This document shows positions 1 to 64,000 of a stretch of DNA of 64,000 nucleotides, in pieces. This DNA comes from an uncultured Mucispirillum sp. (GTDB lineage Bacteria; Chrysiogenota; Deferribacteres; Deferribacterales; Mucispirillaceae): the NCBI GenBank assembly GCA_944326705.1, contig CALVEY010000006.1, forward strand, positions 1,397 to 65,396. Direction: 5' to 3'. The translations under genes and the position numbers were made by a program. Positions within the stretch are counted from its first letter, which is position 1. Every line of letters begins with the position of its first letter. The notes beneath the pieces are model-generated. The model saw only the letters and a program-made list of their open reading frames with translations. It searched no databases and was not told the origin of the DNA.

Positions 1-73
1 TTTTGTGGGCTAAATTGCAGTTATTTTGTTGGGTATATAAATGTATGATAAATAAGAAATAATTGAAATTTAT

Positions 74-153
74 TACACTTTTTGCAACGAAAAAATGTGA
101 AATACTACACTTTTTACAGGGAAAAAGTGGGAAATATTACATTTTTTACAGGG
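74..153. repeat. Three imperfect direct repeats, 32-bp period
   Basis: TACA(C/T)TTTTT at 74, 106 and 138; the middle unit is a perfect CACTTTTT-acaggg-AAAAAGTG inverted repeat (108-129). Confidence 0.8.
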
Positions 154-287
154 AAAGTAATTGCAGTCATTATATTAAACCTATTGTATATATAAAAATC
201 TTTAATATTTCAGCATAAAATATGTGGTTTATAATATTATTTTTATAAAAAATAGTTTACTTTTTATATGTATTTTTATATATTTAT

Positions 288-327
288 AAACACATATAAA
301 CACATTGAAGCACATGTAAGCACATTT
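288..327. repeat. Four phased AA(A/G)CACAT repeats, 10-bp period
   Basis: CACAT at 291, 301, 311, 321 (ATGTG on the minus strand). Confidence 0.85.
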
Positions 328-410
328 AAATGCTTTTAAGTATCTTGAAATATTAAAAAATAGCTATAAATACTTGCATGTATTTATATAATAACAGATA
401 GAGCATCAGA

Positions 411-1250
411 ATGAAAAAAACATATACCCCATTAAGATATCCTGGTGGAAAAAGTAAGCTGGCTAAACAATTTGAAGTAATATGTAAATCTAACAATATC
501 AATATGTATATAGAGCCTTACGCAGGTGGGTTTGGTATTGGTTTATATTTGCTTTTAAATAATATTGTAAAAAATGTTATTATAAATGATATTGACCCTC
601 TTATTTATTCTTTTTGGTATTCTGTATTAAAACATAATAAAAAATTTATAGATATGATATATAATACTGATATTACAATGGATAATTGGTATAAATATAA
701 AGATATAATAAATAATTATAGTAATTATGATAAACTTACTGTTGGTTTTGCTACTTTTTTTATGAATAGAACAAACCGTTCTGGCATAATTAAAGCAGGG
801 GTCATTGGTGGTAAAAATCAAAATGGTAACTATAAACTAGATGCTCGGTTTAAAAAAGATGAGTTAATAGAAAAAATAGAGCGTATTAATAAATATAATG
901 GTAATATTAAACTTTATAATAAAGATGCCCTTGCATTAATTAAAACAATAAAAAATAAGCTAGACAGTCATTCTTTAATATATTTTGACCCACCATATTA
1001 TTATAATGCAAATACACTATATAATAACTTTTATGCACCAAAAGACCATAGAAAAATAGGTAATTTTATACAAAAATTAGCTTATCCATGGATAGTTACT
1101 TATGATGATGTAAAAGAAATATCGGATATATATAGTAATTCTCAAAAGTTTAGTTATACACTAAATTACAGCATATCTAAATATAATAATAAAGGCAGAG
1201 AGTTACTGATATATAATAAAGTTTACTTAAATGAGTCTTCTTTTATATAA
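411..1250 (+). CDS. DNA adenine methyltransferase, Dam/D12 class
   Basis: LRYPGGKSKL, YIEPYAGG (SAM-binding), IYFDPPY (catalytic motif IV); target sequence cannot be read from the protein. Confidence 0.92.
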   Translation: MKKTYTPLRYPGGKSKLAKQFEVICKSNNINMYIEPYAGGFGIGLYLLLNNIVKNVIINDIDPLIYSFWYSVLKHNKKFIDMIYNTDITMDNWYKYKDIINNYSNYDKLTVGFATFFMNRTNRSGIIKAGVIGGKNQNGNYKLDARFKKDELIEKIERINKYNGNIKLYNKDALALIKTIKNKLDSHSLIYFDPPYYYNANTLYNNFYAPKDHRKIGNFIQKLAYPWIVTYDDVKEISDIYSNSQKFSYTLNYSISKYNNKGRELLIYNKVYLNESSFI

Positions 1251-2899
1251 TCATCAATTTTAAATTGATAATAAGTTAAAGTTTTATATAACATGTTCTT
1301 GAGTCCAACATAAAAAAATTTAAGTTTTTCATTATTATTATCATCATCAAGCCATATATTACACATTATATCAAAAAAATCATTGTTATTATTAAATAAC
1401 TCTTTATATATTTCTCTATCTTTTTTATTTTCTTTTTTCAATTTAGTAAATTGATTTTTAATTTTAGAAAATTCAGCTTGCATATTACCATGTCTAGCAA
1501 TGTTTTTTTGCGCCCAAAACTCAGGATTATTTTCATTATTTAATGCATAGTTGTACAATACTTTTTCTGGAGAATCCTCACCTGGTAGAAAAAGAATATG
1601 TTTTGAAAAAAAATTATTTATATCTTTATTATTTGGCTGCTGGTCGCCATCCAGTATGCAGTAAACACCTTTACTATTTTCTAAAAATATTTTGTCATTA
1701 AATAAGTTTAATAGTTCCTTAGAACCACAATTTATATTTAATATGTGCAAAACACTATTTAGATTTTTAAAGTACTTATCTGTTTTTTTATGTTCTATTA
1801 TTTTATTAAAAAAAAATCTAGCCTCGTTATCTTCAGTATAAATTAATATATGATTTGTCGGTTTTTTATAATTTATTATTTTTTTATTTAAATATGCATC
1901 TATTTTCTCAAGAGTAGGATTTTCCATTAATGTAAGATGTGGGCTAGTATCTTGAATATATATTATGTTTGCTTTATATTGAAATCCGTATTTTATTAAA
2001 TTTAAACTATGGGAAGTAAAAATTACTTGTATTTTATATTTTTTAGAATATTCTAAAATGATATTAAAGAGATTTGCCTGCATTTCTGGATGTAAAGTTG
2101 CATCTAGTTCATCTATTAACAGCATGCTTATAACTTCATCATCTTTATTTGGTATATTATTATAATAATACTTTAAAGATACTAAAGCTGTTAAAATAAT
2201 CATTATATTGTCTTCTCCTGCAGAAATAGTATTAGAATCAATACCTTCTGTTGTCGTATCAAATTCTGCTCTTGATTTAATATTTTCTATTTTTATATTT
2301 TTAAACTGTGTAACAGAAATTCCTGTCAAATCTTTATATAGTTCATATAGTTCCTTTTGATACTTATCAGGTAGTTGCTTTGTTATTTTCTTAATTTTTA
2401 TTGATTTATCATTTATTTTTTTGTCATCTATTTCGCCAAAAGGAAAAAGTCTTGATAATCCAAGATATATAACAGGGATTGTTTTTAATGACATATTTTG
2501 CCCTTTTGGATATTTTAAAATCAACCTGAATCTATTATTTTTTCTTAAACTATTCATTCTTGAAGGATTGTGTCGCCTAAATTCTTGCTTTATGTTATCA
2601 AAATACACAATATCTAGTAAAGCACCTTTTGTTTTTGGAGCAGGGTCATTATATTTTTTATCACCTTTAGTTAATGTTTCTATTTTAGGATTAGTTGTCA
2701 TATTAATTGCATTGATTATTGAGATTACTTCAGTAGCAATGTCATTGCTATTTGGAGCTTTAAAAGCATTGCTGCATAGGTGTAAAATAGATGTTTTACA
2801 TGTTCCATTTGTGCCAGATATTATATTTACATTTTGTGTAAATTTTATGTCTAAATCTTTTAATTTTCTGTATTGATTAAAATGTATTTTTTTTATCAC
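1223..2899 (-). CDS. ABC-type (AAA_15/AAA_21-like) ATPase fused to a C-terminal TOPRIM-like nuclease domain (OLD-like)
   Basis: GTG start with AGGAAGG RBS; Walker A GTNGTCKT, signature ISAGE, Walker B LLIDELDATLHP, H-loop FTSHS; C-terminal IYTED...ILDGD...LPG..SPE. Confidence 0.8.
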   Translation of the reverse strand: MIKKIHFNQYRKLKDLDIKFTQNVNIISGTNGTCKTSILHLCSNAFKAPNSNDIATEVISIINAINMTTNPKIETLTKGDKKYNDPAPKTKGALLDIVYFDNIKQEFRRHNPSRMNSLRKNNRFRLILKYPKGQNMSLKTIPVIYLGLSRLFPFGEIDDKKINDKSIKIKKITKQLPDKYQKELYELYKDLTGISVTQFKNIKIENIKSRAEFDTTTEGIDSNTISAGEDNIMIILTALVSLKYYYNNIPNKDDEVISMLLIDELDATLHPEMQANLFNIILEYSKKYKIQVIFTSHSLNLIKYGFQYKANIIYIQDTSPHLTLMENPTLEKIDAYLNKKIINYKKPTNHILIYTEDNEARFFFNKIIEHKKTDKYFKNLNSVLHILNINCGSKELLNLFNDKIFLENSKGVYCILDGDQQPNNKDINNFFSKHILFLPGEDSPEKVLYNYALNNENNPEFWAQKNIARHGNMQAEFSKIKNQFTKLKKENKKDREIYKELFNNNNDFFDIMCNIWLDDDNNNEKLKFFYVGLKNMLYKTLTYYQFKIDDYIKEDSFK

Positions 2900-2930
2900 A
2901 ATATATCCTTCCTATGTCATTTACCATATA

Positions 2931-4394
2931 TTATATAATATCTTTTAATTTATTGCAATAAGTTAATAGTTCATCAACTTTTTCAACAATTCTTTCCTGC
3001 TCTTTAAGTGGTGGTAGTGGGAAATAAAGAATTTCCCATTTACTTTTTTTAATAATTGGAGTTGCTGTTCCACCAGCATTTTTTCTTAAGATACTAGAAA
3101 AATAAGAACTTTGCATTGTATATAAAATATATTTTAAATTAATATGTTTAAAAGGAGTTAGAGTATTAATTTGTTGGTTGCAACATACATCAACTATATT
3201 AAAAAAACATTTACCTATAGAGCCACCAATACAGACCATTAGAATAGAGTTTTTTTCAATAACTCTTGAATATTGTTTGCCGATTTCTGATAATTTTTCA
3301 TTATCATAATTGATAGAAAAATTACTAATATCTGCTGGTTTTATAAAAGGAATATAGTCACCTTGATATATATGCTTTTCAATAGCAGGTGTAGTTCCTG
3401 TTTGTGTATATCCTACTTCCCCCAGTCTGACCCATTTCCAGTTTTCAGGTATATCATAAGGTGTTTCATCATCAGTAATAGGCGGCAGTGGTTTTTCTTT
3501 TTTTATTTTTCCTTGTTTTATTAGGCTTTCTTTTTCTTTTATAATTTTATCATAAAGTATGCTTGCAGGTTCATCGTGAATATCCTGCGGAACTAATTTC
3601 CCTTCTACTGCATATTGTAAAATAGACTTTGGCAAAGTATCTGCAAAATGTTTATCTAATGCAAATAACTTTTCTTCTTCCTGCTCTAATTTATCACATA
3701 AAGCCATAAGCTCATCAATTTTTTTAACAATTCTTTCCTGCTCTTTAAGTGGTGGAAGTGGGAAAAGATATTCTCGTAAAAATTTTAAAGATACAAATGA
3801 TTGAACTGCTCCAGATGATTTTTTCTGCATTATATATTGGTTTAATTGTAAAAAAATCAATAAATATTTATTATAAAAAAAATGGCTTTGATGAAATTTA
3901 AATAAGGCAACATTTTTTATGGCAAATTGTTTATTTATATTTACAATAACAGGATTTCCAATACTTCCTATCATTGCAAATAAAATATCGCCACTATCAA
4001 CAAATGAACGGTTTGCAATTGCTCTATAATCTTCGCTTGATATATATTTTACATTATCAAATAAAATCATGTTATTAGATAGGTTTTTACTAGTAATTAG
4101 TGGAATACCATTTGATATATATTTAGGTGTATCATGCGTTCCATCTCTTACATCGCACACTTCCCCTAGTCTGACCCATTTCCAGTTTCCAGGAATATTA
4201 TAAGGTATTTCATCATCAGTAATAGGCGGCAGTGGTTTTTCTTTTTTTATTTTACCTTGTTTTATTAATGTTTCTTTTTCTTTTATAATTTTATCATAAA
4301 GCTGGCTTGCAGGCTCATCGTGAATATCCTGTGGCACTAATTTTCCTTCTACTGCATACTGTAAAATAGACTTTTTTAAATCTGCTGCTTTCAT
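2931..4394 (-). CDS. hsdS: Type I R-M specificity subunit with two TRDs
   Basis: Duplicated conserved blocks SILQYAVEGKLVPQD...IPxNWKWVRLGEV and FPLPPLKEQERIV; ATG abuts the hsdM stop (TAGATG). Confidence 0.95.
   Translation of the reverse strand: MKAADLKKSILQYAVEGKLVPQDIHDEPASQLYDKIIKEKETLIKQGKIKKEKPLPPITDDEIPYNIPGNWKWVRLGEVCDVRDGTHDTPKYISNGIPLITSKNLSNNMILFDNVKYISSEDYRAIANRSFVDSGDILFAMIGSIGNPVIVNINKQFAIKNVALFKFHQSHFFYNKYLLIFLQLNQYIMQKKSSGAVQSFVSLKFLREYLFPLPPLKEQERIVKKIDELMALCDKLEQEEEKLFALDKHFADTLPKSILQYAVEGKLVPQDIHDEPASILYDKIIKEKESLIKQGKIKKEKPLPPITDDETPYDIPENWKWVRLGEVGYTQTGTTPAIEKHIYQGDYIPFIKPADISNFSINYDNEKLSEIGKQYSRVIEKNSILMVCIGGSIGKCFFNIVDVCCNQQINTLTPFKHINLKYILYTMQSSYFSSILRKNAGGTATPIIKKSKWEILYFPLPPLKEQERIVEKVDELLTYCNKLKDII
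3415..4374. repeat. Intragenic hsdS direct repeats (3415-3630 and 4159-4374, 744-bp offset)
   Basis: About 216-bp near-identical copies; a second shorter pair starts at about 2985 and 3726. Confidence 0.9.
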
Positions 4395-5831
4395 CTATAC
4401 ATCTCTTTTCATAATAGTTTGAATTTCATGCAGTAAATTATCAATATTTTCTGATATTGCTTTTCTTTCATTTATATAGTTATCAATAAAATCATAAGGA
4501 TTTAATATTTCTTCTTCCTCATGTGGAAATCCGCAGAAATCAAGGTTATAATTATTTGCAATTATTTCATCTATGCTTATAAGCTTTGATACATCGCTTA
4601 TCTCTCTATTATTCCACCAGGCACGCACTGGGTCAAAATGAATATCAAGCATAGGGCGGGTTTTAGAAAAATGTTTATATCCTTCTGGCATTTCAAGCCT
4701 GTAATACCAAATATTTTCTGTTTTTTTGCCTTTTTCAAAAAATAAAAGGTTAGTATTAATATTTGTATAAGGTGCAAACACATCATTAGGAAGTCTTATA
4801 ATAGTATGCAGATTACATTCTTCTAAAAGTTTCTTTTTTATGCTTGTTTTTACATTACCGCCAAATAAAAAACCATCTGGCAGGACAAGACCGCATCTGC
4901 CATTTTCTTTTAATAAATACATAATATGCACCATAAATAAATCGGCAGTTTCTTTTGACCTTAAGTTACTTGGCACAGAGCTTGTAACCGCATCTTCTTC
5001 AGCACCACCAAAAGGTGGGTTTGTAACAATAATATCTACTAAATCATTATCGTTATAATCTGCAACAGGTGTGCGAAGTGTATTATCATTTATAATATTC
5101 GGCACATCTATATTATGCAGTATTAAGTTTGTAACACATAATATATGTGGGTATGGTTTTTTCTCTATACCTTTAATATTTGATTGCAACAGTTTATAAT
5201 CTTCTGGAGTATTTAATGTATATCTATCTATTACACTTGTTAAAAAGCCGCCTGTTCCGCATGCAGGGTCCAGCACTTTTTCATGAATTTTAGGGTCTAT
5301 CATTTCTACTATAAATTTAGTAACAGGTCTTGGGGTATAAAACTCTCCAGATTTACCTGCACTTTGCAGGTCTTTAAGCATTGTTTCATATATATCATTA
5401 AATAAATGGAAATCAGGCATAGCAGTAAAATCAAGCTCTTTATTTAATTTATTAATTACCTGCCTAAGTAATGTGCCAGATTTCATATAATTTATAACAT
5501 CATTTATTGTAGTTTTTAAAAGCCATTTGCGTTTTGTTTTATCATTATAGGTTTCAAGAGATTTAATATCATCAAACATATGTTCAATAAATTTTAAAAG
5601 CTCATCGCCAGTAATACCTTCATCATTAGCTGCCCAGTTACGCCATTGATACATTGTAGGCATAACAGGTTTGTAGTTATCTTCTAAAAGTTCCCATTCC
5701 TGTTCTTTATAATCAAAAGCTTTTAAAAATAAAAGCCATGCAATCTGCCCTATATATTGAGCATCGCCATTTATACCTTCGTCCATTCTCATTATATCTT
5801 TTAATGCTTTTGTTAAGCCTGATATTGCCAT
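4395..5831 (-). CDS. hsdM: Type I R-M methyltransferase subunit
   Basis: GEFYTPR, DPACGTGGFL, NPPF. Confidence 0.96.
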   Translation of the reverse strand: MAISGLTKALKDIMRMDEGINGDAQYIGQIAWLLFLKAFDYKEQEWELLEDNYKPVMPTMYQWRNWAANDEGITGDELLKFIEHMFDDIKSLETYNDKTKRKWLLKTTINDVINYMKSGTLLRQVINKLNKELDFTAMPDFHLFNDIYETMLKDLQSAGKSGEFYTPRPVTKFIVEMIDPKIHEKVLDPACGTGGFLTSVIDRYTLNTPEDYKLLQSNIKGIEKKPYPHILCVTNLILHNIDVPNIINDNTLRTPVADYNDNDLVDIIVTNPPFGGAEEDAVTSSVPSNLRSKETADLFMVHIMYLLKENGRCGLVLPDGFLFGGNVKTSIKKKLLEECNLHTIIRLPNDVFAPYTNINTNLLFFEKGKKTENIWYYRLEMPEGYKHFSKTRPMLDIHFDPVRAWWNNREISDVSKLISIDEIIANNYNLDFCGFPHEEEEILNPYDFIDNYINERKAISENIDNLLHEIQTIMKRDV

Positions 5832-5840
5832 TTTTACCTC

Positions 5841-8204
5841 TTATGCTGCATAAATTTCATTTTCAAGTTCTTTTATAATATTTTCAAAATTTTTTCTACC
5901 CTTAAATATGGTATTTAATATATACATTGGGTTGCCTATTTTATTTACTGGCTCCAGTTTTAATATATCTATAGTTTCTAAATTTCTTATATCAGTTTCT
6001 GCATATTTATCAAGCAGGGCATTTATAACTTCCTGCACTTTTGCACCATATTTAGCAAAATAATTGCGTTTTTTTACATTTGCTATACGCTCTTTTTTAG
6101 TTAATGGTGGTTTATCATAAGCTATATGGCAAAGCATATCAAAAGGGTCTAAATCTTTTTTTGTGTTTGCCTTTAATTCTTCCATAAATATACCAGCTTT
6201 TTCCATTTCATCTATTATTATCGATTTTTTCTCTGCACTGTTCCAAGCCTGCAGAAAATTATCAAGAGTGGCATACTTATTTTTTATATTTTTCCTTGTA
6301 TAGTCTTTAAAAGATTCTGTTATAAGTTTGCCATTATAATCTAAATATTTTACTAAATCTTTTAAAACTGATACTTCCACATTATCAACATAATATTTTT
6401 TAGGCTCATTGTTTGCAAGGGGCAGGGAAGTATCTGGCTTTTCATTCTTTTCTTCTTTTTCTGCTGCTTCTGCTGTAAGTGTTTCATCATCAAATTTATA
6501 TTTTTTGCCTTTTGTAGTTATGTCGTATTCTTCACTTTTCAGCGGCTCGCCGTCAAAGGCAGCATCAGCAAAAAGCCTTGTAACATTTCTAAAATCAATT
6601 ATAGTAAAGTAAAGCTTGTTTTTTTCTTCTACAAGCCTTGTGCCTCTGCCTATAATTTGCTTAAATTCTATTATACTGTTTATGTTGCTGTCTATTACTA
6701 TAAACTCTACAGTTTTAGTATCAACTCCAGTAGATAAAAGTTTAGATGTGGTAACTAAAACTGGGTAGCTTGAGTTTTTATTGCAAAAGTTTTCTATTTG
6801 GTTTTTGCCTTCTTCATTATCACTTGTTATCTGCATAACATATTTATCATTTATTTTTACCATATCTGCATTTTCATTAACTAGAGCCTGCCGCATAAAT
6901 GCTGCATGTTCTTGATTTACACAGAAAAAAATTGTTTTTGCCATTCGCTTGTTATGAGCTTTTAAGTAGTCAGATACATATTTTGCAACAGTTTCTGTTC
7001 GTTTGCCTAAAAATAGTGTTCTGTCAAAATCTTTATCGTTATATTCTCTATCTTCTATTAGATTGCCATATTTATCTTTTTGATTACGCTCTGGGCGAAA
7101 GCCCTCTACATCTTTATCTAATATTACGCGTATTACCTTATATGGTGCAAGGAAACCATCTTCTATACCCTGCTTTAAAGAATAGGTATATACTGGCTCT
7201 CCAAAGTATGAAATGTTAGATACTTCTTTATTTTCTTTTGGTGTGGCTGTAAGTCCAATTTGTGCAGCATTGTCAAAATATTCTAATACTTCACGCCATA
7301 AACTATCATCTTTTGCACTGCCTCTGTGGCACTCATCAACTATTACTAAATCAAAAAAATCTTTGCTAAACTGTTTAAATATATTTTTCGTATCATCCTG
7401 CCCTGTAATACTCTGATATAGTGCTAAATATATCTGGTAAGATTTATCAACTTTTCTATTTGTTACCATCGTCATATTTTTTTTAAATGGTGAAAAATCA
7501 CCAGTATATGTTTGGTCGCGCAAAGCTTCTCTATCTGCTAAAAAAAGTATTCTCTTTTTAATACCTGCTTTCCAAAGCCTCCACGCAATTTGGAATGCTA
7601 CATAAGTTTTGCCAGTTCCTGTTGCCATTACTAAAAAAACTCTTTTTTCTCCATTAATTATTGCATTATATGTATTATTAATAGCATTAAGCTGATAATA
7701 TCTAGGTAGTTTGTCATTTTCTGTATAATATGATGAGCTTAACTGTTTTTCTTTTACACTGTCTATATTATTATATTTTTTATACATATCCATAAGTGTA
7801 TCAGGGGAAGGGAACTCAGCAAGGCTTATTTCTTTTTCTATTTTTTCATTTTCACTTGCATATTTATTATGAAAAAGAAAAGCATCACCATTTGATGAAA
7901 ATACAAATGGTATATTAAGCATTTCAGCATATCCTAAAGCCTGCTGTATACCATCTGATATTTTATGTTTATTATCTTTTGCCTCAATTACTGCAATAGG
8001 TGTATGAAAATTATAAAAAAGCACATAGTCTGCTCGTTTAATAGTATTAATATCACGAATACATGTATTATGCCTTGCAACAATTCTTCCTGCTGTAAGC
8101 TGATATTCTTCTCTTATCTGGTGTTCCTGCCAGCCTGCATTTTTAATAGCAGGTGTAATATATCTTGTACGAATTTCCTGTTCAGTAAGCTCTTTTTTAT
8201 CCAT
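5841..8204 (-). CDS. hsdR: Type I R-M restriction subunit, EcoAI/EcoEI-like
   Basis: AD...IEAK nuclease motif, MATGTGKT, DECHRG, GLTATP, QIIGRGTR, EcoEI-type C-terminus. Confidence 0.96.
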   Translation of the reverse strand: MDKKELTEQEIRTRYITPAIKNAGWQEHQIREEYQLTAGRIVARHNTCIRDINTIKRADYVLFYNFHTPIAVIEAKDNKHKISDGIQQALGYAEMLNIPFVFSSNGDAFLFHNKYASENEKIEKEISLAEFPSPDTLMDMYKKYNNIDSVKEKQLSSSYYTENDKLPRYYQLNAINNTYNAIINGEKRVFLVMATGTGKTYVAFQIAWRLWKAGIKKRILFLADREALRDQTYTGDFSPFKKNMTMVTNRKVDKSYQIYLALYQSITGQDDTKNIFKQFSKDFFDLVIVDECHRGSAKDDSLWREVLEYFDNAAQIGLTATPKENKEVSNISYFGEPVYTYSLKQGIEDGFLAPYKVIRVILDKDVEGFRPERNQKDKYGNLIEDREYNDKDFDRTLFLGKRTETVAKYVSDYLKAHNKRMAKTIFFCVNQEHAAFMRQALVNENADMVKINDKYVMQITSDNEEGKNQIENFCNKNSSYPVLVTTSKLLSTGVDTKTVEFIVIDSNINSIIEFKQIIGRGTRLVEEKNKLYFTIIDFRNVTRLFADAAFDGEPLKSEEYDITTKGKKYKFDDETLTAEAAEKEEKNEKPDTSLPLANNEPKKYYVDNVEVSVLKDLVKYLDYNGKLITESFKDYTRKNIKNKYATLDNFLQAWNSAEKKSIIIDEMEKAGIFMEELKANTKKDLDPFDMLCHIAYDKPPLTKKERIANVKKRNYFAKYGAKVQEVINALLDKYAETDIRNLETIDILKLEPVNKIGNPMYILNTIFKGRKNFENIIKELENEIYAA

Positions 8205-8316
8205 AGTATCACCTTGAAATATATTATAAAAATATATTCAATATGTAAAGATAAATATATGTTATAACTTATTAAATTAAAAAGATTTTTAGAGAATATT
8301 TTATAGATATCATTTT

Positions 8317-8964
8317 TTATTTTGGTGTATTTATTATGTTTTCCTGCTTTATTATGTCACTAATTTTGTTAATGACTTTGTTTGAATAAATATGTTTTTG
8401 GAAAGTAAGATATCTAATTAATGATACCAGTTCTTTTTGATATATTATATATGCATTATCTGCTTTATAAGTAATATTTGGAATTTTGCATTTGTTACTG
8501 AAAATAATAATGGAATAGTAGGGTAAATCAAACTTTTGTAAAAGTTTTTTTGCTGCAGCAAGATGTATTTCATTCTGCTTAACTGGGTTTAAAAATTCAT
8601 ATTTTATGCCTTTTTTATTAGTATGATACCACAGCTTGTCATTAATGCTGCCTTCTAAACTGCCGAAATAATTTTTACATTCAAGCACATATATACCTGT
8701 ATTATGGACAGCTAAAATATCTATTTCTGTAACATTGCCATTATTATTTTTAAGAAAAACATTTTTAAAGATAGAGTTTTTTTGAAAGAAATTTTTTATC
8801 AGTAAAAGTATTGTTGTTTCATAAAGTCTGCCAGGCACTTCATTTCTATATTTTTCATTTCTTTCTTTTTTAAGCCTGTATTTTTTTGTGACAAGATATA
8901 TTTTAATAACTGCATATATCAAAAAACACAAAATAACAGCAGATAAATAGAATAAATCATACAT
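8317..8964 (-). CDS. NERD-domain nuclease with N-terminal membrane anchor
   Basis: TEIDILAV...GIYVLECKNYFG...NPVKQN; hydrophobic first 25 aa. Confidence 0.85.
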   Translation of the reverse strand: MYDLFYLSAVILCFLIYAVIKIYLVTKKYRLKKERNEKYRNEVPGRLYETTILLLIKNFFQKNSIFKNVFLKNNNGNVTEIDILAVHNTGIYVLECKNYFGSLEGSINDKLWYHTNKKGIKYEFLNPVKQNEIHLAAAKKLLQKFDLPYYSIIIFSNKCKIPNITYKADNAYIIYQKELVSLIRYLTFQKHIYSNKVINKISDIIKQENIINTPK

Positions 8965-9033
8965 ATTTGTATCTCATATAAGATAAAAGCATTATTTTTA
9001 TATCATAAAAGTATATTTAACTATATATAAATT

Positions 9034-9579
9034 CTAAAATAGATATTTTACAGCTTTTAAAAGGGTGCGCATTAAGTCTTCCATATCATCATTATTATTA
9101 TTATTAGATTTATTTTCTTTTCTATAATCCCATGGGGCCTGCGGGTTGTCCTCTTTCCATAATCCTAACTTCTGCTCTCTTGCATTTTTTTCTGCTTCTG
9201 CATATTTTTTTGATTTGTAATAATATTTATAATGCCATGCCCAGCCTGCTTTTATCATTTCATAATTTAAATCTTTATTATCTCCGTAAAGAGTGGCAAC
9301 TACTCTGCCATAGTCATCTTTACTGCGTATTTTATATGTAAGATTTTTATTTTTTACTATTTTTCTAAGATAATCTCTTGATGCCTGCCCATATTTTTGT
9401 GTTGTTTCTGGAGCATCTATACCATAAAGCCTGATTTTAATTTTTTTATTATCACTGTTTATAATATTTAAAGTATCGCCGTCAGGAATGGATACAATTT
9501 TTATAATGCTTTCATCAGCCAAAGAAGTAAAAGGCAGCATAAACATAAAAATAAAAAATGTTAAAAAAGCTTTTTTCAT
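9034..9579 (-). CDS. Secreted thermonuclease (SNase family)
   Basis: Signal peptide; DGDT, IRLYGIDAPE, DDYGRVVA, AREQKLGLW. Confidence 0.92.
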   Translation of the reverse strand: MKKAFLTFFIFMFMLPFTSLADESIIKIVSIPDGDTLNIINSDNKKIKIRLYGIDAPETTQKYGQASRDYLRKIVKNKNLTYKIRSKDDYGRVVATLYGDNKDLNYEMIKAGWAWHYKYYYKSKKYAEAEKNAREQKLGLWKEDNPQAPWDYRKENKSNNNNNDDMEDLMRTLLKAVKYLF

Positions 9580-9789
9580 AAGTAATCTCTCATTAATTAT
9601 TTAACACTTTCAAAATATTTGTTGGTGATTATTTGATTTTATTTGTTGCAAAAATACTAATAAATACATTAATATCTTCTGAACAATTTATAAATTACAT
9701 AGAACTTTAGTAAATATAAAATGTCTAATTCATAATTGCAACTATTTTATTAAAATATGTCCGCACTGTGCATTATGTAATATAATAGA

Positions 9790-9826
9790 TTGACAAATTT
9801 ATGCAATTTATGTAATTTATGAATTT
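9790..9826 (+). promoter_or_regulatory. Putative promoter of the TolC gene, overlapped by three AATTTATG repeats
   Basis: TTGACA at 9790-9795; AATTTATG at 9796, 9805, 9814; weak -10. Confidence 0.45.
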
Positions 9827-9847
9827 CAGTTTTTATTAGGAGATAAT

Positions 9848-11212
9848 ATGTTTAGATATTTGATTTTAATTATTGCTATAGCTGTTATGCCTTTAACAGC
9901 ATCTGCACTAACGATTGATGAAACAGTTACATTAGCTCTTGACACAAACAATAATATTAAAAGCAAGCAGTATACAGTAAAGGCTAAAGAATTAGCGGCT
10001 GATAATGCTATCCTTATTTTTATGCCTTCTATTGGTGTTAGCTATGATTATGCATATTCATGGCAGGATAAAACAAAAGCTTTAAATACAAAAACAGATG
10101 GCGATTTAGCTACATTAAGTGCTTATGCAAATTTAAACTTATTTAATGGTTTATCAGATTTGTTTGGATATCAGATTGCAAAGCTTGATAAGGATATGGC
10201 AGTATCTGATTTAGATACAGCATCTTACCAGACAATTCTTGATGCTCAGACTGCTTATATTAATCTATTAAAAGCAAAAAGTGACTTAGAAGTGGCAGAA
10301 AGCAATTTAAAATTACTTGAAATGCAGAAAAGAGATGCTCAAATTTCTGCTGATAATGGCTTAATTGCAAAAAATGATTTATTACAGACTGAAACATATT
10401 TAGCTTCTGCACAACTGCAGAAAATTACAGCACAAAGTGCAGTTACGCAGGCTATACAAAGCCTTGAAAAAGTAATAAATAGAAAATTAGACCCAAATGA
10501 AGAACTGATAGAACCAGTTTTTATGGATATTACTTTAGAAAGTGAAGATGTATTAAAAGAAAAAATGTTTGCAAATAGAAGTGATTTAAAAAAGTTAGAG
10601 CAGTCTTATGAATCTGCTAAGAAAACAGAAAATCGTTCATTAAGTGGTGTATATCCAACTATTGATGCATCATTTAGCTTTGCAAGTTATGGTGACTCTG
10701 CTAACCCATTTGCAGGAAACCCTGCTCCAAACGGCACAGATTCTAACATTACTGTTGGTGTTACTGCATCATGGAATTTCTTAACTATTGCATCATCATC
10801 ATTACAGTCAATTTCTAGTAAAAGAACACGTCAGGCACTTGCTTACTCTATTGCTGATACAAAACAAAGTATGGTGCTTGATTTACAAACTAAAATAGAA
10901 AACTACTATACATCAAAAGCTCAGCTTGCTCAATCAATTATAGGTGTGCAGCACGCAGAAGAAAACTACCGCGTTACTAAAAACCTTTATGACCAAAGTG
11001 CAGCAACAATGACAGAGCTTTTAGATGCATCATCATTATTAAATGAAGCAAAAGTTGCTGAATCTAACGCAAGATACAGTGTTATATCTTCAGTATATAA
11101 TTTAGAGTGGGTTATACAGGAAAAACTTCCTGTTCATGAAGTGCAGCAGGATAATGGCACAATGCCTTTAAATAATAATCCAGCAGCACCAGCTAACAGC
11201 CCATTAAGATAA
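9848..11212 (+). CDS. TolC-family outer membrane efflux protein
   Basis: Signal peptide, AGGAG RBS, two OEP-like repeats (AYINLL.A, DLL.TE; AEENY.V....Y...AATMTELLDA). Confidence 0.88.
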   Translation: MFRYLILIIAIAVMPLTASALTIDETVTLALDTNNNIKSKQYTVKAKELAADNAILIFMPSIGVSYDYAYSWQDKTKALNTKTDGDLATLSAYANLNLFNGLSDLFGYQIAKLDKDMAVSDLDTASYQTILDAQTAYINLLKAKSDLEVAESNLKLLEMQKRDAQISADNGLIAKNDLLQTETYLASAQLQKITAQSAVTQAIQSLEKVINRKLDPNEELIEPVFMDITLESEDVLKEKMFANRSDLKKLEQSYESAKKTENRSLSGVYPTIDASFSFASYGDSANPFAGNPAPNGTDSNITVGVTASWNFLTIASSSLQSISSKRTRQALAYSIADTKQSMVLDLQTKIENYYTSKAQLAQSIIGVQHAEENYRVTKNLYDQSAATMTELLDASSLLNEAKVAESNARYSVISSVYNLEWVIQEKLPVHEVQQDNGTMPLNNNPAAPANSPLR

Positions 11213-11229
11213 TTATAATAAAAAGACAG

Positions 11230-11257
11230 GCGGAGATTTAAAATATCTCCGCTTTTT
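11230..11257 (+). terminator. Intrinsic terminator
   Basis: GCGGAGAT/ATCTCCGC stem followed by TTTTT. Confidence 0.8.
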
Positions 11258-11415
11258 AAGATAATTTTTGTCTACATAATTTTTACACTTTTTTTTAAAA
11301 TCATAAAAAAACTACTTGATTTTATCATACATTTTATATAGAAATGATATGAATAAAATTTACATAAGTTTTCAATATTAAATAATATAAATATTTATAT
11401 GGGAAAGGAGTAAAT

Positions 11416-12759
11416 ATGAAAAATTTACTAGAAAAATTAAAAGCTTTTTTCAGCAGAAAAAATGGGGCTGAAACAAGTCAGTCAGGCAGTGAGTCTGCAG
11501 AAAATATTGCAGGTGAAAAACAGCCTGGTCGTTTTAAAAGATTATGTTTAAATATTAAAGCTTATGCAAAAAGAAAACCATCTACTTTTATTGCTATTAT
11601 AGTTGGTATCGTTTTTGTGCTGCTTCTTGTTACTTATGAAGCACTTCACTTAACAAGTACACCAGAATTCTGCGGTATGTGCCACGTGGAAACAGAAACT
11701 GGTGCAGGTGCTGAATATCACACTTGGAAGAAAAATATACACGCTGCTGCTAATGTTGGCTGTATTGACTGCCACGGTAAACCAGGATTTTTTGGCTATA
11801 TGAGAGCTAAAATGGGCGGTATGTATGATTTATACAGTGAAATAGTTCATTCTAAAGAAAACAAAATGGCTATTTTAACAGAAGGTGCTACAAATAAAGA
11901 ATATGCTGCAAAACTTGTTCCAAATGACTGGTGTTTAATATGCCACTCTGATGATGCAAATAAACGCATTAGAGAAAACACATTTATGTCTTTCTTTGGT
12001 GTAAAAATGCGTAAAGTAGATGCAGTTAAAAACCCAGAATTTAGAGAGCTTAACGGCTTAAGAGATATATATAATGATGAAATGCCAAACATTTCTTTCA
12101 GCCACGATAACCATGTTAATACATTAGGTTTAAGCTGTGTAGAATGTCACATGGGTGTTGCTCACGGTGGAGAATTCCAAAACAAAACTAAAATGGAAGA
12201 CTGCTTCACTTGTCACGATGCTGAAAGAGAGAAAAACCCAGAAATAATTGCTCCAGCAAATGATGACTGCGGCACTTGCCACACAACAGTTGTTGCTATG
12301 CATGAAGGCACATTATTATTAGAAGAAGGTGAAGAGCCAACTCCACCATCAATGATGGTAGACCAAGGTGTTTATGGTGCTGAAAACTGTTCTTCATGCC
12401 ATATGGAAGGTGCATTTGATTTACCTACTGCTGCAACATGCGGACCAACATGCCACAGCGAAGGTATGGACTACGGCTTTATGTATGATGACATAAGAGC
12501 TCAGTTTGATGCTGCTAAAGCACCACTTGACACATTAAATATGCAGTTATATGGTGTTCTTGATAAAATGACAAAAGAACAGCGTGCAAAATTTAATGAA
12601 TTTAAAAATTACTATGAAATATTAGTAAATGATAAATCAAAAGGTATACACAACGACAGCATTTATATTAAAGCTGCAGAAAAAGCTACAGCAATAGGTA
12701 ACGAGCTTGCTTCAAGCTTAGGTATTCCTGTAGCTGCACCAGAAGAAGGTCAGGAATAG
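11416..12759 (+). CDS. Membrane-anchored multiheme cytochrome c, NapC/NirT-like N-terminus; 7 CXXCH plus 1 CX3CH
   Basis: One TM helix then TSTPEFCGMCH; CIDCH, CLICH, CVECH, CFTCH, CGTCH, CSSCH, CGPTCH. Confidence 0.88.
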   Translation: MKNLLEKLKAFFSRKNGAETSQSGSESAENIAGEKQPGRFKRLCLNIKAYAKRKPSTFIAIIVGIVFVLLLVTYEALHLTSTPEFCGMCHVETETGAGAEYHTWKKNIHAAANVGCIDCHGKPGFFGYMRAKMGGMYDLYSEIVHSKENKMAILTEGATNKEYAAKLVPNDWCLICHSDDANKRIRENTFMSFFGVKMRKVDAVKNPEFRELNGLRDIYNDEMPNISFSHDNHVNTLGLSCVECHMGVAHGGEFQNKTKMEDCFTCHDAEREKNPEIIAPANDDCGTCHTTVVAMHEGTLLLEEGEEPTPPSMMVDQGVYGAENCSSCHMEGAFDLPTAATCGPTCHSEGMDYGFMYDDIRAQFDAAKAPLDTLNMQLYGVLDKMTKEQRAKFNEFKNYYEILVNDKSKGIHNDSIYIKAAEKATAIGNELASSLGIPVAAPEEGQE

Positions 12760-12792
12760 ATAAGCTAATATCTTTTTTAAGATATAACATAC

Positions 12793-12829
12793 AAGGGGCG
12801 AAAAATATTATGTTTTCGCCCCTTTTTTT
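12793..12829 (+). terminator. Intrinsic terminator
   Basis: AAGGGGCGAAAA/TTTTCGCCCCTT stem followed by T run. Confidence 0.88.
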
Positions 12830-12903
12830 GTTTTTTAGGTTTTTTTGTGTGATTTTGCTTGATTTATTAGGTATATATTTTATAATTAATCTTGGAGTAA
12901 TGC

Positions 12904-14847
12904 ATGACAAAAGATGATAAAAAAATAGTCCGTAATGTAATTTTATTTTGTATTTTATTTTCAGTATTTTTTACAGTTTACAGAGTATCATCACTGCTTG
13001 AGAAAAAGTATGAAGATACTAACCAGCAGGATAATAACACAGCTGTATCTGCTGATAAAAGTATTGAAAATAACAGCACTCCAAAAGGTTATGATAATAT
13101 TAATGATACAAATATAGTGCCGAAAGATAATTATACCCCTGCAGTAAATTATGCACCTGTAATGCAGGAAAAAATATATACTTCAAATGATAATAACAGT
13201 AATGTAATCAACTCGCTTTCTGATTTAAATAAAGATGATAAATCTATTGCAAACCCTTATGATGACCTTGATAATATGCTTTATGATGCTGCAGTAAAAG
13301 GTGATTTTGAAAGTGTCCGCAGATATATAGATATGGGAGCAAATATTAATAGTGTGGATAACAGCGGCAGCACAATTATTTACCGCATGAGCCTTTTAAA
13401 AAATTTATCTATGGACCAGATGAACTGTTTAAATTATCTTTTATTAAAAGGGGCAGATGCTAATAAGGAAAACTATAACGGCTATACTCCATTAACTGCT
13501 CATTTTTCATCAAATCTTTTTAATAAAGAATTTTTAGACAGGCTTTTGCAGAATAATGCAGAAATTAACAGTCCTGATTTTGACGGAGATACACCGCTTC
13601 ATTTTGCAGTAATGAATAATAACTTAGAAGCTGTAGAGTATCTATTAGAAAATGGTGCAAATACTAATGTAAAAAATAAAGACGGCATAACACCGCTGCA
13701 TATTGCTGTAAAAGAAAAAAATTATGATATTACAGGCAGGCTTTTATCAGCAGGGGCAGACAGGAATACAAAAGATATTGAAGGTATTAGTGCCCTTGAT
13801 ATTGTAAAAGCAGGAAATGATGTAGATTTATTTAAACTTTTCAGCATAACTCAGGAAGATATTAAAAAAGATAAGTTACTTGCAGAGCTTCAGCAGTCAG
13901 TAATCAATAATATTTCAAAACCTGCAGTAAAGGCTATAAAAGAAAATGTAGATAAGGGTTTTTATAACAGACCAGTAAAGCAGGATAAAGGAGCATCATC
14001 TCTTGATGGTAAATTTGTGGGAGAAAACCCTACACCACTAATTGCTGCTTTATATTTTGGATATAATGATATTGCAAAAGCACTTATTAATATTGGTGCA
14101 GATATAAATAAACCTAATGATTATCCTTTTTATTCTCCATTAATGGTGGCTGCAGAAAGCGGCAATAAAGAAATGGTTAATCTGCTTTTAGATAAAGGTG
14201 CAGATGTTAACTATCAGTCTAAAATGGATGGTATTACAGCATTAAATGTAACAACTAATGCAGAGATTGCAGATATTATATTAAAAGCAAAAGCAGACCC
14301 TAATATGGCAGCTAATGCATCATGTCTTTCTGCTCTTCAAATGGCTGTTATTAATAATAACTATGATTTAGCAGAAGTTCTTTTAAAATACGGGGCAGAT
14401 GCAAACCATGTAGATTGTAAGGACTATAAGCCAGTAATAGCAAATGCAATAGATACTGGCAACCCTGCAATAGTCAGGCTGCTTTTAAATTATAATGCAG
14501 GGGTAAATACTGAAGTAGGGGAAGATTTATCTGTAAAAGTGATAGATTATGCAAATCAGAAAGGCAATAAAATGATTATAGATATGATTAATGAAAAACT
14601 GCAGCAGTCTATGCCTAAAAAACAGGAAGTAATAGAAAAAGATAATGCATCATCACTTATTAAAAATAATGTAAATATGGATAATAAAAAACCTGCAGGC
14701 AGCAGTGTAAAAGATAACATATCAAAGGATAATAAGTCAGATAATGTATTAATAAAAGAAAATACTGAAACAAAAGTGAACAAAAATGATAATAACTCGT
14801 CAAATGAAATAGATGATATTATGAATAATATTGTTAACGGCTTATGA
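12904..14847 (+). CDS. Ankyrin-repeat protein with N-terminal TM helix
   Basis: Many GDTPLHFAV / GITPLHIAV / SPLMVAA...LLxxGADVN repeats in two blocks; N/D/K-rich linkers. Confidence 0.9.
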   Translation: MTKDDKKIVRNVILFCILFSVFFTVYRVSSLLEKKYEDTNQQDNNTAVSADKSIENNSTPKGYDNINDTNIVPKDNYTPAVNYAPVMQEKIYTSNDNNSNVINSLSDLNKDDKSIANPYDDLDNMLYDAAVKGDFESVRRYIDMGANINSVDNSGSTIIYRMSLLKNLSMDQMNCLNYLLLKGADANKENYNGYTPLTAHFSSNLFNKEFLDRLLQNNAEINSPDFDGDTPLHFAVMNNNLEAVEYLLENGANTNVKNKDGITPLHIAVKEKNYDITGRLLSAGADRNTKDIEGISALDIVKAGNDVDLFKLFSITQEDIKKDKLLAELQQSVINNISKPAVKAIKENVDKGFYNRPVKQDKGASSLDGKFVGENPTPLIAALYFGYNDIAKALINIGADINKPNDYPFYSPLMVAAESGNKEMVNLLLDKGADVNYQSKMDGITALNVTTNAEIADIILKAKADPNMAANASCLSALQMAVINNNYDLAEVLLKYGADANHVDCKDYKPVIANAIDTGNPAIVRLLLNYNAGVNTEVGEDLSVKVIDYANQKGNKMIIDMINEKLQQSMPKKQEVIEKDNASSLIKNNVNMDNKKPAGSSVKDNISKDNKSDNVLIKENTETKVNKNDNNSSNEIDDIMNNIVNGL

Positions 14848-14917
14848 TTTTCTAGTATATATTGCACTTTATAAATTTATATGCTAAAAAGTTTTGGATA
14901 TAGTATAAGGAGATGTT

Positions 14918-15946
14918 ATGGAAAATTCACCAGTTTTAGATAGTAATAATAAGGAAACTTCATTTAAAGCAGAAAAACCAAAAGGCAGATTAAATAAAAA
15001 AATTCTTATTATATGTTCATTAGTATCTATAATAATTATTGCTGTAGCAGCATATTTTATTATCAGCACTAGATATTCAAGAATGATAGAAACTTATATT
15101 AATGCAGAATTAAGTAGTATAGAATTAACTTATGGTGATGATTTTAATTATAACCCATTTAAATGCAGCGGCTTTAAAGAGATTGAGTGCAGCAGTGATT
15201 ATATTGAATTTTATGAGCTTGACCAAAAGTTTTTAGTGAAAAATATTTCTTTTAAAGCTGCACCATTTTTAAAAGAATTAAATATCAGTTCCACTGGCAG
15301 CATTGAAATAAGCTCTGTTGATGCAGAAAAAAATCCAGTATCAAATGATATTATTACATTGAATTTTAACTGCACAGACAATATGACTCTTTTAAGTGAG
15401 CGTTCATTACTTGCTCATAACCTTATGTGTGATTCTAATTTAAATAATATTCATTCAAACCAGCAAAGTGTGTTTTATATGAAAGATGATGTATATTCAG
15501 AGAGCAGCAGTATCATAGGTGTTTTAAAAGCTGTTGCAGAGCAGAATATTGATTTTAGAGACCAGTTGATGAATTTTACTGTAGTAGAATCATCAGTCAG
15601 CAAAATAGAAAGTCCAGCTTTAATGGATGATATAGTTGCAGTAATGCAGTTATTAGTAAAATCTTATACAGATGAAACTATCCATAAGGAAGATATTGCT
15701 GAAATTTATACTGAATTAAAAAATGATTATATTAAGTTTAAAGATTTCTATGGTTATAATAAATATACAAACTTTATGGATAATTTAATAAATGCAGTAG
15801 ATGGTGTGATTTATAATAACCATAACACAATTTCAATGTCTATGATATTGCAGAATAAAGATATAATAGACAGTATGTTTGATTCTGAATATATGAAATT
15901 TATGCTTCCAGATTATTATGATATAAGTATAGAAAGCTCTAAATAA
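14918..15946 (+). CDS. Membrane-anchored hypothetical protein (paralog of 15977-16963)
   Basis: AAGGAG RBS, N-terminal TM helix, four Cys shared with the neighbour. Confidence 0.8.
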   Translation: MENSPVLDSNNKETSFKAEKPKGRLNKKILIICSLVSIIIIAVAAYFIISTRYSRMIETYINAELSSIELTYGDDFNYNPFKCSGFKEIECSSDYIEFYELDQKFLVKNISFKAAPFLKELNISSTGSIEISSVDAEKNPVSNDIITLNFNCTDNMTLLSERSLLAHNLMCDSNLNNIHSNQQSVFYMKDDVYSESSSIIGVLKAVAEQNIDFRDQLMNFTVVESSVSKIESPALMDDIVAVMQLLVKSYTDETIHKEDIAEIYTELKNDYIKFKDFYGYNKYTNFMDNLINAVDGVIYNNHNTISMSMILQNKDIIDSMFDSEYMKFMLPDYYDISIESSK

Positions 15947-15976
15947 TTTTATAAATATTTTATATTTTATATCACT

Positions 15977-16963
15977 ATGAAAAAGAAGCTGATTATTATA
16001 TTTTCTATATTGATTTTTATTGTGTTACTTGTAATAGCTGCCATACTAATCGCATTTCATACAATAGATTATTTTGCAGGCACAGTGGAAAAATCTTTTA
16101 ATATATCATTATCAGATTTAAGTAAAAATATGGGTAAAAATATGTCGCTGTCATATAAACCCTTTCAGTGTTACGGTCAGCGTTCTATTTTCTGCAGTGG
16201 TGATGATATATTATTAAAATATAAAAAAATGAAGTTTGAAGTAAAAGATATAAAGTTTACTTTAACACCCTATTATGATAATGCAGATATATCATTAAAG
16301 GGAAAAGCCGTATATAAAACTATTGTAGATAATGAAGAAAAAACTCTGCCGATGAATTTTGAGTGTTATGGTAATTATCAGCTTCTTGCAGATGAAACTA
16401 TGATAAAAACAAGATACTGGTGCAATACTTATGTAAATTACTTAAAAACACACCAGCAGTCTACAGTTTACTTCCAAAACAAGCATTTTGATGAAAGCAC
16501 TATATATGGATTTGCTAAAAAATTTGATGAAATTATTTTAAATAATCAGTTTCAAAAGGCTGTTTATCCAACAAAAGCTGCCTTAGTTAAATATCAAGGA
16601 TATATAGAAAGCAAAGATTTATTTGAAGAATATTTAAATATTATCAGGCGTTTTGACCCTAACTACTTAAACTCTAAGGAGCAGGCAGCCATGTCCCTTC
16701 CTTCATATAAAACATATCTTTTCTTTATTTCAGTTGTTTTTGGTAAAGAAAGTGCAGTATATGCTGTATATGATAAAGTTATGCAGAGCTTAAAAGATGT
16801 GCTTGAAAAAGATTATAATAAAATAACTGTTACGCTGAGAAGTAATAAAGATGTTCCTGTAAAATCTTTATTATTCAGCAAAAAAGACGCAAAAGAAAAG
16901 GCAAAATATTTTTCAGATAAAAAATATTATACTTTTGATGTAAAAAGCAGCAAGGTAAAATAG
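15977..16963 (+). CDS. Membrane-anchored hypothetical protein (paralog of 14918-15946)
   Basis: N-terminal TM helix; YKPFQCYG...FCS, NFEC, WC, QQS motifs match the neighbour. Confidence 0.8.
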   Translation: MKKKLIIIFSILIFIVLLVIAAILIAFHTIDYFAGTVEKSFNISLSDLSKNMGKNMSLSYKPFQCYGQRSIFCSGDDILLKYKKMKFEVKDIKFTLTPYYDNADISLKGKAVYKTIVDNEEKTLPMNFECYGNYQLLADETMIKTRYWCNTYVNYLKTHQQSTVYFQNKHFDESTIYGFAKKFDEIILNNQFQKAVYPTKAALVKYQGYIESKDLFEEYLNIIRRFDPNYLNSKEQAAMSLPSYKTYLFFISVVFGKESAVYAVYDKVMQSLKDVLEKDYNKITVTLRSNKDVPVKSLLFSKKDAKEKAKYFSDKKYYTFDVKSSKVK

Positions 16964-16967
16964 ATTT

Positions 16968-17531
16968 ATGATAAAAAAACTGCTTATTATTTTGTTATTA
17001 TTAATATTTTCAGCAGCCTGCAAAAATAATAAGCCTGTGGAAAATGATAATCTTACTGCTGATATAAAAGATAATATTTCAGATAATAAAAGTGTTCAGA
17101 AAGAAACTGCAGATGAAACAGTTATTGATATTTTTACAAATAATAATGGGGAAGTAGTAACAAAAATATATAAAATAAACAGCAAAACCATACCAGAAAA
17201 TAAAGAAAATAGTAAAATTTTGCAACTTTTATCAAAATATAACGACAATAAATGTATAAGCTGGATAGCTGATGCTTTAAAGCAGTATAATATTAATGAC
17301 AACTTAGCAGATACTTATATTAAGTATAATGATATCTATTTATATGAGCCTGTTGTTTTGCATATTGGGTTAATATGCGAAAATATTGATGTTATAAATA
17401 TGCTTATTGATTTTGGTGCAGATATTTATGCAGAAGACAGCAGCGGCGAAAATATACTGATGCTGGCAGAAAAAATAAATAATGAAGAAATTATAAATAT
17501 TATAACAAAGGAATATGAAAATGGATTTTAA
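16968..17531 (+). CDS. Lipoprotein with C-terminal ankyrin repeat
   Basis: Lipobox FSAAC; LIDFGADIYAEDSSGENILMLA. Confidence 0.75.
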   Translation: MIKKLLIILLLLIFSAACKNNKPVENDNLTADIKDNISDNKSVQKETADETVIDIFTNNNGEVVTKIYKINSKTIPENKENSKILQLLSKYNDNKCISWIADALKQYNINDNLADTYIKYNDIYLYEPVVLHIGLICENIDVINMLIDFGADIYAEDSSGENILMLAEKINNEEIINIITKEYENGF

Positions 17532-17955
17532 CAGGGATATAGTTGTAGAATATTTTAATGATGTAACAGAAGATACAAAATATATTCGTGAAACTGTTTT
17601 TGTTATTGAGCAGGGATTTTCTGAAGAATTTGATGAAATTGATAAAAAAAGTATCCATCTGCTTTTAAAAGTAAATAATAAAAGAGCTGCAACAGCCAGG
17701 ATTTTTAAATCAGATAACAGCAGCAAATGGACAGTTGGCAGGTTTGCAGTATTAAAAGAATACAGAGGCACAGGGATTGGCACTGTTTTAATGAAAAAAG
17801 TTGAAGAAAAGATAAAAGAGCAGGGTGGTCATGTGGCAGAACTTTCTGCACAAAAGCAGGCAGAAAACTTTTATTTATCTTTAGGGTATATTCCTATGGG
17901 AGATATATATTATGACCAGCATGCTCCCCATATCCATATGGAAAAAGAACTGTAA
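17515..17955 (+). CDS. GNAT acetyltransferase (ElaA/YjcF-like)
   Basis: IRETVFVIEQG, GRFAVLKEYRGTGIG, LSAQ, FYLSLGY. Confidence 0.9.
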   Translation: MKMDFNRDIVVEYFNDVTEDTKYIRETVFVIEQGFSEEFDEIDKKSIHLLLKVNNKRAATARIFKSDNSSKWTVGRFAVLKEYRGTGIGTVLMKKVEEKIKEQGGHVAELSAQKQAENFYLSLGYIPMGDIYYDQHAPHIHMEKEL

Positions 17956-18024
17956 AAAAGACTTTATCAAAAATTATATGTATGTTATAATAAAATATCA
18001 TTATAAAATATATGAGGCCGTTTA

Positions 18025-18708
18025 ATGAATATTTCGTTTATTATCTTATCAATAGTGCTTATGGTGGTATTAGTAGTATTGATAGTATTTTTTATAAATC
18101 GTAAAAGCATAAAAATAAAAATTTTAGAAGAAGAAGCTGCAAAAGGCAACCCAGAAACTCAGCTTGCATTAGGGCTTATGTTTTATTCTGGAGTGCAAAT
18201 ACCTGTTAACAAAGAAAAAGGGTGTGAGTATATAAAAAAAGCAGCAGAAAATGGTAACGCTCAGGCTCAGTATTTATACAGCGGCATTGTTTTAGGTGCA
18301 GACAGCGACCAGTCACCTACTAAAGAGCAGCTTTTAGAGGCAGCATCATGGATACAAAAAGCAGCAGACGGCGGGTTTTTAACAGCAGTTACAACTCTTG
18401 CTAATATGTATGCTGAAGGCAGAATATTACACAAGGACAGTAAAAAAGCTCAGCATTATTTTTTAAAGGCTGCAGAAATGGGCGACCTTCAATCACAGCT
18501 TACAGTGGCAGGCATATATCATTTCAGCATAGGCTTAGATAGAACAATAGGCTATGCCTGGTATAAAGTGGCAGAGCAGAATGGCAACGAGTATGCAGCT
18601 GAGGCTTCTGCTAAACTTTATGAAGAGCTTTCAGATGAAGATAAATCAGAAGCATTAAGAAAGGCAGATGAATATATAAGTAAATATGCAGGCAAGAAGT
18701 TAAACTAA
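18025..18708 (+). CDS. Sel1-like repeat protein with N-terminal TM helix
   Basis: AQxxLG..Y / KAAENGNAQAQY / KAAEMGD repeats. Confidence 0.88.
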   Translation: MNISFIILSIVLMVVLVVLIVFFINRKSIKIKILEEEAAKGNPETQLALGLMFYSGVQIPVNKEKGCEYIKKAAENGNAQAQYLYSGIVLGADSDQSPTKEQLLEAASWIQKAADGGFLTAVTTLANMYAEGRILHKDSKKAQHYFLKAAEMGDLQSQLTVAGIYHFSIGLDRTIGYAWYKVAEQNGNEYAAEASAKLYEELSDEDKSEALRKADEYISKYAGKKLN

Positions 18709-18726
18709 TATAAAAAAGGTGAGCGT

Positions 18727-19155
18727 ATGATAAGAAGATACATTCAGTCAGATTACAGCCCCCTTATAGATATTTGGGAAAGGTCAGTAATACATACTCA
18801 TGATTTTTTAACAAAAGAAGATTATGAGTCAATACGCTCAAAACTGCCTGAATATTTTAGCGATGTAGATGTATATGTGTATATAAAAGCTGGTAAAATT
18901 GTAGCTTTTATGGGTGTATCTGGCAATAAAATGGAAATGCTTTTCTGTGACCCTGATTATTTCAGGCAGGGGATAGGTTCATCTATGGTAAATTATGCAG
19001 TGCAGTTTCTTCATATTAAATATATTGATGTTAATGAATTAAATAATCAAGCAATTAGTTTTTATAAATCAATGAATTTTATGGTAATCGGCAGGCAGGA
19101 ACATGATGTTTTTGGCTATGCTTTACTTCATTTAATGTATAACGGGTCAAATTAA
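18727..19155 (+). CDS. GNAT acetyltransferase (YjaB-like)
   Basis: IWERSVIHTHDFL, EMLFCDPDYFRQGIG, DVNELN..AISFY. Confidence 0.88.
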   Translation: MIRRYIQSDYSPLIDIWERSVIHTHDFLTKEDYESIRSKLPEYFSDVDVYVYIKAGKIVAFMGVSGNKMEMLFCDPDYFRQGIGSSMVNYAVQFLHIKYIDVNELNNQAISFYKSMNFMVIGRQEHDVFGYALLHLMYNGSN

Positions 19156-19157
19156 GT

Positions 19158-19886
19158 ATGAAAAAGTATTTATTATCAGCATTTATTTTCCTTTTTATTT
19201 TTACAGATGTGCTTTATGCAGAAGAATGCAGCCGTCCTGTAATATTTCCTTTAATTTCTAAGCCATTAAATGATACAGGTATGGAATATGCCAACTATAA
19301 CTGGCGTGATAAATTAGGTATGAATCAGGCAGTATATGAAAGCTACCGTATTAGAGAAAACAGTTCTAAAACAATTATAAAAAAATCTTTCCATGCTTCC
19401 CGCGATTTATATACAGATGTGTATAATGATACAGGAAGATACAGTTTTTTAAGCTCTAAAAATTATGTTGTAGCAGTATCAGATGGTGAAGTATTAAGCA
19501 CAGGCAGTTTTTATGCAGGTACAGATGTGGTTACAGTTAAGCATACAACATGTGACGGCAGAAGTTTTATTATCAGATATGGCGAGCTTGATAAATCAAC
19601 CATAAAAGTAAAGCAGGGCGATAAAGTAAAGCAGGGGCAGGTAATAGGCAGACCTGGCTTTCTTTATAAAACAGATGATGAAGGTAATATTATTCCAATA
19701 GATGTTATTGCAGATAAAGTTGTTTTTATGCTGCATTTAGAATATTTTACAGACAGTTCATCAAATGAAGCATATTCAAAAGCATTCAGTGATAACAGGT
19801 ATGACAGGCGAAGCGATATAGAAGACAGCTTAGAGTTACTAGAAGAAGGATATAAAAATTCCTTTGGGGAGCAGGTAGTAAAATGA
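19158..19886 (+). CDS. Exported M23-like metallopeptidase domain protein, atypical (YGEL, MLH)
   Basis: Signal peptide; HASRD (HxxxD), VVAVSDGEV, VTVKH, RYGEL, VKQGDKVKQGQVIG, MLHLE. Confidence 0.75.
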   Translation: MKKYLLSAFIFLFIFTDVLYAEECSRPVIFPLISKPLNDTGMEYANYNWRDKLGMNQAVYESYRIRENSSKTIIKKSFHASRDLYTDVYNDTGRYSFLSSKNYVVAVSDGEVLSTGSFYAGTDVVTVKHTTCDGRSFIIRYGELDKSTIKVKQGDKVKQGQVIGRPGFLYKTDDEGNIIPIDVIADKVVFMLHLEYFTDSSSNEAYSKAFSDNRYDRRSDIEDSLELLEEGYKNSFGEQVVK

Positions 19887-20425
19887 GAAAATTATTAGTT
19901 ATATTATTTACATTAATATCTTTTAATGTATATGCTTCTCCTTATGCAAACCCATGGCTTTATGATAAAATGCTTGATTTTATACAAAACCCAAACTCTT
20001 ATCAGGATAACTTTACAAACGGCATAATGCAGGATAGAAATCCAGATGTTATAGTTGGAGCATTTATAGAAAATGCTTACTCTGTATATGAAAAAGAAGA
20101 AGAGTTTACTTCTGAATTAAAATCATGCGGTGATAACTGCTATCAGGATAACACTTCTGCAGATATATTACAGGCATATCATAAGTTTTTCTATATATTT
20201 GCAACAGTGCTGCCAGTTTCTGAAATATTAATACAAAACCCATCAGCAGATGAAAATTTATCATATTACATACAAAATAAACTTGTAAGCTATAAATGGA
20301 CAAACAAAAACCATTTAGTTATAACTATAGATGAAGAAAAACTGGAATTTAAAAAACAAAAAAACTCTATAATAATAACTACCACAATGCAGGTTTTAAA
20401 AAATTATATATTAAATATACATTAA
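19883..20425 (+). CDS. Exported hypothetical protein, putative immunity protein
   Basis: Signal peptide; start overlaps the M23 stop by 4 bp. Confidence 0.6.
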   Translation: MRKLLVILFTLISFNVYASPYANPWLYDKMLDFIQNPNSYQDNFTNGIMQDRNPDVIVGAFIENAYSVYEKEEEFTSELKSCGDNCYQDNTSADILQAYHKFFYIFATVLPVSEILIQNPSADENLSYYIQNKLVSYKWTNKNHLVITIDEEKLEFKKQKNSIIITTTMQVLKNYILNIH

Positions 20426-20437
20426 ACTAGGTGAGAT

Positions 20438-21079
20438 ATGAGATATAGATATATATTATTAAGTATGATTTTTATTTTATTTTATTCATTAATTGCTTTT
20501 GCATATAATGAGCAGGATATAGATTTATATAACCATTCAAACCAGCATGGGGTTATTTTCCATGCAGAAGATAAAAGAGCATATTATGATAATATAACTT
20601 ATGATGTAATAAGTTCTGGTAAATGCAGTAAAGAACAGTATAAACTTATAAAAAATACAGCCAAAAAATTAAAAGATAAAGAACAGCCATTCTGGGTGTA
20701 TAAATACTGCATTAGTGCAGAATATAAATATAATACTGACAGTATTATAAAAGCATACAACAGCTACAGGTTTGACTTAAATAAGCGGCTGCTTGAAAAT
20801 AAAGATTATAAAGTTATTGATAATATCGCTTCATATCTTCCAGTAAATCTAAAAAAAGGCAGTAATTATCTTTACTACCTGGGTATGAGAAATAATATTA
20901 TAGAATGGAGTGAAGATAACAATACAATGCACATAACACTCCCAATAATGTTCAGCGGCATAATAACCACAATGAGCTTAGAAGAAGATAAAAGCATATT
21001 AGTAAAAGAAATCTTTGTATATGACAGACCAGAAGGACTTCCACAAAATGGCGGATATAAAGATTTATTTATTAAGTAA
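20438..21079 (+). CDS. Exported hypothetical protein, putative immunity protein
   Basis: Signal peptide; weak similarity to the preceding ORF (IIKAYN/ILQAYH, YLPV/VLPV, W...ITL/W...ITI). Confidence 0.6.
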   Translation: MRYRYILLSMIFILFYSLIAFAYNEQDIDLYNHSNQHGVIFHAEDKRAYYDNITYDVISSGKCSKEQYKLIKNTAKKLKDKEQPFWVYKYCISAEYKYNTDSIIKAYNSYRFDLNKRLLENKDYKVIDNIASYLPVNLKKGSNYLYYLGMRNNIIEWSEDNNTMHITLPIMFSGIITTMSLEEDKSILVKEIFVYDRPEGLPQNGGYKDLFIK

Positions 21080-21110
21080 ATATTGGATAATTTTTAAATA
21101 TATATAATAT

Positions 21111-21142
21111 AACCCATCTAATTATTTGCAGGTGGGTTTTTT
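21111..21142 (+). terminator. Intrinsic terminator
   Basis: AACCCATCT/AGGTGGGTT stem followed by TTTT. Confidence 0.75.
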
Positions 21143-21230
21143 ATTTGTGACTTAAAAGACATTACGGACAATCTGTATTTTGCCTGCTGTTATAAGAATA
21201 TAACATTATTAAATAACAAGTGAGGCAGAT

Positions 21231-21599
21231 ATGGATAAAATATATATCAGTATTATATCTATACTTATAATCATTATCATATCACTTTCTATTTATATAT
21301 TAATAAAAACAGGCGTTTATAATAGTATTATTAAAGATTTACAGTCAGAAAATAAGCAGCTTCTTTCTCAAATAAGCAGTGCTGAAAGTTTGATTGATTT
21401 TCAAAATACTAAAATAAATAACTATGCCATTAATATAAAAAAAGCAGAAGAAAAATATATGCAGGATATAAATAGTATTAACGAAAAGTATAACAGTCTG
21501 CATGAAAAATACAGCAGTATAAATAATATAGAATGTAAAGATATGATGCAGATAATAGATGAAAACCAAAGGAGATTTTTAAATGAAAGAGAAAATTAA
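21231..21599 (+). CDS. Putative i-spanin (Rz-like)
   Basis: Single N-terminal TM helix, long coiled coil, one C-terminal Cys; first gene of a lysis-type cluster. Confidence 0.6.
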   Translation: MDKIYISIISILIIIIISLSIYILIKTGVYNSIIKDLQSENKQLLSQISSAESLIDFQNTKINNYAINIKKAEEKYMQDINSINEKYNSLHEKYSSINNIECKDMMQIIDENQRRFLNEREN

Positions 21600-21996
21600 A
21601 CAATTTTTCATAAATATATATGAAAAAGTAAAAGCTTATATTTTAGAAAAAACAGCAAAAATAAAAGAAATTATTAAATCAACAGTAGATGACTTTACTA
21701 TCATAGATATAGAAGAAGGAAAGGCAAGATATTCTTTAAACTGGTGGTTTATGAAATCATTAAAATGGCTGATTGCTGCTGTATTAGCAGTTTTAACATT
21801 ACTTTTATGGGGCTGCAGTGGTGCTGTGGTTACAAAATATTACCCGGTATCTGTTCCTGTTGCATGCAGTGTAGATATGCCTTTAAAGCCTGAATATAAT
21901 GAAAATATAGTGATTACAAATTTAAATATACTATCTTATGCAGAAAAGCTTAAATCGGCTTTAGAAGTATGTAAAAATGGAGGCTTAAATGATTGA
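21583..21996 (+). CDS. Putative o-spanin lipoprotein (Rz1-like); possible internal start at 21751
   Basis: MKSLKWLIAAVLAVLTLLLWGC lipobox, Pro-rich VPVAC..DMPLKP, C-terminal Cys; overlaps the previous ORF by 17 bp. Confidence 0.65.
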   Translation: MKEKIKQFFINIYEKVKAYILEKTAKIKEIIKSTVDDFTIIDIEEGKARYSLNWWFMKSLKWLIAAVLAVLTLLLWGCSGAVVTKYYPVSVPVACSVDMPLKPEYNENIVITNLNILSYAEKLKSALEVCKNGGLND

Positions 21997-22324
21997 TAGA
22001 GCATTTAACCTGCCTGCAGAAATATGGCAGTGGCTTTGGCTTTTTATAGTATCATTTACTGGCGGGGTAGTTGGATTTATTACAAAAATATCCCCTACAT
22101 TAAAGGGCAGGTCATTTAGAGCAAAATTTTTAGCATTATGTATGGGCATGATAAACAGTATGTTCATAGCATACATAAGCTATGAAATATTAATGAGTCT
22201 TATTGATAAGCAAGGGCTGGCAGTTGCTCTTGCTGGTATGGCTGCATTTACAGGCACAGATTTGCTTATTATTACACAAAATAAAATAATAGAGTTAATA
22301 AAAAGAAAAATGGATAATATTTAG
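21989..22324 (+). CDS. Phage-type holin, about 3 TM helices
   Basis: 111 aa, three hydrophobic segments with small-residue motifs (GGVVG, AGMAAFTG), basic C-terminus, adjacent to an endolysin. Confidence 0.72.
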   Translation: MIDRAFNLPAEIWQWLWLFIVSFTGGVVGFITKISPTLKGRSFRAKFLALCMGMINSMFIAYISYEILMSLIDKQGLAVALAGMAAFTGTDLLIITQNKIIELIKRKMDNI

Positions 22325-22451
22325 GAAAATAATAAGCAGAATAAGCATGCAGAAATAAAATAATAACAAAAAATTAATCATAAATTTTTATTAGGCGGGC
22401 TTATTAAGTAAATCTATTTAAGCCCTTATAAAAAAGCAGAGGTAATAAATT

Positions 22452-22814
22452 ATGGGATTATCAAAAAGAAGTATACAAAAATTAAACACTTGTCATAGTG
22501 ACTTGATAAAATTAATTGAAGCTGTGGCAGAAGATGAAAAATGTGCAGTAATATGCGGTTTTCGCGGCAGATATGAGCAGGAAAAAGCATATTATGCAGG
22601 CAAAAGCAAAGCAAAGTGGGGCATGAGCAGGCATAATTTAAAGCCGTCTCATGCAGTAGATGTGGTGCCGCTTCCATTAGACTGGAATGATATTGCAAGT
22701 TTTGAAAAACTTGGCGAAAAAATTATGCAGAAAGCAAAGGATTTAGGCATAAAAATCAAGTGGGGCAGAGATTTTAAAGGATTAAAAGATTATCCCCATT
22801 TTGAATTAGTTTAA
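22452..22814 (+). CDS. M15-family endolysin (L-Ala-D-Glu peptidase type)
   Basis: GFR...EQ, SRH....SHAVD, WGRDF, DYPHFEL; no signal peptide. Confidence 0.9.
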   Translation: MGLSKRSIQKLNTCHSDLIKLIEAVAEDEKCAVICGFRGRYEQEKAYYAGKSKAKWGMSRHNLKPSHAVDVVPLPLDWNDIASFEKLGEKIMQKAKDLGIKIKWGRDFKGLKDYPHFELV

Positions 22815-22822
22815 TATATTAT

Positions 22823-22861
22823 GATGCTGTATCATTATAATAAATGGTGCAGTATCTTATT
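22823..22861 (+). terminator. Terminator-like hairpin after the endolysin
   Basis: GATGCTGTATCATT/AATGGTGCAGTATC 14-bp stem with three G-U pairs, then TTATT. Confidence 0.65.
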
Positions 22862-23118
22862 ATTTTTCTATTAATATTATATTAATTTTATCTTATATAT
22901 TATTTATAAATTAAAACAAATTTTTGATTTATGATTTTAAAAATAAAGCCGATAAGTAAAAAAGTGATACTTTATAATAATTTATAAAAATATTTCATTG
23001 CAAAATTAAGAAAAATATATTAAACTAACCATAGTGTCAAAAGGTGTGGAATTATATATCATTTTTCTATGAGATTAAAGTAGTAGTATATTATTGTAGA
23101 ATAATAAGGAGCTATTTA

Positions 23119-24114
23119 ATGAGTAAATTTAGATCTTTTGTTATAAAAGAAAACAATGGAGCTATTGTTAAGGATGTAATTTTGGAAAATACTGAAAACC
23201 TGCCAGCAGGTGATGTTTTAATTAAAGTAATGTATTCTACTATTAACTCTTATGATGTACTCTTTTCTAGGGAAAATACTCCTTTTCGCAATAATACATA
23301 CCCTTATGTTCCAGGTGTTGATGCGGCAGGTATAGTTGTGGAGTCTAACTCTACCCATTACAGGGAAGGGGATGAAGTATTAATATTTGGCAATGGTTTA
23401 GGGCAGGAAGTGCCTGGTGGCTTTGGTCAGTTTGTCCGTGTTCCAGAATCTTGGATTGTAAGCCTGCCAACAGGGCTTTCTATGCAGGATAGTATGACTC
23501 TTGGCTCTGACGGTATTGCTGCAGCTATTTCTGTTATGGAGATTATGGCAGCAGGTATACAGACTAATTCTAAAGATGTAATTGTTGGCGGCTCAGCTTA
23601 CGGCATTGGCGCTTTTGCTGTTTCCATACTTAGTTTATGCGGCTATAATGTTACAGCTGTTACTAAATATATGGAATGCGAAGATTTTATATATGAACTA
23701 GGTGCAAAAAAAGTTCTTAGTTTAGACAGCTTTGCAGATAAATCCGGCAGGCATTTATTAGAAGATAAATATGTAGCAGGTATAGACACTCTTGGTGGCG
23801 ATGTTTTAAACACAATGATACGCTCAGTTAAAGGGGGCTCAACTATTGCTGTGTGCGGTGCTGTTCTTAGTGAAACATTTTCTTCTTCATTACTGCCTTT
23901 AATATTAAGGGGTATTAACCTTGTTGGTATCGATTCTCTCAGGTGCTCTCACAGCTTAAAAAGGGAAGCTCTTTATAAACTTGCAGGCGACTGGTATCTT
24001 AAAACTCTTTCATTTATGTGTAATGAAATATCTATTTTTGAAATCAACGAATATCTTGATAAAATGAATAATAACCCAATCAAAGGAAGGATAGTTATTA
24101 ATCACAAGTTATAG
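23119..24114 (+). CDS. YhdH/AcuI-like quinone oxidoreductase (MDR family), divergent
   Basis: AAGGAG RBS before ATG 23119; PGVDAAG, MTLGSDG, LILRGINLVGIDS. Confidence 0.82.
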   Translation: MSKFRSFVIKENNGAIVKDVILENTENLPAGDVLIKVMYSTINSYDVLFSRENTPFRNNTYPYVPGVDAAGIVVESNSTHYREGDEVLIFGNGLGQEVPGGFGQFVRVPESWIVSLPTGLSMQDSMTLGSDGIAAAISVMEIMAAGIQTNSKDVIVGGSAYGIGAFAVSILSLCGYNVTAVTKYMECEDFIYELGAKKVLSLDSFADKSGRHLLEDKYVAGIDTLGGDVLNTMIRSVKGGSTIAVCGAVLSETFSSSLLPLILRGINLVGIDSLRCSHSLKREALYKLAGDWYLKTLSFMCNEISIFEINEYLDKMNNNPIKGRIVINHKL

Positions 24115-24146
24115 TTGTTTAATATGTTTCATTAGGCAGGTTTTTT

Positions 24147-25250
24147 ATGCTGCGTGTTATTGTATTTGCTTTTTTCATGCTGGTTTCTTTTAATTTAACT
24201 GCAGCCCCTGCTGTCAGCTTTATAGAGTTTACACCTATTGCTGCTATTTCAGATGGTTATTCTTTTGGCATATCAGAGATAAAAGTAAATAAACGCACAA
24301 TCTATACTGTCAGCTTTAAAAAAGGCAAAGATGTTTTTGCAGTCACTCCCGAAAATATGCTTCGCGGATATTATCCAGACCTTACTTTTACAGGGCTTGC
24401 AATTAATAAAAATACAATAGTAATTGGTGGTAAAGAAAGATATTCTTCCAACGAGCCATGGATTTTTATGTTTAAAATTCAGGATAAAAAAATATCTATT
24501 GCTGATATTATTACAAAAGCAACAGTAAATGAGTATAAGTATAATTTTGAATATAACCTTCCAAGTATTGATGCTCCAAGAAGTCTTCCAGATGTAGATA
24601 AAGATAAAAAGCCTGAAATAGAGCTGGATTTTTATGAAACAGGTATCACATTATATGCAGAAATAAAAGATGACAGTTTAAATATAGATTATTCATCATC
24701 AAAGTATAATGATATTTTCAATGTGCTTGATGTTATGGATGAAAAAGATGATTATCAGTTTATGCAGTATTTAATATATGGTGCTCTTGCTGGCAGGCTT
24801 ACAAGGCAGCAGGCAGAAGAGATGTATATAAGCCAGATTAGAGAGTCAAACCTTAAACTGCAGCAGCTTATTGCTAATATGAAGCGGATAAAAGAGCTTT
24901 CTGTGCAGAATAATCTTAGCAGTCAAATGGTAGAGTATTTATCTAGAGATATGGAACAGGATGAACTTTTTCAGGTTATTGATAATCTTTCAAATAGCAA
25001 GGAATTTAAAAAACGAATTTTGCTTTTAGATGAGCAGTTAAAACTTTTAAAAATTGATGAGGTAATATTAAACGACTTTGCAACATATATAAGCGGCTAT
25101 TTAACTAATACTGAGTTTGCAGATTTATTAACTATTGCCGCTGCTCCATCATATATAGATATTAATACTATTATTTCAAATATCTTTATTTTGGATAATA
25201 TTATGCATAAATATGGCTATAAAATTATATATTTAAAAGCAAGCATATAA
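24147..25250 (+). CDS. Exported hypothetical protein
   Basis: Signal peptide, 367-aa ORF; no recognised motif. Confidence 0.7.
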   Translation: MLRVIVFAFFMLVSFNLTAAPAVSFIEFTPIAAISDGYSFGISEIKVNKRTIYTVSFKKGKDVFAVTPENMLRGYYPDLTFTGLAINKNTIVIGGKERYSSNEPWIFMFKIQDKKISIADIITKATVNEYKYNFEYNLPSIDAPRSLPDVDKDKKPEIELDFYETGITLYAEIKDDSLNIDYSSSKYNDIFNVLDVMDEKDDYQFMQYLIYGALAGRLTRQQAEEMYISQIRESNLKLQQLIANMKRIKELSVQNNLSSQMVEYLSRDMEQDELFQVIDNLSNSKEFKKRILLLDEQLKLLKIDEVILNDFATYISGYLTNTEFADLLTIAAAPSYIDINTIISNIFILDNIMHKYGYKIIYLKASI

Positions 25251-25260
25251 GAGGTAGTGT

Positions 25261-26583
25261 ATGTCAAAAACAAATAGAATGGCAGGTTTTTTTATTATTT
25301 TAGCAGCAATATATTACTGCTGGAATGCTTATGTAATACCTGTAAGGGGAGATGAGGCGTATATTTATTTAAAAAGTATAGGTCTTTCCTGGACAACTTT
25401 AGCGCCAACTGGTTTGATTGAGTATATCCTTAAAGGTATGGATTTTTTTGGCTCTTCTGCATTACAGTTAAGGCTGCCGTCTATTATTTTTATTTCATTT
25501 TCTGCCCTTATTATATATGAACTTACATTGAAAATATCAGATACTTATGGTGCATGGTTCAGCTTAATATTATTTTTTGTATCACCTTCTGTAACATACT
25601 CATATATGTCTATGACACCTAATGCACTTCTTATTTTCTGTTTTACTGCATATATTTATGCTTTTTATATGATAACTTCTGGAGATAAATCTTTAAAATA
25701 TTATATATGGCTTGCTGTGGCTGTAATATGTGCCATTAGTGTGCATTTTTCTGGAATACTGCTTTTATTAACCCATATTGCATACAGCTTTATAAAAAAG
25801 GATACTCTTTCTGATAAAAAATATTTATTTGTTACAATTTTATCTACTGCAGCATTATTAATATTAGCTTTATGCCATTATTATGGGATTTTTGATTTAT
25901 TTTATAAATATCCAATTGAGCCACGAGGCCAGTTTATATATAGATTTATTCTTTTTACAATAATATATCTGCCTGCTATGTTTATTATTTTTGCAGCAGT
26001 AAGAAATAAGAAAATAGATGATGAAATATTTCCATTATTTACAGCGTGTATAATTTTTGCAACAGGTGGTATTATTTTTAGTATAGTATCTGATTATGAT
26101 GTTCGTAATTTAGGTGCTGTGCTTGTGCCTGCAGTGATTTTATCTGGCTATTATTATGAAGTATATGGGTATAAAAGAACAATAGGCATTATTACAGCTG
26201 TATTAGTGCTGGTATCAGTATATACAAATATAAGCAGTAAGTCACTGCTTACACCAAAATATATGGATAATACAAGAATATATGAATCTATTAGAATGTC
26301 TATGCAGAGTATATTAGGAAGCTATGGCAACTGTATTTTCAGCCATGACCCAGAACTTTCATCTATTCTTTCATATAACACATTTACTTATCCAGAAGCC
26401 TGCACATTAGATGAATGCAGCAGTGTATCAGGTGTATTTGTTTCAAAAGAAAAAGAGGAAGATTTAACTAAGTATTTTGCAGAAGTCCATGAAGCAAATA
26501 TTTACAGGTTTATGAGCGTAAAAGACGGCGCATTTAAATTTTATTTTTATCAGGTAAATGGTTTAAAGAAAAATCAGGAATAA
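25261..26583 (+). CDS. Polytopic GT-C glycosyltransferase (GT39/ArnT-PMT-like)
   Basis: RGDEAY after the first TM helix, LRLPS, MTPN, many TM segments. Confidence 0.72.
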   Translation: MSKTNRMAGFFIILAAIYYCWNAYVIPVRGDEAYIYLKSIGLSWTTLAPTGLIEYILKGMDFFGSSALQLRLPSIIFISFSALIIYELTLKISDTYGAWFSLILFFVSPSVTYSYMSMTPNALLIFCFTAYIYAFYMITSGDKSLKYYIWLAVAVICAISVHFSGILLLLTHIAYSFIKKDTLSDKKYLFVTILSTAALLILALCHYYGIFDLFYKYPIEPRGQFIYRFILFTIIYLPAMFIIFAAVRNKKIDDEIFPLFTACIIFATGGIIFSIVSDYDVRNLGAVLVPAVILSGYYYEVYGYKRTIGIITAVLVLVSVYTNISSKSLLTPKYMDNTRIYESIRMSMQSILGSYGNCIFSHDPELSSILSYNTFTYPEACTLDECSSVSGVFVSKEKEEDLTKYFAEVHEANIYRFMSVKDGAFKFYFYQVNGLKKNQE

Positions 26584-26891
26584 ATTAAGATAATATTATA
26601 AAAAGCTGTAATATTTAAAAATTTTATACTTTTAAACATTCTAAATATATATGTATGTCTGCTTTTATATTTATATGATACCTTATGCTTTTTAAAGAAT
26701 AACTGCAATATAATTTTACTGCTTTAAAATATATAAATTCAGTATTATGTTTTTATTTATCTTTTTTGCTTTTTTATTTACAGGGCAGGTGTATGTATTA
26801 TAATAAGTGTAAAAATTATAATAATACTATTTTATAAAACTATAAAACATATTCTTACATAGTAATATTAATGATACAAGACATTATAATA

Positions 26892-27848
26892 TTAAGCAGT
26901 TAATGATATAAGAGAGCCGATATTATAAGAGGCAGCAGTTATATTCTGATTATTTTTCTGCTGTATTGATGTAACATTACTTTCTCTTAAATTTTGAACT
27001 GGTGCTTGAGCTGCAGCTGTATTAGATGCATTATCAGTATTATTTGCTTTATCTGCACTTTCTTTTGATGAAATATTAGTATTTGCAGAAGATGTACTGC
27101 TGTCAGTATTTACTGTAGTATTAGAATTTGCTGTATTTTCTGTATTATTTTCACTTTCACTTACAGTGCCAGTTTTGTTTTCTGTATCTGTATTTGTATC
27201 TGCATTAATTTCTGCATTATTCTGGCTTGTTAATTCTTTTCTTGCTTCGCTCATCATCTGCCTTGCAGCTGAGGCTACTTTCTGGTCCTGCCCTGATGGC
27301 TCAGCAGGGGCAAGAGCTGCTTTAATAACTACCTGAGCTTTTGCAATAGTTGCTTCTGGGTCACCGTCAACAGGGGAAGTATCAATATTTACACTGCCGC
27401 CAACTGCATACTGTTTACCATCTGGTCCAGTTTGATAATCATAAGTTGCTCCACCCTTAACATAAGAGCCGCCTGCAGCAATATGTGCCTGCTCATGAGT
27501 TTTTACTTCTCTGTCTCTTGCTTTAAGCTCGTCTATTTGTTTTTGTTCTTCTTCTGTAAGCTGTTTATCAGAACTGCTGCTTTTTTCAGGCCTTGAAGCA
27601 AGTATTTCTTCACCAGTTAAATATGAAGATGTATTTTCATTATTATTAGAATTATTACTTGAAGTGTTTTCATTGTTTTCTTTATAAGTGCTTGATGTTG
27701 CTTGAGTTTGAACAGATTTCTCATCTACTGCTTTAACATTTTCCTGTGCTTGAGAATTAGATGCATTATTAGTGCTTGATGTATCATACTGAGATGAAGT
27801 AACTGGAACATAATTGTAAAAAGAATTTGTTAAAGCAGAAACACTCAT
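26892..27848 (-). CDS. SprA-related family protein with N/S/T-rich flanks
   Basis: LKARDREVKTHEQAH, YQTGPDGKQYAVGGSVNID, AALAPAEPSGQD. Confidence 0.85.
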   Translation of the reverse strand: MSVSALTNSFYNYVPVTSSQYDTSSTNNASNSQAQENVKAVDEKSVQTQATSSTYKENNENTSSNNSNNNENTSSYLTGEEILASRPEKSSSSDKQLTEEEQKQIDELKARDREVKTHEQAHIAAGGSYVKGGATYDYQTGPDGKQYAVGGSVNIDTSPVDGDPEATIAKAQVVIKAALAPAEPSGQDQKVASAARQMMSEARKELTSQNNAEINADTNTDTENKTGTVSESENNTENTANSNTTVNTDSSTSSANTNISSKESADKANNTDNASNTAAAQAPVQNLRESNVTSIQQKNNQNITAASYNIGSLISLTA

Positions 27849-28369
27849 AATTTCCTCACAAATAATAGAAGAAATCAGGCGTGCTGCCTTAATATCAACC
27901 TAATAATATAATCTACTATGCTTAATATAAACTATATTTTATTATTTTGCAAGTAAAAATAATCGTAATTAAAGATAAAATATCTCTGTTTTAACTTTAA
28001 AAAAAGATTTATGTTGATAGATATATTTGTTGATGAAATTTAGTCATTCTGCTTAAAATTTAATCAAAAATATATAGAACAAATGTTGTATTTTGCTAGC
28101 TATATCAAGAAAAAAATAAAAAAATTTAAAAAAAATTTTTTTTTATTTTTTTAACTGCAGTATATGTTGATGTTACATCCATATCTTATTGATAAATCAT
28201 TATATTTTTACTAAAAGTTATAGTGAATATGTTTTTATATTAAATGTTGTGTATAATATTTTAATATATAATATTATTTTTACATTAAAATATTATGTAA
28301 AATTATATATATTTATAATTATTTTATGTTTTTATAAAAAAATAATATGGGGATATATATTTAAATTAC

Positions 28370-28460
28370 TTGACTAATTCTGAAAATTTTATTACAACTG
28401 GGAAAGGATGTCATGAAATGTATTAAAATGTCATAAGATGTATAAAGAGGGTTAAGTGGG
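28370..28460 (+). promoter_or_regulatory. dcw promoter with phased 10-bp repeats (putative MraZ boxes)
   Basis: TTGACT-17-TACAAC; then CTGGG 28398, ATGT at 28408/28418/28428/28438, AGGG 28448, GTGGG 28456. Confidence 0.65.
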
Positions 28461-28917
28461 ATTTTCAGGTAACTATCTGAACAAATTTGATGATGCTGGC
28501 AGATTAAGTCTTCCTGCAAAAATGCGCGAAGAGCTTCGTGCCAGCTTTGGAAATGATGCGTTAATGGCTTATACCTTTGGCGGGATAGTGAAAGTCTACC
28601 CAAAATCCGTTTATGATGCGAATATGAAAAATATGCATGAAGCAGCTAAAAAAGATGTAACTGCATATAAAATATTTAGGAAAATAAGTTCATCAGCTTT
28701 TGCTATAGATATAAACAGTTCTGGCAGAATGAATATACCTACACAAATTAGACAGAGTGCTGATTTAAAAGATGAGTGCTATGTTATCGGGGCTTATGAT
28801 GTTATAGAGCTTTGGAACAAAGAAAAATGGGAAAAAGAAAGTGCTTCTCTTGATTTAGATTTAGAAGAAAATGCTGATGTTTTAGCAGGTTTTATGGATA
28901 TGATTGTTTCGGAGTAA
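28456..28917 (+). CDS. mraZ: Division/cell wall cluster repressor MraZ
   Basis: GTG start; DDAGRLSLP and DINSSGRMNIP repeats, IELW; first gene of dcw. Confidence 0.92.
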   Translation: MGFSGNYLNKFDDAGRLSLPAKMREELRASFGNDALMAYTFGGIVKVYPKSVYDANMKNMHEAAKKDVTAYKIFRKISSSAFAIDINSSGRMNIPTQIRQSADLKDECYVIGAYDVIELWNKEKWEKESASLDLDLEENADVLAGFMDMIVSE

Positions 28918-28922
28918 TATAA

Positions 28923-29846
28923 GTGCATATCTCCGTTTTGTATTATGAATTAATTGATAATTTAAATGTTTCTGCCGACGGCATATATGTAGACTGCACT
29001 GGTGGTGGTGGAGGCCATGCCAGTCTGCTGCTGGAAAGGCTTGGAGAAAATGGCAGGCTTATTATTCTTGACAGAGATATAGATGCTGTTGCAAGACTGC
29101 AGGAAAAATTTGCAGAAGATAAAAGAGTGGAAATAGTCCACAGTAACTTTGCAGATATAGATACTGCGCTTTTAAGCAGAAATATAGAAAAAGTAGATGG
29201 GATATATGCAGACTTTGGCGTATCATCTTTTCAGCTTCAGGAGGCTGAGCGCGGCTTTTCTTTTAGAAAAGACGGCCCCCTTGATATGCGTATGGATACT
29301 ACATGTGGAGAGCCTGTAAGCGAGATAATTAATACTTATTCCGAAAGTAACCTTTCTACTATAATTTTTAAATATGGAGAAGAAAGATTTTCACGCCAGA
29401 TAGCTTCAGCAGTTGTGAAAAGGCGTGCAGTAAAACCTTTTACTACAACATTAGATTTTGCAGAAGTTGTAAAGGGAGCAATACCTAAAAAATTTCATAA
29501 AAAAGGTATAAACCCTGCAACAAAAACTTTTCAGGCTTTTCGTATTTTTGTAAATGGAGAGCTTGATGCAGTGGAAACATTAATGAGTAAGATATCTTCT
29601 CTATTAAAACCTAATGGACGGTTTGCTGCTATATCATTCCATTCATTAGAAGATAGAATAGTAAAAGAATGGCTTAATCATTATGCAGCACCATGTACAT
29701 GTCCTGACAGTTTTCCTGTATGTGTATGCGGCAAAGAGCCAGAAATGAAAGTAATAACTAGAAAGCCTATTGTACCAAGTGAAAAAGAGGTGATGCAGAA
29801 CCCTCTTTCTCGCAGTGCAAAATTAAGGGTAGCGGAGCGAATATAA
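28923..29846 (+). CDS. rsmH: 16S rRNA m4C1402 methyltransferase
   Basis: DCTGGGGGHA, DFGVSSFQL, GPLDMRMD, SFHSLEDRIVK, SRSAKLR. Confidence 0.97.
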   Translation: MHISVLYYELIDNLNVSADGIYVDCTGGGGGHASLLLERLGENGRLIILDRDIDAVARLQEKFAEDKRVEIVHSNFADIDTALLSRNIEKVDGIYADFGVSSFQLQEAERGFSFRKDGPLDMRMDTTCGEPVSEIINTYSESNLSTIIFKYGEERFSRQIASAVVKRRAVKPFTTTLDFAEVVKGAIPKKFHKKGINPATKTFQAFRIFVNGELDAVETLMSKISSLLKPNGRFAAISFHSLEDRIVKEWLNHYAAPCTCPDSFPVCVCGKEPEMKVITRKPIVPSEKEVMQNPLSRSAKLRVAERI

Positions 29847-30148
29847 TGAGAGTAATAAGTCAAGAGAGAGTAGCAGGCATAGGAATATCGCTGGCACCTG
29901 TTATGGTTATCAGCACATTAATTTTTGTATTTTGCATGGCAATACTTATGATATTTCGTCAGCACTGTATAAGTGAAGGCTATAAAATATCAGAACTTGC
30001 AAATGAACTTGACAGAAAAGCTTTACAGTATGAAGCGGTATCTCAAAAATATTCTGACGCATTAAGATGGGAAGTGCTTTTTAACAAGGCAGAAGATATG
30101 GGCTTTATTTTTCCAGTAGGCGGTAAAGTATATTATGTTCAAAAGTAG
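29846..30148 (+). CDS. ftsL: Cell division protein FtsL
   Basis: TM helix plus coiled coil, between rsmH and ftsI. Confidence 0.7.
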   Translation: MRVISQERVAGIGISLAPVMVISTLIFVFCMAILMIFRQHCISEGYKISELANELDRKALQYEAVSQKYSDALRWEVLFNKAEDMGFIFPVGGKVYYVQK

Positions 30149-31826
30149 CACAATATTTAAACTTTTCAGCATTTTTTCATTTGTTATATTTGGCATAGTA
30201 TTTCTCAAGCTTTTTTATCTGCAGATAATACAGGGCGATAAATATGAGAAAATGGTGGAAGTGCAGAGTGACCCAAGGTTATCTGTATTTACTGACAGAG
30301 GATATATTTATGACAAAGAGGGCAGGCTTTTAGCAAGGAATAAAAGTGCGGGCTCTCTTTATGCATATAGAAGAAATATACCAAATAAATATGAATTTTT
30401 TAAAGCATTAGAAGAAAACGGCATAAAAGTAAGCCAGAAAACTAAAAAAGCTTTGAAAGAAACTGATTCATTTACATGGATAGCAAGGCAGATTGATTTA
30501 GAAAAAGCAGAAAAACTTGCTGCTAAAATTGAAGGCCTTGAATACTTTGTTGAAGATGCAAGATTTTACCCACAAGGCTCATTAATGGCAAATATTGTGG
30601 GTTTTACTGGTTCTGATAATATAGGCAGAAGCGGTATAGAATACTTTTTAAACAGCAAGTTAGAAGGTAAAAAAGTAAATGTTACAAGTATAAAAGATTC
30701 CAGAAGAAAAGTTATTCTTTTTGAAGATAAAGGTGAGCTTGCCCGTCCTGATACACAGGTATATTTAACTTTATCTTCAAGAATACAGGCTGGAGCTGAG
30801 CATATATTAAGAGAGGGTGCAAAAACTTTTGGTGCAAAAAACGGCTCTGTTGTAGCAATGGATATAAAAACAGGGGAAATACTGCTTGCTGCTAATGTAA
30901 ACAGCTTTAATCCACACTCATACTGGAAATATCCTAGTGCATACTGGAGCAACCATAGTTTTAACTATGTTTTTGAGCCAGGCTCTATTTTTAAAACTGT
31001 AGCATTCAGCTATCTGCATAATAATGATAAGCTTGATAGAAACAGACTTATAGATACAAGTAAAAAAATTACTATAGGAAAGTATACTTATTCAGATACA
31101 AAATATTACGGAACATTAACTGTTGATGAAGTTTTTACTCATTCAAGTAATATTGGTATGACTCAGCTTATTAGAAATGAAAATAATAATAAGCAGGGTT
31201 TTTATGACTTTTTAGTTAAATCAGGTTTTGGTGATAAAACTGGCATATATGGGGCAAGTGAGGAAGCTGGTATAGTTAAGCCTGTATCAGCCTGGTCTAA
31301 AACAAGTCTTACTTCTATGGCAATAGGCTATGAAGTGCTTGTTACACCATTACAGGTTGTTCGTTTTTATGGTGCTCTTGCAAATAACGGTATAATGGTA
31401 AACCCTAAAATTATTTCTAAAATAGTTAAAGGTAATGAAATAGCAATACCAGAGCATGTGGAAACTCAAGTTTTATCAAAAGAAACTGCAAGTTACATGC
31501 TTGATTTAATGCAGAAAACTGTTGAAGACGGCACAGGGCAGAAAGCTAAAACACAGCTTACAAGAATAGCTGGCAAAACAGGAACTGCAAGGGTATATGA
31601 TAATAAAGCAGGTGCATATTCTACTCAAAACTATTCTGCAAGCTTTGCAGGAGTTTTCCCAGCAGAAGACCCAAAAGTAGCTATGATAGTAGTATATGAA
31701 TCACCTAGAAGCTCAATATACGGCGGCTCTACTGCTGCAAATGTTTTTAGACAGATTGCAGAGTTTATATCCACTGAAAAACATTATTTTGAGCCGGAAA
31801 TAGAGGTGGCAGCCCATGCAAATTAA
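30135..31826 (+). CDS. ftsI: Septal transpeptidase PBP3
   Basis: RGYIYD, EPGSIFK (SxxK), SSN (SxN), GKTGTA. Confidence 0.95.
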   Translation: MFKSSTIFKLFSIFSFVIFGIVFLKLFYLQIIQGDKYEKMVEVQSDPRLSVFTDRGYIYDKEGRLLARNKSAGSLYAYRRNIPNKYEFFKALEENGIKVSQKTKKALKETDSFTWIARQIDLEKAEKLAAKIEGLEYFVEDARFYPQGSLMANIVGFTGSDNIGRSGIEYFLNSKLEGKKVNVTSIKDSRRKVILFEDKGELARPDTQVYLTLSSRIQAGAEHILREGAKTFGAKNGSVVAMDIKTGEILLAANVNSFNPHSYWKYPSAYWSNHSFNYVFEPGSIFKTVAFSYLHNNDKLDRNRLIDTSKKITIGKYTYSDTKYYGTLTVDEVFTHSSNIGMTQLIRNENNNKQGFYDFLVKSGFGDKTGIYGASEEAGIVKPVSAWSKTSLTSMAIGYEVLVTPLQVVRFYGALANNGIMVNPKIISKIVKGNEIAIPEHVETQVLSKETASYMLDLMQKTVEDGTGQKAKTQLTRIAGKTGTARVYDNKAGAYSTQNYSASFAGVFPAEDPKVAMIVVYESPRSSIYGGSTAANVFRQIAEFISTEKHYFEPEIEVAAHAN

Positions 31827-33264
31827 AGAGTTGGTAGAAAAATTAAACCCAGTAAAAGTTAATTACTGCGGCAAAGAAAATATAGAAGTTAAAAATATTG
31901 CTCAGGATTCTAGAAATCCAAAAGGCACAGTATTTTTTGCATATAAAGGGGAAAGTTACGACTCTAATAAAGATGCAGAAAATATATATAAAAGCGGTAT
32001 GGCAGAATTTATTATCTGCGAAGAAGATTTAGGGGATAACATAGCCCATGCAGTTATAAAAAACGGCAGGCAGCTTTTGCCAAAAGCAGTATCTGCTTTT
32101 TATGATGAACCTATGAAAAAATACCACTCTATGGCAGTAACTGGAACAAACGGCAAAACTACTTCCACATACATTATGGAAAGTATTTTCCATGAAGCAG
32201 GTATGAAAACATGCAGAATAGGCACAACAGGCATTATGATAGATGATGAATTTGTTGAAATAGATAATACTACACCATCTCCAGAGCTTGTTTATTCAAG
32301 CCTGGCTCGTGGTTTAGAAAAAGGCTGCACAGCATTAACTATGGAAGTATCAAGCCATGCACTTGCTCAAGGCAGAATAAATGGTGCTTTTTTTGAAACA
32401 GCAGTATTTACTAACTTAACAGGCGACCATTTAGATTTTCATAAAAATATGGAAAACTATTTTGAAGCTAAAGCCCTGCTTTTTACTGATACTTACAGCA
32501 AACACAGGGTAATAAATATAAGCCATGAATATGGTAAAAAATTAGCTGGACTTATAAAAGAAAACTTAATTACTTTTAATGCTTTTGATAATGATGCAGA
32601 TATTTTCCCAGTAAAATATACATCAACAGTCCATGGTATAGATGCAGAAGTATCTGTATTTGGTAAAATAATAAATATTCATTCTATGCTGATAGGAGAA
32701 TATAACTTAGAAAATATTTTAGGTGCAGTAGGTGCTGCTTATTCATTAGGAATAAGTTTAGAAAATATAGTAAATGGTATAAAAAACCTTAAAAATGTAC
32801 CAGGCAGGCTTGAAAAATTCAGTAATAAAAATATTACTGCCTTTGTAGATTATGCTCATACTGATGATGCACTTATTAATGCTATTTCATCACTTAGGCA
32901 GGTGGCAAAGGGCAGAATAATCACTGTATTTGGAGCAGGCGGCGATAGAGATGCAACTAAGCGTCCTAGAATGGCTAAAGCTTCCACAGAGCTTTCTGAT
33001 ATTACTATTATTACAAGCGATAACCCAAGAACTGAAGACCCGCTTAAAATAATAGATGATATTTTAAAAGGTGTTGTGCAGGGCAAAGAATACTATGTAG
33101 AGCCAGACAGGGAAAAAGCTATTGCAAAAGCTGTATCTATTGCAAAAGAGCATGATATTATCTTTATTGCAGGCAAAGGCCATGAAGATTATCAGATTAT
33201 CGGCAAAACTAAACATCATTTTGATGACAGGCTGGTAGTGCAGAAATATCTTGGAGCATTATAA
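31816..33264 (+). CDS. murE: UDP-MurNAc-tripeptide synthetase (meso-DAP type)
   Basis: TGTNGKTT, MEVSSH, DHLDFH, DYAHT, DNPR, GKGHE. Confidence 0.97.
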   Translation: MQIKELVEKLNPVKVNYCGKENIEVKNIAQDSRNPKGTVFFAYKGESYDSNKDAENIYKSGMAEFIICEEDLGDNIAHAVIKNGRQLLPKAVSAFYDEPMKKYHSMAVTGTNGKTTSTYIMESIFHEAGMKTCRIGTTGIMIDDEFVEIDNTTPSPELVYSSLARGLEKGCTALTMEVSSHALAQGRINGAFFETAVFTNLTGDHLDFHKNMENYFEAKALLFTDTYSKHRVINISHEYGKKLAGLIKENLITFNAFDNDADIFPVKYTSTVHGIDAEVSVFGKIINIHSMLIGEYNLENILGAVGAAYSLGISLENIVNGIKNLKNVPGRLEKFSNKNITAFVDYAHTDDALINAISSLRQVAKGRIITVFGAGGDRDATKRPRMAKASTELSDITIITSDNPRTEDPLKIIDDILKGVVQGKEYYVEPDREKAIAKAVSIAKEHDIIFIAGKGHEDYQIIGKTKHHFDDRLVVQKYLGAL

Positions 33265-34592
33265 TGAAAGTATCAGATATTTTACAAAAACTACCTGTTA
33301 TAAAAAGTGATATTGTAAAAGATGAAGAAGTGAATGGTGCTTTTCTTGATTCAAGGCTTGTGCGTTCTGGCTCATTATTTTTTGCATGCCGCGGAGAAAA
33401 TGCAGACGGCAACTTATATGCTCAAAAATCATTAGATACAGGTGCTGCTGCAGTTATTATGGATAATGAAAGCATATATAATGAAGTAAAAGGCAGCAAA
33501 TTATTAGTAGAAGATACATTAGAGTTTATGCAGAAATTAGGCAGAATAAGGTTTGATGAACTGCATAATTCAGATAAAAGAGTAATAGCTGTTACAGGCT
33601 CTTTTGGCAAAACTGGTATGAAAGAAATGCTTAAATACATTTTCAGAGAGCAGGAAAGAGTATATGCAACAGACGGCAATAAAAACAATATGCTTGGTGT
33701 TATGCTTACAGGCTGCGGCATAGATGATAAGGCAGGCACTGTAATAATTGAACTTGGTTCAAATAATTTTGGAGAGATTAAAGAATTAACTGAAATTGTC
33801 CGCCCAAATATTGCAGTTGTTACAAGTGTAGGTCATGCTCATATAGGCAGATTTAAAACATTTGAAAGGCTTATTTTTGAAAAAATGTCTATAAGTGATG
33901 GCTTAACAAAAGGGGGCGAATTTATTATCCCTACAAAGCTGACACCATTTGTGCCAAAAGGTGATTTTAAATTTAGGACTTTTGGTGAAAGTGCTTATTC
34001 TGGCATAAGAATTACAGAGCATACTCACCATGGGGAATATATTACATTTAAAACAAACTTAACAACAACTGAGTTTAGAATAAACCACCCATATATGCAC
34101 ATAGCAGAAAACTCTCTCTGTGCTGTATATGCAGCTCTTTTATCAAATATTGATGAAGAAAAAATAGCACGTGGTTTATTAGAATATAAATCAGCAAAAG
34201 GCCATGGCAGTTTTGAAAATATTGGTGATATATTTTTAATAGATGACAGCTATAATGCAGGGTTTGAATCTTTTATAAAAAGTACAGAAAGCCTGCATTT
34301 AATGACTAAAACACCAAAATATGCAGTATATGGTGAAATGGGCGAAATAGAAGGATATGAAGAAGAGCTTTATAATGAGATTTGCCAGCTTGCTTTTTCT
34401 TATCCAGATATTAACTTTTATCTTGTAGGCGAAAGCTATGCAAAGGCAAAAGAATTAGAAAACAGAAAAATCTTTTTAACAAAAGATGATTGTATAAATG
34501 CAGTAAAAGATATAAAAAATGGTATAGTTATAGTAAAAGCTTCAAGAGCTAAAAAATTTGAAGATATAGTAAAAGTAATAAAAGAGAAGTAG
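33264..34592 (+). CDS. murF: UDP-MurNAc-pentapeptide synthetase
   Basis: DSR, TGSFGKT, IELG, HAHIG, IDDSYNA, VKASR. Confidence 0.93.
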   Translation: MKVSDILQKLPVIKSDIVKDEEVNGAFLDSRLVRSGSLFFACRGENADGNLYAQKSLDTGAAAVIMDNESIYNEVKGSKLLVEDTLEFMQKLGRIRFDELHNSDKRVIAVTGSFGKTGMKEMLKYIFREQERVYATDGNKNNMLGVMLTGCGIDDKAGTVIIELGSNNFGEIKELTEIVRPNIAVVTSVGHAHIGRFKTFERLIFEKMSISDGLTKGGEFIIPTKLTPFVPKGDFKFRTFGESAYSGIRITEHTHHGEYITFKTNLTTTEFRINHPYMHIAENSLCAVYAALLSNIDEEKIARGLLEYKSAKGHGSFENIGDIFLIDDSYNAGFESFIKSTESLHLMTKTPKYAVYGEMGEIEGYEEELYNEICQLAFSYPDINFYLVGESYAKAKELENRKIFLTKDDCINAVKDIKNGIVIVKASRAKKFEDIVKVIKEK

Positions 34593-34601
34593 GAGCAGAA
34601 T

Positions 34602-35687
34602 ATGCTTTATAATTTATTATACCCGCTTTCATCACAGTTTACATTTCTGAATGTTTTTCAATATATTACATTCAGAACTATGTTTGCAACACTAACAGCC
34701 TTAATCATTACAATGCTGATAGGTGACATTGTAACAGATATGCTTAAAAGGTGGAAGCTTGCTCAAATTACAAAAGGTTATGAGCCAAAACGCCATAAAG
34801 CAAAAGAAGGCACACCAACTATGGGCGGTATAATGATTATAGGAACAACTGTTCTTTCCACTCTATTATGGGCAGATATTAATAACCATTATATAATACT
34901 GCTTTTAATATTATTTGTTGGATTTGGTGCAGTTGGTTTTGCAGATGACTATGTTAAAACTATTAAAAGAAACCCAGAAGGGCTTCATGGCAAAACAAAA
35001 CTTGTATATGAAATTATTATATCTACAATTGTAGTTTATTTATTAATAATGCTTGATAATTCTGGTAAAGTAACAAGCATAACTTTACCATTTTTTAAGA
35101 ATTTTATAATAGATATTAACTGGTTTTATCTGCCATTTGCTGTTTTTGTAATAGTTGCCTGCAGTAATGCAGTAAATTTAACTGACGGTTTAGATGGACT
35201 TGTTACAGTGCCTGCAATTACTGCTTTTGCAGTGTATGGTTTATTTGCATACATTATGAGTAACTATACATTTACAAGCTACTTATATCTGCCACACCTG
35301 CCACAGACTGGAGAACTGGCAGTATTTTGCGGTGCAATGTTTGGAGCAGGGCTTGGGTTTTTATGGTTTAATACATTTCCTGCAACTATATTTATGGGCG
35401 ATGTAGGCTCTCTTTCAATAGGCGGCTCATTAGGTTTAATTGCATGTATGGTTAAACAGGAAATACTGCTTGTAATTGTTGGCGGCTTATTTGTTGTAGA
35501 AGCATTATCTGTAATATTACAGGTAGGATATTTTAAAATAACACATGGCAAAAGGCTTTTTAGAATGGCACCACTTCACCACCATTTTGAATTAAAAGGC
35601 TGGAGTGAGCCAAAAATTATTATCAGATTTTGGATAATAACATTTATACTTGCAATACTTGCAATCAGTACACTTAAATTAAGGTAG
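34602..35687 (+). CDS. mraY: Phospho-MurNAc-pentapeptide transferase
   Basis: TPTMGG, DDY, NAVNLTDGLDGL, FMGDVGS, MAPLHHHFE. Confidence 0.98.
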   Translation: MLYNLLYPLSSQFTFLNVFQYITFRTMFATLTALIITMLIGDIVTDMLKRWKLAQITKGYEPKRHKAKEGTPTMGGIMIIGTTVLSTLLWADINNHYIILLLILFVGFGAVGFADDYVKTIKRNPEGLHGKTKLVYEIIISTIVVYLLIMLDNSGKVTSITLPFFKNFIIDINWFYLPFAVFVIVACSNAVNLTDGLDGLVTVPAITAFAVYGLFAYIMSNYTFTSYLYLPHLPQTGELAVFCGAMFGAGLGFLWFNTFPATIFMGDVGSLSIGGSLGLIACMVKQEILLVIVGGLFVVEALSVILQVGYFKITHGKRLFRMAPLHHHFELKGWSEPKIIIRFWIITFILAILAISTLKLR

Positions 35688-35695
35688 GTAATAGT

Positions 35696-36955
35696 ATGAA
35701 AGCTGCAATTATAGGATACGGCAAGAGCGGTGCCGCAGCAGAAAAATTATTAAGGTTAAAAGGCTTTGAAAATATTGATATTTTTGATGATAAAGCAGAG
35801 CAGTATGCTGATATTGCAGAATATAAAAATGAATATGATTTAACATGTGTAAGCCCTGGTATTGATTTAAATAAATATACAAATATTAAGGGTAATATTA
35901 CAAGTGAAATAGAGCTTGCTTATGAAAAAATGAATAAAAATGCAAAAATTATTGCAATTACAGGCACAAACGGCAAGTCTACTACTACACATTTAACTGC
36001 TCAGATAATCAATTATGCAGGTAAAAAAGCTGTTGCCTGCGGAAATATTGGCTACCCTTATGGAATGGCAGTTTTAGAGCAGGATGCAGATGTATATGTT
36101 ATAGAGTTATCAAGCTTTCAAATAGAGCTTTTGAAAAACTTTAATGCAGTATCTGGCTGTATTATAAATGTTACACAAGACCATTTAGACAGATATGGCA
36201 CAATGGAAAAATATTATGCAGCAAAACTTATGCTTTTAAATTTCATAGATAAAAATGGTTTATTTGTAACAAATACTGATGAAATAATAAAAGCAGAAGT
36301 TTTAAAACATAATATAGAAACTAAATATATTGATGATAATTTATCAGTTTATCCAAAATATAATGGCAAAATATTAGATTTTGGCAAATTTAGTGCAGAT
36401 ACTTCTAAATTTAAACTGTTTGGAAAACATAACCTTATAAACTTATCTTTTGCCTTAACTATGGCAGATAAAGTATGTGATTTTAATGGTGATGTTTCTT
36501 CCTTATTAGAAAATTTAACAAGTATGCCACACAGAACTGAGCTTGCAGCTGAAATTAATGGTGTAAAATGGATAAATGACTCAAAAGCTACAAATGTAGA
36601 TTCTGTATATACAGCACTGCAAAGCATAGAAAAACCGTCTATTTTATTAATAGGGGGCAGAGATAAAAAAAGCGACTACAAACCGCTTATAGACTTAATA
36701 AATAAAAATATAAGCAAAGTATGCTATTTTGGTGAAGCAGCTGATTTAATTAAAAATCAGATTTCATCACTTTTAAAAGATGTGGAAGAAGAAAGTTATG
36801 ACAGTTTAAAAAACTGTATAAATTCACTTGCAAAAAATACTGCATCAGGTACAACTGTATTACTTTCCCCAGCCTGCACAAGCTTTGATGAATTTAAAAG
36901 CTATGAAGACAGGGGCGTAAAATTTAAAGAGTATGTGCTTGAATATACTAAATAA
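35696..36955 (+). CDS. murD: UDP-MurNAc-L-Ala:D-Glu ligase
   Basis: GYGKSG, SPG, TGTNGKSTT, ELSSFQ, DHLDRY, NDSKATN. Confidence 0.97.
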   Translation: MKAAIIGYGKSGAAAEKLLRLKGFENIDIFDDKAEQYADIAEYKNEYDLTCVSPGIDLNKYTNIKGNITSEIELAYEKMNKNAKIIAITGTNGKSTTTHLTAQIINYAGKKAVACGNIGYPYGMAVLEQDADVYVIELSSFQIELLKNFNAVSGCIINVTQDHLDRYGTMEKYYAAKLMLLNFIDKNGLFVTNTDEIIKAEVLKHNIETKYIDDNLSVYPKYNGKILDFGKFSADTSKFKLFGKHNLINLSFALTMADKVCDFNGDVSSLLENLTSMPHRTELAAEINGVKWINDSKATNVDSVYTALQSIEKPSILLIGGRDKKSDYKPLIDLINKNISKVCYFGEAADLIKNQISSLLKDVEEESYDSLKNCINSLAKNTASGTTVLLSPACTSFDEFKSYEDRGVKFKEYVLEYTK

Positions 36956-36967
36956 TGGGGCAGGTAT

Positions 36968-38059
36968 ATGATAAACATTAAAGATATTCGGTTTCAGATA
37001 CTTAGCATTTGTGCACTGCTTATTATGATTGGGCTTATTTTCATATATAATACAAGTGCACCGCAGGCAATAAGACTTGAAAAACATGAGCTTTATTTTT
37101 TCATTAAGCAGTTTATACATGTAATTATAGGCTTTATAGCTTTAATGATAGCATATAAAATACCGCTGGAATTTTACAGAAGATTTGTAATGCCAATATT
37201 TTTTATAACATTACTTCTTTTAATTGTTGTATTTTTTATGCCGGGAGCAAATGGAGCAAAAAGATGGATATATCTTCCTTTTGTAACTTTTCAGCCATCT
37301 GAGATTGCAAAATTTACAGTTGTGCTTTATTTGGCCCACTATTTAGATAAGAAAAATGATAAAATGTGGGATTTTATGACTGGATTTCTGCCTGCTACAC
37401 TGCTTGTAGGTATATTAGCAGCCTTAATCATTATAGAGCCGGATTTTGGAACAACTACATTAATAGTTATTGTTGCTTTTACAATGTTTATAGTTGGTGG
37501 AGCAAGACTTACCCATATTTTTGGTATAATAGGTATAGTTCTTCCAGTATTAGTTGCAGCACTGCTTGCAGGGGAATACAGGAAAGCAAGACTTTTAAAC
37601 TTTTTAGACCCATGGCAGGACCAGTATGGTGTAGGCTATCAGTTAATTCAAAGCCTTGCATCAGTTGGCAGTGGCGGTTTATTTGGCAGAGGGCTTGGCA
37701 ACTCTACACAAAAGCTTTTCTTCCTGCCAGAAGCACATACTGACTTTATTTATGCAATTATTGCAGAAGAAACAGGGCTTATTGGAGCAAGTATAGTTTT
37801 TCTTATAATAGTATTTTTATTCAGGAAAAACTTACAGGCTGCTTTTATACATGAAGATAAATTTAAAAGACTGCTTGTATTTGGTCTTTCATTTTTAATA
37901 TTTGTGCAAAGCTTTGTGCATGTATTTGTTGTAATCGGCCTGCTTCCTACAAAAGGCTTAACACTTCCTTTTGTATCTTACGGCGGCTCGGCTATTGTGG
38001 TTACAATGTTTTTTATAGGTGTTATTTTACGCTCAATAGATGAGGCAGAAGAAAAATGA
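36968..38059 (+). CDS. ftsW: SEDS peptidoglycan polymerase FtsW
   Basis: GAKRWI, FQPSE, EPDFG, FLPEAHTDF, SYGGS. Confidence 0.96.
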   Translation: MINIKDIRFQILSICALLIMIGLIFIYNTSAPQAIRLEKHELYFFIKQFIHVIIGFIALMIAYKIPLEFYRRFVMPIFFITLLLLIVVFFMPGANGAKRWIYLPFVTFQPSEIAKFTVVLYLAHYLDKKNDKMWDFMTGFLPATLLVGILAALIIIEPDFGTTTLIVIVAFTMFIVGGARLTHIFGIIGIVLPVLVAALLAGEYRKARLLNFLDPWQDQYGVGYQLIQSLASVGSGGLFGRGLGNSTQKLFFLPEAHTDFIYAIIAEETGLIGASIVFLIIVFLFRKNLQAAFIHEDKFKRLLVFGLSFLIFVQSFVHVFVVIGLLPTKGLTLPFVSYGGSAIVVTMFFIGVILRSIDEAEEK

Positions 38060-39096
38060 AGGTAGTATTTGCAGGCGGCGGCACTGGCGGGCATTTATAT
38101 CCTGCTGTTGCAATTAGTGAACAGTTAAAAAAACATAATATAAATTACTATTTTATGGTATCAGACAGGGGCATAGAAAGAAATATCCTGCGCCCTTTAA
38201 ACTGTCAGTTTGAAGAACAAAAAGTGTCTGCTTATATGAATCAGTCAGTAACTGGTAAAATAAAAGCAGTATTTAATATGATAAAAGCAACAGGCAGAGC
38301 ATTAAAAGTAGTGCAGAAAGGGGATAAAGTAATATTAACTGGCGGTTTTGCTGCTGCTCCCTCTGCAATAGCTGCTATTTTAAAAGGCTGCGATTTATAC
38401 CTGCATGAGCAGAACAGTGTAATGGGGCTTGTTAATAGAATATTTGCAAGGTTCAGCAAAAAAGTATTTTTATCATTTGAAAATACTAAAAATGCAAAAG
38501 GTAATTTAATTGTTACAGGTAACCCTGTAAGAGAAGTATTTTATAATACATTACCTAAAAAAGATTATACTGGCAGACTGCTGATTTTAGGCGGCTCGCA
38601 GGGCAGTAGAAAAATAAATAAATTAATTTCATCATCAATAGATGAAATAATGTCAGCAGGCTTTAATGTAACACATCAGTGTGGCGCAAAGCTTTATGAT
38701 GAAACAAAAGATATGTATGGTAATAAGCTTGATGAATATAAAGACAGGCTTATTTTAAAGGCTTATATAGAAAATGCAGTTGACGAAATGAGCAAAGCTG
38801 ATATTATAATTTCTCGCTCTGGAGCTGGTGCTGTATTTGAAATAAAAGCATTAAAATGCCCTGCAGTATATATACCTTTTGCAGGGGCAAGCGAAAATCA
38901 TCAGTATTATAATGCACTAGAAGAAAAAAATAAAGGCTGCTGCATAATACTTGAAGAAGATAAGGCAGATACTGCATCTCTTCAAGCTGCTTTAAATGAA
39001 ATAAAAGATAATATTGCAGTTTACAGGGCAAATTTAGAAAAAAGCCCAGTGCAGAGAAGCAGTGAGATTATATTTAAAGAATTAGATATTATATAA
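38056..39096 (+). CDS. murG: Lipid II GlcNAc transferase
   Basis: GGGTGGHLYP, HEQN, GNPVR, GGSQGS, ISRSGA, HQYYNA. Confidence 0.97.
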   Translation: MKVVFAGGGTGGHLYPAVAISEQLKKHNINYYFMVSDRGIERNILRPLNCQFEEQKVSAYMNQSVTGKIKAVFNMIKATGRALKVVQKGDKVILTGGFAAAPSAIAAILKGCDLYLHEQNSVMGLVNRIFARFSKKVFLSFENTKNAKGNLIVTGNPVREVFYNTLPKKDYTGRLLILGGSQGSRKINKLISSSIDEIMSAGFNVTHQCGAKLYDETKDMYGNKLDEYKDRLILKAYIENAVDEMSKADIIISRSGAGAVFEIKALKCPAVYIPFAGASENHQYYNALEEKNKGCCIILEEDKADTASLQAALNEIKDNIAVYRANLEKSPVQRSSEIIFKELDII

Positions 39097-39109
39097 GTGG
39101 AGTGTAGAA

Positions 39110-40501
39110 TTGAATAGCGTATTTGGCAGGTTTTCCCATATACATTTTGTAGGTATAGGTGGTATAGGCATGAGCGGTATTGCTGAAGTGCTGCATAATA
39201 TGGGATTTACAGTAAGTGGTTCAGACATAAGCGAAAATGCTAATGTTAAAATGCTTAGAGATATGGGCATTAAAATATGCATTGGTCATGATGAAGCAAA
39301 TGTTGAAGGGGCAGATGTAATTGTTTATACAAGTGCAGCCCGTGATGATAACCCTGAGCTTGTAAGAGCAAGGCAGGAAAGAAAACCAGTTATTAAACGC
39401 GGCGAAATGCTTTCTGAGCTTATGAGATTAAAGTTTGCAGTAGCAGTAGCAGGTTCACATGGTAAAACTACAACTACTTCTATGGTAGCAGAAATTGTTA
39501 AAGCTGCTAAATTAGACCCGACTATATTAATAGGCGGCAGATTAAACAGCACTAACAATAATGCAAGCTATGGCAAAAGTAACATAATGATTGCAGAAGC
39601 AGATGAAAGTGACAGGTCATTTTTAATGCTTTATCCATCTATTGCAATTATTACAAATATAGACCATGAACACATGGAAAGTTATAAAGATTTTGATGAT
39701 GTAAAGACTAGCTTTACAGAGTTTGCAAATATGGTGCCTTTTTATGGCACAAGTGTGCTTTGTATTGATAATAATAATGTGGCAGATATTATTCCAAACA
39801 TTACTAAAAGATTTATTACATACGGCACAAAAGCTCAGGCTGATATAAGAGCAGTAAACATTAAAAAAGACGGCTTTGGCGTATCTTATGATGTGAAAAA
39901 AGGTGAAGATATTTTAGGTCATATAGAAATAAATCTGCCTGGAGACCATATTGTATTAAACTCTCTTGCAGCACTAACTGCAAGTATGGAGATGGGCATA
40001 GAGTTTGAGGTAATAGTAGAAACTCTTAAAAACTTTTCCGGCGTGCAGAGAAGAATGTCTATAAGATATAAAAGTGATAAATATATTGTTATAGATGACT
40101 ACGGCCACCACCCAACAGAGATTGCAACTACATTAAAAGCAGTTCGTGAAGCAAGCCCTGAAAGTAGTATTGTGGTTATATTCCAGCCACACAGATACAC
40201 TAGAACAAGGGATTTAATGAGCGATTTTGCAAAATGTTTTATGGATGCAGATAAGCTTTATATTACAGATATATATGCAGCAAGTGAAAAAGCTATTGAA
40301 GGCATAACAGCAGAAAAATTAATTGCAGAAGTAAAAAATCATGGATTTAAAGATGTATCATATCTTCCAAATTTAAATGATTTTTTACCTAGCCTTGATG
40401 AAAGCACAGAAAAACATACAATTATTATGACTTTTGGTGCTGGCAGTATTACTAATTTTTCATATACTGTTGCAGATTATTTAAAAGAAAGGGGTAAATA
40501 A
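39110..40501 (+). CDS. murC: UDP-MurNAc:L-Ala ligase
   Basis: TTG start; GIGGIGMS, GSHGKTTT, EADESD, DDYGHHP, FQPHRY. Confidence 0.98.
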   Translation: MNSVFGRFSHIHFVGIGGIGMSGIAEVLHNMGFTVSGSDISENANVKMLRDMGIKICIGHDEANVEGADVIVYTSAARDDNPELVRARQERKPVIKRGEMLSELMRLKFAVAVAGSHGKTTTTSMVAEIVKAAKLDPTILIGGRLNSTNNNASYGKSNIMIAEADESDRSFLMLYPSIAIITNIDHEHMESYKDFDDVKTSFTEFANMVPFYGTSVLCIDNNNVADIIPNITKRFITYGTKAQADIRAVNIKKDGFGVSYDVKKGEDILGHIEINLPGDHIVLNSLAALTASMEMGIEFEVIVETLKNFSGVQRRMSIRYKSDKYIVIDDYGHHPTEIATTLKAVREASPESSIVVIFQPHRYTRTRDLMSDFAKCFMDADKLYITDIYAASEKAIEGITAEKLIAEVKNHGFKDVSYLPNLNDFLPSLDESTEKHTIIMTFGAGSITNFSYTVADYLKERGK

Positions 40502-41400
40502 TGGATAAAAATAGCAAAATATGTGTTATTTACGGTGGAATGAGTGCAGAAAGGGAAGTATCTCTTAAAAGCGGCAAAAATATGGCAGATGCTCTTTTAA
40601 AAAATTTCCCTAATGTAACATTAATAGATGCAGATTTTTCATTAGCTGAAAAATTAGCAGCATTAAAACCAGATTTATGTGTTATTGCTCTGCATGGCAC
40701 ATATGGTGAAGATGGCTGTGTACAGGGTATGCTTGAAATGATGGGGATACCTTATACTGGTGCTGGTGTTGCTGCAAGTGCTGTTGCTTTTGATAAACTT
40801 TTAGCAAAACATACATTTATTGACTATAAACTTCCAACTCCAAAATATGTTATCTTAAAAGAAGATGACACAGAGCCGCCATTTATGCCATGTGTTGTTA
40901 AACCAGCAAGGCAGGGCTCAAGTATTGGTGTTACAATAGTTAAAGATAAAAAAGACTATGCAGCAGCTGTGAAAGTTGCATTTAAATATGACAGCAAAGT
41001 ATTATGCGAAGAATTTATAGAAGGTAAAGAGCTGACTATTCCTGTTATGGAAGGTGAAGCTTTCCCACCTATATGGATACGCCCTAAAAAAGGCTTTTAC
41101 AACTATGAAAATAAATATACTGCTGGTATGACAGAATATCTTTTAGATACTGGTTTAAGTGCTTCAAGGCTTAAAAGCCTGAAAAAACTTGCAGTAAAAG
41201 CATATAATGCCTGTGGCTGCAGGTCTATGGCAAGAATAGATTTTATTGCAACAGATAGAAAATTTTATGTGATAGAAGTAAATACTGTTCCTGGTATGAC
41301 TGCCACATCGCTTGTGCCAAAATCTGCCAGTAAGTTAGGTATTTCTTTTGAGGATATTGTAAAAAGAATTGCAGAAAGTGCATCACTTGATAATAAATAA
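40501..41400 (+). CDS. ddl: D-Ala-D-Ala ligase
   Basis: GGMSAEREVS, HGTYGEDG, GSSIG, EVNTVPG. Confidence 0.97.
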   Translation: MDKNSKICVIYGGMSAEREVSLKSGKNMADALLKNFPNVTLIDADFSLAEKLAALKPDLCVIALHGTYGEDGCVQGMLEMMGIPYTGAGVAASAVAFDKLLAKHTFIDYKLPTPKYVILKEDDTEPPFMPCVVKPARQGSSIGVTIVKDKKDYAAAVKVAFKYDSKVLCEEFIEGKELTIPVMEGEAFPPIWIRPKKGFYNYENKYTAGMTEYLLDTGLSASRLKSLKKLAVKAYNACGCRSMARIDFIATDRKFYVIEVNTVPGMTATSLVPKSASKLGISFEDIVKRIAESASLDNK

Positions 41401-41417
41401 AGGAAGGGGATAAGATA

Positions 41418-42095
41418 ATGAAAGGCGGCATTATCAAACTTATATTATTATCAGGGCTTGTATTTGGTGTAGGCTTTGGCACTGCAACAATAGTTAATAA
41501 AATTAAACAGACTAATGTATTTGTCATCAAAAGTGTAGAAGTGCAGGGCGTGATAAATGCAGACAGGCAGGCTATCAAAAAAATAGGTGCTCAGTTTATA
41601 GGGCTTAACCTTTTTGACAGCAGGCTGAAAGAAACTATTGTTTCAGATGACCCATGGGTGCAGCGAATAATAGCAAGTAAAGTATTACCTGATAAAGTTA
41701 ATTTAATAGTTTATGAGGAAAAAGCGTTATTTCCTTTTAAAAACAGGCAGAACAAATGTTTTGTATTTACAGGCAGCGGCAAAGAAATGCCTGCAGAATG
41801 TAATAATGTAAATATAAAAACAGAAAACAAAATTCATTTTGATAATGCTATGAAGTTTGCTGCTATTTTAGAGCAGATGCCAGAACTTAGGGATAAAAAG
41901 ATTACTTTAAAAGATTACAGCTTTGAAGTTGTAATGGATGATGAAGTGCTTCACTGTCCTTATGATTATGAGCTTTTAAAAAATAATTATGCATTATATG
42001 AAAGCACAATTAAAGAAAGATACAAAAGCATAGAATATGCTGATTTAACTGTAAATAATAGAATATATGTAAAGGGGGTGCTCCATGCCTCATAA
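41418..42095 (+). CDS. ftsQ: Cell division protein FtsQ/DivIB
   Basis: TM helix plus POTRA-like domain (PWV...P..V.L.V.E), between ddl and ftsA. Confidence 0.8.
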   Translation: MKGGIIKLILLSGLVFGVGFGTATIVNKIKQTNVFVIKSVEVQGVINADRQAIKKIGAQFIGLNLFDSRLKETIVSDDPWVQRIIASKVLPDKVNLIVYEEKALFPFKNRQNKCFVFTGSGKEMPAECNNVNIKTENKIHFDNAMKFAAILEQMPELRDKKITLKDYSFEVVMDDEVLHCPYDYELLKNNYALYESTIKERYKSIEYADLTVNNRIYVKGVLHAS

Positions 42096-43323
42096 GGATA
42101 ATATATATGTAGGGCTGGATATTGGCACAACAAAAGTATGCACAGTTGTTGCTCGCCAAAATGCAGAGGGCGGTATTGATGTTATTGGGCTTGGTTCTGC
42201 TCCAAGCACAGGTATTCGCAAAGGTGTTGTTGTAAACATTGATTCTACTGTTAAAGCAATCAAAGATTCTGTTGCTATGGCAGAAAGAATGAGTGGTGTT
42301 ACAATTAAAAGTGTATGTGCAGGTATTGCAGGCGGCCATATTGAAAGTTTTAATGAAAATGGTGTTGTAGCTGTTAAAAATGGTGAAGTTACTGCTCAAG
42401 ATGTAGCAAGAGTAATAGAATCAGCATCAGCTAAAAATATACCTGTAGGTTATGAAGTGCTGCATATTCTTCCTCAGCAGTTTAAGCTTGATGGACAGGA
42501 CGAAATAAAAGACCCAATAGGTATGAGCGGCGTCCGTTTAGAAGTAGATGTGCATATAGTAACAGGTGCAGTTTCTTCTGCTGCAAATATTACTAAATCA
42601 TGCTCAAAAGCAGGCATTGCTGTAGAAGATATTTACTTAGAACAGCTTGCATCAAGCGAAGCAGTATTAACTGATGAAGAAAGAGAGATTGGTGTTTGCT
42701 TAATTGACGGTGGCGGCGGCACAACTGATATGGCTGTATTTAACAGAGGTGCATGCTATCATACTGCAGTATTACAGATTGGCGGCAATAACTTTACAAG
42801 AGATTTAACAAGCGGTCTTTCTACAAGTGAGGCAGAAGCTGAAAAAATAAAAATAACAGAAGGCTGTGTATTAACTGACTTAGTAGGACCTGATGAAGTA
42901 ATCAGCGTGCCATCAGTTGGCGGCAGACCTCCAAGAACTATATCTAAATCAGTTATGGCTCAAATATTACAATTAAGAGCAGAAGAAATATGCGAACTGT
43001 TTTTAGGTGAGCTTAAAAATAAAAAATTAATAGATATGCTGCCTGCAGGTGTTGTAATGACTGGCGGTATGTCAAACTTTAAAGGTATTGAAGAGCTTGC
43101 TTCCCATGTTTTAGGGTTAAATGTGAGAGTAGGTCACCCAGTTAATATTGGCGGGCTTTCTGACCAGGTAAATAACCCAATATATGCAACAGCAGTTGGG
43201 CTTGCAAAACTTCATGCAAAAAAGGGCCATTCTCAAAACCTTATAAGCAGCGATTATAGTGAAGACGGCTTATTTAAAAAGGTCGGGGATAGAATGAAAG
43301 ACTGGTTAAAAGAGTTTTTCTAA
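42085..43323 (+). CDS. ftsA: Cell division protein FtsA
   Basis: GLDIGTTKV, DGGGGTTD, TGG, YATAVG, C-terminal amphipathic WLKEFF. Confidence 0.98.
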   Translation: MPHKDNIYVGLDIGTTKVCTVVARQNAEGGIDVIGLGSAPSTGIRKGVVVNIDSTVKAIKDSVAMAERMSGVTIKSVCAGIAGGHIESFNENGVVAVKNGEVTAQDVARVIESASAKNIPVGYEVLHILPQQFKLDGQDEIKDPIGMSGVRLEVDVHIVTGAVSSAANITKSCSKAGIAVEDIYLEQLASSEAVLTDEEREIGVCLIDGGGGTTDMAVFNRGACYHTAVLQIGGNNFTRDLTSGLSTSEAEAEKIKITEGCVLTDLVGPDEVISVPSVGGRPPRTISKSVMAQILQLRAEEICELFLGELKNKKLIDMLPAGVVMTGGMSNFKGIEELASHVLGLNVRVGHPVNIGGLSDQVNNPIYATAVGLAKLHAKKGHSQNLISSDYSEDGLFKKVGDRMKDWLKEFF

Positions 43324-43420
43324 AAGTAAATTATATAGTAAGTAAATAAAAAGTAAATAAATAAAAAATCAAATGCTGTTATTTATTATGGCGGAAAATA
43401 ACAGCAAAAGGGGATATTAT

Positions 43421-44569
43421 ATGGACGATTTATTTTTAAATGAACAGATACCTTATGAGCATGGTGCTGTTATCAAGGTAGTAGGTGTAGGCGGTGCAGG
43501 TGGCAACGCAGTGGCAAATATGGTTGCAGCAAATATAGGCAATGTAGAATATATTGCTGTAAATACTGATGCACAGGCTTTAAAATCAAGTGGAGCAAAC
43601 ACTTCTATACTTATTAGTAAGTTAGGTTTAGGTGCAGGTGGCAGACCTGAAAAAGGCAAAGAATATGCACTTGAAGCAATTGATGAAATCAGAAATGCTA
43701 TTAAAGGTGCAGATATGGTATTTATTACTGCTGGTATGGGTGGCGGTACAGGAACAGGGGCAGCTCCAGTTATTGCAGCAGAAGCAAAAGCTAGTGGTGC
43801 ATTAACTGTTGCAGTAGTTTCTACTCCACATACAACTGCAGGTGCAAGACGAAATAATATTGCAAAAGAAGGTTTAGCAGAACTTATTAACTATGTAGAC
43901 TCTTATATAGTAGTTCCAAACGATGGTATGCAGGATGCAGGCCACAAACTTACACATAAAGAAGCATTAAGAATGGCTGATGATGTTCTTCGCCAAAGTA
44001 TTCAAGGAATATGTGAAATAGCTGGTGTTAGAGGTCATATTAATATTGACTTTGCCGATGTTAGAACAGCTATGGGACAGCAGGGTAAAGCTGTTATGGG
44101 TATAGGCACAGCAAGTGGCGATAACAGAGCTAAACAGGCTTTTGAAAATGCATTAAAAAGCCCGCTTTTATCTGATACTAATATTAAAGGTGCTTATGCA
44201 GTCTTATTAAATATTTCTGGCAATGAAGATGATTTATTAATGGATGAAGTAGCTGAAATTCAGGCTCTTGTAAATGAGCATGCAGGTAATGACGCATTAA
44301 TTATTGACGGTAACTGTTATGATGGCAGGACTGATGGCACTATATCTGTAACAATTGTTGCAACTGGTATTAATCATGGCAAAGGTCCAGAAAATTTAAC
44401 AAAAGTAGATGAAATTAAAAAGGCAAAACCAACTGGTGCAGTAGTTACAAGTATGCAGGATAAACTTAAAAAAATATCTAGAGAAGACCATAATCTTCAA
44501 GGTATAAGCAACAGATTAAACGAAGATTATTTTGAAATACCAACATACTTAAGAAAACAAAACGACTAA
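43421..44569 (+). CDS. ftsZ: Cell division protein FtsZ
   Basis: GVGGAGGNA, NTDAQAL, GMGGGTGTG, INIDFADV, tail EIPTYLR; ATG 43421 has an AAGGGG RBS (ORF track starts at 43373). Confidence 0.98.
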   Translation: MDDLFLNEQIPYEHGAVIKVVGVGGAGGNAVANMVAANIGNVEYIAVNTDAQALKSSGANTSILISKLGLGAGGRPEKGKEYALEAIDEIRNAIKGADMVFITAGMGGGTGTGAAPVIAAEAKASGALTVAVVSTPHTTAGARRNNIAKEGLAELINYVDSYIVVPNDGMQDAGHKLTHKEALRMADDVLRQSIQGICEIAGVRGHINIDFADVRTAMGQQGKAVMGIGTASGDNRAKQAFENALKSPLLSDTNIKGAYAVLLNISGNEDDLLMDEVAEIQALVNEHAGNDALIIDGNCYDGRTDGTISVTIVATGINHGKGPENLTKVDEIKKAKPTGAVVTSMQDKLKKISREDHNLQGISNRLNEDYFEIPTYLRKQND

Positions 44570-44570
44570 T

Positions 44571-45632
44571 ATGAATATCGTCCATTTAATCAATGTGCGG
44601 TGGTTTAATGCCACCGCATGGTATGCTTTTAGGTTAATAGAAAGCGGTATACTTGCAGGAGATAAGGCAGCTGTTGCAGGGCTTTATGATTCTCCAGTAA
44701 TTAAGAAGGCAAAAGAGTTAGGGGTGCATACTATAGAAGCGCCTTTTACTTCTAATAACTTTTTTGAATTTTTTAAAAACCTGAAAAAAATACACAAGTT
44801 GATTAAGGATATTAATGCTGATGCACTTGTATGTCACAGGGGTGAAATGTTTTGGATAATCGCTCTTGATAAGTTTATATTTAGAAGAAAGTATAAGCTT
44901 ATAAGGGTGCGTGGCGATGTAAGACCGCCTAAAACTGATATATTCAGTAAATTTGCCCATAATATTGCATGCAGTCATATTATAACTTCTGCGGAATTTA
45001 TTAGAAAATTTTTTATAGAAAAAGTAAAAACTAACGCAGCTCATGTAGATACAATATATGGGGGAGTAAATAGAAGTGTTTTTTATAAAGATGAAGAAAA
45101 AGGCAGAAAAGTAAGGCAGCATTATAATATTAAAGATGATGATTATGTAGTCAGTGTTGTTGGCAGGTTTGACCCTGTAAAAGGTCATAATATATTTTTA
45201 AAAGCCTGCAGCAAAGCGTATAAAGACGGCTTAAAAGAATTAAAGATTATACTTGCAGGCTTTCCAGAAAATATTAAGCTTGATGAAATGCAGCAGATGA
45301 TAGAAGATAATGGCTTAAAAGATATAACTATGATTACAGGTAAAGTTGATGATATTACAGGGATAATGAATGCGTCAGATTTAGGAGTAATATCATCTTT
45401 AGGCAGTGAAGCAATATGCAGAGTTGCTATGGAGTTTATGGCATGCGGCACACCTGTAATATCAAGTAATGCTGGAGTTCTGCCAGAAATGCTGCCTGGT
45501 GAATTTAGATATGATATATATGATGATGAAAGGCTTGCTTGTTTAATAAAAGAGAAAAAAGGCTTTATAAAAATATATGACCAGAAAGATTTTTATAATG
45601 AATTTATAGAAAAGATAAAATCACATTCATAA
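44571..45632 (+). CDS. GT4-family glycosyltransferase
   Basis: VGRFDPVKGH, S..EAICRV.MEFMACG.PVI.S. Confidence 0.88.
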   Translation: MNIVHLINVRWFNATAWYAFRLIESGILAGDKAAVAGLYDSPVIKKAKELGVHTIEAPFTSNNFFEFFKNLKKIHKLIKDINADALVCHRGEMFWIIALDKFIFRRKYKLIRVRGDVRPPKTDIFSKFAHNIACSHIITSAEFIRKFFIEKVKTNAAHVDTIYGGVNRSVFYKDEEKGRKVRQHYNIKDDDYVVSVVGRFDPVKGHNIFLKACSKAYKDGLKELKIILAGFPENIKLDEMQQMIEDNGLKDITMITGKVDDITGIMNASDLGVISSLGSEAICRVAMEFMACGTPVISSNAGVLPEMLPGEFRYDIYDDERLACLIKEKKGFIKIYDQKDFYNEFIEKIKSHS

Positions 45633-45721
45633 AATTAAATATCTGTATTTTATATACATAAAATTTATTAAAATAGAATATTAACTATATATTTCTTTCA
45701 GCTAAATATGTTTATAGACTA

Positions 45722-46553
45722 TATCCTTATTCAGCAGATGTGCTTGTGTTATTTTATTATCTTTGCGACTTAATTGTATATGAGCAATTTTTTCGTAATG
45801 ATTTGCTGTCAGATTGTCTGAGCGATAGCGAGTTGCTGCAGCAATGGAGAAAAAATTGAGAATGATTATACAATTGGAGCATAAGTAATAAAATAACGAA
45901 ATATTACTTACTGAGTTTTGCGGCGGTGTGATAGTTTAAGAAATATTAAAAATGAATTTTGAGTAATATAAATACTATTTTGCATTTACTGTGGTATTTA
46001 CAGTTCAGATACTTCGCTATTGGCTCAGTATGACATAATGGCAGCGGTTTTAAGCTGTCAGTAATTACCGCACACTGTCTATTCTGAGCAAAGGGAAAAA
46101 TTTGGATTTATAAAATACAGGAATTAATTATTATTTAGTAAAAATATTTGATTAAATATGTGTATAAATTCTATCCTTATTTAGCAGATATGCCTAAGTT
46201 ATTTTATTATCTTTGCGACTTAATTTCTTATGAGCTGTTTTTTTGTAACGCTTAGCAATCTGATTGTTTGAGCGGTAGCGAGTTGCAGTTGCTGTAAAGA
46301 AAAAACAGCGAATGTTTAAGGAATTGGAGCATAAGTAATAAAATAACGAAAAATTACTTACTGAGCTTTGTGGCGGTGTGATAGTTTAAGAAATATTAAA
46401 AATGAATTTTGAGTAATATAAATACTATTTTGCATTTACTGTGGTATTTACAGTTCAGATACTTCGCCATTGGCTCAGTATGACATAATGGCAGCGGTTT
46501 TAAGCTGTCAGTATTTACCGCACACTGTCAATTCTGAGCAAAGCGAAGAATCT
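45722..46553 (+). repeat. Tandem non-coding repeat, two copies at exact 450-bp offset (45722-46093, 46172-46543), with structured hairpins
   Basis: About 370 bp align without indels; no ORF in the track; compensatory substitutions in a 150-nt hairpin; TGTCA-tagged inverted repeats. Confidence 0.92.
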
Positions 46554-46626
46554 ATCTAATTAAGTATATAAATATTAAATCTTTATTAAGAAATTATTAT
46601 AAAAACTTTTATCCTGCATAAATATT

Positions 46627-47976
46627 TTATCTTCCCATTACTTTTTTAATAACAGCAGTATTTCTCCACAATATAAAGCCTAATATAAGTGTAGCAGTTT
46701 CAGCAAGTGGCACTGCAATATAAATGCCTGTTTCTTCAAAAAATAAAGGCATAGTAAATATAAAAATCACAGGCAGTATTAATCCCCTAGATAATGCTAC
46801 TACAACAGAATGAAGTGGTTTTTGAAAAGCTGTAAAAGAAGAGCTGTATACCATATTTAAACCAAGAATTAAAAAAGCATATTTCATATAATCTGCAAAG
46901 ACAAGAGCAATATCAAAAGCATCTTTATCTGTTACAGGGTTTAAAAGTGTTGCTATTATTTTTTCTGGAATAAAAGTAAATAATGCAAAAACAGAAGCAC
47001 CAATAAATATTACAGAAATACGAGAAAGAGATAATATTTTTTGTATTCTTTTATACTGCATAGCACCATAGTTTATAGAGATTAATGGCACAAGGGAATC
47101 ACCTACTGCATAACAGAGCATATTTGTTGCCCATAAAGCATAGTTTATTACAGCAAATGCTTCTACACCATAAGTGCCAAGGTTCTGCACCATTATATTA
47201 TTAAATAAGTATGCAACAACAGCAACAGATGCTTCACTTAAAAGCTCAGATGAGCCGTTATATGAAGCATATATTATTTCTTTCCATTTTCCTATTTGTT
47301 TTGTTAAATACACTCTGCCTTTTTTTAGTATAAAGTGAAATAACATTAAGAATGTAGAAGTCATAAATGAAATCCCTGTTCCAAGTGCTGCACCAGATAT
47401 ACCCATATTCATTTTTACTATAAAAATATAGTCAAGTATAAAGTTTAATACTGCACCTAAAAGCACAGCAGTAGAAGCAAGATATGGGTTGCCGTCAGTT
47501 CTTATTATTACAGAGAGCGAATATTCTAATGCCTGAAATAAAAAGAAAATAGATACCATTTTAAGATACGGCACAGCATACACCATTATTTCATCATTAG
47601 CACCTAAAAGCCTTGATACTTCTTCACTGAATATAAAACTCAAAACAGTAAAAAATAGTGATATTACAGTTATAGTTATCATTACTTTTGTAAAAACGGC
47701 TGATGCTTTATTTACTTTTCCTTCTCCAAGATATGTGCCAATAAGCACAGCAGCACCAATTGTAAGCATAATAGAAATACCAAATACTACTGTTATAAGT
47801 GGGATAATTATATTGACAGCAGCAAGAGCAACACTGTTTACATAGTTACCTACAAAATAACCATCAACTAGTGCAACAGAGCTCATAGCAATAAGCCCTA
47901 CCATATTTGGTAAAGTAAACTTAAAAAAAGTTTTGTAAATATTGCCTGATGCAATTTCTAATTCATTATATTTCAT
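46627..47976 (-). CDS. MATE family efflux transporter
   Basis: About 12 TM helices; VDGYFVG, LAAVNI, RTDGNP, NFILDYIFI...GAALGT. Confidence 0.93.
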   Translation of the reverse strand: MKYNELEIASGNIYKTFFKFTLPNMVGLIAMSSVALVDGYFVGNYVNSVALAAVNIIIPLITVVFGISIMLTIGAAVLIGTYLGEGKVNKASAVFTKVMITITVISLFFTVLSFIFSEEVSRLLGANDEIMVYAVPYLKMVSIFFLFQALEYSLSVIIRTDGNPYLASTAVLLGAVLNFILDYIFIVKMNMGISGAALGTGISFMTSTFLMLFHFILKKGRVYLTKQIGKWKEIIYASYNGSSELLSEASVAVVAYLFNNIMVQNLGTYGVEAFAVINYALWATNMLCYAVGDSLVPLISINYGAMQYKRIQKILSLSRISVIFIGASVFALFTFIPEKIIATLLNPVTDKDAFDIALVFADYMKYAFLILGLNMVYSSSFTAFQKPLHSVVVALSRGLILPVIFIFTMPLFFEETGIYIAVPLAETATLILGFILWRNTAVIKKVMGR

Positions 47977-47980
47977 AATA

Positions 47981-49318
47981 TCACCTCTTTAATAAAAATT
48001 TTCTACTTAACATAAATAAAGTAGATGCAAATAATAAAGTAATAAATTCGCTTACAGGAAATGCTATATAAATACCTGTTTTTCCAAGTATATATGGTAA
48101 AGTTAAAATCATAGCAGATGGCAGTATAAGAGCATCTAAAACTGCTATAACAGATGATTCCTTTGGTCTTAACATTGCAGTAAAATAAGCGGATAATATC
48201 ATATTAGTGCCGCTGAATAAAAAGCCCCATTTTATAAAAGACATAAACTCTACTGCCATTATAAAAGAATTTGAATCTTTGTTTGTAATAAATAGACCAG
48301 TAAGATTTTCATCAAATAATGTTGCGATTATAAATAATAAAATCCCATTTACAGATGAAAAAATAATACCAATTTTTAAAAACTTTTTTATACGAGTAAA
48401 ATTACCTGCTCCATAATTTGTAGATATTAATGGGTTTAATGCATCTGCTGTTCCGTAAAATATTGTTCCTGCAATCCACATTAAATAATTAATAGCAGCA
48501 AATGCAGCAACACCTTCTTCATATGCATATTTCATTATAATAATATTAAAAAGTGCCATAGTGAAACCAATGGATATTTCATTTAAAAATTCAGAAAATC
48601 CATTAAAGCTTGTTTTTATAATTCCTTTTAAATCTTTAATTTTTATAAATTTTAAAAAACCTTTTCTTAATAGAAAATGTATAACCATTATTAAAAAACA
48701 TACTGTAAATGATATACCTGTGGCATAAGCTGCACCAGTTAGTCCATAGCCCATAACGGCAATAAAAATATAGTCTAGAATAACATTAGTTACTGCACCT
48801 GTTATAATTGCAAATGATGCAGTAAAAGGAAACCCATCTACTCTTGCAAAAACAGTTAAGCTGTACCCTATTGTATTAAAAAATATAAAAGGTATTAAAG
48901 TTTCAATGTATTTTGCTGCTAGTGGTGTTGTTATATCGCTTCCGCCAATTTTTTTAATTATATCTTCTGCAAAAAAATAAAATATTATAATTACTAATGC
49001 AGATAACAAAGCTATTGTTACAATAGATTTTGTAAATATATGGCATGCTTTATTAATTTGTTTTTCACCAAGATATTTTCCTGCTGCCACTGCCCCTCCT
49101 ATTGTAACCATTATAGAAATACCCCATACAAAACTAAAAACAGGGTTTGCTATATTAACAGCAGCAAGATTTAATTCACCAGCATACATACCTATAAATA
49201 CAGCATCAACTATACCAGCTGAGCTGTATATTAACAGACCAAAAATATTAGGCAAAGCATACTTAAAAAACAGATATATTTCATTTAATGTTGTTATATC
49301 TGACTGTTGTTTATTCAT
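47981..49318 (-). CDS. MATE family efflux transporter (tandem paralog)
   Basis: VDAVFIG, LAAVNI, RVDG.P, NVILDYIFI...GAAYAT. Confidence 0.93.
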   Translation of the reverse strand: MNKQQSDITTLNEIYLFFKYALPNIFGLLIYSSAGIVDAVFIGMYAGELNLAAVNIANPVFSFVWGISIMVTIGGAVAAGKYLGEKQINKACHIFTKSIVTIALLSALVIIIFYFFAEDIIKKIGGSDITTPLAAKYIETLIPFIFFNTIGYSLTVFARVDGFPFTASFAIITGAVTNVILDYIFIAVMGYGLTGAAYATGISFTVCFLIMVIHFLLRKGFLKFIKIKDLKGIIKTSFNGFSEFLNEISIGFTMALFNIIIMKYAYEEGVAAFAAINYLMWIAGTIFYGTADALNPLISTNYGAGNFTRIKKFLKIGIIFSSVNGILLFIIATLFDENLTGLFITNKDSNSFIMAVEFMSFIKWGFLFSGTNMILSAYFTAMLRPKESSVIAVLDALILPSAMILTLPYILGKTGIYIAFPVSEFITLLFASTLFMLSRKFLLKR

Positions 49319-49343
49319 AAATATAATCCTAAAATAATATTTA

Positions 49344-49361
49344 AATATACATATGTATATT
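49344..49361. promoter_or_regulatory. 18-bp perfect palindrome, possible operator of the MATE operon
   Basis: AATATACAT|ATGTATATT, 25 bp upstream of the MATE ATG. Confidence 0.35.
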
Positions 49362-49520
49362 ATTATGAGCCTTTGAAAATATATTGAAGAAAATTTAAAA
49401 AAAATATTATTTATAATTTAAAAATTTACAAAAACCCAATATTGCAGATAAGATATTCCTACCTGTATGTTGTAAAGTAGTATTTTTTACATATAAAAAT
49501 ATAGAAAAATACTGTTTGAA

Positions 49521-49607
49521 TTAAAAAAGAATATGAAGTGGTGGTTTAATAAAAAACCTGTCAAAAGATAGTTTAGAAAAAAGTGAGTATTGTGGATATA
49601 AATTCAT
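49521..49607 (-). CDS. Candidate 28-aa leader peptide MNLYPQYSLFSKLSFDRFFIKPPLHILF
   Basis: AAGGA RBS 8 nt upstream; lies directly behind a strong promoter. Confidence 0.35.
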   Translation of the reverse strand: MNLYPQYSLFSKLSFDRFFIKPPLHILF

Positions 49608-49629
49608 AATTTTAGTCCTTATATTACCC

Positions 49630-49658
49630 AATCTAACACATTTATAAAGTAATGTCAA
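49630..49658 (-). promoter_or_regulatory. Sigma70 promoter facing the MATE operon
   Basis: TTGACA-17-TAGATT with extended -10 TG. Confidence 0.65.
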
Positions 49659-49694
49659 ATAAAAAAAATAAATTTAAAAAATCTATCTTTTTTA

Positions 49695-49723
49695 TTGACA
49701 TATAAGTCATATACCGCTATCTT
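49695..49723 (+). promoter_or_regulatory. Sigma70 promoter of tkt
   Basis: TTGACA-17-TATCTT. Confidence 0.6.
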
Positions 49724-49779
49724 CCATTTCAAGTAGTTATGTTTTAAGTAACTGTATTACAGTATGAAGGGTTAAAGTT

Positions 49780-51705
49780 ATGGACTTTCAAAGTTTTTCA
49801 GACAAAATCGCAGGTCTTGATTACAGCAGGTTAGAGCAGGACGCTCTCTTATGCAGAGGCGATATTCTTACTATGACAACACTTGCAGCCAGCGGTCACC
49901 CAGGCGGCTCAATGTCAACTATTGATGCACTTTTAACAGTTTATAATGTTGCAAACATTAACCGCAATAATCTTCATGATTTAAATAGAGATAGAATCTT
50001 TGTTTCTCATGGTCATATTTCTCCAGCAGTTTATTCTTGCCTTGCAAAAAAAGGTATTTTGCCGCAGGATGAATATATTGCATATTTTAGAAAAGCAGGC
50101 AGTATGTATGAGGGCCATATTGAACGCTCTATTCCTGGCGTTGAATGGACAACAGGCAATCTTGGTCAGGGGCTTTCTGCAGCATGTGGCGCTGCTGTTG
50201 CAGGAAAAGTTAATGGCAATGATTTTGATGTTTATGTATTTATGGGCGATGGAGAGCATGAAAAAGGTCAGATTACAGAAGCTAGAAGATTTGCAGTTAA
50301 ATACAACCTTTCAAATATTACAGTAATTGTTGATTATAATACATTACAAATTTCTGGAGATATTTCCAAAGTTATGCCTTCTATGAATATTGCAGAAAGC
50401 TATAAATCAGACGGCTGGGAAGTGCTGCAGATAGATGGTCATAATTTTAAAGAGATAGCTGCTGCTTTATTAAAAGCAAAATCATGCAGCAAACCAGTAT
50501 GTATTATTGCAGAAACTGCAATGGGCAGCGGTGTTTCTTTTATGGAGCATAAAGCAGGCTTCCATGGTGCACCACTTTCAGAAGAGCAGTATTATGAAGC
50601 TATGAAAGAGTTAAAATTAGAGCCAACTCTTGAAAAATATAAAGAAATGCGTAAAGGCTTTATGTGGGCAGCTCCACATATAAAAGCTGAAAATCCTAAA
50701 ATAAATATAAATCCAGGCAGCCGTATTATGTATGGCGCTGATGTTAAAACAGATAATAGAAGTGCTTTCGGTGCTGCCTTATTAGATTTAGTAAAATTAA
50801 ATAAATCTGAAGGATATACAGATGTTGTTGTTTTTGACTGTGACTTAGCAGGCTCAGTTAAAACAAATGGTGTAGAAAAAAACTACCCTGAAAACTTCTT
50901 TCAGTGCGGTATTGCAGAACACCATACAGCAGTATGTGCTGGTGCTGCATCAGTTAATGGTGTTATCAGCTTTTTTGCAGATTTTGGTATGTTTGGTGTT
51001 GATGAAGTTTATAACCAGCAGCGTTTAAATGAAATTAACTCAGCTAACCTTAAAGTAGTTACTACCCATGTAGGCATAGATGTTGGCGAAGACGGCAAAA
51101 CTCACATGTGTATAGACTATATAGGGCTTTTAAGAAATATATTTGACTTTAAAATTATTGTGCCTGCTGACCCTAATCAGGTTGATACAGTTATTAGATA
51201 TGCAGCAAAAGAGCAGGGCAATTTTCATGTTGCTATGGGCAGGTCTAAAATACCTGTTATTACAAAAGAAGACGGCTCAGTATTTTTTGATGAAAACTAT
51301 ACATTTAACTATGGCGAAATAGATGTTATAAAACAGGGCAGTGATGGTGTTATATTAGCTTACGGCTCTACATTATATAGAGCTGTGCAGGCTCATGATA
51401 TATTAAAATCAAAAGGCTTAAATTTTGCAGTTATTAATGTATCAAGCCCTGCTTATATAAGCGATGAAGCATTTAATAAAATAGCTGAATACAAAAAAAT
51501 ATTTACTTATGAAGACCATATTTCATCAACTGGCTTATATGGCACAATAGCTAATATGGCTTTAAGCAGAAAGAAATTTATTGATGCTGCATATTTTGGT
51601 GTTAATGAATTTCCAATGTCTGGTAAATCTGATGAAGTATATGATATGCTTTCATTAAGCCCTGAAAAAGTGGCAGAAAATATTCTTAAAGAAATGGGTG
51701 CTTAA
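49780..51705 (+). CDS. tkt: Transketolase
   Basis: SGHPGGSMS, SHGH, TGNLGQG, MGDGE...N TPP motif, GIAEHH, THVG..VGEDG.TH. Confidence 0.93.
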   Translation: MDFQSFSDKIAGLDYSRLEQDALLCRGDILTMTTLAASGHPGGSMSTIDALLTVYNVANINRNNLHDLNRDRIFVSHGHISPAVYSCLAKKGILPQDEYIAYFRKAGSMYEGHIERSIPGVEWTTGNLGQGLSAACGAAVAGKVNGNDFDVYVFMGDGEHEKGQITEARRFAVKYNLSNITVIVDYNTLQISGDISKVMPSMNIAESYKSDGWEVLQIDGHNFKEIAAALLKAKSCSKPVCIIAETAMGSGVSFMEHKAGFHGAPLSEEQYYEAMKELKLEPTLEKYKEMRKGFMWAAPHIKAENPKININPGSRIMYGADVKTDNRSAFGAALLDLVKLNKSEGYTDVVVFDCDLAGSVKTNGVEKNYPENFFQCGIAEHHTAVCAGAASVNGVISFFADFGMFGVDEVYNQQRLNEINSANLKVVTTHVGIDVGEDGKTHMCIDYIGLLRNIFDFKIIVPADPNQVDTVIRYAAKEQGNFHVAMGRSKIPVITKEDGSVFFDENYTFNYGEIDVIKQGSDGVILAYGSTLYRAVQAHDILKSKGLNFAVINVSSPAYISDEAFNKIAEYKKIFTYEDHISSTGLYGTIANMALSRKKFIDAAYFGVNEFPMSGKSDEVYDMLSLSPEKVAENILKEMGA

Positions 51706-52392
51706 TTGATAATTTCTGGTAGAAACCCTGTAATAGAAGCTAAAAAAAGCGGTAAAGCTAAAAAGATAATTGTCAGGCAGGGGGCAAGTATCCATTTTGA
51801 TAATATAAACATACCTTTTGAAGTGCTTGGTAGAAGAGCTTTTGAAGAAAAATACGGCACAGAAACTCAAGGGGTAGTTTGTGAGGTAGATGATTTTGAA
51901 TATACTGATTTAAAAGATATTCTTAAAAAATCATCACAGATAGAGGGTGTAGTTTTTTTAGATAAAATACAAGACCCACATAATTTTGGTGCAGTAATAA
52001 GAGCCTGCCACTGCTTTGGTATAAGGCATATTATTGTTCCACGACATGACCAGGCGAAAGTTAGCCCTGCTGTATATAAAGCCAGTGCAGGTTCATTATT
52101 TTATACAGAAATATGTGAAGTAGTTAATCTTGGCCAGGCAATAGATGAATTTAAAAGTAAAGGTTTTTCTATTGCTGCAGCAGATATTAATGGTGATATT
52201 AATTTAAAATCAACATCAAGTATTGTAAAATTTCCACTTGGTGTTATAATAGGCTCAGAGGGCAGGGGTATTAGAGAAAGTATCCTTGAACGAGCTGACT
52301 ATAAACTTAAAATTGGTATGGCATCAGATATTGATTCTCTTAATGCATCTATGAGCTGTGCCGTTATACTTTATCAGCTTTTCAGCAGGTAG
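51706..52392 (+). CDS. rlmB: 23S rRNA Gm2251 methyltransferase (TrmH/SpoU family)
   Basis: TTG start; GRNPV.EA, QDPHNFGAVIR, GSEGRG, SLNAS. Confidence 0.88.
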   Translation: MIISGRNPVIEAKKSGKAKKIIVRQGASIHFDNINIPFEVLGRRAFEEKYGTETQGVVCEVDDFEYTDLKDILKKSSQIEGVVFLDKIQDPHNFGAVIRACHCFGIRHIIVPRHDQAKVSPAVYKASAGSLFYTEICEVVNLGQAIDEFKSKGFSIAAADINGDINLKSTSSIVKFPLGVIIGSEGRGIRESILERADYKLKIGMASDIDSLNASMSCAVILYQLFSR

Positions 52393-52395
52393 TAT

Positions 52396-52830
52396 ATGGC
52401 AGCAGTCAGGCTTGCAGTTGAGGGTAAAGTTAAGGATAAAGTAATACTTGACTTTATAAGCGAATACCAAAAACGCCTTTCTCCATATTTTAAACTGGAG
52501 CTTTTAGAACTGGGTGAAGGCGGTAAATATTTTGAAAAATTAAGTAAACAACAGTCTGCATCAGAAATATTTATTGCAATGGATGCAGGCGGGAAAAAGT
52601 TTACAAGTGAAGGGTTTGCAGAATGGTTTGAAGCTAAACGCAGCCTTTCAAAAAATATAACATTTGTAATAGGAGAGGCAACAGGGCTGTCTAAACAGGC
52701 GAGAGAGGCAGCATGTGAATTTATATCCCTTTCTGATATGACATTTTCATATAAACTTAGTCTTATGGTAATGGCAGAGCAGATATACAGGGCTGTAACT
52801 ATCATCACAGGGCATCCCTATCACAAGTAG
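52396..52830 (+). CDS. rlmH: 23S rRNA m3Psi1915 methyltransferase
   Basis: FVIGEA.G, SLSDMTFS, EQIYRA..I..GHPYHK. Confidence 0.93.
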   Translation: MAAVRLAVEGKVKDKVILDFISEYQKRLSPYFKLELLELGEGGKYFEKLSKQQSASEIFIAMDAGGKKFTSEGFAEWFEAKRSLSKNITFVIGEATGLSKQAREAACEFISLSDMTFSYKLSLMVMAEQIYRAVTIITGHPYHK

Positions 52831-52839
52831 GAGCGTAAG

Positions 52840-53202
52840 ATGGATAAGGCGACTAAGGAGCATTTCCGTGAAAAACTGCTTGCTATGAAAAAAGAGCTTA
52901 TAGAAGCTTTAAACAGCAAGTATAACGAAGCATTAGAGCTTGGTTCTGACGGTATTCAGGATACAGCTGATGAGGCATATAATCTTTATAATAAGAATAT
53001 TATGCTTGGCAGAGTTGAAACAGATGCTCTTAAACTAAGACTTGTTGATCAGGCTTTGCAGAGAATTGAAAATGATACATACGGTGTATGTATAGAATGT
53101 GAGGAAGAAATAAGCCCTCGCAGACTAGAATATGTTCCATTTGCAAGATACTGCACAGAATGTAAAAGTGAGCTGGAGAAAAAAGGCTTAATAAAAATGT
53201 AG
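52840..53202 (+). CDS. dksA: DksA/TraR family transcription factor
   Basis: Coiled-coil tip DTADEA, zinc finger CIEC-x17-CTEC. Confidence 0.88.
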   Translation: MDKATKEHFREKLLAMKKELIEALNSKYNEALELGSDGIQDTADEAYNLYNKNIMLGRVETDALKLRLVDQALQRIENDTYGVCIECEEEISPRRLEYVPFARYCTECKSELEKKGLIKM

Positions 53203-53215
53203 TATGGCTTTTTTT

Positions 53216-53274
53216 AAGGGGCATTTTTCCCCCTTTTGAATATATAAAAGCTGCCTTATTTTATATAAGGCAGC
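53216..53274. terminator. Two back-to-back terminators between convergent genes
   Basis: AAGGGG/CCCCTT then TT (plus strand); GCTGCCTTAT/ATAAGGCAGC with an A4 flank (minus strand). Confidence 0.65.
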
Positions 53275-53555
53275 CCTTACTGTATTTTATAAGTTATTAT
53301 CTGCTTTACTTATCTTTCACTTATTATTTCTATAATAAGTATAGTTTTGCTCGCTCTAAATTCCCTAAAAATTATCATTTCTATATTATAAGTATAATGA
53401 TTTTATGTTTTATATGCTTTTTATAAAATCTAAGTGACATATAAATTATGTTGTTTTTTACACTGAAACTGTCTGCTGCATCTATTATTAAGTAATATAA
53501 TCTAATAAATATCAGCAGACAGAAAGAGTATTAAGATAAAGCTTTATTTAATACT

Positions 53556-55196
53556 TTAAAAAAGCGTATAAAATGTAGTAGTATTTGTGCCTTTTAACAA
53601 TATATTTTCTGGTATAGTCTGCCATTTTTTATACTGAAATGTATAAGGCACAGCATTTGTTTTTTCATAGCCAGAATAAGTAGTAAAAGTATCTGTGAAT
53701 GGTGGAGTATCTATAAAAATATCAAGCATTTCTGCAAGGCTTATATAGCTTGATAAATATTCTTGAGTATTTTCTTTATAATTAAATTCAGGCACATTAT
53801 ATCGTGCATCTTCAGTAACATTTCTGCCTGTAACAAGTATCATTTTAATAAAATCTTTATATAAATCATTAAAATTCATATTAGATGCTTCTTCTATAGC
53901 TTTATATCCAGTATGTGCAGATTTGATTATTTTTTTAAGACCTTCATCGCCAAACCTGTAATAAAAATAACGCATAAAAAGGTAAGAATACCCATAGCTT
54001 AAATTAGGTGTATTATTAACTAATGAAATATCTGTTTCAAAAGCAAAAAAGTTTAATACATAATCACGCATTATTGATGGATATCCTGTATAGTAGGCTG
54101 TTAATGTGGAAAATCCTTCATTTATCCAGTAATCCATAAAGGGCTCAACACCTGCATTTGTTCTAACATCAAATAATGCCATGTGATGAAATTCATGGAT
54201 TAGTGTGGCAGTTAATTTTGCTTTATTTGATTCCCAGTCTGTATTATTTAATAAATAGGCTGATTCTACATACATTACATCTGCTTCATTAGAATGTATG
54301 CCAGATGGGGAGGTTAATGTATCGCTGTATTTATCTGCTGAATAGAAAAAGCCTAAAACATTATTACCTATTGGGGTAAAAAGGAAAATAATTTTACCAT
54401 TTCCATCTACATCACTTTCCTGACCACATTTTTCATGGACTTTTTGATATGCTGCTTCAAACTGCTGTTCAATATATGATATTCTGCTTATATCTATATC
54501 TGAAATGGAAACTCTATCATCAAGAAAATAATAGACATTATTAGAAATATATATACATGTTGCACTTGTAAGAGACTGCTGCATTGTGGCTGTATCTGTT
54601 ATCCATATATTTTCCCATTTTGTATTAAGAGATATATTTGCTGGCAAAGTTTTATAAAGTGATTGATTATTATTTTTTATAGGCTTAATATTTTTTTCTT
54701 TTACAAGTTTATTAAAATCTATCTGCTGTTTAATAAGATTTCTATTGCCGTCATTGTTTGTAGCAACAGGACTGTTTTCTATATATTTTTTCATAGATGC
54801 AGTATTATTATTTGAAGCAGTAAGAGAATAATACACAGCTGCAGGAAGATTATCTGTTGGAGTTTGTGGTATATGGCTTGAAATAGTGTATAAGTTAAGG
54901 TTTGGAGATGTTATATTATCAATTATTCCGCCGTCACTTATAGAAGGCACTGTTTCATTATCTTCTGGTTTTGGCTCAGTTGTTTCGTTATCATTTGTGC
55001 CACCAGTGTTTCCAGTATCATCATCAGTATTTCCTGTATCACCACCAGAGCCACCTGTATCACCATTATCACCTGAGCCGCCAGTATCAACACTTCCGCC
55101 ACCACCTATATTATCAAAATTATTAGAAGTGCTGTTGCCTGTTCCACAGCCCAAAATAACTAAAACACAAAATATTGATAATATAATTTTCTTCAT
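53556..55196 (-). CDS. Lipoprotein zinc metallopeptidase (M30/MA-like) with Gly/Asp/Thr-rich linker
   Basis: Lipobox ILGC from MKKIIL (55196); DVDGNGK, TLIHEFHHM (HExxH), WINEG. Confidence 0.78.
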   Translation of the reverse strand: MKKIILSIFCVLVILGCGTGNSTSNNFDNIGGGGSVDTGGSGDNGDTGGSGGDTGNTDDDTGNTGGTNDNETTEPKPEDNETVPSISDGGIIDNITSPNLNLYTISSHIPQTPTDNLPAAVYYSLTASNNNTASMKKYIENSPVATNNDGNRNLIKQQIDFNKLVKEKNIKPIKNNNQSLYKTLPANISLNTKWENIWITDTATMQQSLTSATCIYISNNVYYFLDDRVSISDIDISRISYIEQQFEAAYQKVHEKCGQESDVDGNGKIIFLFTPIGNNVLGFFYSADKYSDTLTSPSGIHSNEADVMYVESAYLLNNTDWESNKAKLTATLIHEFHHMALFDVRTNAGVEPFMDYWINEGFSTLTAYYTGYPSIMRDYVLNFFAFETDISLVNNTPNLSYGYSYLFMRYFYYRFGDEGLKKIIKSAHTGYKAIEEASNMNFNDLYKDFIKMILVTGRNVTEDARYNVPEFNYKENTQEYLSSYISLAEMLDIFIDTPPFTDTFTTYSGYEKTNAVPYTFQYKKWQTIPENILLKGTNTTTFYTLF

Positions 55197-55261
55197 ATTT
55201 CGCTCCATAAAAATGAATACTATATTAATAATATATAAGTTTAAGCAAAATATTCAATATT

Positions 55262-56386
55262 TTATGGGTTTGTATTCCTGCCGTATACATTAATAAATAT
55301 TATTTCAGCATTAGTTCCAATTCTAACAGGTGGTCCCCATAAGCCTATACCGCTAGATACTATATAATAAAATCCATCGTCTAAAAGCATACCATGAGAA
55401 AGATGTGTCATTTTGCGGACTATTAAATTAAGAGGAAAAGTCTGCCCGTCATGGGTATGTCCTGAAATTTGTATATCTGCATTTATTTTTTTGCCATCTT
55501 CTAAACCTTTTGGCACATGGTCAAGAATGATTAATGGCTTAGTTTTATCTTCTATTTTATCATAAAGAGCTTGAATATTCTGCCTTTTACTGCCGTTATC
55601 ATTAGTGTGACGCAGACTATCCCTGCCTATAATATAAAATCCTTTTTCTTCAATATAAGTAACATCATCTATTAATGTATTTATATTTGCCTGTTCTAAA
55701 AGATTTTTTATAGTATTTATATCTGCACTGTAATAATCATGGTTGCCAACAACTGCATAAACACCAAGTGGTGCACTTAATTTTTTTAATTCATCAAGAT
55801 GCGCCTGTGTTAAATCTTTTATATTATTATCAACAATATCGCCTACAATGAAAATAATATCAGGCTTCATATTGTTGATAGTGTTTATTTCTTTATTCAG
55901 CCTTTTTGGGCTCATATCTGCTCCAATATGTAAATCAGAAAAGGCTGCAATTTTAAAGTATTCTTTTAAATTTTTGTTTAAAGTAATATTATATTCAGTA
56001 ACTTTTGTGTTATGGCTGTTAATATAGCCATATATTGTAGTAATTAATGTAAGGATAATTACAATAGATACCTGCACTGTATGGCTTAAAAATGGAGTAT
56101 GCAGCAGTTTAAAAATAAGCCTTAAAATATCTGTTGCTACTAGATACATAAAAAAATAGTTAGTAAAACCAAGTATTAAATGTGTGGCAAATACAATACT
56201 GTGAGGTAAATGTATACCAAGTGTTCTTACTAAGACTCTTGCAATTAAAAAAGTGCTGGATAAAATAAGGAATATAATAATAACAAGCCACATATTATAC
56301 TTTTTAAAAAATGCCTGATAAAGTCTGAATGCAATATAGGAGCCAAAAACAATGTTCTGCAGCAAAATTAATAAAATTATACCCAT
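55262..56386 (-). CDS. Membrane-anchored metallophosphoesterase (YkuE-like)
   Basis: Four N-terminal TM helices; SDLHIG, GDIVD, GNHD, LDHVP, SGHTHDGQ. Confidence 0.92.
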   Translation of the reverse strand: MGIILLILLQNIVFGSYIAFRLYQAFFKKYNMWLVIIIFLILSSTFLIARVLVRTLGIHLPHSIVFATHLILGFTNYFFMYLVATDILRLIFKLLHTPFLSHTVQVSIVIILTLITTIYGYINSHNTKVTEYNITLNKNLKEYFKIAAFSDLHIGADMSPKRLNKEINTINNMKPDIIFIVGDIVDNNIKDLTQAHLDELKKLSAPLGVYAVVGNHDYYSADINTIKNLLEQANINTLIDDVTYIEEKGFYIIGRDSLRHTNDNGSKRQNIQALYDKIEDKTKPLIILDHVPKGLEDGKKINADIQISGHTHDGQTFPLNLIVRKMTHLSHGMLLDDGFYYIVSSGIGLWGPPVRIGTNAEIIFINVYGRNTNP

Positions 56387-56428
56387 ACTACCTCCAATAA
56401 AATGTTAATGTAATATTGCTGTTTTATA

Positions 56429-57541
56429 TTACTTATTAGCAACATTAATCAGCATTATTTCAGAATCAGTACCTACTCGAACAGGCGGTCCCCATAAACC
56501 AAGACCGCTTGTAACAAAAAAATGAAATCCGTCATAATTTTTCATACCGTGGGAAAGTTCATACATTTTTTTAACAATCAGGTTAATAGGGAACAGCTGC
56601 CCGTCATGAGTATGTCCTGAAATTTGTATGTCTGCATTTATTTTCCTGCCATCAAGTGATGATTTTGGTATATGGTCAAGTATTATTACTGGTTTTGTTT
56701 TATCATCTATGCGGCTGTATAAAGTTTCTATACTTGTTCTTTCATAATTAGATGAATTAGTATGACGAAGGCTGTCTCTGCCTATAATATAAAACTCTTT
56801 TTCTGGAATATATACTACATCATCTATTAATGTTTTAAAGCCTGCTCTATTAAATTTGTATAACACATCTTTTTTGCTGCCGCTGTAATATTCATGATTG
56901 CCAAATACTACATATACGCCAAGCGGTGCTTCAATCTTCCTAAATTTTTCAATATATTCATCTGTAAAGTCGTATACATTATTATCTATAATATCTCCTG
57001 CAATAAATACAATATCAGGCTCTAACTCATTTATTTTTTGTATTTCTTTATTAAGTCTTGCTGGTGATATATCTGAGCCAATATGTATATCTGCCAGTGC
57101 AGCTATTTTAAAAGGCGAATATACTGTTTTATTTAATGAAATGTTATATTCTTTTATTTTTGTAATGTGGCTGTTTAAAAATCCAAGTAAAAAAATGATA
57201 GCAGATAATGAAACAACTATAATACCTTGTATATTGTTATTAATAAAAGGTATTTTAAAAAGCTTAAATATTAATTTCACTATATCAGTAGTAAGAAAGA
57301 GAATGAATACATATATAGATAGTGCTAAAATTATGTCAGAAATAAAAATTACTGCATTTGAAAGCTGTGTATCTGAAAATTTTTCTATGCTTCTTGTAAT
57401 AATGAACAGGTTGCATATTATCATAACAAATGGAGTAACTTTTGCTCTATTGTATTTAGCAAAAAAAGATAAATGTATATGGTATGCTATATAAATTGAA
57501 AACACAATATTTAGTATTAGAATAAATACCAGCATGCTCAT
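56429..57541 (-). CDS. Membrane-anchored metallophosphoesterase (tandem paralog)
   Basis: AGGAG RBS before ATG 57541; ADIHIG, GDIID, GNHE, LDHIP, SGHTHDGQ. Confidence 0.92.
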   Translation of the reverse strand: MSMLVFILILNIVFSIYIAYHIHLSFFAKYNRAKVTPFVMIICNLFIITRSIEKFSDTQLSNAVIFISDIILALSIYVFILFLTTDIVKLIFKLFKIPFINNNIQGIIVVSLSAIIFLLGFLNSHITKIKEYNISLNKTVYSPFKIAALADIHIGSDISPARLNKEIQKINELEPDIVFIAGDIIDNNVYDFTDEYIEKFRKIEAPLGVYVVFGNHEYYSGSKKDVLYKFNRAGFKTLIDDVVYIPEKEFYIIGRDSLRHTNSSNYERTSIETLYSRIDDKTKPVIILDHIPKSSLDGRKINADIQISGHTHDGQLFPINLIVKKMYELSHGMKNYDGFHFFVTSGLGLWGPPVRVGTDSEIMLINVANK

Positions 57542-57560
57542 AAGCTCTCTCCTTTTTAAA

Positions 57561-57589
57561 ATTATATACATAAAATTGACACTTATCAA
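57561..57589 (-). promoter_or_regulatory. Sigma70 promoter of the phosphoesterase pair
   Basis: TTGATA-17-TATAAT. Confidence 0.7.
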
Positions 57590-57629
57590 GAAAAAGTGAT
57601 AACTGCCGTAAAAAAGTTTGACAAATGCC

Positions 57630-57726
57630 AAAAAAAGACTGCCGAAAATAAATTCCGGCAGTCCGATTCAGCTTATAGCTGCATAGGAGTTCAAATATAA
57701 CACAGGGGAGGTTGTTTATATTTGAA
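57630..57726 (-). ncRNA. Candidate small RNA: anti-SD-loop hairpin, short hairpin, intrinsic terminator
   Basis: 11-bp perfect stem (57690-57700/57716-57726) with ACCUCCCCUG loop; CAGC/GCUG hairpin; GACUGCCG/CGGCAGUC followed by U7. No clear promoter found. Confidence 0.45.
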
Positions 57727-57931
57727 AAAAATATATATATGGGAAAGAATAAAAAAGACTTAATTTGTCTTATATTATGAATATATGTTTTTTTAGAGAA
57801 AAATCAAGTATTAAAATATAAAAAAGTGAAATTATTTATATAATTTATACACATTTTATAAAAGTAAAGAAAGTAAAGATATAAGATATTGATAATAAAA
57901 GAAAAATGTTTTTTAAAAAAGAATGTAAAAT

Positions 57932-57971
57932 AAAAATGCCTGCCAAAATGTCTACACAATTCAGCAGGCAT
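57932..57971 (-). terminator. Terminator after the substrate-binding protein array
   Basis: ATGCCTGC/GCAGGCAT stem, T run on the minus strand; long loop. Confidence 0.55.
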
Positions 57972-57987
57972 ATATAAATATGGTTTA

Positions 57988-58983
57988 TTATTTTGTAATC
58001 AGTTTGCCATCTTTAATAAGATACTGTGCAGAATTAATTAATTCATCACTGAAAGTGATACCTAATAATTTTGCAGTATCTAAATCAAGCAGTTTATTAT
58101 AAAATTTAGGGTCATTTAATGACTGTATTGGAAGTTCTTCTGCTTTTTTGCCCTGCAGCACTTCAGCAATAAGTTTGCCTGTCATTCTGCCCATTTCATA
58201 ATAGCTGAAACCTAAAGCATAAACAACGCCGCCATTTAATGTTGGAGTAATATCGCCTCCAAAAACTGGTATTTTATTTTGTTTAGCAGTGTCAGTTAAT
58301 GCAGACATAGCTGTTGCAATAGAGTTATCTGTAAAGCAGTAAAAAGCATCAACTCTTGAAACAAGGCTTTCTGCTGCCTGTTTTACTTCTGCAGGAGTTG
58401 CAATAGTCTGCACAATAAGTTCAACACCAAGTTCATCACAAACCTGTTTTGTAGTTTCTGCCATACTTACAGAGTTTGATTCAGATGTTGTATAGATAAT
58501 ACCGAGTTTTTTAAAGTTATATATTTTTTTAAATTCAGTAAGCTGTTCTCTTATAGGTATAGCATCTATAACGCCTGTAATATTTTTATTGCCTTGTGTG
58601 ATAGATGAGGCAATACCTGCTTTTACTGGGTCAGTAACTGCTGTAAAAACAATAGGTGTGTTAGGAAGCTGATTTGCAAGTGTAACTGTAATAGGTGTTG
58701 CAATACCAACTGCTACATCAACATTATCACTTTTAAATTTACTTGCAATAGCAGATGATATATTTAAATCGCCATTAGCATTCTGTAAATCAATATTTGC
58801 TTTTACATTTAAATCTTCTAATTCATCAAGTATACCTTTTTCAGCATCATTTAATGAATTATGTGATATTAATTTTGCAATACCAATAGTAGGCAGTTCT
58901 GGTTTTTTTGCTTCATTTTTTTTACATGCAGTAAAACTAACTGCAAGGCATACAATAAGTATTATAAATAACAGTCTTTTCAT
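57988..58983 (-). CDS. ABC substrate-binding lipoprotein (ABC_sub_bind/TrpX-like)
   Basis: Lipobox FTAC; H.SL, NANGD, GIAT, VTDP, NITG, E.NS, TDN. Confidence 0.9.
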   Translation of the reverse strand: MKRLLFIILIVCLAVSFTACKKNEAKKPELPTIGIAKLISHNSLNDAEKGILDELEDLNVKANIDLQNANGDLNISSAIASKFKSDNVDVAVGIATPITVTLANQLPNTPIVFTAVTDPVKAGIASSITQGNKNITGVIDAIPIREQLTEFKKIYNFKKLGIIYTTSESNSVSMAETTKQVCDELGVELIVQTIATPAEVKQAAESLVSRVDAFYCFTDNSIATAMSALTDTAKQNKIPVFGGDITPTLNGGVVYALGFSYYEMGRMTGKLIAEVLQGKKAEELPIQSLNDPKFYNKLLDLDTAKLLGITFSDELINSAQYLIKDGKLITK

Positions 58984-58992
58984 AATGATACC

Positions 58993-59994
58993 CTATTTTT
59001 TTACTTCTTTGCCGTTTTCTAAAAATATAGTATTTTCAGAAATAAGTTCCTGCGGTATAGTTACTCCCAGTGCTTTAACTACATCATTATCAATAATAGT
59101 TTGTGTTTCTTTAGCACCTTTCATATATCTTGTTGGAATATCTTCTGTTTTTTTGCCATTTAATATATCTATAATCTGCTGGCCTGCAAGTCTGCCTATA
59201 ACATAGTAATCAGCACCTGCTGTGTATAAAACGCCGCCAAACTGTAAAGAAGATGATGGGTCTGCAGAAAATACAGGCAGGTTATTAGCAGAAGCAGTTG
59301 ATGTAATAGAGTTTAATGATGAGCATACATTATTATCTGTTACTACATAGAAAGCATCAACTCTGCCTATTAAGCTTTCAGCAGCCTGTTTGATTTCGCT
59401 GATATTAGTAATAGGCTGGCTTATTAATTTAATACCAAGTTTATCACATACTTCTTTTGTTACTCTGTGCATTACTACAGAGTTATCTTCTGAGCTTGTA
59501 TAAATCATACCAAGATTTTTAAAAGGCACAATAGAACGGAAAGCATTTATCTGGCTTTCAATATCTACCGCATCAGAAACACCAGTAATATTTTTGCCAC
59601 CTTTATCTTTGCTAGGAACAAGGTGAGCAGCAACAGGGTCACTTATTGCAGCAAAAACAATTGGAGTAGTCTGCAAAGTATTAAGCAGAGCGATAGCCAT
59701 TGGTGTGCCTATACCAACAGTAATATCTGCACCGTCTGATTTAAACTTATTTGCAATAGATGTTGCAATATTCATATCTGCATTTGCATTTTGAAGGTCA
59801 TAGTTTACTTTTACGCCTTTTGCTGCTAATTCATCTTGAATACCTTTTTCAACAGAATTTAATGCTGGGTGAGCAAGCAGCTTTGCAATACCTACTGTTG
59901 GAAGTTTGTCTTGAGCTGCATTTTCACTTTTTTTACAGCCTGCAATAGAAACAGCCATTAAAACTGCTGAAAACATAATAATAATTTTTTTCAT
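58993..59994 (-). CDS. ABC substrate-binding lipoprotein (paralog)
   Basis: GGAG RBS before ATG 59994; lipobox IAGC; HPAL, GIGT, ISDP, NITGVSD, EDNS, TDN. Confidence 0.9.
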   Translation of the reverse strand: MKKIIIMFSAVLMAVSIAGCKKSENAAQDKLPTVGIAKLLAHPALNSVEKGIQDELAAKGVKVNYDLQNANADMNIATSIANKFKSDGADITVGIGTPMAIALLNTLQTTPIVFAAISDPVAAHLVPSKDKGGKNITGVSDAVDIESQINAFRSIVPFKNLGMIYTSSEDNSVVMHRVTKEVCDKLGIKLISQPITNISEIKQAAESLIGRVDAFYVVTDNNVCSSLNSITSTASANNLPVFSADPSSSLQFGGVLYTAGADYYVIGRLAGQQIIDILNGKKTEDIPTRYMKGAKETQTIIDNDVVKALGVTIPQELISENTIFLENGKEVKK

Positions 59995-60021
59995 TTTTTT
60001 CTCCAAATCATTATATTATAT

Positions 60022-61020
60022 TTATTTTATTTTATTATTTTCTATTATTTTTGTATTTTCTGTAATTAATTCTTTTGGTATTTCAATATTTAAAGCCTTT
60101 GCTCTGTCCATATCTACAATAACAACTGATTCTTCAGGATATTCCATAAAAGTAACAGGCATTTCATCAGGTGATTTACCTTTTAAAATTTCTACAGCCA
60201 TTTTTCCTGTTTTTCTGCCTGCTTTATAATAATCAAAACCAATGGCATATAATATACCGCCATTTACTGCTGATGTATAGTCTTCTGAAAATATAGGTTT
60301 TTTATTATTTGCTGCAGCAGTTATTAATGCAGTTAATCCAGAAACTAAAGTGTTATCAGTTACCACATAAAAAGCATCTACCCTTGAAACAAGGCTTTCT
60401 GCTGCCATATTAACTTCTGCAGGGTTGTATATTGTAATAGGTAAGAGCTCTACTCCCATTTCTTTACATACTTCTTGAGTAGTTTTAAGCATTGTAATAG
60501 AGTTTTTTTCTGCACCATTATATATAAAGCCTAGTTTTTTAAATGGATATATAGAATGGTATATTTTTAAATGTTCCCTGATAGGCAGGGCGTCACAAAG
60601 ACCTGTTACATTATTTTTCCCTTTATCAAAGCTGTCTACAAGCCCTGCACCTATTGGGTCATTCACTGTTGCAAAAAGCACAGGTCTGTCTGTAATGCTG
60701 TTTGCAAGAGCAACTGCTGCAGGGGTTGCAATACCTATTGATAAGTCTTTTTTGTCTGATGCAAACTTAGAAGCAATAGCATTAATAATATTAGCATCAT
60801 TATTAGCATTCTGGCTGTCAATAATTACATTCATATTTTGAGCTTTCAGCTCATCAATTATTCCTTGTTCTATTTCAAGCAGAGCAGGGTGGTTATTAAT
60901 AACAGCTATCCCCACTTTAAAGGCAGATTTATTATCATTGTCTTCTGCTGCTTTTTTATTGCAGCCTGCAATTAAAATAAATATGACTAAAAACATTAGT
61001 ATATAAAGTTTACTTTTCAT
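60022..61020 (-). CDS. ABC substrate-binding lipoprotein (paralog)
   Basis: Lipobox IAGC; HPAL, GIAT, VNDP, NVTG, EKNS, TDN. Confidence 0.9.
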   Translation of the reverse strand: MKSKLYILMFLVIFILIAGCNKKAAEDNDNKSAFKVGIAVINNHPALLEIEQGIIDELKAQNMNVIIDSQNANNDANIINAIASKFASDKKDLSIGIATPAAVALANSITDRPVLFATVNDPIGAGLVDSFDKGKNNVTGLCDALPIREHLKIYHSIYPFKKLGFIYNGAEKNSITMLKTTQEVCKEMGVELLPITIYNPAEVNMAAESLVSRVDAFYVVTDNTLVSGLTALITAAANNKKPIFSEDYTSAVNGGILYAIGFDYYKAGRKTGKMAVEILKGKSPDEMPVTFMEYPEESVVIVDMDRAKALNIEIPKELITENTKIIENNKIK

Positions 61021-61145
61021 AATATATGTACCTGTTATATTAAAATCTTTGTAAGAATAACATAAAAATTTTTATTTTAAAAGATTAATTTAGATAAAAA
61101 ATAATATAAATTTGCATTATTTAAGAAAAAGAATTCAATTAATAT

Positions 61146-61174
61146 TTGACATTGCATACTCCATACTTTAATAT
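61146..61174 (+). promoter_or_regulatory. Sigma70 promoter
   Basis: TTGACA-17-TAATAT. Confidence 0.65.
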
Positions 61175-61205
61175 GGAAAGGTAGTATATTAATATGGAGC
61201 ACAAT

Positions 61206-62234
61206 ATGTTTAAAGTATATATACCAATATTTTTTCTATGTTTTTTGATACCATTTGCTGCATTTTCTGAGCCAGTATCAAAATGTTATACCTCAGACAG
61301 ATTTCTTTTAAAAACAAGTTATGATAAATCAAGTAAGCAAAAATATGGTGAAAATCATCAGCTTTTTGTATCTTACAAGCAAAGCAATGAAAAACTTTCT
61401 CTTAATGGAGAAGCTGTGTTAGATGATAAAGGACTGCTTAAAGGTATTCTTTATAAAACTGATGATATATCATTTTTTATAACCAGCAATGGTAAACAGG
61501 TTATTATTAATGATAAGGAAACAAAAAACATTAAAGAAAATGAATGTTTTTCATTTTTAGCTTCTTATGACAGCATAGCAAATGAAAAAGGCGATGTTGT
61601 ATCTATATTTTCTTATGGAAAAGATTTTAAAACAGTAAAGCTTCAAAATAAATTTCAGCCCTCTTTTGACTGTAAAACAGCAGAATTTGCAGTAGAAAAA
61701 GCAATATGTGCTAATAATGAAATATCTTATATGGATAACCTTTTTCATTCTATGAAAGAATGTTATCAGAAAAAAGCAAAAGAATTAGATGATGAAAAAA
61801 CAGTAGAAAATATTAATAAAATTGCTGATGATTTTGTTTTTTATCGTAATAATGTATACCGCTCTAATAAAGAAAATTTTACTGCACAGGAAGAAGCAGA
61901 AGTTAAAAAAGCATATTCTCTTGGCATTATGTTTCTGCCTATGACTATTGCTGCAAATGATGGTGATTTAAGAATATTAGGCAGAGATTTATTTATGTCT
62001 TACTATATGCTTTCTATGCAGGGTATAAAATATACTGGAAATTATGAAAAAGGGCTTGCTAAAAGTGAAATAGTAAAAGCAGCATTTGGCAAATATTATG
62101 ATGAAATAATGTTTTACTATTCTGGAGTGTATGATAATATGAATAACAGACTTTCAAATTTATTTTATTATACAGTGTATCTTTTAGAAGAGCATAATCT
62201 GGCAGATAAAGACGGCAGCTTTATATGTAAATAA
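61206..62234 (+). CDS. Exported protein with a central LprI-like (lysozyme inhibitor-type) domain
   Basis: GGAG RBS before ATG 61206; signal peptide; PSFDCKTA...VEKAIC. Confidence 0.65.
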   Translation: MFKVYIPIFFLCFLIPFAAFSEPVSKCYTSDRFLLKTSYDKSSKQKYGENHQLFVSYKQSNEKLSLNGEAVLDDKGLLKGILYKTDDISFFITSNGKQVIINDKETKNIKENECFSFLASYDSIANEKGDVVSIFSYGKDFKTVKLQNKFQPSFDCKTAEFAVEKAICANNEISYMDNLFHSMKECYQKKAKELDDEKTVENINKIADDFVFYRNNVYRSNKENFTAQEEAEVKKAYSLGIMFLPMTIAANDGDLRILGRDLFMSYYMLSMQGIKYTGNYEKGLAKSEIVKAAFGKYYDEIMFYYSGVYDNMNNRLSNLFYYTVYLLEEHNLADKDGSFICK

Positions 62235-62257
62235 GTAAACTTTAATTTAATAAAAAG

Positions 62258-62291
62258 AAAAGCCTTTTTGAGTAATCAAAAAGGCTTTTTT
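62258..62291. terminator. Bidirectional terminator
   Basis: AAAAGCCTTTTTGA/TCAAAAAGGCTTTT between convergent genes. Confidence 0.85.
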
Positions 62292-62317
62292 GCTGGAGGT
62301 CTATATATGATATAATA

Positions 62318-62740
62318 TTATTTAATATTAATCATTTTTTTAGGTGCTTCCTCTGGTTCTTTTTTAGGTATGGATATAGTTAAAATACCATTTTCAAAAG
62401 CAGCATGTATATCATTTTCAGATACTGCATCGCCTACATAAAAGCTTCTTGAGCAGTTGCTGCTGTATCTTTCTCTTAAAATAAATTTGCTGTCATCAGC
62501 GTTGTTTTCCACATTTCTGTTTGTGCTTACTGTTAAATAGCCGTCTTTTAATTCAGCATTGATTTCTTCTTTTTTAAACCCAGGTAAATCAATGTGGATT
62601 TCAAAGCCTTTATCATTTTCTTTAATATCTGTTCTCATTAAGTCACATTCACTTCTGCGGAATACTTTCTCCATATCTTTTGTAAAGTCATTATTAAGTA
62701 AATCTCTAAAAAGCTGGTTGTTAAAAATTACTGGTAACAT
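62318..62740 (-). CDS. Small heat shock protein Hsp20/alpha-crystallin
   Basis: RTDIKE, IDLPGFKKEEI, ERY...RSF, AAFENGILTISIPK. Confidence 0.95.
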   Translation of the reverse strand: MLPVIFNNQLFRDLLNNDFTKDMEKVFRRSECDLMRTDIKENDKGFEIHIDLPGFKKEEINAELKDGYLTVSTNRNVENNADDSKFILRERYSSNCSRSFYVGDAVSENDIHAAFENGILTISIPKKEPEEAPKKMINIK

Positions 62741-62808
62741 ATTTTATCTCCTTTTATATATAATGTTTTGTAGCTTTTTGCTTTATAAGACTAAATATAT
62801 AAAAATTA

Positions 62809-62835
62809 TTAGCACTGTCAAGTGGTGAGTGCTAA
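62809..62835. promoter_or_regulatory. CIRCE element (HrcA operator) overlapping the hsp20 -35
   Basis: Minus strand TTAGCACTC-N9-CAGTGCTAA, one mismatch to consensus; TTGACA lies inside it. Confidence 0.9.
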
Positions 62836-63166
62836 TTTTTTTAAAATTATATAACTTATTGATATATAAATATAAAATCAATATATCTAGTATAATAATT
62901 AACACTTTCATCTAATATGTTAATATAAAATATCTTTCTTACTATCTTTCCTGTCAGCATTAAAATTTAAGGCAAATTCTTGTTTAAAAATAATAAAAGT
63001 ATTTTATATAATTATTAAAATTATAAAATAAAATTATGATAAAATGTTTATAATATTTGATAAAAATATCTTGACAAATGTTGAAATTATCCTGTAATAT
63101 AAAGGAAAATTATAAAATAGAAATATGTTTTATAATTTTAAAAAATTATATCTTAAAAGGTGTTGT

Positions 63167-64000
63167 ATGGATACTGTAATGTTGGTTCTGCAGTTTATAG
63201 TTTTACTAGCTGCAATATTTTTAGGCGTTCGTCTTGGCGGTATAGCTATTGGCTATGCTGGTGGTCTTGGCGTTGTTGTTTTATCTCTTGCATTAGGTAT
63301 GGAGCCTGGAGTTATTCCCTGGGATGTTATACTTATTATTATGTCAGTAATCGCAGCTATTACTGCAATGCAGGTTGCAGGCGGGCTTGATTATCTTGTA
63401 CAGCTTGCAGAAAGAGTATTAAGGAAAAATCCAAAGCAGATTAACTACCTTGCACCAACAGTTACATATCTTTTAACTCTTTTTGCTGGAACTGGCCATA
63501 CTGCATTTTCTATGATACCAGTTATTGTTGAAGTAGCAAAAGAGCAGAATATTAAGCCATCAGCACCACTTGCACTTGCTGTCGTTTCTTCTCAGATAGC
63601 AATAACAGCTTCACCTGTAAGTGCTGCAGTTATCTTTTTAAGCGGTGTACTTGAGCCGCTAGGTGTAAGCTATCCACTTTTACTTGGAATATGTATCCCT
63701 ACAACATATTTAGGCTGTATGATAGCTGCTTTTATTATTAATAAATTCAGCAACTTAAAACTTTCTGATGACCCAGTATATCAAGAAAGACTTGCTGCAG
63801 GTCTTATTAAAAAAACATCTGAATCAGTGCAGCATAAAGAGCTTCCAAAAGGGGCAAAACTTTCTGTATTAATATTCTTAATAGGGGTTATAGCTGTTGT
63901 TATTTATGCCAGCGCTATAAGCGATGCTTTAAAATGGATAGACCCTGTTATTATGAAAAGAGACCATGCAATTATCAGTTTTATGCTTGCTATTGCAACA
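63167..64000 (+). CDS. dcuA: Anaerobic C4-dicarboxylate transporter, 5' part (runs off the window)
   Basis: Hand translation from ATG 63167: MDTVMLVLQFIVLLAAIFLGVRLGGIAIGYAGGLG...IPWDVILII...AMQVAGGLDYLV...GTGH...SQIAITASPVSAA; not in the ORF track because no stop lies in the window. Confidence 0.92.
   Translation, partial: MDTVMLVLQFIVLLAAIFLGVRLGGIAIGYAGGLGVVVLSLALGMEPGVIPWDVILIIMSVIAAITAMQVAGGLDYLVQLAERVLRKNPKQINYLAPTVTYLLTLFAGTGHTAFSMIPVIVEVAKEQNIKPSAPLALAVVSSQIAITASPVSAAVIFLSGVLEPLGVSYPLLLGICIPTTYLGCMIAAFIINKFSNLKLSDDPVYQERLAAGLIKKTSESVQHKELPKGAKLSVLIFLIGVIAVVIYASAISDALKWIDPVIMKRDHAIISFMLAIAT

What the first reader, a model, noticed from the sequence alone, without database searches (positions are those of the whole stretch)
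1..64000. GATC is almost absent from the whole window, including core genes
Seen: I found GATC only once by eye (53047-53050), though a few may have been missed. At about 30% GC roughly 175 would be expected (64000 x 0.15^2 x 0.35^2). Asp-Pro, Asp-Gln and Asp-His junctions use GAC-C in island and housekeeping genes alike (e.g. near 595, 10490, 30270, 37606, 51168, 63770), although GAT is otherwise the dominant Asp codon. Established: palindrome avoidance tracks exposure to restriction systems, and GATC is the target of the Dam, DpnI, DpnII and Sau3AI families. Inference: long-term lineage-wide selection against GATC; any link to the Dam-family gene at 411 is unproven.
Basis: partly seen in the sequence, partly recalled or inferred. 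Interest (0 to 1): 0.62.

Follow-up and report, generated by a model that had tools for sequence, protein, structure and literature searches.

The report
GATC avoidance left by DpnII restriction
GATC is about 50 times rarer than expected across this bacterium's whole genome and genus, most likely because a GATC-cutting DpnII/Dam restriction system has long lived in the lineage, although this strain has recently lost it; this is a clear example of a known effect.

Summary
The window has 2 GATC sites (23132 and 53047); 106-183 are expected. The whole 2.39-Mb genome has 85 against about 4,600 expected, a ratio of 0.019. That is the lowest of all 256 tetramers by more than ten-fold. It holds in all three codon phases and in non-coding DNA. 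Asp before C is GAT in 3.4% of cases, against 76-87% elsewhere.

All 12 congeners sampled are equally depleted; other genera much less.

This genome has no DpnII, Sau3AI/MutH or DpnI homologue and no true Dam. Most congeners carry a two-gene Dam (DpnM-like) + DpnII cassette between a ybgF-like gene and lepA, flanked by ~42-bp direct repeats. Here that site is empty, with one repeat copy. Same-species metagenome contigs carry either form (about 8 of 24 with the cassette). The flank trees need at least 3 changes of cassette state, and this strain nests among cassette-bearing strains.

So the avoidance is the imprint of a long-resident, recently lost GATC restriction-modification system. Avoidance left by lost systems is already described (Rusinov 2015).

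The methylase at 411 is not Dam. It matches component B of the PD-Lambda-5 defence system and is found in only 5 of 13 genomes. Interest is moderate to low.

The parts
1..64000 (.). Stretch with near-total GATC depletion (2 sites). It is representative of the whole genome, whose observed/expected ratio is 0.019.
23132..23135 (.). It reads AGA|TCT near the 5' end of a zinc alcohol-dehydrogenase-like ORF (23044-24114). The Pfam domains begin at residue 55, so the real start codon may lie downstream of the site.
53047..53050 (.). Residual GATC site inside a DksA/TraR zinc-finger gene (52840-53202).
411..1250 (+). D12-class adenine methyltransferase. It is not a Dam-subfamily member. It matches PD-Lambda-5 component B over its full length, so it is probably not the cause of the GATC avoidance.
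   Evidence: homologues in only 5 of 13 genus genomes
1223..2899 (-). Convergent AAA_15/AAA_21 ATPase whose best PADLOC match is ATPase-Toprim_I-B. It is the likely nuclease partner of the 411 methylase, forming a PD-Lambda-5-like pair. An IS3-family transposase lies just upstream of the window (C6:40-1340).

Best explanation
GATC has been purged from this lineage by long-term selection from an orthodox type II restriction-modification system that cuts unmethylated GATC. The system is a two-gene cassette: a Dam-family methylase closest to DpnM, and a DpnII-family endonuclease. It sits between a ybgF-like TPR gene and lepA across the genus. Under the established model, occasional under-methylation, and the establishment or loss of such a system, cause self-cleavage, so genomes with fewer sites are favoured. 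The purge used synonymous choices in all three codon phases and also acted on non-coding DNA. This strain carries the empty allele. The cassette was most likely removed by recombination between the ~42-bp direct repeats (a terminator hairpin) that flank it, leaving one copy. The loss is recent: the nearest same-species strains still carry the intact cassette and there is no sign that GATC sites are returning. The GATC gap here is therefore a trace of a system that the strain lacks but its population still holds. Shown: the depletion, its spread across relatives, the cassette's synteny, the empty site, the within-species polymorphism and the lack of relaxation. Inferred: the GATC specificity of the cassette enzymes (by homology), the direction of the event (loss rather than gain) and the selective mechanism.
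For: Depletion. Spread across the genus: all 12 congeners show 0-4 observed against 31-48 expected in 20 kb. Larger samples give G004 0.029, G007 0.046, G012 0.046 and this genome 0.019. Sister genera g2 and g4 are at about 0.2-0.26, g3 at 0.55-0.75, and other families at 0.2-1.0. Enzymes: PF04556 DpnII is found in 8 of 12 congeners at 240-354 bits and not in this genome. The neighbouring Dam scores 274-283 bits on TIGR00571 (cut-off 115), and its best solved relative is DpnM, 2DPM, at E = 4e-54. Synteny: the cassette lies between the DNA matching C4:~406-2900 and C4:~2880-4800 in G001, G003, G004, G007 and G009; G006 has Dam only at that locus. Dam and DpnII diverge in the same pattern as the flanking genes, for example Dam 82% against 55-58% and the ybgF-like gene 95-96% against 85-87%. 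Empty site: this genome's C4:2811-2944 holds one copy of TTTAGCAATAAAAAAAGCCCATACAGTGTATGTATGGGCTTT, which flanks the cassette on both sides in G004 and G007. tblastn finds no remnant of the cassette. Polymorphism: among 24 metagenome contigs that encode the identical YbgF-like protein, about 8 carry intact Dam (293 aa) + DpnII (284 aa) with two repeat cores. About 16 are empty with one repeat core, and one of them is 99.99% identical to this contig. Both flank trees place this strain inside a grade of cassette-bearing strains, with SH-aLRT support of 97-99 on the left flank and 87-99 on the right, and both need at least 3 state changes. No relaxation: GATC sites unique to this genome in orthologous DNA number 4, 2 and 5, against 8, 21 and 17 unique to G004, G007 and G012. 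Where G004 has GAC before C, this genome has GAT in 0.5% of cases, against 24% in other contexts. Literature: avoidance tracks how long a restriction system has been resident, and traces of lost systems are described (PMC4687349).
Against: This genome has no GATC endonuclease or true Dam, yet it is the most depleted genome sampled and has gained fewer GATC sites than relatives with an intact cassette. A pure fading-trace model would predict equal or more gains. The assembly is 96.9% complete in 79 contigs, so a copy elsewhere cannot be excluded. The GATC specificity of the cassette enzymes rests on homology only. No methylation data exist. The trees are built on only 1.8-2.4 kb of flank and may be affected by recombination.
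Confidence: 0.8

Rival explanations
1. Selection against GATC is still active in this strain, through a GATC-specific nuclease that none of the searched families recognises, or one that lies in the unassembled ~3% of the genome.
For: There is no relaxation: this genome has the lowest ratio (0.019) and the fewest lineage-specific GATC gains. G012 pairs a true Dam with an unclassified 174-aa PDDEXK_11 nuclease at another locus, and G006 has a DUF7004 gene beside its Dam. So GATC systems with unfamiliar nucleases may exist in the genus.
Against: This genome has no homologue of DpnII, MutH/Sau3AI, DpnI, the G012 nuclease or the G006 ORF. It has no Dam-subfamily methylase to protect its 85 sites. 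Recent loss, with the nearest sister strains still cassette-bearing, explains the lack of relaxation without any extra enzyme.
Confidence: 0.08
2. The methylase at 411-1250 and its convergent ATPase/TOPRIM partner (1223-2899) form a restriction-like system that targets GATC and drives the avoidance.
For: The methylase belongs to the D12 class, the same broad class as Dam. It sits in a defence island beside a nuclease-type ATPase.
Against: It scores 55 bits on the Dam model (cut-off 115) and is 24% identical to the cassette Dam. In the alignment it has NRTNRSGIIKAG where the cassette Dam has NKTCFNGLYRVN. That this stretch is the hairpin that reads GATC comes from my knowledge of the Dam-DNA structures, not from a test here. 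Its best match is PD-Lambda-5_B at 365 bits. Homologues occur in only 5 of 13 genus genomes, while all 13 are depleted. It lies next to an IS3 element, which suggests recent mobility.
Confidence: 0.05
3. The cause is not restriction but a mutational or codon-context bias, Dam/MutH mismatch-repair effects, or regulatory constraints on GATC.
For: CpG-containing and several other palindromes are also low, which shows that general compositional forces act on this genome.
Against: The depletion is 10-fold deeper than for any other tetramer. It is present in all three codon phases and in non-coding DNA, and it survives the codon-shuffle and Markov controls. No MutH is found in the genus. The eight lowest tetramers are all palindromes. 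The depletion follows the spread of a GATC restriction cassette across relatives.
Confidence: 0.03

Closest known systems
Recognition-site avoidance caused by orthodox type II restriction-modification systems, including traces of lost systems (Gelfand & Koonin 1997 from my own knowledge; Rusinov et al. 2015, PMC4687349)
   Same: A short palindromic site is strongly under-represented. The matching system is present in close relatives and absent from the genome in hand. The avoidance goes with long residence of the system.
   Different: The magnitude is very large: a ratio of 0.02, against the threshold of 0.78 for calling under-representation in that paper. Here the empty site, the flanking repeats and the presence/absence polymorphism within one species are all resolved at sequence level.
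The Streptococcus pneumoniae DpnII cassette (dpnM, dpnA, dpnB) and its alternative DpnI cassette at the same locus
   Same: It has a DpnM-like Dam methylase (best PDB match 2DPM) and a DpnII-family endonuclease (PF04556). The cassette occupies one fixed chromosomal locus and is polymorphic in the population.
   Different: The cassette has two genes only, with no DpnA-type second methylase. The alternative allele is empty rather than a DpnI cassette, and no DpnI family member is found in the genus apart from one hit in G011 below the family cut-off. The cassette is bounded by ~42-bp direct repeats.
PD-Lambda-5 two-gene anti-phage system (PADLOC models PDLC04018 and PDLC04019)
   Same: The window methylase at 411-1250 matches component B over its full length at 365 bits and lies beside an ATPase-TOPRIM-type gene.
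   Different: The partner's best PADLOC match is ATPase-Toprim_I-B, and PD-Lambda-5_A is not among the 25 shown. Its target motif is unknown, and nothing links it to GATC.

Membership tests
Restriction-site avoidance (trace of an orthodox type II restriction-modification system) | The site is significantly under-represented against Markov, shuffle and codon-preserving null models | tested here: met
   The ratio is 0.019 (Markov) and 0.021 (codon shuffle). Window: 2 sites against 106 +/- 11 expected.
Restriction-site avoidance (trace of an orthodox type II restriction-modification system) | An endonuclease and methylase of that specificity are encoded in the genome itself | tested here: not met
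   This genome has no PF04556, PF02976 or PF06044 hit, no methylase above the TIGR00571 cut-off and no tblastn remnant.
Restriction-site avoidance (trace of an orthodox type II restriction-modification system) | The matching system is present in close relatives, which marks the avoidance as a trace of a lost system | tested here: met
   8 of 12 congeners and about 8 of 24 same-species contigs carry Dam + DpnII at the syntenic site.
Restriction-site avoidance (trace of an orthodox type II restriction-modification system) | The system has been resident in the lineage for a long time | tested here: met
   The cassette sits at the same locus in six species, and its divergence follows that of the flanking genes.
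DpnII/MboI-type GATC restriction-modification system (the cassette in relatives) | DpnII-family endonuclease next to a Dam-family methylase | tested here: met
   This was tested in relatives, not in the window. PF04556 scores 240-354 bits, TIGR00571 scores 274-283 bits, and 2DPM is the best PDB match.
DpnII/MboI-type GATC restriction-modification system (the cassette in relatives) | A second, DpnA-type methylase that acts on single-stranded DNA | tested here: not met
   Only two genes lie between the ybgF-like gene and lepA.
DpnII/MboI-type GATC restriction-modification system (the cassette in relatives) | Cleavage of unmethylated GATC and methylation to G6mATC | not testable with these tools
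   This needs enzyme assays or a methylome. It is inferred here from homology only.
Dam subfamily (TIGR00571), for the window gene 411-1250 | Score above the curated cut-off and conservation of the FNGLYRVN..FNVP stretch shared by DpnM and the cassette Dam | tested here: not met
   It scores 55 bits against a cut-off of 114.85. It is 24% identical to the cassette Dam and the stretch is replaced.
PD-Lambda-5 defence system, for window 411-2899 | Component B methylase with an adjacent component A | tested here: inconclusive
   Component B matches at 365 bits over its full length. The neighbour is an ATPase-TOPRIM type, but PD-Lambda-5_A is not among its listed best matches.
Methyl-dependent DpnI-type or MutH/Sau3AI-type GATC nucleases | A family member is present in the genome or genus | tested here: not met
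   This genome has no hit. The only hits in the genus or order are one below the family cut-off in G011, a DpnI in another family (G021) and a MutH in G027.

The most novel reading that the evidence does not exclude
The near-zero GATC count is not just a fading scar. It is actively maintained in a population that keeps the DpnII/Dam cassette as a presence/absence polymorphism. The cassette would be repeatedly excised through its ~42-bp flanking repeats and possibly regained by homologous recombination across the conserved flanks. With only about 85 sites, a cell can survive losing the methylase or receiving the endonuclease, so the cassette's addictive hold is broken. DNA can also pass freely between methylated and unmethylated strains. 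On this view selection against GATC continues even in cassette-free strains. That would explain why this cassette-free genome is the most depleted and has gained the fewest GATC sites.
Probability: 0.3. Interest if true: 0.55.

Novelty: new member of a known kind. Interest (0 to 1): 0.35.

Why it matters
This is an unusually clean natural example of how a restriction-modification system reshapes a host genome. The depletion is about 50-fold and was achieved through synonymous codon choice. The matching cassette, its empty site, its flanking repeats and its within-species polymorphism are all visible at sequence level. The lineage could serve as a model for measuring how fast avoidance decays after a system is lost. 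It could also test whether avoidance weakens the addictive behaviour of restriction systems or lowers barriers to gene flow between strains. On the practical side, GATC enzymes such as Sau3AI, MboI and DpnII will barely cut this organism's DNA (about one site per 28 kb). Composition-based binning or detection of acquired DNA in this genus could use GATC-rich patches as markers of recent acquisition.

Tried and rejected
I sampled 20-kb and about 440-kb stretches instead.
- The one scan of named genomes, using the relatives' DpnII protein, returned only two distant hits and no name for the genus. FtsZ look-ups gave only metagenome sample codes. The taxon is therefore unnamed. From gene content (outer membrane, multihaem cytochromes, ankyrin proteins, a complete dcw cluster), 32% GC and a 2.4-Mb genome I guess a Mucispirillum-like member of the Deferribacterota. 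This is unverified: searches did not settle it.
- I first suspected that the second D12 methylase in this genome (C26:18334-19332) was a Dam. It sits in an IceA/NlaIII-like island, whose presumed target is CATG, and scores only 19.5 bits on the Dam model, so I rejected it.
- I looked for relaxed selection after cassette loss, meaning more GATC gains in this lineage, and found none.
- A literature search for GATC in the guessed genus found nothing relevant.
Full report
**Observation**

GATC occurs twice in the 64-kb window, at 23132 and 53047.
- Dinucleotide-preserving shuffles give 106 +/- 11 sites, and none of 100 shuffles fell below 2.
- Base composition predicts 183 sites and a second-order Markov model 113.

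The window is C6:1397-65396 of a 2.39-Mb, 79-contig assembly.
- Genome-wide there are 85 GATC sites against a Markov expectation of 4,594, a ratio of 0.019.
- This is the lowest of all 256 tetramers by more than ten-fold. The eight lowest tetramers are all palindromes: ACGT 0.23, GTAC 0.27, GGCC 0.28, CCGG 0.31, TCGA 0.32, GCGC 0.43 and CTAG 0.44.

**Codon-level control**

I took 1,936 non-overlapping long ORFs, covering 88% of the genome, and shuffled synonymous codons within each gene. This predicts 3,832 +/- 47 GATC sites; 79 are observed, a ratio of 0.021. DNA outside ORFs has 7 sites against 320 expected. All three codon phases are purged:

| Context | In the GATC-forming context | Elsewhere |
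|---|---|---|
| Asp codon GAT, before C | 3.4% (69 of 2,032) | 76-87% |
| Ile codon ATC, after G | 0.1% | 5-10% |
| Arg codons ending GA, before TC | 0.7% | 58% |
| Gly codon GGA, before TC | 0.1% | 18% |
| Ser after a codon ending GA | TCN 5 times | AGY 881 times |

In the window, Asp before C is GAC 59 times and GAT once.

**Residual sites**

- The 85 sites are clustered. There are 19 neighbour pairs within 1 kb, against 2.9 expected and a maximum of 10 in 2,000 simulations.
- They are enriched in low-GC segments: 25% of sites lie in 1-kb stretches below 27% GC, against 10% of genome windows.
- Four sites lie in a 3.8-kb island on C26, which encodes an IceA/NlaIII-like protein and two methylases. 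Three lie in a segment of C4 that other species of the genus lack. Two lie in the T-arms of tRNA-Val and tRNA-Lys genes.
- This pattern fits recently acquired DNA plus a few functionally constrained sites.

**Spread across relatives**

| Group | GATC observed/expected |
|---|---|
| All 12 same-genus genomes, 20-kb samples | 0-4 observed against 31-48 expected |
| This genome (whole) | 0.019 |
| G004, about 440 kb | 0.029 |
| G007, about 440 kb | 0.046 |
| G012, about 440 kb | 0.046 |
| Sister genera g2 and g4 | about 0.2-0.26 |
| Sister genus g3 | 0.55-0.75 |
| Other families of the order | 0.2-1.0 |

ACGT, GTAC, TCGA and GCGC depletion, by contrast, varies widely between congeners. GTAC, for example, is 0.055 in G007 and 0.545 in G004. 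GATC avoidance is therefore old and genus-wide, while the other avoidances reflect the histories of individual strains.

**Enzymes**

This genome has:
- no DpnII-family (PF04556), MutH/Sau3AI-family (PF02976) or DpnI-family (PF06044) sequence;
- no tblastn remnant of the relatives' DpnII or Dam.

Its two D12-class methylases are not Dam.
- The window gene 411-1250 scores 55 bits on TIGR00571, whose cut-off is 114.85. It is 24% identical to the relatives' Dam and has NRTNRSGIIKAG where Dam and DpnM have N.T.FNGLYRVN....FNVP. From my own knowledge of the Dam-DNA structures, that stretch is the hairpin that reads GATC. The gene matches PADLOC PD-Lambda-5_B over its full length at 365 bits.
- The C26 gene scores 19.5 bits on the Dam model. 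It lies beside an IceA (NlaIII-like) gene, whose presumed target is CATG.

In contrast, 8 of 12 congeners have a DpnII-family gene at 240-354 bits. Immediately beside it is a Dam that scores 274-283 bits on TIGR00571. Its best solved relative is DpnM (2DPM, E = 4e-54), ahead of E. coli Dam.

**The locus**

- In G001, G003, G004, G007 and G009 the two-gene cassette lies between a ybgF-like TPR gene and lepA.
- In G004 the endonuclease gene is split by an IS1595 transposase.
- In G006 only Dam remains at that locus, beside a DUF7004 gene.
- G012 has a Dam with an unclassified 174-aa PDDEXK_11 nuclease at a different locus.
- Dam and DpnII identities follow those of the flanking genes. Dam is 82% identical within the near clade and 55-58% to the far clade; the ybgF-like gene is 95-96% and 85-87%. 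This argues for vertical inheritance at the locus.
- In this genome the flanks abut at C4:2811-2944.
- The cassette in G004 and G007 is bounded on both sides by a ~42-bp direct repeat, a terminator hairpin: TTTAGCAATAAAAAAAGCCCATACAGTGTATGTATGGGCTTT. This genome has exactly one copy. That is what deletion by recombination between the repeats would leave.

**Population**

A look-up of contigs encoding the identical YbgF-like protein read 24 contigs and showed 9 distinct places.
- About 8 of the 24 carry intact Dam (293 aa) + DpnII (284 aa) with two repeat cores 1,845 bp apart.
- About 16 are empty with one repeat core.
- Their flanks are 95-99.99% identical to this genome. One independent assembly is 99.99% identical and also empty, so the empty site is not an assembly artefact.
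- Maximum-likelihood trees of both flanks place the species clade inside the cassette-bearing genus.
- They place this strain (with L141 and L144) inside a grade of cassette-bearing strains, with SH-aLRT support of 97-99 on the left flank and 87-99 on the right.
- Both trees need at least 3 changes of cassette state.

So the loss in this strain is recent, and losses recur.

**No relaxation**

- In orthologous DNA, GATC sites unique to this genome number 4, 2 and 5. Sites unique to G004, G007 and G012 number 8, 21 and 17.
- Where G004 has GAC before C, this genome has GAT in 2 of 364 cases (0.5%). In non-C contexts the figure is 262 of 1,092 (24%).

This fits a very recent loss. It also leaves room for continuing selection in a population that still holds the cassette.

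**Interpretation**

The best explanation is the known one: avoidance of the site of an orthodox type II restriction-modification system with a long residence time, seen here in a strain that has just lost the system. Rusinov et al. 2015 describe both the dependence on residence time and traces of lost systems, and they discuss GATC as a special case in species with mixed methylation states (PMC4687349).

The suggested link to the gene at 411 is not. That gene and the convergent ATPase-TOPRIM gene (1223-2899) look like a PD-Lambda-5-type defence pair. They sit in an island next to an IS3 element, an EcoAI-family type I system, a NERD protein and an SNase. An earlier unchecked note in this scan made a similar suggestion about this pair.

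**Limits**

- The GATC specificity of the cassette rests on homology.
- The organism could not be named. My guess of a Mucispirillum-like member of the Deferribacterota is unverified.
- Counts for relatives rest on samples of 20-450 kb, not whole genomes.
- The assembly is 96.9% complete.

Noticed in passing
window 411-2899 (plus C6:40-1340 just upstream of the window): A D12 methylase matches PD-Lambda-5_B at 365 bits. It is convergent with, and overlaps by 28 bp, an AAA_15 ATPase-TOPRIM-type gene. An IS3-family transposase pair lies directly upstream. This is a likely PD-Lambda-5-like defence pair with an unknown target motif. Homologues of the methylase occur in 5 of 13 genus genomes.
   Followed up: partly
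window 2931-9579: The defence island continues with type I hsdS (2931-4394), hsdM (4395-5831), an EcoAI/FtnUII-family hsdR (5841-8204, 1,083 bits), a NERD-domain protein (8317-8964) and a staphylococcal-nuclease homologue (9034-9579).
   Followed up: partly
this genome, C26:15534-19332 (locus L138): An inserted restriction island carries an HTH controller-like gene, an IceA/NlaIII-like protein (268 bits), a 380-aa protein of unknown function, an N6_N4 methylase and a D12 methylase. It holds 4 of the genome's 85 GATC sites. CATG, the presumed target, is only mildly depleted (0.66), which fits a recent arrival.
   Followed up: partly
relatives: L066 (G004) 8466-10040; L062 (G006) 9031-9444; L063 (G012) 9098-10580: The GATC system is decaying or being replaced in congeners. 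In G004 DpnII is split by an IS1595 transposase. In G006 Dam remains with a DUF7004 gene beside it in place of DpnII. In G012 a true Dam is paired with an unclassified 174-aa PDDEXK_11 nuclease at another locus, which is a candidate new GATC endonuclease family.
   Followed up: partly
20-kb and 440-kb samples of congeners (L007-L018, L076-L135): Depletion of ACGT, GTAC, TCGA, GCGC and GGCC differs sharply between species of the same genus. For example GTAC is 0.055 in G007 and 0.545 in G004, and ACGT is 0 of 25 in one genome and 36 of 43 in another. This implies quickly changing sets of restriction systems, unlike the uniform GATC purge.
   Followed up: no
this genome, C39:965-1039 and 1141-1216: Two residual GATC sites lie in the T-arm (GGGATCGAACC on the listed strand) of tRNA-Val and tRNA-Lys genes. 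These sites are presumably kept by functional constraint.
   Followed up: yes
this genome, C4:~4800-8450 (locus L136): A 3.6-kb segment is absent from other species of the genus, and most of it is present in same-species contigs. It encodes 690-aa and 239-aa proteins with no Pfam match and holds 3 GATC sites.
   Followed up: partly
window 12904-14847: A 647-aa protein is made almost entirely of ankyrin repeats. It lies beside a TolC-like gene (9848-11212) and a multihaem NapC/NirT-type cytochrome (11416-12759), which suggests a host-associated lifestyle.
   Followed up: no
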